46,140 bases of DNA from a virus (IMGVR_UViG_3300033073_000554:64001-110140); one strand, 5' to 3'; positions 1-46,140 are shown, counted from the stretch's first letter. Program-made: numbers and translations. Notes: a model not told the origin generated them from the letters alone.

Positions 1-558
1 TTCATCGGCTCCACCATATTCACTATAGTCACTACCTAAAAATTTTATTATATTTTTACCCATCATTTTAGCATAATACAGCATTACAGGTATGAGTAAA
101 TTATTTTTTTCGAAATCTTGTTGAATTTTAGTATATGGTATTTTAGATTGTATAAATTTATATACAAATGACATTTCGGACCGACCCCCGACCCATCTAT
201 TTCCAGTATATATCTTTTTAATATCTAATTTTGTTAATTTTGCGCGCAAATCATTAAAAACATCATCTGTAAATTTTAATACATCTGAATAATTAATTAT
301 AATGCCATCAATATTATCACCATCCGCATATTGCCTAGCATGACCAATATAATCGGTCATAAATACTCCATCCTCTAACACATCACCAGTAGCCATCCCC
401 CTATATAACATATCATAATCTCTACTTAAACCATCCGTTTTGGATAGGAAAGTATCATAATCATATGACTTTGCTAATTTTATCAATTTACCATATGTAT
501 TCACCGATTCATTCAAAACCTCGTTAATTACATTTGATATGAATTGTCTCAATTTCAT
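1..558 (-). CDS. Partial ORF (runs off the window start), ADP-ribosyltransferase-like fold, with a capsid-targeting-like leader
   Basis: Not in the ORF track; translated by hand from ATG at 558, open to base 1: MKLRQFISNVINEVLNESV...MLYRGMATG...GVFMTDYIGHARQYADG. LYRG followed by G-x-F-x-T...A-x-x-Y-A resembles R/H-type ART cores. Confidence 0.6.
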   Translation of the reverse strand, partial: MKLRQFISNVINEVLNESVNTYGKLIKLAKSYDYDTFLSKTDGLSRDYDMLYRGMATGDVLEDGVFMTDYIGHARQYADGDNIDGIIINYSDVLKFTDDVFNDLRAKLTKLDIKKIYTGNRWVGGRSEMSFVYKFIQSKIPYTKIQQDFEKNNLLIPVMLYYAKMMGKNIIKFLGSDYSEYGGADE

Positions 559-561
559 ATT

Positions 562-1152
562 TTAATCCATATATTTAACTATTCCAACATAACCAAGTTT
601 AACAGTCTTATATTCGTCAATACTTGGTTCAGCCTCAGCATAACAAGTTCTAACTTTACCATCTACTTTTACCTGATATGTAGCTCTGTATGGAGTGTTA
701 TTTGTAATACTGAATTTCCACTCAGCCATTGCGGTTGGTTTATCAACAATAGGTCCAATCCACCCATAGTTTAACATCCCAACTTGATCTAATCCAAACA
801 TAGCAGCTAATGTCTTATTAGCATATGTACATTCACCCAAATCGTTGCAGATAAAAATCCCGAGTCCAGTAGCATTTTCAATAATATCCAAACGCATTTC
901 ATCAATGAGTATATCACGACCTCGCTGCATCATTATATCTTTTATCACTTTACCAGCTTTTTTACCAAATTGGGATTCGATATCTTTAATAACATGCACA
1001 CCAGTCGAATAGTAATATCTGTAATTTTCAATTGTTGGTGATATTTTCGGTAATATCCATTTATAAAATCCGAATAATCCACCTACTATCGCAACTGAAT
1101 ATCCTATTATTGTTACAATATCTTTTACATATGCGGTTGTAATAGCATCCAT
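562..1152 (-). CDS. Membrane-anchored PAS-domain protein
   Basis: N-terminal hydrophobic helix (IVTIIGYSVAIVGGLFGFYKWIL); C-terminal GIFICNDLGECTYANKTLAAMFG...LNYGWIGPI...EWKFSITNNTPYRATYQV matches the PAS pattern. SD-like AGGGA upstream. Confidence 0.7.
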   Translation of the reverse strand: MDAITTAYVKDIVTIIGYSVAIVGGLFGFYKWILPKISPTIENYRYYYSTGVHVIKDIESQFGKKAGKVIKDIMMQRGRDILIDEMRLDIIENATGLGIFICNDLGECTYANKTLAAMFGLDQVGMLNYGWIGPIVDKPTAMAEWKFSITNNTPYRATYQVKVDGKVRTCYAEAEPSIDEYKTVKLGYVGIVKYMD

Positions 1153-1167
1153 ATGTTCATTCCCTAA

Positions 1168-1707
1168 TTATTTGCGGTTTATAGGTTGTTGCACAGGTTT
1201 TACTTGCGCAGTTGTTCTCGGAGTTGTTGGAGCTGGCTTTGGAGCCGCTTTTGGTGCCGCTGGAGCTGGTTTTACTGGTTCCGATTCTACTGGTGGTGCA
1301 TCCCCGGCTTTGTAAACCTTATTCACTCTAGATATTGCAGCAGATATTGCTAATTTTGCATCTTGATCAAATTTTTCAATTAGTGATACCATTGCTAATC
1401 CAACAGCTTTTTTAATCATTGATTGATATTTTTCTACCTCACCTGAAAATTCAGTTCCAACTGGGTCTCCAGTTTGCCGGGCAGCTACCATGGCATCCTG
1501 ATATTCTTTAATTCTATCTGGAACATGATATTTCAATGAATGCAATGTTCCACCACCATAAATGTTAACTGAAACATTCATAGCCCCGACATTGCGATAT
1601 ATATCAACCTCAACACCGTCGGAAAATCCACCATTGACATTTATCATGTCATATTTGATCTTCTTTTCCGTCAATAATTTTTGATATTCTTCAGATAATT
1701 TAAACAT
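1168..1707 (-). CDS. Hypothetical protein with leader MFKLSEEYQKLLTE and Pro/Ala-rich tail (candidate internal head protein)
   Basis: 179-aa ORF packed tightly in the operon; leader ends L-x-E; PAPAAPKAAPKPAP tail. Confidence 0.7.
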   Translation of the reverse strand: MFKLSEEYQKLLTEKKIKYDMINVNGGFSDGVEVDIYRNVGAMNVSVNIYGGGTLHSLKYHVPDRIKEYQDAMVAARQTGDPVGTEFSGEVEKYQSMIKKAVGLAMVSLIEKFDQDAKLAISAAISRVNKVYKAGDAPPVESEPVKPAPAAPKAAPKPAPTTPRTTAQVKPVQQPINRK

Positions 1708-1965
1708 CTAGTTTCTCCATGCATTATCTTCAGCTGTTCTCATTTTCTGAGCATATTTAGCGTTTGATTTTACTAATCTTTTCTTAATACTCGGTTTAGT
1801 ATATGACGCTTTATCGTAGACCTCTGATAGTCTCTCATTTTGCTTCATTATTCTCTTGAATTTTCGTAAAGCAAATGATAGATCGTTGTCAACTATTACA
1901 GATGACGCATATCCAGATTGAATTGTCAATAATTCCCGAAGTTGTTTAAAATCTTTAATATCCAT
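1708..1965 (-). CDS. rpsU: Phage-encoded ribosomal protein bS21
   Basis: VIVDNDLSFALRKFKRIMKQ...LSEV...YTKPSIKKR matches the bS21 signature (ALR/KxFKR...KPSxxR/K). About 20-aa N-terminal extension. Confidence 0.85.
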   Translation of the reverse strand: MDIKDFKQLRELLTIQSGYASSVIVDNDLSFALRKFKRIMKQNERLSEVYDKASYTKPSIKKRLVKSNAKYAQKMRTAEDNAWRN

Positions 1966-1999
1966 TTCTTATTTATTAGTTTATTTTTTTATCGCACAT

Positions 2000-2380
2000 T
2001 TAAATATCGTAGTATTTTTCTAATAATTGTCCAATATCTTCATATGCGGATTCCAATCTTTGTTGTCGTTGCATGATTTCAGATGCTTCAGTTTTCATGG
2101 TTTTATAACACTCTTCCAACTGTTTCATATGTCTGGAAGTTGTAATGTTATCGAACCATCCCTCAGTTTCCTTAAGTGTCATTCCCTTGGCAACATTGAT
2201 TATACTTTCAATTTTAGCTATAGCCTCTTTCAAGTCAGCCGATCTATATATCACTTGTCCGTAATTACTATACGCCTTAACTGATTCTAGAAACGACTTA
2301 CGATCGTCTTTAGTGAAAGTATGTTCATTTTCAAAAACATCCTTATTTGCTTCTAATAGTGATATAATATTACTAGTCAT
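2000..2380 (-). CDS. Hypothetical head-module protein (helical)
   Basis: 126-aa ORF between bS21 and the prohead protease region; leader MTSNIISLLE. Confidence 0.75.
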   Translation of the reverse strand: MTSNIISLLEANKDVFENEHTFTKDDRKSFLESVKAYSNYGQVIYRSADLKEAIAKIESIINVAKGMTLKETEGWFDNITTSRHMKQLEECYKTMKTEASEIMQRQQRLESAYEDIGQLLEKYYDI

Positions 2381-2661
2381 TACTTACCTCTGTTATATAT
2401 AGTAATTTGGTGGTGAGACATATTCTTTCTTTGTCTCTCAGTCAATTCTGGTAGTTTTTTATCGACTACTGGTTTAACTTCAACTACAGGTTTAGATGCT
2501 ACTGGTTTAACTTCAACTTTTGGTTGTACAACTTCAGTTTTCACTTCTGGTGCCGCTTCAACTTTAACCTCTGGAGCTACTTCTGGAGCTACTTCTGGAG
2601 TCAACTCATTGTTTACATCTTCTACCACATCATCTACTTTTTTACTGTACTTACTACTCAT
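2380..2661 (-). CDS. Low-complexity Glu/Val/Lys/Pro-rich hypothetical protein
   Basis: 93 aa with PEVA/EVKP repeats; start and stop abut the neighbouring genes. Confidence 0.6.
   Translation of the reverse strand: MSSKYSKKVDDVVEDVNNELTPEVAPEVAPEVKVEAAPEVKTEVVQPKVEVKPVASKPVVEVKPVVDKKLPELTERQRKNMSHHQITIYNRGK
2570..2600. repeat. 12-bp tandem repeat (TCTGGAGCTACT x2.6), encodes PEVA
   Basis: Direct reading. Confidence 0.85.
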
Positions 2662-2670
2662 TAATTTCCT

Positions 2671-4410
2671 TTATTTTTTATTTATACAACATATACCTGA
2701 TAATTCACACATTATATCTCTAATTGTGTTATTTATTTTATCATCTAATGATGACGTTTTATTAATATTTACAGATTCTGTCATTGAGATGGGTTTAACG
2801 AACGCGCCATGTGTAGATGGATTTGATACAAAATCAAATGTTACCAATGAAAAATCATCTTGCACTTCGACTGTATCATCGTGCTCCGATATCGTTTTAA
2901 CAGATCCCATTCCACGTGAAGATATACCTACTGTAATATTTGCTTTGAATAATTCAGTTACAATATTTCCAGCTGGAGTATTTAATATCTCTATTTTACC
3001 CATCAAATCATCACCAACCCACCAACATTCTAATATATTATGTGATACATTTTTAAGGTTTACCACTGATGAATTACCAGACCAAAATGGTTTACCATTA
3101 TCTCTAGCGTAAAATGTCTCATTCGGTACCGAAACGCATGCTATTTCACCATCATAATCTACCATTTCCATGCTCAAATTACGACGATCTAAATATATAC
3201 CCTTCGCTTTAGATCTAGTTATACGATGTACTGGTTTACAATTTTCACCCTTTATTAATCTATCGCGTATATATGAATCTTTCTGAATTTGCATAATCTT
3301 TGTTGTTGCCATACCCGCTTTAAACATAACTTCTTGTAAATCGTCAGCCAGTCTATCTGATATTGTAAATACGCGCTCTGCTATATATCCTCGATCATTA
3401 ACTACTGTACCATCTCCTTCTAAATATCCAGTATAAAAATGTTTTAAATTTTCTTTACCAGTATTTTTATACTCAACTGGTATATATTTATCTTTAGCAT
3501 ATCCGAGAGGTTCAATTATTTTTTTCAACCTAAGGTCTGTACAACTGAATTCAATTTTATTATCTGGTTTATAATATTCTACCCATTTAAATGATTCTGG
3601 AAAATTTGACAACACTTCACGTATCATATTTTTTCCACGTTCCTTAGTTTGTGTAATACAAACTCGATTATTATCAGCTCGCGTGTGTGAATAATGCCCT
3701 TCAGATATATATAATCCTAAAAATTTATACCACGTTTCAGCATTTATATCAACATCTTCACCATATCTAACTATTCGTTCTTTAGATGTAAATTTTGATA
3801 ATTCTGAAGAATCTACACCACGTATAGTAACCATATCTTCAGATGCAATATCTATACCATTAAAACCATGCTTAGGTATATATGATTTATCGTATTTTAG
3901 TCGATTATTATAAATTTCAAGTGCAGTTACAAATGATCCAACGCCGTATCTATCAACTAAATAAAATCTATGATTCGGCGTCACCATTGTATCTATATTT
4001 TTACCCTTAATATGAATCATTTTACCAGAATATTTCTGGTGTATTTTTTTATTTATTTGGTGTATTTCAATGTCACCAGTTTGGGTATTAAGCGTGCATA
4101 CTCTCTCATCATCGGCTATTTCAGATAGCAGTTTCCACCCACTTTCACATAAAATAGATGCTGTCGGGCGGAGGCACTCACTATGATCCAATTCCCCTAG
4201 TGCCCGTCTCTGCGCTATTTCATTGGCAATATACTTAGAAATTTCACGTTCAAGTATCTTCTTAGAATATATACGCCCATTTTGATTACGCGCATTTGCT
4301 CTTTGTAGTACCCCAGATACAATTAACTTGCCACCATTGGACTCCAACGATTCAGTGATCATTTGCGGTGATACTTTGAATTGATTATATTCTACTAATA
4401 ATTGTTGCAT
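2671..4410 (-). CDS. gp21: Prohead core protease (T4 gp21-like) containing an intein
   Basis: GVLQRANARNQNGRIY, GELDH (catalytic His), GISSRGMG (Ser), TFDFVSNPS (Asp). Removing the intein leaves 211 aa. Confidence 0.93.
   Translation of the reverse strand: MQQLLVEYNQFKVSPQMITESLESNGGKLIVSGVLQRANARNQNGRIYSKKILEREISKYIANEIAQRRALGELDHSECLRPTASILCESGWKLLSEIADDERVCTLNTQTGDIEIHQINKKIHQKYSGKMIHIKGKNIDTMVTPNHRFYLVDRYGVGSFVTALEIYNNRLKYDKSYIPKHGFNGIDIASEDMVTIRGVDSSELSKFTSKERIVRYGEDVDINAETWYKFLGLYISEGHYSHTRADNNRVCITQTKERGKNMIREVLSNFPESFKWVEYYKPDNKIEFSCTDLRLKKIIEPLGYAKDKYIPVEYKNTGKENLKHFYTGYLEGDGTVVNDRGYIAERVFTISDRLADDLQEVMFKAGMATTKIMQIQKDSYIRDRLIKGENCKPVHRITRSKAKGIYLDRRNLSMEMVDYDGEIACVSVPNETFYARDNGKPFWSGNSSVVNLKNVSHNILECWWVGDDLMGKIEILNTPAGNIVTELFKANITVGISSRGMGSVKTISEHDDTVEVQDDFSLVTFDFVSNPSTHGAFVKPISMTESVNINKTSSLDDKINNTIRDIMCELSGICCINKK
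3073..4176 (-). mobile_element. Intein (368 aa) with LAGLIDADG homing endonuclease
   Basis: Starts CLRPTASIL, ends FYARDNGKPFWSGN followed by Ser(+1). LAGLIDADG-like blocks FLGLYISEG and YTGYLEGDG. It splits GELDHSE|SSVVNL. Confidence 0.92.
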
Positions 4411-4428
4411 AATTCGTTTCTTATTTTT

Positions 4429-5289
4429 TTATATACTTGACTGCACCTGCTTAGTGACATCAAATTCACGTATTACACTATCACCACCGCCTGTATAACT
4501 ATTCTTTACATATTTTAGTACAATACTCTTAGCAGTCTTTAATTCTGGATATATATTAAAACTTTTTTTCATAATATTTATTCGCATTGCAACTCTATTC
4601 TTCAATGCGGTGCTACCAACTGGATTATCACCAAATGCTAGTGTATTATCTGATCCAACTCGTTGTTTACCGTCAACCCACGTTTCTAAATAATATCTAG
4701 TGATCGATTCATTTAATTTTCCACTTTTAAGTGCTTCAGTTTCTTCTACTATTAATTTCTTGATAAGTTTTGTAAAGGTCGCTTCATTTATTTTTTTGAC
4801 CTCACCTTTAGGTTTAAATCCATCTTCCATTACACCTCTCTCGTGGTATCCATTAGCGGTCAGTTGCTTTATGAATGCGTCGCGTTCACGTTTATTATGG
4901 AATATTTTGATATTAAAAAAATCACCACCGTCATCATGCTTAGATACTCCATCGTGAAACGATACTGTATATTTTGCTCTACCGATATTATCTTGGGTAT
5001 AGTATCGCTTCTTACCTTCATTTATTTTTTTGACATCACCTGAACTTCGAGATTCAGTTACACCTTTCAGCATATTAATTTCTTGATCTGTATAACCAAA
5101 TTTATTTCTTAGTATTTCCTCACTTTCTTCAGCACTTGGACCACCAAACATTGATTTATTTGGATTTTTAACAGTGTCTACCGCAATACGATGCTGATTA
5201 TAATCAGCCACATTGCTACGAGGTGGCTTTTTAGCTTCAGCTAATTGTGAATGTATCATTTTCTTTAATTGTCCTACTGTAATTTTCAT
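4429..5289 (-). CDS. Modular hypothetical protein, candidate internal head polyprotein
   Basis: Leader MKITVGQLKKMIHSQLAE; internal VKKINE twice and KLNE; SD-like AAGGA upstream. Confidence 0.75.
   Translation of the reverse strand: MKITVGQLKKMIHSQLAEAKKPPRSNVADYNQHRIAVDTVKNPNKSMFGGPSAEESEEILRNKFGYTDQEINMLKGVTESRSSGDVKKINEGKKRYYTQDNIGRAKYTVSFHDGVSKHDDGGDFFNIKIFHNKRERDAFIKQLTANGYHERGVMEDGFKPKGEVKKINEATFTKLIKKLIVEETEALKSGKLNESITRYYLETWVDGKQRVGSDNTLAFGDNPVGSTALKNRVAMRINIMKKSFNIYPELKTAKSIVLKYVKNSYTGGGDSVIREFDVTKQVQSSI
4782..5041. repeat. 26-bp direct repeat pair (4782-4807 and 5016-5041, 25/26 identical)
   Basis: CTTCATTTATTTTTTTGAC(C/A)TCACCT; each copy encodes G(D/E)VKKINE; spacing is 78 codons. 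Confidence 0.9.
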
Positions 5290-5326
5290 TTAAAATTTCC
5301 TTTCTAATATATATGTATAAATAAAT

Positions 5327-6490
5327 TTAAATTATTTTCTGATATAAGAAGATTTTCAATATTTTTTCACTATATATAAGTAGATGAAATTGACGCTGAA
5401 AATAAAACTTTTGCCAACTGATGAACAATCTAACTTGCTTATCGATACGATTAAAGAATCCAATGCTGCGTGTAATACTATTTCTGATATAGCGTGGGGA
5501 AAGCGTATTTTTAACAATTTTAAACTCCATCATGAAGTTTATCATAATTATAAAACCGAGTCTAAACTTTCTTCCCAAATAATTATACGCCAAATTGCAA
5601 AAGTTGCCGATGCTTATAAGTTGGATACGAAAACTAAGAGAACTTTTAAACCACTCGGTGGTATTACGTATGATAGTAGAATATTGACGTATAAATCTAA
5701 TAATATAGTTTCGATATGGTGTATTGGCGGACGACAAAAAATGAATTTTATATGTCATAACACTAAATATTTTCCATATATTAAAGGTGAAGCCGATTTG
5801 GTTTTTAAAAATAATAAATTTTATCTTTTTCAAACTATTGATGTTCCAGACACTGATATTGAAAATGTTGAGGAATTCATTGGCTGCGATTTTGGTCTTA
5901 CCGACATAGTTGTAACTTCCGATGGTATTAATCGTTCTGCGGATGCCATTAACAAATATCGCAAATATCGACAAAAAATTCGTAGTTCTATCCAAGCAAA
6001 GGCAGACACTTCTAAACGTTCCACTAAACGGAATTGTAGAAAGTTGTCCAAACGGCTTAGTGGCAAAGAAAGAACTCATGCCAATATTATAAATCACACT
6101 ATTGCAAAATCTATTATACTTTCTACAAAAGAAAGTCATAAAGGAGTAGCTATCGAAGATTTGACCCATATTAGATCTACTACCAAACGAAGAAATAAAA
6201 AATTTAGAACTAAATTTGGAAATTGGGCATTTCGCCAACTTCGATCGTATATTGAGTATAAAGGACTGCTTTATGGTGTTACTGTAGTGGTGGTTGATCC
6301 AAGATATACATCTCAAATATGTAATACATGTAAACATTTTGGTAAACGAATAAATAAACACTTTAAGTGTATTAATTGCGGAACCGATATTGATGCCGAT
6401 GTTAACGCTTCGCTCAATATAGCTACGCTTGGACGTGCCATAAACCACGTTGAAAAATCGAATGATATGTGTTGCTCTATCGTTGCTCAT
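5327..6490 (-). other. 387-codon antisense ORF in register with tnpB (function unknown)
   Basis: The ORF track shows no stop. It is codon-aligned with tnpB, whose codons 1-369 contain no TTA/CTA/TCA. Composition looks like a shadow frame. Confidence 0.45.
5369..5378 (+). promoter_or_regulatory. ACTATATATA promoter-like motif before tnpB1
   Basis: The same motif precedes many phage genes in the sense orientation. Confidence 0.55.
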
Positions 6491-6538
6491 AATTATTCAG
6501 GTTTAAATCCCATTCTATCACTTTGTGTGAATAGGTAG
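5384..6538 (+). CDS. tnpB: TnpB RNA-guided endonuclease
   Basis: RuvC-I IGCDFG, RuvC-II IEDL, Zn finger CNTC/CINC, RuvC-III DADVNASLNI; catalytic D/E/D intact. Confidence 0.93.
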   Translation: MKLTLKIKLLPTDEQSNLLIDTIKESNAACNTISDIAWGKRIFNNFKLHHEVYHNYKTESKLSSQIIIRQIAKVADAYKLDTKTKRTFKPLGGITYDSRILTYKSNNIVSIWCIGGRQKMNFICHNTKYFPYIKGEADLVFKNNKFYLFQTIDVPDTDIENVEEFIGCDFGLTDIVVTSDGINRSADAINKYRKYRQKIRSSIQAKADTSKRSTKRNCRKLSKRLSGKERTHANIINHTIAKSIILSTKESHKGVAIEDLTHIRSTTKRRNKKFRTKFGNWAFRQLRSYIEYKGLLYGVTVVVVDPRYTSQICNTCKHFGKRINKHFKCINCGTDIDADVNASLNIATLGRAINHVEKSNDMCCSIVAHNYSGLNPILSLCVNR

Positions 6539-6563
6539 TTTATTGTGATATGTTCCGTATTTT
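6420..6563 (+). ncRNA. Putative TnpB omegaRNA (scaffold overlapping the tnpB 3' end; guide from 6544)
   Basis: Inferred from known TnpB architecture and the right-end hairpin ATTC..CAC-TTT-GTG..GAAT. The 5' boundary is approximate. Confidence 0.55.
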
Positions 6564-7526
6564 TGATGATATTTTTAATAGTCTTTCATTTATTTTTGTA
6601 AACTTATTTACTGTATTTTTCCAATAAATACTTTGATCAGCATTTATCTCCGTCTTCAATTTAGCAGATCTACTTATTAATCTATCCACTTCATATAAAT
6701 TTCTAGCAACTTCTAATATTGCTTTATTTATTTTTTGCTTTGGAGACATAGTTGCATCATTTACCCATTCCTTGTAGGCAACCTCATTTACTGGTTCGCA
6801 ATATGTTGTGTCTGATGGTTTCTTAACCTTCCTTCGAAATGCATTTGGCGTTTGCTGCATCCCTTCACCGCCATCTAAACTCGAGGTGGTATTATCTTCG
6901 CATATTTCTTCCTCACCCTCATCTTCCAATTCATTAATATGATTATAGATATTCGTCAATGATAATACATTTTCATCTATATCATCATCCTCAGACCATT
7001 TTGTAATCTTCTTAGGATCTTGGCCTGTAATCTGTTTAATTTTTTCGTCGGCTTCATCATCATCCTCGGCATCTATCTGAACTGCGGTCTTATCACCATC
7101 TTTTTTATAGAAGCTATATGTCTTCGATTCAACTGTCATATTTCGCATTTTATCATTTACAATGTGTATGTTATCATGATGAACCTTTTCATTAGCATCA
7201 TATCCATATAGTACCATATTCGCCGCGTCTATTTCTTGTGGAGTTTTAAATAATTCCATATGTTTTGATACGAAATCGGCTTGGTCCCTCGTCGGTATAT
7301 AATTACCACCAGCCGTGCTATAATTAAATTTACTTCCTTCGCGTTTTTTATCGGCTCTATCATTTTTTCTCTGAATATACGCATCATGTTGAGCCGGGTC
7401 TTTCATTTTTTCCGCAAATTCTCTACGTTGTGATGCAGATGGTTTCCACTTATATGCCTCATCAACTATACTATTCAACTCATTATATCGACCTTCTATA
7501 ATATCAATTAAGCTGGGTATTTTCAT
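6540..7526 (-). CDS. Hypothetical head-module protein (possible prohead core/scaffold-associated)
   Basis: 328 aa; leader MKIPSLIDIIE; acidic middle and helical C-terminus; two genes downstream of portal. Confidence 0.7.
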   Translation of the reverse strand: MKIPSLIDIIEGRYNELNSIVDEAYKWKPSASQRREFAEKMKDPAQHDAYIQRKNDRADKKREGSKFNYSTAGGNYIPTRDQADFVSKHMELFKTPQEIDAANMVLYGYDANEKVHHDNIHIVNDKMRNMTVESKTYSFYKKDGDKTAVQIDAEDDDEADEKIKQITGQDPKKITKWSEDDDIDENVLSLTNIYNHINELEDEGEEEICEDNTTSSLDGGEGMQQTPNAFRRKVKKPSDTTYCEPVNEVAYKEWVNDATMSPKQKINKAILEVARNLYEVDRLISRSAKLKTEINADQSIYWKNTVNKFTKINERLLKISSKIRNISQ

Positions 7527-8365
7527 TACTTGATCAACTCCATTAATTCGTAATATTTTAATAATGCGGATACATGTTCAGTTTTTATAGTTTTTGATCC
7601 GATCACACCATCTAACAGCTTGACTACTTCATCTAACTTTATTTTTGTTACTGATTTTTCATCAAATGTTCTAGATTTCTTAGAAATATACGACCTCACC
7701 TTATCTACTTCACCATATATAAAATCCTTAAATCCATTTGATCCAATATCTTCAGTAACATACTTTTTCAATAGCATTCGCTGGTTTTCATTTAATACTT
7801 CGTATTTCTTGTTGAATTTTTCGATCAATATCTTAAACGCAAGTTTTCGAATGTCTTTATCTTGATTTTTCCAATATTCCTGTGCTTCAGTAAGTGGAGA
7901 TTCGACTGGAACCGTTGATATATGTTCCATAACTATTTCTCGACATTCTAAGTGGTTCGATGGATTATCCTTAGTTGGATATTCTAATAATTTGTATATT
8001 GAAGCTAATACTTTATAATTTGGTATTCTTTGACTGAAAAATTCGGTTTCATCATATACTTTTTTTATCGCACCTACTAAATTATATTTTTCAGATAATA
8101 ATTTATTACTATCTATCGTTTCTGAATATGTTTTTAGAACCAAATCTATCAATCTATTTGGATCCTTTATATTCGAATTAATTTCAGTTAATATCTGATA
8201 TAATTCCAATTCTTTATGCAATTCGGTGCCGTTACCGAAGTACTTTCGAATTATAGACTGGCTATTAGTACTCGTTTTGTCCATTGCTTCGGTGACAAAT
8301 CTTCGAGTCAATATCTCGAATAATATGCCAGTATTCCTGTGTTTATTGTGTTTTAGTACCTTCAT
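7526..8365 (-). CDS. Hypothetical protein adjacent to portal
   Basis: 279-aa helical ORF (KHNKHRNTGILFEIL...) with its own promoter-like motif. Confidence 0.75.
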   Translation of the reverse strand: MKVLKHNKHRNTGILFEILTRRFVTEAMDKTSTNSQSIIRKYFGNGTELHKELELYQILTEINSNIKDPNRLIDLVLKTYSETIDSNKLLSEKYNLVGAIKKVYDETEFFSQRIPNYKVLASIYKLLEYPTKDNPSNHLECREIVMEHISTVPVESPLTEAQEYWKNQDKDIRKLAFKILIEKFNKKYEVLNENQRMLLKKYVTEDIGSNGFKDFIYGEVDKVRSYISKKSRTFDEKSVTKIKLDEVVKLLDGVIGSKTIKTEHVSALLKYYELMELIK

Positions 8366-8390
8366 GTAGTATCCAACGATTCCGTTCTGT

Positions 8391-8399
8391 TATAAATAG
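8391..8399 (-). promoter_or_regulatory. CTATTTATA promoter-like motif
   Basis: Intergenic, preceded by a T-tract, upstream of 8365. Confidence 0.55.
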
Positions 8400-8423
8400 A
8401 AAAAAAATAACATAAACACCATA

Positions 8424-10253
8424 TTAATCAGCGTCTTCTAATAGTGATGATTCGTTGAGCATATCTATGTCATCGATAGATTGTTTTTTAGATGATTTAT
8501 CGATACTTCTGCGTTTAGCGTCAGATATCGAATCAATGTATAATTCTAACCCACTCTTCAGAGTCAAAGATTCGTTTGGCTGTTGATTAGCCAATGCCTT
8601 CATACCATTTGGATCTCTACCAAATGCTGGATCTTTATCTCTACCAAATGATCCCTCTTTTGGTGGTCTACCTTCATTTTCAGTTCTTTCATCTTCATCA
8701 TCTTGGGTAAACAATCTTTTTACTGCCGCACCTGTAGCTGCTGATGTCATTTGCATCGCTGCAATATCATGAGGTGTACCAACTGATTTTCCACTAAGTT
8801 TTGGATCATTTCCTTCTTCTTCAATCTGTTTGTACCTAAATCCTAGCTTTAAATCTTCTAATACTTGATCGGATTCTCCGTTCCATTCGTCTGGAGATAG
8901 ATCAAATACGCGCTCGTAAATATATTGTCTTGAAAATAATTTACTTTCAAGCATATTTGTAGCCAAATTCATTTTTTCGTTTAAAACGTCGATTTCTTGG
9001 CGTTTTCGGATTGTTGAAGAATTGGATAAAACCAACTCGAAGTCCATCATCTGTTCTTTTGGTATACCCTGAGCTAATAGATGAATTATACCCATTTTGT
9101 ATAATTCGGCAGTAATAACCTTTTGAACGCGTTCAATTGTCGATGCGAATCGAATATCTAACCCGGCGGTATTCGCTTTACCATCGATAGATTCATCATA
9201 TCCTAACCACGCTTTAGGAATTTTAAGAGCAGCTAATAATTTAGATTTTGAATATTCTACGTCTTGAGTGTAATTCTCAGATCCCAATCCCGATAATGTA
9301 TCAATAGTAGTTCCAGAATCGGACCCCCTAACTGGAAGATAGTAGTCTTCCAACATATTTTGTAAATTGAACTTTAAATTATAATCACCAGTCGCTTGAT
9401 CGATATATGGTATCTTCTTCATCGCACTAATGAAACTTTGCATATAACCGTCTACTTCATTTGGTGCGATATTTCCGATATCAACTTTGAATATACGTCG
9501 TTCTGGTGCCCTCATTATACGCTGTAAGAGCATTGCGTCTTCAAATAATGATAATTTCTTGAATTCTTTTCTGGCTGGTTCTATACTTGCTCTCCCGTAA
9601 GGTTGGAACTTAGAATCCGATAATAACCTAAAATGCGCCATTTCATACTGCTCGATCGTATCAGATGGTAGTGCGGTTTGATCCATTCCACCGTATTTAA
9701 ATCTGAACTCACCTGTTCTCTCAGGATCATAATTTTCTTCTCTTGTTATTAAAGATGGGTGTATCGGTATCACGTTTACTATACCATATTGCTCTTTAAT
9801 TTGTAAATACAAGAAATAATCACCAAATTTGCATAATTCTCTAGTCCATGCCCATAAATTGAAATCAATATTCAAAACATCATAAAATAAATTATACAAT
9901 ATTTTCTTGATTTTAACATTTTGAGTATGGATTGTTAATAATTGACCATTGGCGTCTTTAACGGTTGCTGAATCTGCGTATATATCAAGCGCGGAAGCTA
10001 TTATAGCGTCTGAATCCATCAGCTCATAGTCTGTATACATGCGAAGTCGATTCGCTTCTACATCATACGCTGTAGTATTTTGTGAATACCCGCTACTAAA
10101 GCCGGATCCATACCATTTATGATAATTACCCTTTGCAGTTTTCGCTCCAGTCGATTGTGCCTTTGATACGTCGAATACCTTCAAAACTCCACCAGAGTGT
10201 GTTACGATAATGTTTCGAGTAAATAATTTCCGTAATGTGTCTATTAGTGCCAT
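8424..10253 (-). CDS. gp20: Portal protein (T4 gp20-like)
   Basis: LFEDAMLLQRIMRAPERRIFKVDIGN, EDYYLPVRG, LLAALKIPK, DIRFASTIERVQ. ATG at 10253 (in-frame GTG at 10256). Confidence 0.95.
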   Translation of the reverse strand: MALIDTLRKLFTRNIIVTHSGGVLKVFDVSKAQSTGAKTAKGNYHKWYGSGFSSGYSQNTTAYDVEANRLRMYTDYELMDSDAIIASALDIYADSATVKDANGQLLTIHTQNVKIKKILYNLFYDVLNIDFNLWAWTRELCKFGDYFLYLQIKEQYGIVNVIPIHPSLITREENYDPERTGEFRFKYGGMDQTALPSDTIEQYEMAHFRLLSDSKFQPYGRASIEPARKEFKKLSLFEDAMLLQRIMRAPERRIFKVDIGNIAPNEVDGYMQSFISAMKKIPYIDQATGDYNLKFNLQNMLEDYYLPVRGSDSGTTIDTLSGLGSENYTQDVEYSKSKLLAALKIPKAWLGYDESIDGKANTAGLDIRFASTIERVQKVITAELYKMGIIHLLAQGIPKEQMMDFELVLSNSSTIRKRQEIDVLNEKMNLATNMLESKLFSRQYIYERVFDLSPDEWNGESDQVLEDLKLGFRYKQIEEEGNDPKLSGKSVGTPHDIAAMQMTSAATGAAVKRLFTQDDEDERTENEGRPPKEGSFGRDKDPAFGRDPNGMKALANQQPNESLTLKSGLELYIDSISDAKRRSIDKSSKKQSIDDIDMLNESSLLEDAD

Positions 10254-10257
10254 CACC

Positions 10258-10267
10258 TATATATAGT
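10258..10267 (-). promoter_or_regulatory. ACTATATATA promoter-like motif before portal
   Basis: Recurrent motif. Confidence 0.55.
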
Positions 10268-10284
10268 TATAAGTTTTATAGAAA

Positions 10285-10400
10285 AAAAATTTTCTATTTT
10301 ACTTTAAGCGTTTCATTGAAATATGCTTTATTACTAAAGTCTGGCAATTCCTCTACGCTCATATAGCAATGGAAACTCCCATTGCTTTGATATTTTTAGC
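10285..10400 (-). ncRNA. Putative omegaRNA of the second TnpB
   Basis: About 100-nt gap before portal; AGCGT (10359-10355) can pair with ACGCT (10311-10307). Boundaries are approximate. Confidence 0.45.
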
Positions 10401-11426
10401 TGCATTCAAATCGCGATCTATCACTAATCCGCAATTTTCACACGCATATTCTCGTTCACTCAACTTCAGTTTGTCCTTAATATTTCCACATCCTGAACAA
10501 GTTTTTGAACTTGGCGCAAATCTTGAAATTTTGATCAATTCTTTTCCATACCATTTACATTTATAATCCAACATCGAAAATATCTTACCAAATGAAGCAT
10601 CTGATATGGATTTTGATAATTTTTTATTCTTTATCATATCACTAATATTCAGATCTTCAATTGCTATCACATCATAATCTTTTACGATTTTAGTTGTAAA
10701 ATTATGTAAATAATGTTCTCTTTGATTTTTGATTTTTTTATAAAGTTTTGCAACCTTCAATTTACACTTTTTAAATCTACTACTACCAACTTTCTTTTTA
10801 CTCAGTCTCCGTTGAGCCTGCTTTAGTTTCACTTGGCTATTGCGAAACCATTTCGGATTATTTATAATGATCCCATTGGACAGTGTAGCTAATTCTTTAA
10901 TTCCTACATCAATTCCAATTGATTCACCCGTTTTATCAAATGCTTTAATATTCATTTCAACCAACACTGATGCATAATATTTACCATCAGTTTCCCTAGA
11001 AATGGTTACTGACATTAACTTACTACATTCAGGTATTGGTCTATCTTGAATATACTTTACCTTACCAATTTTTTCAAGTCTAACATATCGGTCGCCAACA
11101 TTGAATTTCCTATTTGGTAACCTAAACGACTGCTTATCAGTGCGCCTTTTAAAACGTGGGTCGCCAATTGATTTCTTTCTAGTTTTTGAAAATCTCTGAT
11201 TTTTATATTGTTTGAAATCTAATTCTTTTTGTTGTAACGCACCAGCGGAAACTTCCCCCATCCATGCATTTTCATTTCTGTATTGTGTACTAGATTTAAA
11301 TTCTTCACGTTTATTAAATGCTTCAACTTGTTTATTCCAGAAATACCTAACACATCCAAATGTGTTGTTTAACAAAATTTGTTGTGTTTTATTTGGTGTT
11401 AATATATATTTATATCCTCTAAACAT
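10359..11426 (-). CDS. tnpB: TnpB (IS605 OrfB-type) RNA-guided endonuclease
   Basis: N-terminal HTH (GYKYILTPNKTQQ..FGCVRYFWN), IGIDVG, IAIEDL, CSGC/CENC, DRDLNAAKNI; catalytic residues intact; no tnpA. Confidence 0.95.
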   Translation of the reverse strand: MFRGYKYILTPNKTQQILLNNTFGCVRYFWNKQVEAFNKREEFKSSTQYRNENAWMGEVSAGALQQKELDFKQYKNQRFSKTRKKSIGDPRFKRRTDKQSFRLPNRKFNVGDRYVRLEKIGKVKYIQDRPIPECSKLMSVTISRETDGKYYASVLVEMNIKAFDKTGESIGIDVGIKELATLSNGIIINNPKWFRNSQVKLKQAQRRLSKKKVGSSRFKKCKLKVAKLYKKIKNQREHYLHNFTTKIVKDYDVIAIEDLNISDMIKNKKLSKSISDASFGKIFSMLDYKCKWYGKELIKISRFAPSSKTCSGCGNIKDKLKLSEREYACENCGLVIDRDLNAAKNIKAMGVSIAI

Positions 11427-11464
11427 TCATTTGTTTTAATCTATATTTCAACCCTTCTACTTCT

Positions 11465-11474
11465 TATATATAGT
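11465..11474 (-). promoter_or_regulatory. ACTATATATA promoter-like motif before tnpB2
   Basis: Starts one base after the terL stop codon. Confidence 0.55.
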
Positions 11475-11475
11475 A

Positions 11476-13098
11476 TTATTTTCTTCGGTCAGTTAACCAT
11501 CTCATATCTTCGGTATCTTTACCAGTGTTCATCGTCCACATATTATTACTTGATCTCCCCTGATTTGTGTACACTCCACGGTGAATATTGTCAACTGTTC
11601 TCTTAGTTAATTCTATACCCACACTTCGCAATCTAAGTGCTGTATCTCTAACGAATAACAACATTCCCAGCGACATTACTAGGTCATCATGACCGCCCTT
11701 ATTAGCTTGAGCTTTACCGTTTATCCACATAAATGTTTTCAATTCATTTATGGTTCTCAAACATTTCATATCCAATGGAGTGTTTGGATCGGTGAAATAC
11801 ATTTCCAATTTAGATATGAGATTTAATCTAACTTTTGTTGATGATGTGAACCCCGGGGTCATGTCCTTCTTATCATGCAAATCATAATTCTTTCGCAATT
11901 GTATGTTAGGATCAAAGAATGGGTCGTTCTTAAACGAGTAATATAAATTTGGATATGCGGCGTTTATACATTCCTGTATTACGTCCCATCCAACTGAATG
12001 GTTTTCTACAACTAGTAATGCCTTATTCCATTCGGTAGCCGCAGACATTAGTAAGTATGCAAAATCTCTAGTATCTATTTTAGATTTAAATGATGCACAA
12101 TGCTCCATAGTATCTACGTCATATATGTGGAACGCGCTAAAATCTGATCCGTCGCCCCTTGATACGTCTGCCACTAAAACATAATTTCTAGTATAATTCG
12201 GTCGCACCCAAATCCAGAAATCCCCAGCATATCTCTTTTCAATCGGGTCCTTAATACGAGTATCTATGTACTGTTGAAGTATTTCACCCTCGATTACAGT
12301 GTGTCCAGATACTAGGAAGTCAACTGAGTGTTCCTGTGCAAACTTCCTCGCGCCTAGTTTTGCTTTTTCACCGTCTGCCCATTTCTGATCTCTTCCCGGG
12401 TGTACAGACCATGGTAGCATGATTGGGTTAAATGGATCGGTTCCCGGGTCAGATCTTCCCTCAATTGCATCTGTCCAAATTTCATAAAATTTTCCTTGCG
12501 CACCATTAGCAGTTGATAACAAACATATATCACCACCTTCAGCAGTCGTAGCCTGAGCAGCAGTATATATTTCATCAGCTTCTGTAATGAATGCCATCTC
12601 ATCGATTATCAGTAGTGAAACAGCCTTCGATCTAACTGATTTTGGAGAACTGGATACTGCCGTCACACTCGATCCATTTGAAAATTGTAATACTAATTTA
12701 TTATTTAAATCTTGTTTGGCAGTAGATTTAATCCAAGTTGGTAATTCATTATACATCAATTGGATTTTTGATAATAATTCCTTAGCAGTATCTTGAGTTG
12801 TCGCAATGATCAATATCTTAAAGTCATTGGTAAAAATCATCTTCCACAATGCATATGCCGCCAAAACCGTCGACATACCTAATTGCCTACCCTTCCCAAT
12901 TATATTATATCGGTGTGATCTAATTTCTTTTATCGCACGTTGCTGGAATTCATACAGGTGGAATGGCATCTTACCCTTGGTAGGGTGTTGGATGACACAA
13001 TATTTTCGAATAAAGTGAACGGGGTCCGCTGCACTATTTTTATATTCACTTTTTATTATTTCCTGAAGTGTTGGCTTCGGTTGTTGTTTATCTGCCAA
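11476..13098 (-). CDS. terL: Terminase large subunit (T4 gp17-like)
   Basis: KGRQLGMST (Walker A region), LLIIDEMAF (Walker B), ADVSRGDGSDFS and HDDLVMS nuclease motifs. TTG start with AGGAGG 5 nt upstream. Confidence 0.95.
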   Translation of the reverse strand: MADKQQPKPTLQEIIKSEYKNSAADPVHFIRKYCVIQHPTKGKMPFHLYEFQQRAIKEIRSHRYNIIGKGRQLGMSTVLAAYALWKMIFTNDFKILIIATTQDTAKELLSKIQLMYNELPTWIKSTAKQDLNNKLVLQFSNGSSVTAVSSSPKSVRSKAVSLLIIDEMAFITEADEIYTAAQATTAEGGDICLLSTANGAQGKFYEIWTDAIEGRSDPGTDPFNPIMLPWSVHPGRDQKWADGEKAKLGARKFAQEHSVDFLVSGHTVIEGEILQQYIDTRIKDPIEKRYAGDFWIWVRPNYTRNYVLVADVSRGDGSDFSAFHIYDVDTMEHCASFKSKIDTRDFAYLLMSAATEWNKALLVVENHSVGWDVIQECINAAYPNLYYSFKNDPFFDPNIQLRKNYDLHDKKDMTPGFTSSTKVRLNLISKLEMYFTDPNTPLDMKCLRTINELKTFMWINGKAQANKGGHDDLVMSLGMLLFVRDTALRLRSVGIELTKRTVDNIHRGVYTNQGRSSNNMWTMNTGKDTEDMRWLTDRRK

Positions 13099-13103
13099 AT
13101 TAG

Positions 13104-13109
13104 CCTCCT
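13104..13109 (-). promoter_or_regulatory. Shine-Dalgarno AGGAGG before the TTG start of terL
   Basis: TAGGAGGCTAAT-TTG. Confidence 0.75.
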
Positions 13110-13111
13110 AA

Positions 13112-13516
13112 TCATTCAATTTTGGAGACGACAACCGATGCTAGGTATATCGTCGCGGCACCATACACAAAATGAATCCACTTTTTATCGTACCATTTTT
13201 GCTTACTTTTATATGGTGTAATATCGGCTATCACATTTCGGTATATATCCAATTGCTTATCTTTCAATGAAATTTGTAGATTGCTCAGATTTATAACATT
13301 TTCACTTATATCAATTGCATTTTTATACTGCACATTCAGTTTAGATAATTTTGAAATACTATCTGCCTGTGATTGGATAGTGTTTGCAGCATATATCAAA
13401 TCTTCATTACTCATTAAAGTTGAATCCGATGTCACATCAACATCCTCAATTTCATGTTGACCTTTTAATGTTATAGTAATGAATATGAAAAATATTATAT
13501 AATAAATTCGACTCAT
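13112..13516 (-). CDS. Membrane protein with N-terminal signal/TM, coiled coil and C-terminal TM (possibly spanin-like)
   Basis: Hydrophobic at both ends; no lipobox Cys. Confidence 0.55.
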   Translation of the reverse strand: MSRIYYIIFFIFITITLKGQHEIEDVDVTSDSTLMSNEDLIYAANTIQSQADSISKLSKLNVQYKNAIDISENVINLSNLQISLKDKQLDIYRNVIADITPYKSKQKWYDKKWIHFVYGAATIYLASVVVSKIE

Positions 13517-13517
13517 A

Positions 13518-13823
13518 TTACCGTTTCCTAAGCAATTTTATAGCATCATTAAGTTTTAATGTATCACGCTTTGCAATTGTATCGCTAAGTATTGAATCGA
13601 TCGATAATTTAGTTCGTTTCAACTCATCCATTGATATGTTTTTATTCAATTCGAGTGTATCTAAAGGTATATTTAGAGTATCTACATTTTTCAATACATC
13701 TTTTAATAGTTCACTGCGCTCAAATTCACGATCTTTTACCATATCCGTGTAGTATTTATATGCCACATATATGAACAATGCTAATACCGCACATACACCT
13801 AATTCCCATTTAGTTATTTTCAT
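13518..13823 (-). CDS. N-terminally anchored coiled-coil membrane protein (possibly i-spanin-like)
   Basis: WELGVCAVLALFIYVAY TM helix followed by a charged helix; AAGGA upstream. Confidence 0.55.
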   Translation of the reverse strand: MKITKWELGVCAVLALFIYVAYKYYTDMVKDREFERSELLKDVLKNVDTLNIPLDTLELNKNISMDELKRTKLSIDSILSDTIAKRDTLKLNDAIKLLRKR

Positions 13824-13839
13824 TATATTCCTTTTTATT

Positions 13840-14487
13840 TTAAATTTTTTTTATCGCACTTATAGTGTTTTCTTTAATCTGGTTATACTCGATACCAATC
13901 TTTTCAGCCAATTCTTCAGCGGTCCCAGATTCTGGAGTCCACTTTTCAACATTACCATCCTCTTCACTGTAAGTAACACCGTTAACTATTGATCGCTTCG
14001 CATCTTCAAGTTGTCCATCTAAATCTTTGAAATAAGCTGTAGCGTTATTCAATAATATATCCTTAGCATAATCTTTAAATTTACCATTTATTTGCAATTC
14101 AGTTTCGTTAGCCAAATTACAATCAAAACACATTCCACGTAATACTCTAAATCTTTCATCTAATCGAGATGGCGATTTACATGTACATTCAGATTTTTGG
14201 CAGTTTGGAAACATTAGTTTTTCATCCGATTCCCCACGCATTTCACGATCATATATCAATTCGGATCTCGAATAATATGACGTATTCCCACGCTTAGTAA
14301 TCACCCTATCAACTGTACCATCTGGATTATACGTGTACCACGTTTCTCCGATTTCTCTAGACTTAAAATCTGATTCTTCTAAATCCTTGGTGGATACATA
14401 TCCACTTATACTTTTTCTAGTTTGGGTTCTATGTGACCCATCTACCATCTTGCGTAATGCATCGATGTTTTTTAATTTTTTACTCAC
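13840..14487 (-). CDS. Cys-cluster hypothetical protein
   Basis: 215 aa, GTG start; CQKSECTC...CFDC. Confidence 0.7.
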   Translation of the reverse strand: MSKKLKNIDALRKMVDGSHRTQTRKSISGYVSTKDLEESDFKSREIGETWYTYNPDGTVDRVITKRGNTSYYSRSELIYDREMRGESDEKLMFPNCQKSECTCKSPSRLDERFRVLRGMCFDCNLANETELQINGKFKDYAKDILLNNATAYFKDLDGQLEDAKRSIVNGVTYSEEDGNVEKWTPESGTAEELAEKIGIEYNQIKENTISAIKKI

Positions 14488-14499
14488 AACTCAATATTT

Positions 14500-14835
14500 T
14501 TAGGTAAATGAAATTTTCTTTATTGATGATAATAAATTAACCAATTGACTCTTTGGAACTCCAACTAATTCTGCAAATGAAGTAATCGCTTCCGCTTGCT
14601 CTACAGGTGAAGTAAAATTAAGATAACCCATTAGTGTAGGTGATTTTTGTAATTTATCAAAAAATAGTCTAACTTTAGCACGTCTAACTTTCGCAGCTCT
14701 AGGGTCTACAGCATCCGTTTCCGCCGGAGTTTCTCCAGTTACTACAGGTTCTGTTCCAGATGCCATTCCACGTTTGTTTGCTGATAATCCAGCTTCTAAG
14801 ATTGGTGCCAATTTTCCGTATTTTTTATCTAACAT
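14500..14835 (-). CDS. Hypothetical protein, leader ending PILE
   Basis: 111 aa; promoter-like motif at 14856-14865. Confidence 0.7.
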   Translation of the reverse strand: MLDKKYGKLAPILEAGLSANKRGMASGTEPVVTGETPAETDAVDPRAAKVRRAKVRLFFDKLQKSPTLMGYLNFTSPVEQAEAITSFAELVGVPKSQLVNLLSSIKKISFT

Positions 14836-14864
14836 TATTTTATCTCACTTTTGATTATATATAG

Positions 14865-15659
14865 TTAATTTTGATTAGAATCATCGGCGTCCATAAGATC
14901 TGTAACGATTTTTTGTACCTGAAATGGTAAAATATACAGAATATTGTCCAAATGTTTACATACTGCTCCGCGAAGTCTCGGGTTTCGTATCTTCGGAAAC
15001 AATGGTTCAGGTTCAATAGCATAATTTTTAACAGTTCCAATATACTTAAACCCCCAATATAACCACGATGGATCGGTGCAGTGAACTTCGATATCTCCAG
15101 CTAACGCTTGTTTGACAATATCACGCAATGGTAATACACCGCGTTTTGATTTAAGAAGTTCGGGCAGTGTAAGTAATTTAACGTGTTGATCATATTTTAC
15201 ACCCGGCTTCGTGTGTGAATCGGTTACAAAGTGTAAAATATTTCCTTCGATTCCAATGTATTTTGACCCGGGGGTTAATTTTGATTTAGCGCGTATTCGT
15301 AAAAAATCATCAACATTGTTTCGAAGATCTCTGTAATTAAGTTCAGTTAATATACTCTCCAGTTCCGAGTGAACCATTTCTGTAAAATCTTCTCCAATAT
15401 ATTCACCTTCCCACGCATCAATAATTTCTGGTAAATTATTCAAATTTTCGGATATAAATTTATTATACCCCCCCTCTATAATTACACCATCATGTATAGT
15501 ATCGATTGCTCCCTCAATTGCTCCCTCAATTGCTCCCTCATTTACAACATCATTTACAACATCATTTACAACATCATTGACACTTACTTCAGGTCGCATT
15601 CGTCTCACTTTTCGCAATGCTAGTTCTAACGATTCTTCAATTATATTATCTAGTTTCAT
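14865..15659 (-). CDS. SWIM-like Zn-binding protein with capsid-targeting-like leader
   Basis: Likely start MKLDNIIEESLE at 15659; VHCTDPSWLYWG...IRNP...VCKHL. Confidence 0.65.
   Translation of the reverse strand: MKLDNIIEESLELALRKVRRMRPEVSVNDVVNDVVNDVVNEGAIEGAIEGAIDTIHDGVIIEGGYNKFISENLNNLPEIIDAWEGEYIGEDFTEMVHSELESILTELNYRDLRNNVDDFLRIRAKSKLTPGSKYIGIEGNILHFVTDSHTKPGVKYDQHVKLLTLPELLKSKRGVLPLRDIVKQALAGDIEVHCTDPSWLYWGFKYIGTVKNYAIEPEPLFPKIRNPRLRGAVCKHLDNILYILPFQVQKIVTDLMDADDSNQN
15505..15576. repeat. Two adjacent 12-bp tandem arrays (ATTGCTCCCTCA x3, TTTACAACATCA x3)
   Basis: Direct reading; encode VNDV x3 and EGAI x3. Confidence 0.92.
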
Positions 15660-15663
15660 ATAT

Positions 15664-18600
15664 TTAGCCCACATCTATTTCATATATATTTTGTTTAATT
15701 TTGCTCGTATAATGAGTATCCCATGCTCCACCAGACCCAGACAATACAAAAATATGCGCAATGGTACATTTATTACGTGTAGATGTAAATGTCATCCTAT
15801 GTAATGAATCATAATTTGACCCACTAGATCTTGAATTACCAAATGCACCATATCCAGACATACCACCAGATATCATCTGAGGTGTATAAAAAATTGGAGA
15901 TCCACCATTTTTAGTTGAAACCGTTGCTCTTCCGAATGTGGTACCAGTCCATACATAAGTATCAACAGATCCACCAGAACCACTCGTTGCGAAAATAGTA
16001 GTTTCAATACTATACGAAACACCAGCATTATGAGTAGATCCAGTATATGCAGCCCCTTCATGTGATGTAAGCTCCATATATGTATTTATCGTAGCTGGGG
16101 TACCTTCAATTATAGATCCAGTTCCTTCAAATATATATTCGCGCGATTGTGCATGGTGTGTGCTTCCAGCCACGGATGACGTCATAAAATGAACCAATCT
16201 GGTACCATTCTTTAAATTAAAAACGGATGGGTTGGAAGGCTGTAATGCCGCCGACATTGTGGTATATGTAATGTTATCTGATGCGATTGATTGTGAGTAG
16301 TTATTATTATTGTATAAAAATCTTCCCGCACCTATATTTCCAACTGTCGGTTTATTAATTAACTCATCATAATTAATTTGAGTAGATCCTGTAACTACCC
16401 CCGGTGGCTTATTGACTAATTTATTATAATCTATATTATATAAATCATACCCAGACCCACTGAATGTTCGTGAACTAATTGATCCACTTCCAATCGTAAC
16501 CCACGTTGTATCGCTTCCACCTAATCCACCAGATGCTGTGTTTTCCAGTCCGATATGCATATATGATCTACCAGTACTATCGCTACTACCTAATATGATC
16601 ATTTTGTTACCATATCCAGTATTTTCAGTTGTCGATGTAAATATTTTATAATATTTCGTCGCCACATTTGCATCAGATAAACTTCCAGTTCTAGTCAGTG
16701 TTATACCAGATCCAGTTGTGGAATTAGCCATGGATAGTAAACTATTATCAAATTGAGTTTGACTTAATGTTATATCTATGTTACTTTTGGGGTTTCCATT
16801 ACCGATACCTATTTTTGCAGAATCAGTTCCAGAAACTGGTAAAATAGTGAATACTGGTTTAGACGAATCCGTTCCACCAAATCTTTGAAATGTTAAAAAT
16901 GCTTTATCGGATGAATCGGTTTGTCGTATTACCATATTACTTGGATATTGCATTTCCGAAAATGATGATACATCGACGCCAATTCCAAATGTTTTTATGG
17001 ATGGATCATAGAAAAACTCATTACTTCCACTCAGTGATCCAGAATATTTGAATTGTATAGATTTTTCCGATCCCCCAGCCGTAACACCAGATGATCCAGA
17101 TACAATGCCGGGTGGAATATCCAACAATTCACTATAACTTATTTGTGATGATCCAGAAAAAATTACTCCATATAATTTTGAATCAATATTTGATTTTACT
17201 CCATCCGAATTATAATATTGAAATTTTAGTAATAGCTCGGATTTCCGCTTAAATTGTGCGATAGGAATATTTAACTTAATTTGATTTGGCGTATATCCAT
17301 TATCACATCTAGGTACCAATGAAACCTGTCCAATATCCCATTTTCCACTGCGCACAATGAAAATTGGTAAAATATCAGCAGTATCATTACTGATGAATGA
17401 TATTGAATTCTTATTAACTAACCCATCGGCATAATTAACACTTCCAATGTATGTACCAAAATTGTATTTTTTTAATGGTGATATTTGACTGTTTATCTTG
17501 TTCACATCAGTTATTACACTAGACCCAGATATGTAAACATCTATAATTGGTTGAGTCCAATCTCCAGTATATTTTTCTACATTAGTATTGAATTTTAAAT
17601 TATACTCAGTTCTAGACTTTACGCCAATTGAATACAGCGTGTTTGGTTTGTATAGTATATAACTATCCTCAGAATATGAACCAGTTGGATTAATATATAC
17701 TGCATCTAAAATTTTAGTATTTCTATATGTGGTTGTATAACCAGTAACGGTACTTCCATACAATGATGAAGTCCAATATGTAGATATATCAGTATTTGAT
17801 TTAATATATCCATATTCTTTCTCTACCACACCATCTGAACTGTGGATATATACATTTGAATCCACCATCAAATTTTGCGGAACAACTTCATAGGTTCCAA
17901 CATCTATGTAGTCACCATACGATCCAACTGGTTTATATCCAACCTTTATATTATTCACATTTCCAACAGATGGTTCTATTCCAGAAAATTCAACTGCTAT
18001 AAATGATTCATGTGCAGACCCGGTTGTTATGGTTAGCCTATCTGTGTAATAGCTAGCTGTGAAATTATTTTGAGACGTAAAACTATCGAATGTTATTTCC
18101 CTATTTACTCCAGATGTCGTAGAATATTTAACTTTATAATTAAATGGTCTATTAACTTCAATCATATGTGCATTTAACACATTTACGATTGATGCGGAAT
18201 AGTCTGGAACTGTATTGAATATTGTTGTATCTACGGCGTCTTTTGGGATAAATCTAGTTAAATTTATATTCCTCACATATAAATTACCACCAACCATTGA
18301 CCCCGAAAAAATCGGATTCTCTGAATATATTTTAGTCAATTCAGTGAATTCTGGTAATGATATTTGTGGAGATGATATACCAACATTTCCAGATATGCTT
18401 GGCATATTACTCACCATATTAGGTGAAATTACAGCATCATCTATAAATTTTGATGTAGAATTTGAATACTGATATGGAGTTGTTCGCCCACGTAGATATA
18501 CTAAATCGGTGCCAGATGACAAATACGTAGTGATTCTACTAGAAGTTGCCGCATTATCATACCTCACCTTCTTTTCACTGTATTCGATTGTTGGCTCAGT

Positions 18601-19077
18601 TGTAAAAATTATTTCAGTATTATTCTGTTTAGTTGGTACTACATTAAACATACCCTTCCACAATATATTTGGAGTATGTTTGTAATTAGGATCTGTCGGG
18701 TCCTCAGACCATGGTATTATTATATCGGATCCGTAAATGCGCGTAATTCGACTAGCAATATATATTGTAGAAACCCCAGTTGGAGTATCCGGGTAAACAT
18801 ATATTACAATAGATCTTGTATTATCACTATCAACTGTATTCAAAATTTCATAATATAATAATCCACCATTGGAATCCATTATATCGATGAATATCTGGGA
18901 TCCATTCACCAAATATTCACTATTTCCAGCTATTCGTATGACGTTTTTACCCAAATAGAGTCTGTCTGGAATATCATACAGTCTAAAATAATGTTTAGAT
19001 GTCGGATCTGTATCTACATATGGTATCTGTGGGCTATATTCAATTAATCCACTACTATCTTTTGTATGTTTAATCAT
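15664..19077 (-). CDS. Large virion structural protein (tail/baseplate-type)
   Basis: 1137 aa, Ser/Thr/Gly/Tyr-rich beta-type composition with many (S/T)GS motifs. Function is inferred from size and context. Confidence 0.6.
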   Translation of the reverse strand: MIKHTKDSSGLIEYSPQIPYVDTDPTSKHYFRLYDIPDRLYLGKNVIRIAGNSEYLVNGSQIFIDIMDSNGGLLYYEILNTVDSDNTRSIVIYVYPDTPTGVSTIYIASRITRIYGSDIIIPWSEDPTDPNYKHTPNILWKGMFNVVPTKQNNTEIIFTTEPTIEYSEKKVRYDNAATSSRITTYLSSGTDLVYLRGRTTPYQYSNSTSKFIDDAVISPNMVSNMPSISGNVGISSPQISLPEFTELTKIYSENPIFSGSMVGGNLYVRNINLTRFIPKDAVDTTIFNTVPDYSASIVNVLNAHMIEVNRPFNYKVKYSTTSGVNREITFDSFTSQNNFTASYYTDRLTITTGSAHESFIAVEFSGIEPSVGNVNNIKVGYKPVGSYGDYIDVGTYEVVPQNLMVDSNVYIHSSDGVVEKEYGYIKSNTDISTYWTSSLYGSTVTGYTTTYRNTKILDAVYINPTGSYSEDSYILYKPNTLYSIGVKSRTEYNLKFNTNVEKYTGDWTQPIIDVYISGSSVITDVNKINSQISPLKKYNFGTYIGSVNYADGLVNKNSISFISNDTADILPIFIVRSGKWDIGQVSLVPRCDNGYTPNQIKLNIPIAQFKRKSELLLKFQYYNSDGVKSNIDSKLYGVIFSGSSQISYSELLDIPPGIVSGSSGVTAGGSEKSIQFKYSGSLSGSNEFFYDPSIKTFGIGVDVSSFSEMQYPSNMVIRQTDSSDKAFLTFQRFGGTDSSKPVFTILPVSGTDSAKIGIGNGNPKSNIDITLSQTQFDNSLLSMANSTTGSGITLTRTGSLSDANVATKYYKIFTSTTENTGYGNKMIILGSSDSTGRSYMHIGLENTASGGLGGSDTTWVTIGSGSISSRTFSGSGYDLYNIDYNKLVNKPPGVVTGSTQINYDELINKPTVGNIGAGRFLYNNNNYSQSIASDNITYTTMSAALQPSNPSVFNLKNGTRLVHFMTSSVAGSTHHAQSREYIFEGTGSIIEGTPATINTYMELTSHEGAAYTGSTHNAGVSYSIETTIFATSGSGGSVDTYVWTGTTFGRATVSTKNGGSPIFYTPQMISGGMSGYGAFGNSRSSGSNYDSLHRMTFTSTRNKCTIAHIFVLSGSGGAWDTHYTSKIKQNIYEIDVG

Positions 19078-19137
19078 TTATCAATCAGTGTTCAATTGCG
19101 ACACCAACTATAAATAGGAGTTTAGAAATAAATGAAC

Positions 19138-19686
19138 TTAAGTGTTTAAAATTGTATATGGCTCACATACGGCTCCAGAGAAATGTACGGCAGCATTTAA
19201 TGCCATTCTAACCCGATCGTATGTTTTAACCGCTGAATTGTCTAGTATCGAGTGCATCGCGCCCAGTGCATATTTATAACCATGCCCGATACTGGCAATA
19301 CCGTCTAAATTTTCACCTACTTGAAAGTCGTTACCAATTTCAAATAAACGATCTTTATATCCAACTAAAAATTGACCACCCTGTTCGTCACCGTGTTTCG
19401 CGGTCTGCATAAAGCCATTATCACCGAATGCCGCCCGCACGGCATCTATAAAATCGGTGCACATGTATTCATAAACATCCCGGGTAGCTAGTATTTTTGG
19501 TGGTTTAAATTTGAATTTCAATATTTGAATCATTCGAAATGATGTCGTGCACCCAATTACAAATTGCCCATTTTTGAAAACTTTAGTGTCCTTCCGTATC
19601 ATTACATCCGCACCACTTACACCAGCAGAATCTCCGCCTATATAAACCCTTCCAGATTTATCAATACAACCTACTATACATGTCAT
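19138..19686 (-). CDS. HslV/proteasome-beta-like Thr protease (Ntn hydrolase)
   Basis: N-terminus MTCIVG..VYIGGDS, Lys in RKDTK, IGHG..YALGAM (usual GSG motif). Confidence 0.8.
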   Translation of the reverse strand: MTCIVGCIDKSGRVYIGGDSAGVSGADVMIRKDTKVFKNGQFVIGCTTSFRMIQILKFKFKPPKILATRDVYEYMCTDFIDAVRAAFGDNGFMQTAKHGDEQGGQFLVGYKDRLFEIGNDFQVGENLDGIASIGHGYKYALGAMHSILDNSAVKTYDRVRMALNAAVHFSGAVCEPYTILNT

Positions 19687-19698
19687 GACTATAAATAT

Positions 19699-22600
19699 TT
19701 AAAATTCTTCAAAAATGGTACTCTCACCATTGTTATTTGTCACATTTATAATTTTATCGACATAATCCCGTAATTCAACAATGTGACTGACGCATAATAT
19801 GAATTTAAACTTACTCTTTAAATGATCTAATACTCCGACTATAGATCTAATATTTTCGGAATCTAGTGCTCCAAATCCCTCATCTACGAGTAAAAAATTC
19901 GGCTTTGGTAATCCAGATAATCTAACCAAACTGCTTCGCATTGCCGTAGAAATGATAAATTTTTCCATCCCGGATGCAAGTTCTATCGGCCACCTCTCCG
20001 TATCGATCGTCGAACCACCTACTATATATCCATTTATATTTAGATCTTCCAATTCTAACTGAATCGTGAATTTAGTAGACATTGACAATATTTCATTTAC
20101 CTCACTTTCAATTATTGGTAATATATTTTTCAAAATCATATATGGTATACCATCTCTACCAGTAGCTTTAATATACTTATCATATACTTCATATTCAATT
20201 GTCTTATCTTCCAATAATTTATTATTAGCTTCTAATTGTGATATACGGTTTAAAATCATCGCATGCTGAAGTCTATTCGACTCTCTAGTCGATCTAGCCG
20301 TTGTTAGATTTCGATCATATTCCGTTCGTGTAGCAATCAACTCTGACTTGATTTTAGCATTTTCAATGTCTTTCATTTGTTGGGCTAAATTTTCAGCATG
20401 CCGCTTTAACTTCTCAGTATTATTACTGATTTTTAGTTCCTCTAAATTTATTGTTGATTTATGTGAATTTATATCAACCAATACCTGAGATACTGAGTTT
20501 TTAGTAGATTCTAACTCTCGTACTAGTTTATCATAGGTACTTATTAATTCTTTGATATTTATAATTTTTGAATCTATAATATCTATTTTATCAAGTTTTG
20601 ATATATACTCATCAATTAACTTTAAATCATTATTTTTAGCGGCTAATAATGGTATCGCCGCTTGGGCATCTATAACAAATTGATTTTGAATACAATATTG
20701 GCAATTTGGATCATATTTATGCCCGGCCAGTTTATCAACTTTAGATTGTAAATGAGATATCTCTAATAAAATTTTAGATCTATCAGATTGGACGTTATTA
20801 TAATCTGATTTCGAAACCTCTAACGCATCTAAATCAGCGCGAATGGATTTAATATCAATTGCGTCTATATATTCAGAATCCTTTACAACTTTATCACTCA
20901 ATGTAATATGCCTATTATTCAACTCGTTTATAAGTCCAGTCTTTAATTCGATATTTCGCATACTATTATCGATTTCTGACTGCGTTGAAATTGGATCTAT
21001 TACTTCAGTATTGACATTTATTTGAATATTCTCAATTTTAGTAGTTAAGTCATTGATGGCGGTTGAATATAATGAAATATCATTATCATATGATACCAAT
21101 ACTTCATCTAATGCAGCTAATTGCTCATTATTCTTTTTTATTTCTTCGGTGTAATTAGTGTTTGATAATAATTTTATCTCACCTGATAATTCCTTGGAAT
21201 TTTTAGCCGCAATCGTAGATAATTCGCCATATTTATCAATGTCAATGAATCGATAGATAATTTCCTTTCTATCTTTTTGTCCCATATCAATTATGGACCG
21301 CGGATCCGCTGGAGTATTCATCGTTGTCATGATAAAATCCTCATATGTTCCTAAATATCGGCGTATAATCGAATTCGTATCATCCCTAGATTTACCATTT
21401 AAGATAATATCACCAGCTGGAGCGTGGTGAACGAAGTCTACTGTAACTGATACTTTACCTTTACTATTTTTTGTCCCAATTCTAGTTATGGAGTATTCAT
21501 CATTTCCGATTAAAAACCTGAATTTACCATATAAATCACTGGCATTTTTATTCATGATATATGACGCGAGTGACGTTCTGGTGCACTTATCATATATTAC
21601 AAATAATATACTATCTAATAAATTACTTTTACCCGATCTATTTGGGGCAAATAATCCTACTATTCCACGCATGTTGAAATTCAACGTGGTTCTCTCGACA
21701 TATGTAAACATATTTTGTATTTCGAGCGATATCGGGTCCCACGTAACTCCATACATATTTGTAGAAGTACTATCATATTGTGATGATAAATCTCTATGTA
21801 ATTTTATAATTTTATCAAATACTTCAGTACTCGGAATTATACCAAGTGCTGTATAATACGAATTAAATAATTCAGACTGAGCATTGATATCCCACGATTT
21901 GAAAATATTTTCAACGTGTTCGGTTGCAGCTGTTGGTCGCCACTTCGTAGCACTTTTCTCTTCATTTAGTGCAACACTTCGCATTCCAAATTTTGATGTT
22001 AAATTATCAGTTATTTCTTTTAACATCAATTTATCTGTGTTCGAATATTGAATTCGTACAACATTTGTTGGTAATAATTCTGGAAGTTCGGTTAATATTT
22101 GACCGTTAGCTACCTTTATAGTGTGCTGTGAGTATGGGTTATCTAATGCTATATATTCGTGAGTTTTAGTTGGGATATCCCATACAATGAATCCGTGCAT
22201 ATCTACATTTTCACCGTGATCCTGTTGAATCAATGATGACGCATATGCGATATTATTTTTTTGCCCAAAAACATTATACTTATGTATATCCCCCAATAAT
22301 CCAATATCAAATCCATCAAATGTTTCAATTGGAAGGGCATTAATAAAATTGTCAAATCCAATATCTGTAGAAGCTCCTACAACTGGACCGTGATACATGG
22401 CAATTTTATATTTTACATCATTTATTTCTGGAGCTAGTATCCAATTATCGCTACCATCATATATCGATAGGTGTGAAAATGCCGTATCTTCGTCTATTTT
22501 TATTACCTCGCTTTTACGCGAGTAATATAAATTTGGATGATTCATCGCATGCACTACGGGGTACAATGCATCTAACTTGTTTTTGTTCGACTCATTGAAA

Positions 22601-22854
22601 TCGTGATTTCCCGGTATTAATATCGTCGGACACAGATCTGCACAACCTCTCAAAAAATCGGTTATTAGTACAACCATTTCTGGAGAGATATCGGTCTTAA
22701 CATGTGCAACATCCCCAAGTATACATATTACCGAGTTTTCTACACCAATTCTACGTATTTCAGAAAATAGCTTTTCGAATATTATTCTATATTCTTGTTC
22801 ACGGGTATATAAACGAACATGTATATCTGCAACGTGGTATATTCTTTTTATCAT
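19699..22854 (-). CDS. sbcD-sbcC: Fused SbcD/Mre11 (gp47) phosphoesterase and SbcC/Rad50 (gp46) ATPase
   Basis: HVADIH, GDVAH, PGNHD, GDIHK; then APNRSGKSN (Walker A), CQYC hook, LASGME signature, LVDEGFGALD, VSH. Confidence 0.92.
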   Translation of the reverse strand: MIKRIYHVADIHVRLYTREQEYRIIFEKLFSEIRRIGVENSVICILGDVAHVKTDISPEMVVLITDFLRGCADLCPTILIPGNHDFNESNKNKLDALYPVVHAMNHPNLYYSRKSEVIKIDEDTAFSHLSIYDGSDNWILAPEINDVKYKIAMYHGPVVGASTDIGFDNFINALPIETFDGFDIGLLGDIHKYNVFGQKNNIAYASSLIQQDHGENVDMHGFIVWDIPTKTHEYIALDNPYSQHTIKVANGQILTELPELLPTNVVRIQYSNTDKLMLKEITDNLTSKFGMRSVALNEEKSATKWRPTAATEHVENIFKSWDINAQSELFNSYYTALGIIPSTEVFDKIIKLHRDLSSQYDSTSTNMYGVTWDPISLEIQNMFTYVERTTLNFNMRGIVGLFAPNRSGKSNLLDSILFVIYDKCTRTSLASYIMNKNASDLYGKFRFLIGNDEYSITRIGTKNSKGKVSVTVDFVHHAPAGDIILNGKSRDDTNSIIRRYLGTYEDFIMTTMNTPADPRSIIDMGQKDRKEIIYRFIDIDKYGELSTIAAKNSKELSGEIKLLSNTNYTEEIKKNNEQLAALDEVLVSYDNDISLYSTAINDLTTKIENIQINVNTEVIDPISTQSEIDNSMRNIELKTGLINELNNRHITLSDKVVKDSEYIDAIDIKSIRADLDALEVSKSDYNNVQSDRSKILLEISHLQSKVDKLAGHKYDPNCQYCIQNQFVIDAQAAIPLLAAKNNDLKLIDEYISKLDKIDIIDSKIINIKELISTYDKLVRELESTKNSVSQVLVDINSHKSTINLEELKISNNTEKLKRHAENLAQQMKDIENAKIKSELIATRTEYDRNLTTARSTRESNRLQHAMILNRISQLEANNKLLEDKTIEYEVYDKYIKATGRDGIPYMILKNILPIIESEVNEILSMSTKFTIQLELEDLNINGYIVGGSTIDTERWPIELASGMEKFIISTAMRSSLVRLSGLPKPNFLLVDEGFGALDSENIRSIVGVLDHLKSKFKFILCVSHIVELRDYVDKIINVTNNNGESTIFEEF

Positions 22855-22887
22855 TTAGATTTTATTTATTTTTTATCTCACATTAAA

Positions 22888-23172
22888 TTATAACCAATAT
22901 ACTAGCACAGTATCAAATTTTGATTCGTATTCTTTTAAAGTCTGCATAAAATAATCTCGACCATACCACCACCCAGATATTCTTATTGGTAAATTTCCAG
23001 TATTATTTACTTCAAAATATTCATACGCTCGCGTCGCTTCATCTTCAGTTTCAAATACAAATGTATCTTCCATATACATTTGGGTTACAGCTATTTGGTT
23101 AAACCCAGCAAGTTTCATTTGATCAATACTACCTTGAAAATTAGATAAAGGTCTACGATGATTATATCCCAT
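22888..23172 (-). CDS. Hypothetical protein
   Basis: 94-aa ORF in operon context. Confidence 0.65.
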   Translation of the reverse strand: MGYNHRRPLSNFQGSIDQMKLAGFNQIAVTQMYMEDTFVFETEDEATRAYEYFEVNNTGNLPIRISGWWYGRDYFMQTLKEYESKFDTVLVYWL

Positions 23173-23195
23173 AAATGTTTAAATTTAGAATAATA

Positions 23196-23411
23196 TTAAA
23201 GATATCTATATCCTCTATAATTACATCTACCACAATGTGTATTCTTCTGTGGTGGAATACTAGCTAGTACACTCATATCAGTGTCATATAACTCATTACC
23301 ACATGCCGGACACGCTATACCATTAAATCTAGGATATGAACTAGTAAACTTTATAGCGGTTTCTAATCTTTCGTTATTGTGGTCATCTAATGATTTCAAA
23401 ATTTTAGACAT
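23196..23411 (-). CDS. Small Zn-ribbon protein
   Basis: CPACG...HCGRC. Confidence 0.7.
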   Translation of the reverse strand: MSKILKSLDDHNNERLETAIKFTSSYPRFNGIACPACGNELYDTDMSVLASIPPQKNTHCGRCNYRGYRYL

Positions 23412-23417
23412 ATGAAA

Positions 23418-24422
23418 TTATTTTAAACTTAATAATGTTGAAGTTTTAATCTTAAATAAATCCCGGGAAGTTAAATATCTACTATTATTTATTTTATCCC
23501 ATATTGATTCATAACCAATATCATTTATATCGCAATCCCCTTCCAATTGAACTAATTTCACTCTCAGTCCATTACCAATGAATATTTCAACTGCTTCAAT
23601 AGCCTGAATAATGGCGTCTGGATCCAGTGCTATTATAACTTCTGGAGTTCTGCTAGATAGTATCTTCTTACGTAATGCTTTAGATATGGTCTTACCATAC
23701 AATGGTGTAACATTTCGTCGAACTGTAATGGCATTTAACGCACTTTCTACAATTATAACTGGTTCTGACCAGTCTACATATAATTCAAATCCGACTATAT
23801 CCTTAGATACTTGCGGTAATTTAAATGTCATTGAGTTATTAGTAGTTATAAACGTTCTACCCATAAAATAGTTCAAAGTACCAGAACTATTATAACTTGG
23901 AAATATTATCATATTTTTATATCTCCCATCTAAACAATATCCGAGTTTGTACTTTATAATATCAATATATCTTAATTTACGATTTATTAGTAAATAATTT
24001 ATAGCAGATCTCCAAAACCAATTATTATTATCAACTATTGATAATGGAATATATTCATTAGGTAATGTAATTGGAATATCTACTTCCTGTATAGTAGTTA
24101 CACCATTACCATGATCTTTATATTTATTTAATATATTCGGCTTAAAAACGTGAATGAATTCGTGAAATTTGGTATATGTTTCACGCGTTGCCGATATAAA
24201 CGATAATAAGCTATTTAATTTCTTTCCCCCTCTGGAACATACCCAACAGTGCCATTTATTTGAATTTATTCCTATTTCAAGCTTAGGTTTATGATGATTA
24301 CACACTGGGCAATGAAAAATATAATTATCCTTAGTTGTCGGTTTCCCAACCCCAAGTGTTTCATTTAATACAGATAATAACCTAGTATTTAACACGATTT
24401 TGTAATAATTCGTGGCAAACAT
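23418..24422 (-). CDS. DNA primase (T4 gp61/DnaG-like)
   Basis: Zn finger CPVCNH...HCWVC; YFMGR; TOPRIM motifs IIVE and ALDPDA. Confidence 0.88.
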   Translation of the reverse strand: MFATNYYKIVLNTRLLSVLNETLGVGKPTTKDNYIFHCPVCNHHKPKLEIGINSNKWHCWVCSRGGKKLNSLLSFISATRETYTKFHEFIHVFKPNILNKYKDHGNGVTTIQEVDIPITLPNEYIPLSIVDNNNWFWRSAINYLLINRKLRYIDIIKYKLGYCLDGRYKNMIIFPSYNSSGTLNYFMGRTFITTNNSMTFKLPQVSKDIVGFELYVDWSEPVIIVESALNAITVRRNVTPLYGKTISKALRKKILSSRTPEVIIALDPDAIIQAIEAVEIFIGNGLRVKLVQLEGDCDINDIGYESIWDKINNSRYLTSRDLFKIKTSTLLSLK

Positions 24423-24453
24423 ACAAAAAATATAGCTAATTACATAATTTTTT

Positions 24454-24463
24454 ACTATATATA
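24454..24463 (+). promoter_or_regulatory. ACTATATATA promoter-like motif for the plus-strand gene pair
   Basis: The motif flips strand together with gene orientation. Confidence 0.55.
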
Positions 24464-24485
24464 CTTATAAACACGGTATAAATGC

Positions 24486-24833
24486 ATGAAAATTAAATTA
24501 CATGAATTGAAGACTATCATCAAATCTGAAATTAATAAATTGAATGAAGCTGGTGGTGGAGATCCAGATGGTATAAATACATTGGTATCTACCATTGCTG
24601 AATTAACTGATAATAATGATCATTCAGGTGCTATCGTAGCCTTGTGTAAATTCCTAAAAGATCCTAAACTGATTACAATTGCAGTATCGCTACAAAGTAT
24701 ACATAATGCATTGGGTAATTTTCCAGCAGAATTGGGTAAATTCAGATCAAATTTCTTAGTTCACACCCTCATACCATATGTAACCAAGAAGTACGGTTCT
24801 GGAGCATCAGCTCAAATACATTCAGCGTTTTAA
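24486..24833 (+). CDS. Hypothetical protein with capsid-targeting-like leader
   Basis: MKIKLHELKTIIKSEINKLNE; ACTATATATA at 24454-24463. Confidence 0.72.
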   Translation: MKIKLHELKTIIKSEINKLNEAGGGDPDGINTLVSTIAELTDNNDHSGAIVALCKFLKDPKLITIAVSLQSIHNALGNFPAELGKFRSNFLVHTLIPYVTKKYGSGASAQIHSAF

Positions 24834-24844
24834 ATAAAAAATAG

Positions 24845-25306
24845 ATGTCACATTGGACTTATAATGGGTCGCCATTTACTGAAATACCTACAGGTGCGGT
24901 CGGATTTATATACAAAATTACGAATTTAACAACATCTCAAATGTACATTGGTCGAAAATATGTAACCCGACGTATAAAGAGTAAGATAAATACTACCTCA
25001 CTTTCAGCTAAAAACAAGAAAAAAACTAAGATTAAAATTAAAGAATCAGATTGGGCAACTTATACGGGATCGTGTAAACCGCTTAATGATGATATATTAT
25101 CCCTTGGTATAGACTCGTTTAAATTTGAAATATTATATATCGGTACCACTAAAGGTCAAGTTAATTACGCTGAAGAATATATCCAATTTATGACACATGC
25201 AGTATTAGATCCACTATATTACAATAATTCAGTTGGTAGCCGTGGATATATTGCAATGACCAATAATATTAAACTGTTGGAATCGATACAGTCAATTGTG
25301 ATTTAA
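24845..25306 (+). CDS. GIY-YIG family endonuclease (Seg-like)
   Basis: GFIYKITNLTTSQMYIGRK...FKFEILY...YAEE...YYNN. Confidence 0.82.
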   Translation: MSHWTYNGSPFTEIPTGAVGFIYKITNLTTSQMYIGRKYVTRRIKSKINTTSLSAKNKKKTKIKIKESDWATYTGSCKPLNDDILSLGIDSFKFEILYIGTTKGQVNYAEEYIQFMTHAVLDPLYYNNSVGSRGYIAMTNNIKLLESIQSIVI

Positions 25307-25448
25307 TCATTTCAACCATACTTGTTGAAATTCTATCAGATATACATTCTATATGTTCATGCTCATCACTGAATGCGTTCCATTCTAACATTAATCTACC
25401 GCACGTTTTACATGTGGGTTGTTCAGATATTATTATCGTTCGTATCAT
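25269..25448 (-). CDS. Small CxxC protein (59 aa)
   Basis: Not in the track; MIRTIIISEQPTCKTCGRLMLEWNAFSDEHEHIEC...; ATGA overlap with the upstream stop. Confidence 0.55.
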   Translation of the reverse strand: MIRTIIISEQPTCKTCGRLMLEWNAFSDEHEHIECISDRISTSMVEMIKSQLTVSIPTV

Positions 25449-25954
25449 ATTAAACTTAATATAAATTTCAAATTCGGTTCAATTGCATGTTGGACTAAAC
25501 CAGAATATTCATTACTACTTTTAAATTGTTTTGGGATACTATGCATATTTTCATATGCTTCCTTCTCCCACTCTAATTTCGAATATTTATCAAAATCATA
25601 ATTCCTAGAAATTTTATTATATTCAGGAACGGATATATTTACAATGTTTTTCCAATAAAAAAATCCACCCGCGACCGATAATTCACCACCTTTAATCTGT
25701 TTGATATGTGTAAGTTCATGTGCTAAAGTATACAGCATCGCCGAATATCCCATTTCAGAATCAATTACTATTTCATTTTTACCATTTATAATCTTGGAAA
25801 AATTTACAAATCCTATTTGGGTTTTTGATACTTTCCTAAATATTATATCTAAATTTACACCATCACTGATACCTAGAATACTATTACAGTATGATATAAA
25901 TATATCAAGTAATGGTTTAATATATTTCGGAACTTTACCTTTATAATTAATCAT
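25445..25954 (-). CDS. HExxH zinc metallopeptidase-like protein
   Basis: TLAHELTHIKQ with a downstream WEKEA third-ligand motif. Confidence 0.78.
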   Translation of the reverse strand: MINYKGKVPKYIKPLLDIFISYCNSILGISDGVNLDIIFRKVSKTQIGFVNFSKIINGKNEIVIDSEMGYSAMLYTLAHELTHIKQIKGGELSVAGGFFYWKNIVNISVPEYNKISRNYDFDKYSKLEWEKEAYENMHSIPKQFKSSNEYSGLVQHAIEPNLKFILSLI

Positions 25955-26634
25955 TTCCTATTTTTATTTTTAATTTGGTTTCTAATCCAATTCTTTGCAT
26001 TATACCCCAATTCAGAGTTCATCCATTTTCGAATAATCTTATCCGCATAGTTTATAGTTTCATCATCGGTGGTTGAATTATCTATACCTATCCAATGGTC
26101 AACTCCAAATATACCAACTAGCTTATTACTATTTGCATTATATCTATTCCACTTATCAATTACAACATCCTCTGGTATACTTCGTTCACGTTTTCTGTTT
26201 CTAGCCAAGGAAACTTCTAATGTGGTATTCACGAATACAATATATGTATCATACCCAAGTTCAACTAGCTGATCTCGCTTACTTTTAACTTTCTCTATAT
26301 CTGCCGCGGTACCAGCGATTATTAACCCAAGTCTACCTTCAGCATACTGCATCTCTATACGATCGGTAATATCTGTAGCATCTGATCGAATTGGATCTCG
26401 TATGGAACTTGGTATGGTGTCAAGCTTCAAATTATCACCATTTACCTTTTTCAACATGTGTGTAAATGCGACATCTGAATCTACTAACTTTAATCCGTAT
26501 GATGTAAGACCAAGCTTATCAATCATATATGATTTTCCAGCACCGGGAGATCCAACCACAAATATGGCCTTGAAGATGTTTGGGTCATACACTCCCTCAG
26601 CAATTACTTGTCTTAATATTTCTTCTAGTTTCAT
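25951..26634 (-). CDS. P-loop kinase (zeta-toxin/AAA_33-like) with capsid-targeting-like leader
   Basis: MKLEEILRQVIAE; AIFVVGSPGAGKS; VSLARNRKRER lid motif. Confidence 0.78.
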   Translation of the reverse strand: MKLEEILRQVIAEGVYDPNIFKAIFVVGSPGAGKSYMIDKLGLTSYGLKLVDSDVAFTHMLKKVNGDNLKLDTIPSSIRDPIRSDATDITDRIEMQYAEGRLGLIIAGTAADIEKVKSKRDQLVELGYDTYIVFVNTTLEVSLARNRKRERSIPEDVVIDKWNRYNANSNKLVGIFGVDHWIGIDNSTTDDETINYADKIIRKWMNSELGYNAKNWIRNQIKNKNRK

Positions 26635-26671
26635 ATTATATCAACTGTTTTTTATTTTGTCGTTACCAATG

Positions 26672-27004
26672 TCATGCAATCATTTTTTGAACAATATCAT
26701 TTAATGTTTTTGTATCAATAGTTGAGAAATACCAACTCGCTTGTTTCCCATCTTCTGTTTTGAAATAGAATGTGTAATCGTCACCGTAAATACCACCATC
26801 ATATTTATACAATTCAGTAAAATGTAATTTCCTGTAATTATGTTCCATTTCAAAATTTAATTTGACATATCCATCTTGACGTTCATTAAAATATTTTTCA
26901 ACTATATCATATAATTGACTTCTATTTAATTTACTATCATTTTCATTCAATGTCTCCCTGACTGTAGTTTTGATGAAATTCTGCAATTTTTTATTATTTT
27001 CCAT
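26672..27004 (-). CDS. Hypothetical protein with capsid-targeting-like leader
   Basis: MENNKKLQNFIKTTVRETLNE. Confidence 0.7.
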   Translation of the reverse strand: MENNKKLQNFIKTTVRETLNENDSKLNRSQLYDIVEKYFNERQDGYVKLNFEMEHNYRKLHFTELYKYDGGIYGDDYTFYFKTEDGKQASWYFSTIDTKTLNDIVQKMIA

Positions 27005-27039
27005 ACTATATTAACCGACATACTGTCAAATTAGTTCCA

Positions 27040-28719
27040 TTAAGCATCAAAAAGTATCCGCACATTGATATCCACATCATCTCGAACCTGAATTGGTCTA
27101 GCCATCTTAGCTACCACCAATAAATCACCCTTACCATTATACAACCCAATTTCAGTAAAGTATGGGTTTAGAAGACTGGCTGAAGATGTAAATGCATCAA
27201 TCAATAGGTCTGACTTTGGAGATAATCTAGCACTCTGATTCAGTGTTACATTAAATGACCCGGCTTTAATTCGAACCATGGCTTCATACTGATATATTGT
27301 GTGGGTTCCACGATATGCTAATGTAAAATTACCCTTTAGTGCATTCTGATATTTCGGGTTCAATGGTGATACTATAATGTTTCCAGATCTGTAGAATACA
27401 TTTCCAACGATGGCTGTCTGGTATAAAGACCCACTTATATTATCTGCCAAAGTTTGGATACTGGATGATGTTGCTCCATATTCATATAGTCTGATCTCAT
27501 CGATTGATCCTGAAAATCCTTGTTTTCCGTATATATTTGTTGCACCAAACATTAATTGGTGTTTGTTAATTGGGTGATATTTAACCTCGGATCCTGATGC
27601 ATTGACGGTTCCATCTACATATAATTTTATTACCGCACCTTGTTTTGTTACCGCAATATGATGATCTCTACCATCATTCAGGGACCCAGTGCTCAATAAT
27701 GATACTACATTACTCCCATCTGATCGTCGAAATCTAACTTTACCATTATTTGCACCAGTATTATATACATCAATATCAAACGGATATATATCGATATCCT
27801 CATTCACTAAAGATGATGATATGTGAGCAGTTGATACGATTTGATTCGATTGATTATATTTTTCTTCTATCCCATATACACGTTTATTAATCATTCCACG
27901 TTTGGATATTATCGTATTCGTATCATGAGTCAATACAGATTGCGATACTGGAATTTTAACCCACGTTGATAATGTGAAATCTTCGTTGGTTGGAAAATTA
28001 AATTCTGGGCGATCATCGGTTATTATATAACTAGCTCCATTAAAATTAGCAGACATTCCAGATGGTGTATTATTTACATTTACACCTCGCGTAAAATATA
28101 CATTAGAAACAATTGAATGATTATCTGGAGTGAATGCGCGTGAAGTATAACCTATGCTACCATAATCCGTAGTACCTTCACAATATTTAAACTTTTTAAA
28201 GGCTTCATTGAATCCCCAATATGCAACCAATGAATGTAAATTAGCATAACTACTTGTTACGATAGTTGGATCATATAAATTACCATTTGGGTCATCAATT
28301 AATCGATAATTATATGTCGAATTATTTAATGATACTGAAGTGTTTTTTATCGCTTCACCAAATTTCAAATATGGTATAGATAACTGTGAGGCAGAATAAT
28401 TTAAGTTTTTATAGGTGTATCGTCTATTTGCATGCTCAAGTGTCGCCATCGAATCATATGGAAATTTATACCATAATAAATCGATATGGCTCCAAATTAC
28501 ATGTTGGTATGAATTATCACTTGAATTGATTGGATCATTATCTGCCTTGGCTGATCCTATTGGAGTTTTTAGTGATGAATGTACACCATCGTGTAATATA
28601 TACCCACTTGCAGTTGTAGCCATTTCTGAACTACTAACAGTATACCGCTTATAAGTTGGAAACGGTGTTAATGTAAAATCTTGCGGTTTTACTCTTGCAA
28701 ATGTGTATGGTATTGCCAT
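27040..28719 (-). CDS. Virion structural protein with LamG/ConA-like domain
   Basis: FTLSTWVK, HHIAVT, LYVDG, FSGSIDEIRLY. The C-terminal PYFTEIGLYN..DLLVVAK motif is shared with the 620- and 513-aa proteins. Confidence 0.8.
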   Translation of the reverse strand: MAIPYTFARVKPQDFTLTPFPTYKRYTVSSSEMATTASGYILHDGVHSSLKTPIGSAKADNDPINSSDNSYQHVIWSHIDLLWYKFPYDSMATLEHANRRYTYKNLNYSASQLSIPYLKFGEAIKNTSVSLNNSTYNYRLIDDPNGNLYDPTIVTSSYANLHSLVAYWGFNEAFKKFKYCEGTTDYGSIGYTSRAFTPDNHSIVSNVYFTRGVNVNNTPSGMSANFNGASYIITDDRPEFNFPTNEDFTLSTWVKIPVSQSVLTHDTNTIISKRGMINKRVYGIEEKYNQSNQIVSTAHISSSLVNEDIDIYPFDIDVYNTGANNGKVRFRRSDGSNVVSLLSTGSLNDGRDHHIAVTKQGAVIKLYVDGTVNASGSEVKYHPINKHQLMFGATNIYGKQGFSGSIDEIRLYEYGATSSSIQTLADNISGSLYQTAIVGNVFYRSGNIIVSPLNPKYQNALKGNFTLAYRGTHTIYQYEAMVRIKAGSFNVTLNQSARLSPKSDLLIDAFTSSASLLNPYFTEIGLYNGKGDLLVVAKMARPIQVRDDVDINVRILFDA

Positions 28720-28733
28720 GGTCCATTGTTAAT

Positions 28734-28943
28734 TTATTTTTGTCGCACTTGTTGTTGTATTGGTGTATGCCCAATTTCACCCGGAATGATACATCGCTCA
28801 ACTGCTGTGCAGTTAGTATAGTTTCGACCTAAAGTGTACATCGATGTATATATTTCAGCATTTATTTCATCAATGATGCCCATATCTTTAACATCTTGAT
28901 CATCTACGTCAATTGGTTCTATTTTTTTAGCGTGTATTCTCAT
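28734..28943 (-). CDS. Hypothetical protein
   Basis: 69 aa, GGAG upstream, fills the operon gap. Confidence 0.55.
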   Translation of the reverse strand: MRIHAKKIEPIDVDDQDVKDMGIIDEINAEIYTSMYTLGRNYTNCTAVERCIIPGEIGHTPIQQQVRQK

Positions 28944-28958
28944 TGTAACATCTCCAAA

Positions 28959-29615
28959 TTAGAGTTTTTTATTTAAAATTTGTATGCGATTATAGTTTTC
29001 AGTTAAATTTGGCATCGCTACTTCAGTTACATTACCGATATTCGATTCATCCATTCCAGACCCATCATAATTCATTGCCCATTCTGCAAAACTATCTAGC
29101 ATCTTAGCAATATTTCTTTGCTCTGGAGTTCCATATGGATCATATTTAAACTTAGCGCACAATGCACGATATTCTTTATCACCGAAATTCTCATAACCAC
29201 CCTTCTGTTTCCACTTATTTATCAATGAATTCTTCACTTTTTTAATGGTAGATATTACACTATTTACATTATCGACTTCATTAATAACCGATTCATCCAT
29301 TTCACCAGTGTGCATTAAAACCTTTCCAGAACGATCTAAATATCCCGCATCGATAAGACTTTGTGCAGTTCTTCCATACACACCTTGTAATCCACGTATT
29401 TGCCCGGAAGTGATTAGTTCAGAAAAAAAATCGATAGTCTCATCATCGGTCATTTCACCGTTTTCCCATTGTATAATCTTTCCTACGATGTCATTCGAAT
29501 TATTATCTAATTCATTAATATTAGTTTGGTCCATCTCATTTAAAAACTTTCTCGGGTTCATCATCCTATCAAAATTTTCTTTAAGTGTTCCTTTAAATGT
29601 TCCTTGAAATCCCAT
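28959..29615 (-). CDS. Modular hypothetical protein, candidate internal head polyprotein
   Basis: TLKE/FLNE/NINE/VINE sites separate modules (WENGEM...LQGVYGRTA; GGYENFG). Confidence 0.7.
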   Translation of the reverse strand: MGFQGTFKGTLKENFDRMMNPRKFLNEMDQTNINELDNNSNDIVGKIIQWENGEMTDDETIDFFSELITSGQIRGLQGVYGRTAQSLIDAGYLDRSGKVLMHTGEMDESVINEVDNVNSVISTIKKVKNSLINKWKQKGGYENFGDKEYRALCAKFKYDPYGTPEQRNIAKMLDSFAEWAMNYDGSGMDESNIGNVTEVAMPNLTENYNRIQILNKKL

Positions 29616-29625
29616 ATTTATTCCT

Positions 29626-31488
29626 TTATAGTCCTAGTTTTACTGAAAATAATGCCTCATTGACATAATCTTTTAATATCGGTCTTGATAATTTACCAAC
29701 TCCGATTAATTCTTTTTGTTCATTATATAATCCGATAGCTGTAATATATACCTTCGGATTGCCTTGAAAATCTGCTATAATTTCACCATAAGATCCAGTT
29801 TGATATGATGCATTATTTGTAAAATTATAGTCACCATTTTTTACTCTAATGAAATAATATTCGGAATATTCAGTTTTCTTTCGGCGTGCCTGAAACCCCA
29901 TTATATCTCCACTATCATCGGTATATAATGCTGCGCCAGAAATGGCTGTAAACAATTTATAGTTGTTATCCCCGGCTACATCTGATCCTGTAACTGACAG
30001 AAATCCAGCGTCACTATCCAATTTATCACCATCTAATACTATTACACCTAATCTTGGATACATTAACCCATAAACACTTGGATTAGTTGGATTATATGCG
30101 CCCAACTCCAAACTACCCGATATCATGTAAAATACTTCTCCCGCACCTGTAAACAACCGGGCTTTATCTTCACCTATTTCTGAATACGAAGATGATAATG
30201 CGGTATTTGATAATGTATTTAAATAATCCAATTTACTATCATCAATCAATCTTAGAACTTGCCCATTTCCAGCTACTTTAACATTTGATCCAGTATGTGC
30301 ATTTCTCAACCCACCACCAGCTTCAAATTTAGACCCAGACAGGTGCGCTAGATTTAATTCTAAATTACCTTCATCCAATCTGTCTTGCATTCTAGATCTA
30401 CGAATATTGACAATATACACATGATTTAAACGGCGTCCACCAATAGTAAACCACGGTTTATCATTATCGACACATAATAATTTATACTGATCATAGACCG
30501 CATTAGTTGGAGTCAACCAATCATATCCACCGAGATCTCTCGACCCAGATCCAGCATCGTGCCCATATGCAATATCAAATTGTACTTCAGCATCGCAATT
30601 GCCACATGGTGATTGTAATACAGCTCTAGAAAAGCTAGATGACGTCTGAGCGATTGAACATGTATAAAATCTATTTAAACTTCCAGAATTATCAGACCAA
30701 ATTCCGTATGTTATTACTTCCTCACGTCTAGGTAGTCTATCGCCCTGATCTATTCTAGTGAAAACCTTACCAGTTGGTAATGGATCTGGACAGTTTCTAC
30801 CATATTTAGCACAATCATCTTCGGGTGGTACCCCAAATTTATCTTCTGGTGTACACCAATTGTTAGCTGTTCTACGAATCCATTGACTATTGAATGCATC
30901 CCACGATGACCACATCACTTCCCCGGCGTCAATATACTGATTTGGTACACTACTTCCACCGAATGATTGTGGACCATTAATTCCTAATCCACCACCATTG
31001 CTACCCATTCCACTGTTCTGACCATTGAATACAGTATTTTCTCTCGGTTTTCCAGTAGAATCTGGAGTCCACCACCGTTTGTTACATTCATTCCAAACCC
31101 AGTATTTTTTATTTTGGTCTACGAATGTCGGTGGAGGCGTTTTTTGTTCTGGAATTGGTAAAACATTTCGTGGAGCAGATTTTTCTTCCTTTGGTGGAAT
31201 CGGCGAAGTTTTCTTCCGCACATCATCTTTCCACTCTCGGTACGTTGGATCACCAGTATAATTACCATCATCGGATGTGCTCCACTCGTCTACTACAACC
31301 ACTGGTGGTAAACCAGTTGTCGGCTTTCTCAATCCAACATCTGCGGATGGTATAGTCTTATTTGCACCTTTAGTGGATAACCCACCACCATTAAATGTGC
31401 CAGCACCACCTAGATCGTCCCATTTGACATCTACGTTCTTAGTTGAACCACCATTTGGTAAATCAGAATCAGTTCGGTATGTTGGCAT
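29626..31488 (-). CDS. Baseplate/tail-type structural protein, paralog A
   Basis: Shares long blocks with 32301-33842 (LDEGNLELNLAxLSGSKF, NAHTGSNVK, VYITxxGLYN); Pro/Gly-rich N-terminus. Confidence 0.7.
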   Translation of the reverse strand: MPTYRTDSDLPNGGSTKNVDVKWDDLGGAGTFNGGGLSTKGANKTIPSADVGLRKPTTGLPPVVVVDEWSTSDDGNYTGDPTYREWKDDVRKKTSPIPPKEEKSAPRNVLPIPEQKTPPPTFVDQNKKYWVWNECNKRWWTPDSTGKPRENTVFNGQNSGMGSNGGGLGINGPQSFGGSSVPNQYIDAGEVMWSSWDAFNSQWIRRTANNWCTPEDKFGVPPEDDCAKYGRNCPDPLPTGKVFTRIDQGDRLPRREEVITYGIWSDNSGSLNRFYTCSIAQTSSSFSRAVLQSPCGNCDAEVQFDIAYGHDAGSGSRDLGGYDWLTPTNAVYDQYKLLCVDNDKPWFTIGGRRLNHVYIVNIRRSRMQDRLDEGNLELNLAHLSGSKFEAGGGLRNAHTGSNVKVAGNGQVLRLIDDSKLDYLNTLSNTALSSSYSEIGEDKARLFTGAGEVFYMISGSLELGAYNPTNPSVYGLMYPRLGVIVLDGDKLDSDAGFLSVTGSDVAGDNNYKLFTAISGAALYTDDSGDIMGFQARRKKTEYSEYYFIRVKNGDYNFTNNASYQTGSYGEIIADFQGNPKVYITAIGLYNEQKELIGVGKLSRPILKDYVNEALFSVKLGL

Positions 31489-31501
31489 ATATATTTATTT
31501 C

Positions 31502-32317
31502 TTAATTATTTACGCTAGTCAATTTAATATTAGATATTCGTTCTAGTATATTATTATGTATTAAATCTTCATTCTTTTTATAATCACTTTCCCAAATTCG
31601 AATCAATTCATATCCATTTAATATCGTGTCTGCCGATTTAATTTTATCCCTCTCGATAATCTTTTCAACGAAGTGACAATGTTTACTACAGCCCGGACCA
31701 CCGTGCCAATAATCACCATCCAACTCAATTAATAGATTAGTATTATTAATCTTAAAATCATATGAATATATTTCGTTTAATCCAGTAAAATAATTATATT
31801 TATATCCAATATCATTATCGTCTAAAAATTTTGCAAATTTCTTCTCGAATTTATTCATTTTAAAATTTGAAAATATCTTTTGAACTGTTTCTGGTGAATG
31901 CTTTCTACCAAACATTGGATTTCCACTACCCTTAACTCGCCCCTTCATAGACTCTGATATTTTTTTAGATGCTATTACACGCGTTTCATCAGACATCCGT
32001 GCCCATATATTTACACCCTTTCGTAATTCAGCCTTCTTAGACATACTTAATAATCCACTATGTGTATCCTTAGTATAACCACGCGACCATCCAATTCCCC
32101 CAGTATTACGCCGCCCAATTTCCTTACCCCAACATTTTCGACTACATGTCGTACCACGCGTCAGATTAATATTGCAGCTTTTACATAATTTATAATCTGG
32201 GAATAATGATAAATTATTCTTAATATAATCTAAAAATACAATACCGTGTGATTTTAAATGTTGAAACATCTGTTTATCATTTATATTTCTAGTACATATA
32301 TTACAATATCGAAGCAA
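31502..32317 (-). CDS. Free-standing homing endonuclease (NUMOD3 plus DUF559/Vsr-like PD-(D/E)xK domain)
   Basis: Cys-rich N-terminus; NPMFGRKHSPET (NUMOD3); YDF...LIELDGDYWH...GYELIRIWE. Confidence 0.8.
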   Translation of the reverse strand: MLRYCNICTRNINDKQMFQHLKSHGIVFLDYIKNNLSLFPDYKLCKSCNINLTRGTTCSRKCWGKEIGRRNTGGIGWSRGYTKDTHSGLLSMSKKAELRKGVNIWARMSDETRVIASKKISESMKGRVKGSGNPMFGRKHSPETVQKIFSNFKMNKFEKKFAKFLDDNDIGYKYNYFTGLNEIYSYDFKINNTNLLIELDGDYWHGGPGCSKHCHFVEKIIERDKIKSADTILNGYELIRIWESDYKKNEDLIHNNILERISNIKLTSVNN

Positions 32318-33842
32318 GTAAACCTCCCATAGCAGTTATCAACCAAACGAATTCCAATTTTATTTTCAGAAGTGCCTCATTGGTAAACGACTTTTTAATC
32401 GCACGAGAAACTTTAGCTACAGCTACCAATTCTTTACGAGTATTATACAACCCAACGGTTGTAATATATACTACTGGGTTTCCAATCATAATTGGCTCCG
32501 CTAAATCACCTTCAGATCCTGTAACGAATGTTGGGTTATTACTAAAATTATATTCACTATTTTTAACTCGACAAAAATAATGTGTAGACTTCACTCTCTC
32601 GGCACTTCTACCAGCAAATCCCAATCTATCACCACTGGCATCCGTATATAATGCCGCACCTGAAATAGCTGTAAACAATTTATATGCATTATCTCCGGCA
32701 ACCTCTGACCCCGTTACAGTTAGAAACGATGCCGACATATCTAGGGTATCTGCGTTCAACACAACTATACCAAGTCTACGGTACATAATACCATATACAT
32801 GTGGAGAAGATGAATTATACACCCCATCTTCAATAGATCCAGAAACCATTTGATATGTTTCACCAGCTTGAGTAACCGTTGCACTATTTAAAGTACTATC
32901 ATCTATCAATCTGATGACTTTACCAGTTCCAGAAATTTTAACATTAGATCCAGTGTGAGCATTTTGTGATCCACCACCCGCTAAAAACTTTGATCCAGAT
33001 AATTCGGCTAGATTTAATTCCAAATTACCTTCATCAAGATAATCTCTCATTCTAGCTCTATTAACATTAATCACATAAATATGCTCAGTTGTTCGACCGT
33101 CGATAGTAAATCTTTGAGTATCATCATCTAAACATAATCTGCGATATTGACCATATACCGCTTTAGTTGGAGTATCATTCACTTGACCGCCTTCATCGGC
33201 AGATCCAGATCCATTTTTATGCCCATATTGAACTGAAAATTGACCATCTGCACCACATGTTCCAGAAGATGAATTATATATTTCGTAATAGTATCTTTTA
33301 TTTGAAGTTGTTTGTCCAGATGATGTATAAAATGTAGTCAAATTGCCAACATTTCCAGACCATAATGCTCTAGTAATTACTTCTTGCTGATTGGGTACTA
33401 TATCTCCATTTTCAAATCGCGAAAAGATTTTACCAGATCCAAAATTTGCTGGAGGTGGTGGTGGAGGTGGCATCTCATTTCCGCCGCCATCACTTGGAGG
33501 TGGCTCATATATTCTAGGTCCACCTAAAACTGGTGGCGGATCTGGATTAAATGGTGGTGTCCATGTGGTATTATTTCCACCATTAGCTGGAGTTAATTGG
33601 TTTACAACACCTGTATCCTGAACAATGTACTTGTTACCACGAACATCTTGGTATCCATTCACTGAAACCCCGGGTAAAACCTGTATATTAGTAGGTTGTC
33701 CCATATTCAGCATCGATGGTGATCCAGCAACTGGTGTCAAATTGTAACCAGACTCTTTTAATTTATCGATTTGGGACTGGTCTAATCTACCAGTCGTTCC
33801 AACTGGTGCACCATACCCATCGTTCATGTTCATAAATGCCAT
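32301..33842 (-). CDS. Baseplate/tail-type structural protein, paralog B
   Basis: Homologous to 29626-31488; poly-Pro/Gly N-terminal region. Confidence 0.7.
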   Translation of the reverse strand: MAFMNMNDGYGAPVGTTGRLDQSQIDKLKESGYNLTPVAGSPSMLNMGQPTNIQVLPGVSVNGYQDVRGNKYIVQDTGVVNQLTPANGGNNTTWTPPFNPDPPPVLGGPRIYEPPPSDGGGNEMPPPPPPPANFGSGKIFSRFENGDIVPNQQEVITRALWSGNVGNLTTFYTSSGQTTSNKRYYYEIYNSSSGTCGADGQFSVQYGHKNGSGSADEGGQVNDTPTKAVYGQYRRLCLDDDTQRFTIDGRTTEHIYVINVNRARMRDYLDEGNLELNLAELSGSKFLAGGGSQNAHTGSNVKISGTGKVIRLIDDSTLNSATVTQAGETYQMVSGSIEDGVYNSSSPHVYGIMYRRLGIVVLNADTLDMSASFLTVTGSEVAGDNAYKLFTAISGAALYTDASGDRLGFAGRSAERVKSTHYFCRVKNSEYNFSNNPTFVTGSEGDLAEPIMIGNPVVYITTVGLYNTRKELVAVAKVSRAIKKSFTNEALLKIKLEFVWLITAMGGLLASIL

Positions 33843-33889
33843 GTATATTCTCTTTATTTGTTATATTATAATATTAAATTTACCGCACA

Positions 33890-34591
33890 TTAGGTCGGTA
33901 AAGATATAGGCGCAGTTCCAGTTAACGATATATTAGGAGTTGTTGCAGTTGTTACCTTTTGAACAGTTACATTTACAACCACTCTACCCCCAGTTTCAAT
34001 TCCAGTTATAACCAATGTTGTAGATCTCGACGCCAATTGTAATAGATTAGCTGTTAATACTACGGATTGCCCAGAAACTGTAATTGCTTGTCCTAATTCC
34101 GAATCTGACATCGGTGCTGGTCTTGATGTTAAATCTCCAACAAATTTTTGCGACTTAGATCGTTCGTCAACATACATTGTACATATATCCGAATCTGCCA
34201 ACGTAAATGTATATCCGAAGGTACTATTACCTTGGGTATAATTTATTGTTTGTGGATTGATGGTGATTTGTTGCCCCGGTTTCAATGTCACACTTGTCTG
34301 TGGTACACTAATGATTGGGATTCTAATGGTTTTTCTCGGTAAAGTTACCAGAAATGATTTCATATTCTGAGTTTCATCTGGAACCGCTTCAGTGATTGGC
34401 ATATTTTCTATTACCACACCATAATACGCTGTACCAAGTGGATGATCTGAATTCCAATTGTCATAAGAAACTTCAGTATCACTAAGTGCGAAAAATTCAA
34501 TTCCTAAATTACCAGATTTTGCAAGCTCTGATCTACCTTTATTGGTTAGTATTGCGTCAATGCTAACTGAGGTGTTATTTAATATACCCAT
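33890..34591 (-). CDS. Structural protein of the tail/baseplate cluster
   Basis: MGILNNTSVSIDAILTNKGR...IENMPITEA; promoter-like motif and AGGA upstream. Confidence 0.65.
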   Translation of the reverse strand: MGILNNTSVSIDAILTNKGRSELAKSGNLGIEFFALSDTEVSYDNWNSDHPLGTAYYGVVIENMPITEAVPDETQNMKSFLVTLPRKTIRIPIISVPQTSVTLKPGQQITINPQTINYTQGNSTFGYTFTLADSDICTMYVDERSKSQKFVGDLTSRPAPMSDSELGQAITVSGQSVVLTANLLQLASRSTTLVITGIETGGRVVVNVTVQKVTTATTPNISLTGTAPISLPT

Positions 34592-34619
34592 TTGTTTATT
34601 TTTCCTATTGTATTTCGCT

Positions 34620-34629
34620 TATATATAGT
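34620..34629 (-). promoter_or_regulatory. ACTATATATA promoter-like motif
   Basis: Intergenic, upstream of 34591. Confidence 0.55.
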
Positions 34630-34660
34630 ATTTTTCATACAATTATCAATGATTGATAAC

Positions 34661-35308
34661 TTACCCAACTTCATCTACTCTACGTTTTAATTCCAATTTG
34701 ATATCTTTGGCTAATTTACCAGTCCATCCACCTATACATGATAATACATCCTTCGCAACTTCGACGGCTGGTTGATTTTCATACATCGTCTGTAAATCTT
34801 TAATTCGCGTCAAAGCTATTACCTTCGGTTTATCTTCATCCTTTAACCCGGTGTATTTATACTTTATAATTAAAGCTAAATCACCAACTGTAATAGTTGA
34901 AAGATCTTTCTCTGGTTTAGTATATTTAACTTCTTCGGGTTCATCCATGGTTTCTGGTTTACCAACTGTTGAAGGTGTAGCTTCATGTAATGACGCTATC
35001 GATTCCACTATAGTAACGCCATTATTATCTAGCGGATTACCCATCTTAGTAGCAATATCACCAGTTCTAAAGTGGAATTCTTTACCAATTGGATTTCCAC
35101 TACGTCCTAATTTTCTAAATTTCATTGCCGTATGATCTTCACTTATTTGAGTAACGATATATACCCCCGCATCAACACCTTTCAACATTATCCACCCACG
35201 AACTTCAAATTTAGTCCCAATATTGAATTTATTAAGTAAATCAGTATAACTGCTCTCAAGTAATTGGCGGCGTACCATTTTTCGTAATTCTTTTATTGTC
35301 ATTCGCAT
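34661..35308 (-). CDS. Modular hypothetical protein with capsid-targeting-like leader
   Basis: MRMTIKELRKMVRRQLLE; internal SLHE. Confidence 0.7.
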   Translation of the reverse strand: MRMTIKELRKMVRRQLLESSYTDLLNKFNIGTKFEVRGWIMLKGVDAGVYIVTQISEDHTAMKFRKLGRSGNPIGKEFHFRTGDIATKMGNPLDNNGVTIVESIASLHEATPSTVGKPETMDEPEEVKYTKPEKDLSTITVGDLALIIKYKYTGLKDEDKPKVIALTRIKDLQTMYENQPAVEVAKDVLSCIGGWTGKLAKDIKLELKRRVDEVG

Positions 35309-35323
35309 ATTTTTCCTATTTAT

Positions 35324-35333
35324 TATATATAGT
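35324..35333 (-). promoter_or_regulatory. ACTATATATA promoter-like motif
   Basis: Intergenic, upstream of 35308. Confidence 0.55.
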
Positions 35334-35358
35334 AATTTTTTCTTACCGCACTTGTAAA

Positions 35359-36111
35359 TTAACTTATACTCTCAATACACCAAAAGTCAGAGCATGCATC
35401 AGAAGTAATGAAGCTATATGGCATTTGGAAATACCCATTCTTACCCCAATCGGTGCCCCATGAATTTTGAATAGTAAATGTTTGTGTCAAATCGGAATAC
35501 CCGACGCATCCGATTGCGTGTCCTCCAATTACTCGCTCATTTACTTTTGGTAATGGCATAATTCCAGTAGTACTATCCCAATTACCATTGATAAATGATT
35601 CATATACATCAAACCCAAAGCTTATACATGCTCCAGATATTAATGTTCTCTTGAGTGCGTCAATTGTTTGTGGAACAGTGGCATATCTAACTGTAGTATG
35701 AGTTAAACCATTTTTATATGCAGACTTTGGTGGTTTTTTAGCAAATTTACTAATATCGTATTTCCACAATGATTCAGTACATACCCCTTCTTTATTAAGT
35801 GATTTAAATGCATCGCGAATAATTGCTCCACTATCTTCTAATTCCCACCCACGCATTGCACGCGCGTTGTAATATAGAAATAATCGACTCGGTTTTAATC
35901 TATTTTTCAGTGATTTTTGTTTTGCTTCATAAAGATAGCATAAACATCCAGAGTTGGCGACACAGCTGCCGATTTGCGACTGATCATATACTGGTAATGT
36001 AATCGGAAGTTTAAATTCAGTTGGTAATGGTGCCGCACCCATTAACGTATGTCTCACTGAAATGTAGTCTCGATTATCGACTTCTTGCTTGATCCACCCA
36101 TTAATATTCAT
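35359..36111 (-). CDS. Papain-like cysteine protease (C1A-like)
   Basis: DQSQIGSCVAN (Gln, Cys), GGHAI (His), QNSWG (Asn). Confidence 0.93.
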   Translation of the reverse strand: MNINGWIKQEVDNRDYISVRHTLMGAAPLPTEFKLPITLPVYDQSQIGSCVANSGCLCYLYEAKQKSLKNRLKPSRLFLYYNARAMRGWELEDSGAIIRDAFKSLNKEGVCTESLWKYDISKFAKKPPKSAYKNGLTHTTVRYATVPQTIDALKRTLISGACISFGFDVYESFINGNWDSTTGIMPLPKVNERVIGGHAIGCVGYSDLTQTFTIQNSWGTDWGKNGYFQMPYSFITSDACSDFWCIESIS

Positions 36112-36132
36112 ATTTTATATCCTATTTTTTTA

Positions 36133-39100
36133 TTATTGCACGAATAATCCACCGCCTATTCCATTTGGTTTATTAAATAAATTATTCGGGTTCGATTCCC
36201 ATATTGTAACCACTGGTCCACCGTCAACTGTATCACTGGAATCCACGTTCCAATCTGGAGATGAAAGTTTCGATCCAACAAACCTAGATCTATTTCTAGA
36301 TGAACATTCATCAATTTGATATCCAGTTGAATCTAGACTACGAGAATAGTACCAATTATACGACATAGATACCGCCGTATACCAATGTCTTAGATATTTT
36401 GGTTGTATTGCCGCCGATGAACTATAATGATAAATTACTTTTTTATATTTGCATGAATGTATACGTTGGTTGTCATAATATGATTGTGTCTCACATTGAG
36501 ATCCTGAATAACGCTTAGGTAAAGTATCAATCGTTCCGCATATACCAGTTCGCTGGTGTCCAATTTCTGTATGATGAATACTGGATGCTGTGAATATCCA
36601 CGGATATGGTATTGATCCAGTTAAATAATCATACCTCACATTGAAATCATATTCAGATTCTATTGACCCCGTTAAATAATCATACCTCACATTGAAATCC
36701 AATGAAGCGGATACGATCCCTTCAGTGTATATAAATTCACCAGATGTTGGAAGATTATATGTTAATTCGGTCTCCCACTGCGGATTTTCAACAGTAGGTC
36801 GTTTAAAAATATGAACCTTTGATCTTTCAAGTATATTTGGTTCAACTAATATACCAGCTATGAGATCGGATCTACCCGGGGCAAGTTGCCTAATCTGCTC
36901 AAAAAACGTATAATCATATACAGATAAAATTCTAATAAACGCGTTTATATCATTAGATTGCTCATATTTTTGCCAATATTGATTGGAAAATCGTTTCAAT
37001 TCAGAATATTCAGACTCATATTCAAGTGCTGGATCCGCAATCCAATCATCTAATTCGGTAAAACCGAATTGATTGTAAATGTCTTTATTCACCTGATCTG
37101 CCAGTGAAAATACTATTGCTAGTCTACCCGTATCAAATGAAGACATATCAAATTGAGATCGTTCACTATACGAATTTGGCGATAGATCCCTTAATAGACG
37201 CGTACTCTCCAGTCGAATTTTATTATTTCTAACATTATTCGGTCCAATTGTTGGGGTATACACATAATATGTTTCATTATTTGATTCATATTGCGTTTCC
37301 TGAGTTCCTGTGAATCTATTGAAAACTGCGGTTGTATGAAAATTTATATCACGATTTGGGTGTGAAGATGATATCGATGAACTATACACATGATCATGTC
37401 TAATTACATCTGCACCAAGTGGAAAATATCGATATAAATCATAAAATGATGCAGTTGGTTCATCCAAGTGGTATGATGATGGATTTAGAATATGCTCCTT
37501 AAAAGTATCAGGTGACATATTTTTATAATACTCTTTATACGACTGCATGGATCCAGAAAAGAATGAAGATGTACCATTTGCAGCCGCAATTCCCAAAGAT
37601 GCTGTCGTACCACCCAATCTAACTCTTAATGGTGTATTTACCCTAGACGGCGTTACTCCCCATCCGTCAAAATTATAACTAGGCATTCCACTATATGCAA
37701 CAACATTTACTGATGATGATATAATATATGTTCCAAATGTACAATCATCAGCGCGTCCAACTGTCAAATTAAATGAACCAGTAGATGTGGTTGAAGTTAT
37801 AGGAGTATCAGTGTATAATCTAACGGTCCATATATCTCCGTCAAATAATGGTAAATAATCAGTGGATCCAGAATAGTACGCATATGAAGATGTTGTTCCA
37901 CCTTGGATTATAAATTCAAGTTTACCGTATGTATATGACCCACTATATGATGATGTACCATATTCTTGCCTAGCAGACTTCAGTCTAATTTCAGCGGTAG
38001 ATCTAACACCCGTATCTCTATTTTCTATCGCCCATAGCGACATATTTGATGAACCAGAATATTCGGATTTGAATCTAAAAATAACTTCATCTGGAACCGA
38101 TTTACTTACACCACTTTCATCCCAAGATCCTGTACCAACTCCAATATTATACCGATCCAATTCAACCGATTGTGCCCCACTAAATTTCAATAAATATGCA
38201 TATCGATCTTCGATCATCTGAGGTTTACTATCTTCCTCGGATGGTCCACCATATTCTTTTATAGAAATTAATGTTTGAGGTATACCATAGATACTCATCA
38301 ACGCTTTAACAGATCTAGATGTACCCTTAGTCTTTAACAAATATGGAAGATTATTTACAATCCTTTTCCATATCTGCTTAGTTTGGTTTTCATGCGAAAG
38401 TGAAAACATTGAACCAGTATATTCATGCGCTCCGTCGGAGTTGGTTCCCAATTTATAAAACCATAAATCGGATAGCTGTCGTGTATTCTGAAGATTCCAT
38501 CCATATGACTTGGCTATATGATATAATAAATCATTAGATGCGCCTCGTTCAAAATGTTCATCTCGCGCATGAATTTGAGTTAATGCTTGAATATACGCGT
38601 GAAGATTATCAAAATGCTGGGCAACCATTTCAACAAATAATATATAATCACTGTTTGCTGGGTCCATTAAAATATGTTCTGGAATTGCCCACCATAATCT
38701 ATTATGATTATGCTGATCAAACATAGATCCAGTATCATAAACTCCATTATACCACGCTGTAGCAATACTCGACGTTGTTGGGTGTAAAATATATTTACCC
38801 CCCTGTAAGTATTTAGGATATGGCGTTATCGACCCAGTAATATCATGTGTAAAAATAGATGCCGTTGGACTATAATATAACCATCGTTCAAAATGATCAA
38901 ATGTTGTAGTAATTTGATCAACTCTACGCTGAATTAATGAAATTGATGAACTTATATATGTAGATATTGAAGCAGTAGATTGCTGTAATGTATATATATT
39001 TGAATTATATGTTTCAATTTTATTCAGTTTATATTTAAAATTTTCTAACCGTTCCACGGCAGATGAATAAAATATGAAATTATTATAATCTGTATAATCT

Positions 39101-39951
39101 ATATTTAATGTGGCTGTACCCGACCCAGATAATGTCAAATCTATGATTCGCTGAGTAGTTGGAGCCGAAGAATCTAGTAAATCATCCCAAGTTTTAAAGG
39201 CAGTCGCATTGCTTGTATATTGATTGGTATCGATATCAAAATTAGGACCCGGGATCGTATTAAAGGTATTACCAGAGATTGGAGTAGTCAATATCACAGT
39301 ATCAACATATGAATCCATTATCTCTAAACCAAACCACGCTGTAGTTAATTCTTCTAGCTCATCAACTGCTGCATGCTGTAATTTAATATAAAATGTATCT
39401 TCTAAATTTCGATCATATCGAATTAACGCAACGTTACAAACCTTATTGAACCCGAAATCTACCACTAGATTTCCCAAATCTCCCATCATACTAAGTGAAG
39501 ATACCGCACTCTTAAAATCAGCATATCCACCTTCCTTTATTTCAGAAGGTACAATTGATAATTTTAACTCAGTTCTATCTGGAGATATTTCACGTAATAT
39601 TACAACTGGAGAATCTGGATTACCCCATATTTTTTTAAAAAGATTAACTGCAATTATATAAGAACCGCGGCGTATATTAGCAGATCTAAATGTACTGGCT
39701 ACATCTATCAGCATGCTATTGGTTGCACTATCATTTGTTAGAAATGATGCATTATGATCTCCAGCGATATAATCACCATAAAAACTGTATATATGTAGCT
39801 GTGATATACTATCGGAAATGATATTACGATCTTCTGGAATAAGTGTATCATACGGCATCAGTTTCAAGTCAGCCGATGAGAATACTATCCCATATTGGGG
39901 TTCGTTCAACTGGACAATTGTCTCTTTGTTAGTATATCTATTTAAACTCAC
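36133..39951 (-). CDS. Large baseplate-wedge-type structural protein
   Basis: 1272 aa; NLPYLLKTKGTSRSVKALMSIYG motif; structural context. Confidence 0.65.
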   Translation of the reverse strand: MSLNRYTNKETIVQLNEPQYGIVFSSADLKLMPYDTLIPEDRNIISDSISQLHIYSFYGDYIAGDHNASFLTNDSATNSMLIDVASTFRSANIRRGSYIIAVNLFKKIWGNPDSPVVILREISPDRTELKLSIVPSEIKEGGYADFKSAVSSLSMMGDLGNLVVDFGFNKVCNVALIRYDRNLEDTFYIKLQHAAVDELEELTTAWFGLEIMDSYVDTVILTTPISGNTFNTIPGPNFDIDTNQYTSNATAFKTWDDLLDSSAPTTQRIIDLTLSGSGTATLNIDYTDYNNFIFYSSAVERLENFKYKLNKIETYNSNIYTLQQSTASISTYISSSISLIQRRVDQITTTFDHFERWLYYSPTASIFTHDITGSITPYPKYLQGGKYILHPTTSSIATAWYNGVYDTGSMFDQHNHNRLWWAIPEHILMDPANSDYILFVEMVAQHFDNLHAYIQALTQIHARDEHFERGASNDLLYHIAKSYGWNLQNTRQLSDLWFYKLGTNSDGAHEYTGSMFSLSHENQTKQIWKRIVNNLPYLLKTKGTSRSVKALMSIYGIPQTLISIKEYGGPSEEDSKPQMIEDRYAYLLKFSGAQSVELDRYNIGVGTGSWDESGVSKSVPDEVIFRFKSEYSGSSNMSLWAIENRDTGVRSTAEIRLKSARQEYGTSSYSGSYTYGKLEFIIQGGTTSSYAYYSGSTDYLPLFDGDIWTVRLYTDTPITSTTSTGSFNLTVGRADDCTFGTYIISSSVNVVAYSGMPSYNFDGWGVTPSRVNTPLRVRLGGTTASLGIAAANGTSSFFSGSMQSYKEYYKNMSPDTFKEHILNPSSYHLDEPTASFYDLYRYFPLGADVIRHDHVYSSSISSSHPNRDINFHTTAVFNRFTGTQETQYESNNETYYVYTPTIGPNNVRNNKIRLESTRLLRDLSPNSYSERSQFDMSSFDTGRLAIVFSLADQVNKDIYNQFGFTELDDWIADPALEYESEYSELKRFSNQYWQKYEQSNDINAFIRILSVYDYTFFEQIRQLAPGRSDLIAGILVEPNILERSKVHIFKRPTVENPQWETELTYNLPTSGEFIYTEGIVSASLDFNVRYDYLTGSIESEYDFNVRYDYLTGSIPYPWIFTASSIHHTEIGHQRTGICGTIDTLPKRYSGSQCETQSYYDNQRIHSCKYKKVIYHYSSSAAIQPKYLRHWYTAVSMSYNWYYSRSLDSTGYQIDECSSRNRSRFVGSKLSSPDWNVDSSDTVDGGPVVTIWESNPNNLFNKPNGIGGGLFVQ
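36610..36699. repeat. Intragenic duplication with 51-bp period (DFNVRYDYLTGSI x2)
   Basis: 29-bp exact core at 36620-36648 and 36671-36699. Confidence 0.92.
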
Positions 39952-40439
39952 TCGATTCTTTTATTATCACTTATTAATTTAATATATTCTAGCTTATCTT
40001 CAATTGGTAAATATAAAAATACAATGTGCTCACTAGATTCATTTAATACTAACCCATCATATCCATCTTTTTGCAACTTTTCGAGAATTTCATTTTGCTC
40101 CATGAAATCCCAATTTTTAGATGAATCAACTATATTATCAATATCTACTCGCTCATTTGGAAATGCTGTTACATACCATTGTAATAATTTATCGACCGCT
40201 TCCTTATTATTTGTATCAAATAATTTTAAATTGGACTTAATTTTAGCTTCGTATATATATCCAGTACCCCATCTGTATTTGGCAAAAAACTCTGCTTTCC
40301 ATTTTGATGTTGAGAAAAATGTTCCAAATCCACCATATGCATATTTATCAAAATCACCTAATGGTTGACGGGTGCCTTTATACAGCTTACCATATATATC
40401 ACCTTTTATATCTTCGTATAATTGAAGTAGTTTAACCAT
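39948..40439 (-). CDS. ADP-ribosyltransferase-like fold protein with short leader
   Basis: Likely start MVKLLQLYE; LYKGT...GTFFSTSKWKAEFFA...GYIYEAKI...GYDGLVL. Confidence 0.6.
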   Translation of the reverse strand: MVKLLQLYEDIKGDIYGKLYKGTRQPLGDFDKYAYGGFGTFFSTSKWKAEFFAKYRWGTGYIYEAKIKSNLKLFDTNNKEAVDKLLQWYVTAFPNERVDIDNIVDSSKNWDFMEQNEILEKLQKDGYDGLVLNESSEHIVFLYLPIEDKLEYIKLISDNKRIE

Positions 40440-41004
40440 TTCGTTCATTACCAATTTTATCACTATAACTTAGTGCCAATGACAATAACCTATTTGTTGA
40501 TGTATCGAAAATCGTCGATTTCATTACAGTATTTGGATCAATTATTAACCCTGATAATAATCGATGACTTCCATCAATTAGGTGTCCATCATTGGATACT
40601 ACAGTTAATGTTTTTTTCAAATAATCAATTGTAGATTCAATTCCATTTTTAACTATATTCTTGACTGATTTATCCAGATAGCACTGTTTCTGGACGACCT
40701 TTAGCTTCTTAACTGGTATTAATTTATCGACACTTTTAATCCCATATTTAGTATGTAATATTTTTTCAAAATCGTCAACTTGTGCATTGGATATCACGGG
40801 CATTTCATCACGATCAAATATTCCATGTGAAAAGATTTCCATGGCTAATTTTAAATTATTTTCAAGATTATCTACCTTAATACCAGCATCAACACAATAT
40901 TTTACCGCACTTTCTAATGATAATGTATGTAATTCAAGTTCACCAGCATCTTCTCCACCAGCTTCGTTGAGTATTTGAGTATATATTTCCGCAAGTTTAA
41001 ACAT
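40432..41004 (-). CDS. ParB/Srx-like nuclease-domain protein with capsid-targeting-like leader
   Basis: Likely start MFKLAEIYTQILNE at 41004; VVSNDGHLIDGSHRLL. Confidence 0.7.
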   Translation of the reverse strand: MFKLAEIYTQILNEAGGEDAGELELHTLSLESAVKYCVDAGIKVDNLENNLKLAMEIFSHGIFDRDEMPVISNAQVDDFEKILHTKYGIKSVDKLIPVKKLKVVQKQCYLDKSVKNIVKNGIESTIDYLKKTLTVVSNDGHLIDGSHRLLSGLIIDPNTVMKSTIFDTSTNRLLSLALSYSDKIGNERNG

Positions 41005-41006
41005 TT

Positions 41007-42002
41007 TTAAATTAAATTCCATACAAAATTTGTCAATATTTTTAAATCTTCTTTACGCGCGTTTTCACATAACCTTTTATTACTTTCCAAGTGACGTAGG
41101 GAAATTCTACCTTTAGTGGTTCCGCTAATCAGACATTTACCATGCTTCGGGTGTACAACCAACGTACCCCTTTTCAAACCAAGACTGCGCGTACTTCCAT
41201 AATTTACACGAACCCCACCTTTTGCTGGACAGAGTTTGTGTAATTTTCTACGATAGAAATTTAGCGGATTAATATATCGCAAATGCTTATTTTCTGGTAC
41301 AATATGACCTCCTATTAAATCATTGGCAATCGCCCAACTATCTACACAATGACTATCAAAATTGATTTTCAACTTATCCTTACCTTTTTCCAAACCCAGA
41401 TTTTGCCGAATATTATATGTTTTACGCCCACTATATTTAGTTAATTTGAAATCCTTTTCTATTTCAGTATAACACCAATGTTTACCACGTTGAAGTGGGC
41501 TAAAGTTTGCATTCCAACGTCTTGCCCCTTCAATAGATTGTGCGGCTACATCTTCAAATGCAACGTGAGATATGGGATACATTTTATTACAAAATTTAAT
41601 CATATTTACATGCTGTTGCCACCTAGCTTTAGTACTTGGTGGTATCATACTTTTAACGCTTCGATTAAATCTACATTTTCTGTATGGAGCGTTTCTTCGT
41701 CTCCTACTATGTCTATCATTTCGACGTGATTCTACCTTACCTTTAATCTTTGTTTTAGCAGAATATTGAATATTTAAAATAGTGTGTGCCTTAGACTTTA
41801 CTGTTAACCCGCACATTTTACTACCCGGATCAATACCGATACATATGTCCTGTTTAAATTCCAACGTTTTTGTTTGTAAAATAATACAAAAAAATCCTTT
41901 GAACCAATATGGTTTCGCTCTACCACATTCCATTAACTTTCTAGCTCTGCGCTGAGTGCATGGCATTAAAGGTTTCTTTTCATATGATAATACTACTACC
42001 AT
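41007..42002 (-). CDS. isrB: IsrB (HNH-less IscB homolog) RNA-guided nickase
   Basis: PLMP motif (KPLMPC), RuvC-I IGIDPG, Arg-rich bridge helix, RuvC-II FEDV, RuvC-III SHCVDSW; no HNH insert; 331 aa. Confidence 0.88.
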   Translation of the reverse strand: MVVVLSYEKKPLMPCTQRRARKLMECGRAKPYWFKGFFCIILQTKTLEFKQDICIGIDPGSKMCGLTVKSKAHTILNIQYSAKTKIKGKVESRRNDRHSRRRRNAPYRKCRFNRSVKSMIPPSTKARWQQHVNMIKFCNKMYPISHVAFEDVAAQSIEGARRWNANFSPLQRGKHWCYTEIEKDFKLTKYSGRKTYNIRQNLGLEKGKDKLKINFDSHCVDSWAIANDLIGGHIVPENKHLRYINPLNFYRRKLHKLCPAKGGVRVNYGSTRSLGLKRGTLVVHPKHGKCLISGTTKGRISLRHLESNKRLCENARKEDLKILTNFVWNLI

Positions 42003-42257
42003 TGGTTCTTCTTCGTTTTATTAATGTTTAATGTCATTACTGACCTCGTTTTAATTCCACTTCGCTACTCGCTGGAAACATTGACTGCGGACTTGTGGAG
42101 CATCTTGCAGTATGTTTTCGGCCTCTCTGTACCTTACCAACTTAGTTGACTTCAAACGTCCATTTCTGAACTTGTCCAAGCTATTCTCACAATTATCTCA
42201 TAGTAATTGGTCGTTAACCTTTTCCTACAAGCTCACGTCATTACGTGAGTGTTTAAC
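42003..42257 (-). ncRNA. IsrB omegaRNA scaffold
   Basis: Begins GTTAAACACTCACGT-AATG-ACGTGAGCTTG (perfect 7-bp hairpin in an IscB/IsrB-type start); contains GATGCTCCACAAGTCC and GCGAAGTGG, which can pair. Confidence 0.75.
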
Positions 42258-42271
42258 TCGCCGCCTCGGCA

Positions 42272-43123
42272 TTATGTACCTTTATTTTCATATTCCGCCC
42301 GCTTGGCTTCCGCTTCTGCTTCTTTCTGTTTCGCTGCGGCTTCGGCTGCCGCCGCTACCGCTATTGCAGCTTCTGCCTGAGCTTTGGCTGCATCTGCCTC
42401 TGCGCGTGCCGCGTCGGCTTTAGCTTTTTCAGCTTCAGCTTGTTTTTTGACAACATCGATTTGTTTGGCAGCTTCAGCCTTAGCACCTTCAGCAATTGCC
42501 CCAGCACTCTTGGCATTATCTTCCATTTTTTTCAACGCTTCAATACTTGTAACATCCGCCATATCCTCGGTCCATGCCCCAGTATTATCATCAAAAACAC
42601 CGTTTTCTTTTATAATCTCACCACATTGTTTTTCTTCCAACACCCTGATTGATATCGTAGTTTGCCCACGTTCAGCCAACATTACTTCCAATGTTTTATA
42701 ATTTGGTATTCGCCTTCCCTTTCCACCAACCATAAGATAATATACATAATCTTCTTTGGCTTTAGGTAATGGTGACGCACATCTGAAAAATATCCCATCT
42801 GATAGAATAAATGGTTCATCAGGCAATACTATTTCATCTACAAAATATTCAAATTCTGGTAATAGCATACTTTTATAAACTGAATCCTTAACTTTGGTTT
42901 TCTGTGCGATAAAATTTAAATATACCTTTTCCTTCTCAGTTGGTATAATATAGGCATTAGCACCGTTTCTAGTGCTCAATGTGTAATTTCTAGCATCTAT
43001 ATCTGCTTGTGTCTCATTTAAGAATGTCTGACCTTCAACTTGCTTTGAAAATTCAATGAGCTTTGATGTGCTAGTTCCACGTGGAACGTATGATATATTA
43101 CCAATTGTAACTGTATTACCCAT
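42272..43123 (-). CDS. Hypothetical protein with Ala/Lys/Glu-rich coiled-coil tail
   Basis: 283 aa. Confidence 0.75.
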   Translation of the reverse strand: MGNTVTIGNISYVPRGTSTSKLIEFSKQVEGQTFLNETQADIDARNYTLSTRNGANAYIIPTEKEKVYLNFIAQKTKVKDSVYKSMLLPEFEYFVDEIVLPDEPFILSDGIFFRCASPLPKAKEDYVYYLMVGGKGRRIPNYKTLEVMLAERGQTTISIRVLEEKQCGEIIKENGVFDDNTGAWTEDMADVTSIEALKKMEDNAKSAGAIAEGAKAEAAKQIDVVKKQAEAEKAKADAARAEADAAKAQAEAAIAVAAAAEAAAKQKEAEAEAKRAEYENKGT

Positions 43124-44205
43124 TATCTCTCTACTTTAAATGTATAGTTGTCGTCAATATATTTTACCTCACTTCCATCTACTATCTTAAAAACTATTTT
43201 GTAGTATCTAAGTGGTAGAAATGTATCCATATCTAATCGTATATAATTACCATTTGAGTCACAATCGACTCTGGTAGCATCTGAGTGAAATGGAATTAAT
43301 TCTTCATCGGTTACTACATCCGTAACTTTAAAATATGAGGTTGCTGGGAGTCTCCACGTTGTTAAATATGCATTAGTTGTAGTATATGTCGGGGTTGGGT
43401 ACGAAGGTCTAACTCCGACTCTCAATTTTGCGACCTCACCTTCCCTATACGCATCTTTCAAATTTTTTATATAAATCGTATAATCATCGGATGATACTTC
43501 AGTAATACTTCCAGTACCAGAAACGTCAACATCGTTCCATAATACTTCTAATCTTGGAATCCATATAGTATGAGTATCTTTTGAGAAAAATTTCAGCGAT
43601 CCTAAAACTTCACTTCCAGTTTCAGCCATATCGGTATGCTTAACTATCATACCATGTTGAGATATAGACCCAGATAGCCACTGTCTCACTATATTTGTGA
43701 CATCCATATGAACATCAGGTGAGGTATAATTAAAGGACTGAGATGCGCTTTGCAATGACCCAGTATAAAAATCACCACCTAATCTAGTCCAAGTGGTCCC
43801 ATCATGTAAACTATATCTATAATTCCACGATGCCCCATTGGTAACTTCAAAATCATTATTATAATACCCAGTACCATTGGTCCAAGATCCAGAAACTGGA
43901 TGAGCCATCAAAGTATATGACATTGGTAATGCAGCGGCATCGGTTGCATTCAATTTGAGATAAAATTGTGGATTAGTTATTTCACCACTTGTTATTGACG
44001 CAGCAATATCTGATATATCGAAATCTAATAAAAATCTAGAATTTAAGGTTTCGCCCCAATATTCCGATTGCCCAACTAGATCTTCAATTGCAGAACCTGA
44101 AGTTATTTTGGTTAATTCGAGTATTTGATCAAGCCCAGTATTACGATCTGGGTGGCGTTGATATATGGACGCGTCCCTAGTGGGAAATAATAGTTTGTAC
44201 ATCAC
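43123..44205 (-). CDS. Probable virion structural protein (beta-rich)
   Basis: RDASIY...NTGLD...SRFLLDFD...IVRQWLSG..HGMIVK pattern; structural context. Confidence 0.6.
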   Translation of the reverse strand: MMYKLLFPTRDASIYQRHPDRNTGLDQILELTKITSGSAIEDLVGQSEYWGETLNSRFLLDFDISDIAASITSGEITNPQFYLKLNATDAAALPMSYTLMAHPVSGSWTNGTGYYNNDFEVTNGASWNYRYSLHDGTTWTRLGGDFYTGSLQSASQSFNYTSPDVHMDVTNIVRQWLSGSISQHGMIVKHTDMAETGSEVLGSLKFFSKDTHTIWIPRLEVLWNDVDVSGTGSITEVSSDDYTIYIKNLKDAYREGEVAKLRVGVRPSYPTPTYTTTNAYLTTWRLPATSYFKVTDVVTDEELIPFHSDATRVDCDSNGNYIRLDMDTFLPLRYYKIVFKIVDGSEVKYIDDNYTFKVER

Positions 44206-44229
44206 ATATAAGTAGGAAAAAAATACTAA

Positions 44230-44442
44230 TTATGATTTACTTTCCTGTAACAATGTTTTACCACCACCGATACATTCAACTAAGATATAATTATTATTAA
44301 ATTCCTCTTTCGAAAACCAGCTAGCAATACTATTTTCGAATCTAATTTGTATGGATGTATCCGTTACCTCCATAACTTTAATTTTCATTCTAGTATTATG
44401 ATAGTCAACTAAATATGACGATCCTTTAACGTATTTATTCAT
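44230..44442 (-). CDS. Hypothetical protein
   Basis: 70-aa ORF. Confidence 0.6.
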   Translation of the reverse strand: MNKYVKGSSYLVDYHNTRMKIKVMEVTDTSIQIRFENSIASWFSKEEFNNNYILVECIGGGKTLLQESKS

Positions 44443-44445
44443 ATT

Positions 44446-44604
44446 TTATCCATATTCTTCTTCGTCATCATCGTCTTCCAGAACGTAGGCATCATCACTT
44501 ACCGCTGGATACCGATGACCATTTAATGAAATATTGTTTTGACTGAAGTCAATGTATCTAGTAAATCTACTAGGTTGTGGATTTCGTTTATTAGTATCTT
44601 CCAT
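44446..44604 (-). CDS. Small protein with acidic tail (52 aa)
   Basis: Not in the track; MEDTNKRNPQPSRF...VLEDDDDEEEYG; fills the gap exactly. Confidence 0.6.
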   Translation of the reverse strand: MEDTNKRNPQPSRFTRYIDFSQNNISLNGHRYPAVSDDAYVLEDDDDEEEYG

Positions 44605-44682
44605 TATGATAATTTTTACTAAATTTCAACAAATATATATTCAATTTATAGAATTATCCAAATATATTTCAATATATTTTTT

Positions 44683-45135
44683 TTAGTTCAAATGAATCGG
44701 ATTGCGTATTTGCGTGGAATTCAGCCTCTTATATGCCCTGAAGTACTTCATATGATATCGATTTTTATTGCGAGTTTCACTTGAAGCATCATCATTTGGG
44801 ACTAAAATATCGCCTCCCAAAATAAATGTTTCAACTAATTTTTTGATAGGTTTCAATTTGTTGGAATTAAAGAAAATATTATTCCCATACATGACTATAT
44901 TCACTTTGTCACCTGAAGATGTTTGCCCGGCAATCATACTAATCTGCATTATCGTCCCCTTACAAATTTCGTGCATATCACTAAATAAATTCATATATGC
45001 TTCAGATGATATCCTGTTCAATTCTTCAATTGACTTGGATTCTAACACTTTCAAACCATATGCAAACCTATCCTTCGGTTTCAAGAATTTATATAAGGTT
45101 ACTACCTCGGAAGGAATGATCAACTGTTCATCCAT
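44683..45135 (-). CDS. Hypothetical protein
   Basis: ATG at 45135 follows an ACTATATAT motif. Confidence 0.7.
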   Translation of the reverse strand: MDEQLIIPSEVVTLYKFLKPKDRFAYGLKVLESKSIEELNRISSEAYMNLFSDMHEICKGTIMQISMIAGQTSSGDKVNIVMYGNNIFFNSNKLKPIKKLVETFILGGDILVPNDDASSETRNKNRYHMKYFRAYKRLNSTQIRNPIHLN

Positions 45136-45162
45136 ATTCAATATATAGTCAATAGTATTAGA

Positions 45163-45420
45163 TTATACCCCGAGGGTGTATTTTCGAATAAATACCTCCT
45201 TCGCTGCATTTCCAGTTTCAATAATTCTATCCAATTCTGAAATAGTTAAGTTAAAATCGACTCCCCCAATTGTAAATGTACCCACAACTGTATCTAATTT
45301 ATCGCGTTGCAAGTCGGATCTTGTAATACCATTTTTTGTCACAAAATCGATTGAACCGAAGTATTTGCCATATTTTGCAACTTTTTGCTGATCAATGGCA
45401 TGCGTTTGATTAAGACTCAT
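45163..45420 (-). CDS. Hypothetical protein
   Basis: 85-aa ORF. Confidence 0.7.
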   Translation of the reverse strand: MSLNQTHAIDQQKVAKYGKYFGSIDFVTKNGITRSDLQRDKLDTVVGTFTIGGVDFNLTISELDRIIETGNAAKEVFIRKYTLGV

Positions 45421-45436
45421 AAAATATATTTAATTG

Positions 45437-46140: not shown

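Follow-up and report, generated by a model that had tools for sequence, protein, structure and literature searches.

Short N-terminal leaders resembling T4 capsid-targeting propeptides on about eleven proteins of an uncultivated T4-superfamily phage

In phage T4, the internal proteins IPI, IPII and IPIII and the protein Alt carry a capsid targeting sequence (Mullaney and Black 1996; reviewed in PMC3012670, PMC5694885). These targeting sequences of 10-20 residues are stripped from the internal proteins and Alt by gp21 (PMC5694885, PMC3012670), which cleaves after the Glu of I/L-x-E (PMC12991175). In the giant phages phiKZ, 201phi2-1 and SPN3US, head and ejection propeptides are cut at (S/A/G)-x-E by a gp21-like protease (PMC5694885, PMC7411985, PMC10052503). 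Many inner-head proteins of these giant phages are cleaved after Glu by a prohead protease like that of T4, paralogs have diverged except at their N-termini, which are identical, and the propeptides, mostly longer than 100 residues and with a small residue at P3, have been proposed as targeting sequences. A further family is that of the polyvalent proteins of phages and conjugative elements, multi-domain fusions reportedly described by Iyer and co-workers in 2017; they combine domains of the ART-PolyVal, ParB-like, Zeta-like and peptidase types, in many cases together with MuF.

The phage considered here is an uncultivated, distant T4 relative of the T4 superfamily, represented by a 110-kb contig with 33% G+C. 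The window, a stretch of 46,140 nucleotides (IMGVR_UViG_3300033073_000554:64001-110140), covers its late region. About eleven otherwise unrelated proteins open with one type of short N-terminal tag, which terminates in Leu/Ile-x-Glu. It is an amphipathic helix of 10-21 residues closing with (L/I/V)-x-E, and the next residue is in most cases A, G, S or N. By analogy with the T4 internal proteins, this leader most likely loads proteins into the capsid. All 14 N-terminal peptides listed in an earlier note on this DNA are present in the window at the starts it gave. Its count of about 15 leader proteins survives in part: ten of the 14, together with one gene just outside the window, are rated convincing and four weak. 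The note had also called the leader genome-wide, which does not hold, as every case falls within 63-105 kb of the 110-kb contig.

The likeness to T4 is extensive. Short (10-20 aa) N-terminal leaders ending in (I/L)-x-E stand on otherwise unrelated, fast-evolving proteins, several of the leader genes lie within the head-gene cluster, and one cargo is an ADP-ribosyltransferase (a candidate here, Alt in T4). Both phages also encode a protease of the gp21 type, a gp22-like scaffold and a gp23-type capsid protein whose propeptide is cleaved in T4 and predicted to be cleaved here. However, the T4 leader is MKTYQEFIAE, to which the leaders of this phage bear no evident likeness. Many of them exceed it in length (13-21 aa), several sub-types can be told apart, and some hold two tandem sites (IISE-HLSE); their cargos are about twice as many, with a multi-module protein and ParB-like and kinase domains among them. 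This phage also has an intein in its protease. With the giant phages it shares N-termini held in common by proteins that differ in the rest, and cleavage after Glu, which is predicted here; the leaders are nevertheless short, with Leu/Ile at P3, and in this are nearer to T4. The domain repertoire (ART-PolyVal, ParB-like, Zeta-type kinase) and the proposed delivery with DNA recall the polyvalent proteins, but here each domain has a small gene and a leader to itself, no MuF domain is present, and loading would use a scaffold and protease route rather than a MuF/portal-associated carrier.

The T4 gp21-type prohead core serine protease (Peptidase_S77; window 2671-4410, minus strand) matches PF03420 at 2.5e-28 as well as LAGLIDADG_3 and Intein_splicing. 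Alignment with relatives of 201-218 aa that lack an intein shows its LAGLIDADG intein of 368 aa (residues 79-446, window 3073-4176) as an exact insert, from Cys1 to Asn with Ser following, that starts two residues past the catalytic His. The protease aligns with the T4 gp21 structure 5JBL across GELDH (catalytic His) and ISSRG (Ser), and has conserved h-x-E-S sites close to both of its ends. The gp23-type capsid protein (PF07068 at 7.9e-72) carries the propeptide sites LLE-G, LLE-N and LISE-A, all three kept in 68 of 68 relatives, the LISE-A site lying 17 residues (16-18) ahead of a conserved LPL(V/I)RR. Near the N-terminus, h-x-E followed by A/G/S/N is found in about 90% of scaffold and protease family members, against 0% for portal, 8% for S21 and 18% for sheath.

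Seven leader genes lie in the interval between portal and scaffold, and three or four of the convincing leader proteins are probably conserved prohead-core parts, not effectors. For instance, the 126-aa product of window 2000-2380 (minus strand; leader MTSNIISLLE-A) belongs to a conserved head-module family with homologs in 55 loci; h-x-E stands at residues 7-26 in 48 of 48 distinct members, leader sequence and length vary, and homology begins past the leader. By position only, it is a candidate counterpart of T4 gp67/gp68. Another example is the 328-aa head-module protein of window 6540-7526 (minus strand; MKIPSLIDIIE-G), of which the C-terminal ~120 aa are conserved. Its family occupies 39 loci, with h-x-E at residues 7-26 in 86%; leaders (e.g., ...KKYFEE-AK and ...KALINE-D) and N-terminal halves are variable. 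The 179-aa head-module protein of window 1168-1707 (minus strand; MFKLSEEYQKLLTE-K) has a Pro/Ala-rich C-terminus like that of the scaffold protein, to which it is weakly similar (E 0.005), and is probably a prohead-core component. Its homolog in L005 has a different leader, yet one ending in LLTE followed by A, and its own leader resembles that of window 40432-41004 (score 36). The earlier note had read all of its listed proteins as effectors; the first two of these, and probably the third, look instead like prohead-core parts of the gp67/gp68 type.

These families, conserved across dozens of head modules in the portal-scaffold interval, invite an alternative for the whole set: the leaders would be real protease or assembly signals on prohead-core or scaffold accessories that are cut and expelled at maturation, like T4 gp22, gp67 and gp68, and there would be no injected effector arsenal. 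The Pro/Ala-rich segment common to window 1168-1707 and the scaffold fits this account, as do the extra internal h-x-E sites in several leader proteins and the precedent of T4, where gp21 also degrades the core proteins (PMC5694885). We consider it unlikely for the set as a whole. The variable cargos have enzyme-like domains (ART-PolyVal/AcrIF11-like, ParB-like, Zeta-type kinase) for which no role in assembly is obvious, they are patchy in distribution and shuffled between phages, and T4 Alt, itself an ADP-ribosyltransferase that is packaged, sets a direct precedent.

Among these cargos, the ADP-ribosyltransferase candidate of ART-PolyVal/AcrIF11-like type (leader MKLRQFISNVINEVLNE-S; window 1-558, minus strand) overruns the left edge of the window by 69 nt and is 208 aa in full (genome 63932-64558). 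It has an Atlas feature score of 0.93, with 184 features shared with clusters carrying PF18760 or PF26151, and its Atlas neighbours include fusions of ART-PolyVal with MuF_C. The gene order ART then ParB-C-like is seen again in another phage contig. The 190-aa product of window 40432-41004 (minus strand; MFKLAEIYTQILNE-AGGED) has a candidate ParB_N/ParBc-like nuclease domain with DGNHR (Atlas score 0.94, 180 features shared with viral clusters carrying PF02195 or PF08857). Window 25951-26634 (minus strand; MKLEEILRQVIAE-G) encodes a P-loop kinase-like protein of AAA_33/Zeta-toxin type (PF13671 at 4e-11, PF06414 at 3.7e-9). The ART-like, ParB-like and kinase-like cargos named in the earlier note hold as leads on these Atlas and family matches; no SWIM-like cargo was found. 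The 286-aa product of window 4429-5289 (minus strand; MKITVGQLKKMIHSQLAE-A) consists of three modules with two VKKINE-(G/A) linkers between them and is possibly a small polyprotein. In the database, 857 proteins contain the middle module (residues 87-160), at varying positions, and P0241, a 94%-identical relative, has another module between the same linkers.

Three orphans complete the convincing set within the window. The 115-aa protein of window 24486-24833, the sole plus-strand leader gene (MKIKLHELKTIIKSEINKLNE-AGGGD), and the 110-aa protein of window 26672-27004 (minus strand; MENNKKLQNFIKTTVRETLNE-N) gave no match in the family search, and for the 215-aa protein of window 34661-35308 (minus strand; MRMTIKELRKMVRRQLLE-S), whose leader has the highest hydrophobic moment in the genome, neither a family nor a close relative was found. 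A search of 80 related head-module loci gave no homologs for most variable cargos, and for two of them IMG/VR yielded no close relative. The sequence CTATATATA precedes, by 2-77 nt, the genes for portal, tail tube and fibres as well as four leader genes: it stands 14 nt before window 2000-2380, 16 nt before 34661-35308, 23 nt before the plus-strand gene and 21 nt before one of the weak candidates, 14500-14835.

Virion proteomes of two gp21-encoding jumbo phages, in which homologous or neighbouring proteins bear such leaders, lend indirect support to packaging. In Atu_ph07, whose gp21 homolog is gp204, the 87.07-kDa gp53 is a fusion of the polyvalent kind. It consists, in order, of MKWNDLNE-A, an ART-like domain, VTE-G, a kinase domain and two repeats, each preceded by NL(T/N)E-L, so that ART-like and kinase domains are fused and h-x-E stands at three of four junctions. 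This protein is abundant in virions (31 unique peptides, 45% sequence coverage) and peaks in gel band 9, where proteins of ~21 kDa run (Table S5, PMC6102473). On our reading of the published table, it appears to run mainly at fragment size. The persistence of this kinase and ART fusion in mature virions speaks against expulsion at maturation. In RsoM2USA, ORF254-258 all have such leaders, with ORF255 ART-like and ORF254 a kinase, and ORF257 is among the ten most abundant virion bands (PMC8504454).

Leaders are shared between proteins that are otherwise unrelated, the likeness of such pairs being limited to the first 14-19 residues. The ART candidate and its unrelated neighbour at genome 63272-63928, the convincing gene just left of the window, are alike only in residues 1-18 (78% identity by BLASTP), and window 4429-5289 and 34661-35308 (genome 68429 and 98661) only in residues 1-19. 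The leader of the plus-strand orphan resembles those of window 4429-5289 and of an 81-aa L005 protein. Compared with the leaders of genome genes 63272 and 63932, that of window 26672-27004 reaches scores of 41-44, and it is close to foreign leaders on homologs of another family (e.g., MELRKFIATTIREYLNE). It is matched as well by contig L086, in which five consecutive genes with different cargos, and with no adjoining head genes, have one near-identical leader, M.L[RK]KFI..T[IV]REYLNE.

In four protein families the leader is free to vary in sequence and length, and h-x-E almost always comes right before the conserved domain. In the ParB-C-like family, h-x-E lies at most 8 residues upstream of a conserved DYRGEHxAP in 82 of 103 homologs (53 of 64 after de-replication), against 18 for Asp, 22 for Lys and 2 for Gln in the same test; its leaders span 7-23 residues, and P3 is Leu or Ile in 52 of 63. 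The kinase family comprises 2919 homologs, and nearly all those inspected have a variable leader of 8-18 aa ending in h-x-E-G(V/L)YDP, including Pelagibacter phage HTVC008M (MIPFILKE-G); the exception is a Saprospiraceae branch on Mb-scale contigs, where the Glu is shifted. In the kinases, E-GVYDP could belong to the fold instead of marking a cleavage site. At the level of sequence comparison, the Glu boundary is conserved over hundreds of homologs and the leader sequence is not.

A helix of this kind might have another job, with no capsid link and perhaps no cleavage. The leaders are amphipathic and might serve as an oligomerisation or membrane-surface helix, or as a chaperone or portal docking peptide; given that domains of the ART, ParB-like and Zeta-like kinds can be toxic, an autoinhibitory propeptide that silences the enzymes in the cell that makes them is plausible. 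We hold such roles to be improbable as the full account, since the terminal Glu, the Leu/Ile at P3 and the small P1' fit the known specificity of the encoded protease family, and the leader sites match conserved sites in the phage's own capsid protein. In addition, conserved non-enzymatic head-module proteins bear the same leader type, homologous proteins are present in virions, and masking and capsid targeting are not mutually exclusive.

The motif itself is less telling. Genome-wide, a bare (I/L/V)-x-E near the N-terminus is at chance level: [ILVM]-x-E with Glu at residues 6-24 occurs in 39 of 125 proteins (31%), against 25% of internal 30-residue windows (24-25%). Enrichment is limited to the late region. 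From 60 kb onward, in the late/structural part, 26 of 52 proteins have the motif, against 13 of 73 earlier (binomial p = 4e-5 against an internal rate of 0.239; Fisher p = 2e-4), and with A/G/S after the Glu the counts are 13 of 52 and 2 of 73 (p = 3e-6). The statement of the earlier note that TerL lacks the motif is not strictly true because LQE and KSE occur near the TerL N-terminus, both within the conserved domain. At P1', A/G/S is found in 9 of the 14 listed sites against 20% of internal sites (p = 5e-4), and the mean hydrophobic moment is 0.58 for leaders and 0.46 for other N-termini (p = 0.002). In an ungapped BLOSUM62 comparison of all N-terminal 22-mers, nine pairs score at least 35, a modest excess over internal segments, where the mean is 1.75 and the maximum 4; four of the nine are whole-length paralogs. 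A position matrix trained on foreign leaders only and then applied to the genome places N-terminal sites in 7 of its top 30, against a base rate of 7%, or 3-4 times chance; as many internal helices reach leader-level scores, a protein cannot be classified by the motif alone. A strict pattern derived from the leaders of this genome has zero matches in related loci, and there is therefore no single leader consensus.

Chance and composition, with matches picked and start codons chosen to fit, would draw on the near-background frequency of the motif. On this view the motif would be common because a genome rich in A+T gives N-termini that abound in K, I, L, N and E and are often helical. The failure of the independent matrix to part leaders from internal helices agrees with this, as does the enrichment of h-x-K and h-x-Q (1.5-1.6 fold) about as much as h-x-E (1.4 fold) among 541 N-termini of related loci. 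Three of the 14 starts were hand-chosen, an internal Met replacing the first start codon: 15659 and 40439 are free choices, and 41004 is backed by two 190-aa homologs that retain leader and start. For the core set this account is refuted, and across the pattern it is very improbable, as it leaves unexplained the late-region-only enrichment, the 78% identity over 18 residues in otherwise unrelated neighbours, the five adjacent L086 genes with one leader, and the preference for Glu over Asp, Lys and Gln at the boundary in ~100 homologs with divergent leaders.

Chance is the likeliest reading for the four weak candidates, all on the minus strand, which have the bare motif alone. Window 39948-40439 (MVKLLQLYE-D, 163 aa) has a sub-threshold ART-PolyVal match (PF18760, E 9e-6, 26.9 bits against a cut-off of 31.2), its start is ambiguous, GTG and another ATG also being on offer in the ORF, and homologs are absent from related loci. 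The 111-aa protein of window 14500-14835 (MLDKKYGKLAPILE-A) has an average hydrophobic moment, and neither homologs in related loci nor a family match. The 264-aa protein of window 14865-15659 (MKLDNIIEESLE-L), with an internal Met start and Leu at P1', partially matches a tail-protein PHROG (phrog_1722 at 7e-12), and the 218-aa DUF7417 protein of window 28959-29615 (MGFQGTFKGTLKE-N; PF24192 at 6e-18) has a leader unlike every other; related loci give comparative support for neither.

The convincing leaders are, with fair probability, T4-type capsid-targeting propeptides that would be removed by the gp21-type protease, leaving the cargo in the head. The T4-style propeptide proposed in the earlier note finds good support in the sequence and in comparison with relatives. 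The S77 protease, the capsid and scaffold sites, the leaders shared between unrelated proteins and the Glu boundary across relatives are observed; from these we infer docking to the scaffold, cleavage, head retention and ejection. During prohead assembly, the leader helix would dock the newly made protein into the scaffolding core. The gp21-type serine protease would turn active once its intein has spliced out, and would cut after the leader Glu as in the capsid propeptide (LISE-A), the scaffold and itself. Mature cargo would then be retained in the head with the DNA. Two groups of cargo may be distinguished. The first, the conserved small head-module proteins, are probably core or assembly parts. 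The second comprises the variable proteins, with one well-supported ART-PolyVal/AcrIF11-like candidate (a second, sub-threshold ART is among the weak four), putative ParB_N-like and ParB-C-like domains, a candidate Zeta/AAA_33-type kinase and the three-module VKKINE-linker protein; these are candidates for delivery into the host.

This phage probably carries a T4-type capsid-targeting and propeptide system, with ten convincing members in the window and an eleventh just outside it. Capsid targeting is itself a textbook mechanism. The members share a leader, a short N-terminal amphipathic stretch ending in a hydrophobic residue, any residue and Glu (h-x-E); by eye, we take the T4 targeting peptide to have no clear likeness to these leaders beyond an amphipathic helix with that ending. 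The contig comprises 110,140 bases with about 33% G+C and genes nearly all on the minus strand; the window covers its bases 64001-110140, and a window coordinate is the genome coordinate minus 64000. Its TerL shares 45% identity with the TerL of Microcystis phage Mel-JY01 and 41% with that of Flavobacterium phage immuto, two members of the T4 superfamily. In transcription order, the head module consists of TerL, portal, a conserved 280-aa protein, variable genes, the protease, further variable genes, an S21 homolog, a scaffold-like protein (genome 62136-63095) and a gp23-type major capsid protein (genome 60472-62112; PF07068, 7.9e-72), the last two lying just left of the window. The same layout is found in 80 related IMG/VR loci, whose capsid proteins are 54-69% identical. 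The ribosomal protein S21 homolog within this module (window 1708-1965, minus strand; PF01165, 1.6e-9) keeps its position in 61 related loci.

The enzyme expected to process such leaders is encoded in the same module. The prohead protease (window 2671-4410, minus strand) belongs to Peptidase_S77, the T4 gp21 family (PF03420, 2.5e-28), and can be aligned with T4 gp21 (structure 5JBL) over the catalytic-His motif GELDH and the Ser-containing motif ISSRG. T4 gp21 has H85 and S140 as catalytic residues and cleaves after the Glu of I/L-x-E (PMC12991175). It strips targeting sequences of 10-20 residues from internal proteins and Alt, and its further substrates include gp22, gp67, gp68, gp23 and gp24 (PMC5694885, PMC3012670). 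The protease gene is interrupted two residues past the catalytic His by a LAGLIDADG intein of 368 aa (residues 79-446; window 3073-4176, minus strand; GELDHSE / C...N / S). The intein is an exact insertion relative to intein-free relatives of 201-218 aa, and the extein is complete once it is removed. Splicing is predicted from this arrangement, and since the intein sits within the prohead protease, head maturation would hinge on it. Two other peptidases of the late region have no leader: a papain-family C1 cysteine peptidase (window 35359-36111, minus strand; PF00112, 5e-15) and an HslV-like peptidase (window 19138-19686, minus strand; phrog_1040, 4e-19). A 387-aa minus-strand ORF at window 5327-6490 was rejected as a late-operon gene, having an odd composition and lying in the antisense frame of tnpB (plus strand, 5384-6538).

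Putative substrate sites of the protease recur in the head proteins themselves. The capsid protein propeptide reads ...GLLE↓G...QLLE↓N...QLISE↓ANST (arrows mark predicted cuts); 68/68 relatives keep its three h-x-E sites, and the last lies 17 residues (16-18) ahead of the conserved LPL(V/I)RR. Among the related loci, h-x-E occurs near the N-terminus in 91% of scaffold proteins (86% with a small residue at P1', the position after Glu), 92% of proteases, 100% of the window 2000-2380 family, 86% of the window 6540-7526 family and 88% of a further small head-module family absent from this genome. The corresponding values are 0% for the portal, 8% for S21, 18% for the sheath and 9% for the first 26 residues of the capsid protein; in TerL and the 280-aa family, h-x-E falls inside conserved domains and is not followed by a small P1' residue. 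In the leader-bearing head-module families homology begins past the leader; leader sequences differ, yet the terminal L-x-E is kept. The capsid propeptide and the scaffold, as judged from sequence, carry predicted sites of the same form as the leaders.

The earlier note had described the leader as a genome-wide feature of about 15 proteins. All 14 N-terminal peptides that it listed are present at the starts it gave, three of the 14 proteins using an internal Met as start; the start at window position 41004 is confirmed by two homologs of 190 aa. The genome-wide claim did not hold. Bare [ILVM]-x-E with Glu at residues 6-24 occurs in 31% of N-termini against 25% of internal 30-residue windows, and in a positional profile of 541 non-redundant N-termini from related loci the enrichment of h-x-E is 1.4 fold, not above that of h-x-K or h-x-Q. 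The excess is limited to the late region (60 kb onward), where 26/52 proteins have the motif compared with 13/73 earlier in the genome (binomial p = 4e-5, Fisher p = 2e-4). With A, G or S required after the Glu, the counts are 13/52 late and 2/73 early proteins (p = 3e-6), and 9/14 listed sites have one of these residues at P1' against a background of 20% (p = 5e-4). Ten leader-bearing proteins inside the window, plus a single one beyond its edge, are convincing, whereas four of those listed (window 14500-14835, 14865-15659, 28959-29615 and 39948-40439) have only the bare motif and fare no better than chance. The eleven have leaders of 10-21 residues with L, I or V at P3, and 10/11 have A, G, S or N at P1'.

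TerL, which was said to lack the motif, has an N-terminus (...TLQEIIKSEYK...; window 11476-13098, minus strand) that resembles the leaders. That stretch is a conserved part of the TerL domain across relatives, and thus a false positive for a motif-only scan. Bare (I/L/V)-x-E is useless for classification unless context is added. A stricter pattern, L-x2-h-h-x3-h-x-E, gave eight N-terminal and two internal matches in this genome, but was fitted post hoc and matched 0/581 N-termini in related loci; it was therefore dropped as over-fitted. An HMM based on nine of this genome's leaders is too weak as a classifier, reaching a maximum of 9 bits against related loci with 6/10 matches at ≥6 bits being N-terminal. 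A position matrix from foreign leaders gave an N-terminal enrichment of only 3-4 fold.

Some leaders are common to otherwise unrelated proteins. An all-against-all comparison of N-terminal 22-mers paired the leaders of genome genes 63272 and 63932 (window 1-558), each of which also pairs with 90672 (window 26672-27004), as well as those of 68429 and 98661 (window 4429-5289 and 34661-35308) and of 65168 and 104432 (window 1168-1707 and 40432-41004). BLASTP likeness ends at residue 18 between 63272 and 63932, and at residue 19 between 68429 and 98661. T4 internal proteins likewise have a common leader on unrelated bodies. A separate 160-kb metagenomic phage contig (L086:3776-7666) has a run of five adjoining genes whose cargos are unrelated, two of them ART-PolyVal and one ParB-C-like, behind a near-identical 17-aa leader, M.L[RK]KFI..T[IV]REYLNE. 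The orphan protein at window 26672-27004 has an N-terminus, MENNKKLQNFIKTTVRETLNE, of the same leader type, and the order of the ART and ParB-C-like genes in that cluster is the order of genome genes 63932 and 63272.

The Glu boundary is also conserved in families whose leaders diverge. The ParB-C-like protein encoded just left of the window (genome 63272-63928; phrog_2579 "ParB C-terminal domain", 1e-33) has 149 database homologs of similar length, with widely divergent leaders of 7-23 residues. An h-x-E lies at most 8 residues before the conserved DYRGEHxAP in 82/103 homologs (53/64 after de-replication); with Asp, Lys or Gln in place of Glu, the same test gave 18, 22 and 2, respectively. 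Leu or Ile occupies P3 in 52/63 of these leaders. Nearly all inspected members of the kinase-like family (window 25951-26634; 2919 homologs) have a variable leader of 8-18 residues ending h-x-E↓G(V/L)YDP, and the homolog in Pelagibacter phage HTVC008M begins MIPFILKE↓G. A Saprospiraceae branch of this family (database homologs P0129-P0159) has a shifted leader Glu and a degenerate Walker A, GASEASKS, and is found on contigs of 0.7-3 Mb. These copies could be prophage-borne or domesticated, and offer a hint of the host lineage.

Published virion proteomes of two jumbo phages bear on the fate of such proteins. In Agrobacterium phage Atu_ph07, the kinase domain lies inside the 778-aa protein AUZ94865 (L088:754-3090), which is gp53 by accession offset; its mass of 87.07 kDa agrees with Table S5 (PMC6102473). 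It begins with MKWNDLNE↓A followed by an ART-like domain; VTE↓G then leads into the kinase domain, and two repeats come after it, the first behind NLTE↓L and the second behind NLNE↓L. Three of the four domain junctions have h-x-E. Atu_ph07 encodes a gp21 homolog, gp204, and gp53 is a virion protein detected by 31 unique peptides at 45.5% coverage (Table S5), present in almost all gel slices with a peak in slice 9, the slice in which proteins near 21 kDa are at their most abundant (PMC6102473). The predicted kinase fragment of gp53 is 206 aa. In Ralstonia phage RsoM2USA (L090:94-3235), ORF254-258 all begin with such leaders, ORF255 being ART-like and ORF254 a kinase. ORF257 ranks within the ten most abundant virion bands; the gp21-like protease of this phage is ORF379 (PMC8504454). 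The fragment-size migration of gp53 and the abundance of ORF257 are readings of published tables, in which cleavage sites are not mapped. The published ORF257 mass of 17.57 kDa, compared with 19.65 for the full length and 17.3-18.0 after leader removal, was considered as evidence of cleavage and set aside, since the paper is silent on whether it was measured or predicted (PMC8504454). Taken with the conservation of the Glu boundary, the migration of Atu_ph07 gp53 suggests that the leaders may be cleaved after Glu by the prohead protease. The presence in virions of gp53, with its kinase domain, and of ORF257 is indirect evidence that mature cargos may reside in the capsid.

The cargos behind the leaders include several enzyme-like candidates. 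The window 1-558 protein is an ART-PolyVal/AcrIF11-like candidate according to Atlas, a protein-feature resource, scoring 0.93 (184 shared features) to clusters in which 29% of members carry PF18760; its Atlas structural neighbours include fusions of ART-PolyVal with MuF_C, and a Pfam scan gave no match. The protein at window 40432-41004 contains a DGNHR motif and is a ParB_N/ParBc-like candidate (Atlas 0.94, 180 shared features); a word-index search found two close homologs only. Relatives of this protein and of window 34661-35308 were sought in IMG/VR and none was found. The kinase-like protein at window 25951-26634 matches AAA_33 and Zeta_toxin, and window 39948-40439 has a sub-threshold ART-PolyVal match (PF18760, 26.9 bits against a cut-off of 31.2). 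Of the enzymes proposed earlier, ART-like, ParB-like and kinase-like candidates are supported as leads by family or Atlas matches; no SWIM-like cargo was identified. The remaining cargos are orphan, Pfam and PHROG scans giving no match for most cargos. The protein at window 4429-5289 (minus strand) has three modules behind its leader, joined by two VKKINE↓(G/A) linkers. Its middle module of about 70 aa is a widespread mobile domain with 857 database matches; in a 94%-identical relative of the protein (P0241), another module sits between these linkers, and the module therefore looks like a swappable cassette in a leader-bearing protein. Polyvalent proteins fuse conflict-related domains in one large polypeptide, whereas the ART-like, ParB-like and kinase domains are here separate genes of 110-286 aa; the fused form is present in Atu_ph07 gp53.

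Some leader genes also share a candidate late promoter with structural genes. The sequence CTATATATA is found 17 times where about 6 would be expected. Most copies lie 2-77 nt upstream, on the coding strand, of leader genes and of structural genes such as those for the portal, tail tube and fibre. Sites include genome positions 40271, 42080, 48862, 50392, 66394, 74258, 75465, 78856, 88455, 98620 and 99324. Leader genes preceded by it are window 2000-2380, 14500-14835, 34661-35308 and 24486-24833, the last being the sole leader gene on the plus strand. As a candidate late promoter it is comparable to the T4 TATAAATA.

Of the convincing members, three or four are head-module proteins that are conserved and likelier to be core parts than effectors. 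An injected arsenal, as envisaged in the earlier note, would instead comprise the variable cargos, both enzyme-like and orphan, a putative role for which T4 Alt and the Atu_ph07 virion data offer support. In the library searched, the papers that mention the capsid targeting sequence deal with T4 or giant phages, and no earlier account of such leaders from environmental T4-like phages turned up. It is possible, if still short of probable, that an exchangeable (L/I)-x-E helix leader is a general device in environmental T4-superfamily phages, including Bacteroidota phages, pelagiphages and Rak2-like jumbo phages, for loading ADP-ribosyltransferases, ParB-like nucleases and Zeta-type kinases into the head. 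The same domains are elsewhere delivered as fused polyvalent proteins; here they would occur as single leader-tagged genes or as polyproteins cut by the prohead protease at h-x-E linkers. The occurrence of the same cargo domains as separate leader-tagged genes or as a single cleavable fusion links T4 targeting to polyvalent proteins.

Capsid-borne proteins act ahead of any phage gene expression and are normally found only through virion proteomics of cultured phages. Their early action makes them prime candidates for anti-defence or host takeover. If the leader is such a general device, the injected proteome of uncultivated phages would be readable from sequence. Together with an S77 protease, the leader, if a reliable marker, would serve as a sequence-only predictor of capsid-borne proteins in these phages and would flag leader-tagged ART, ParB-like and kinase families for study, the kinase family having thousands of metagenomic members. 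The new leaders could also extend the T4-style protein-packaging toolkit.
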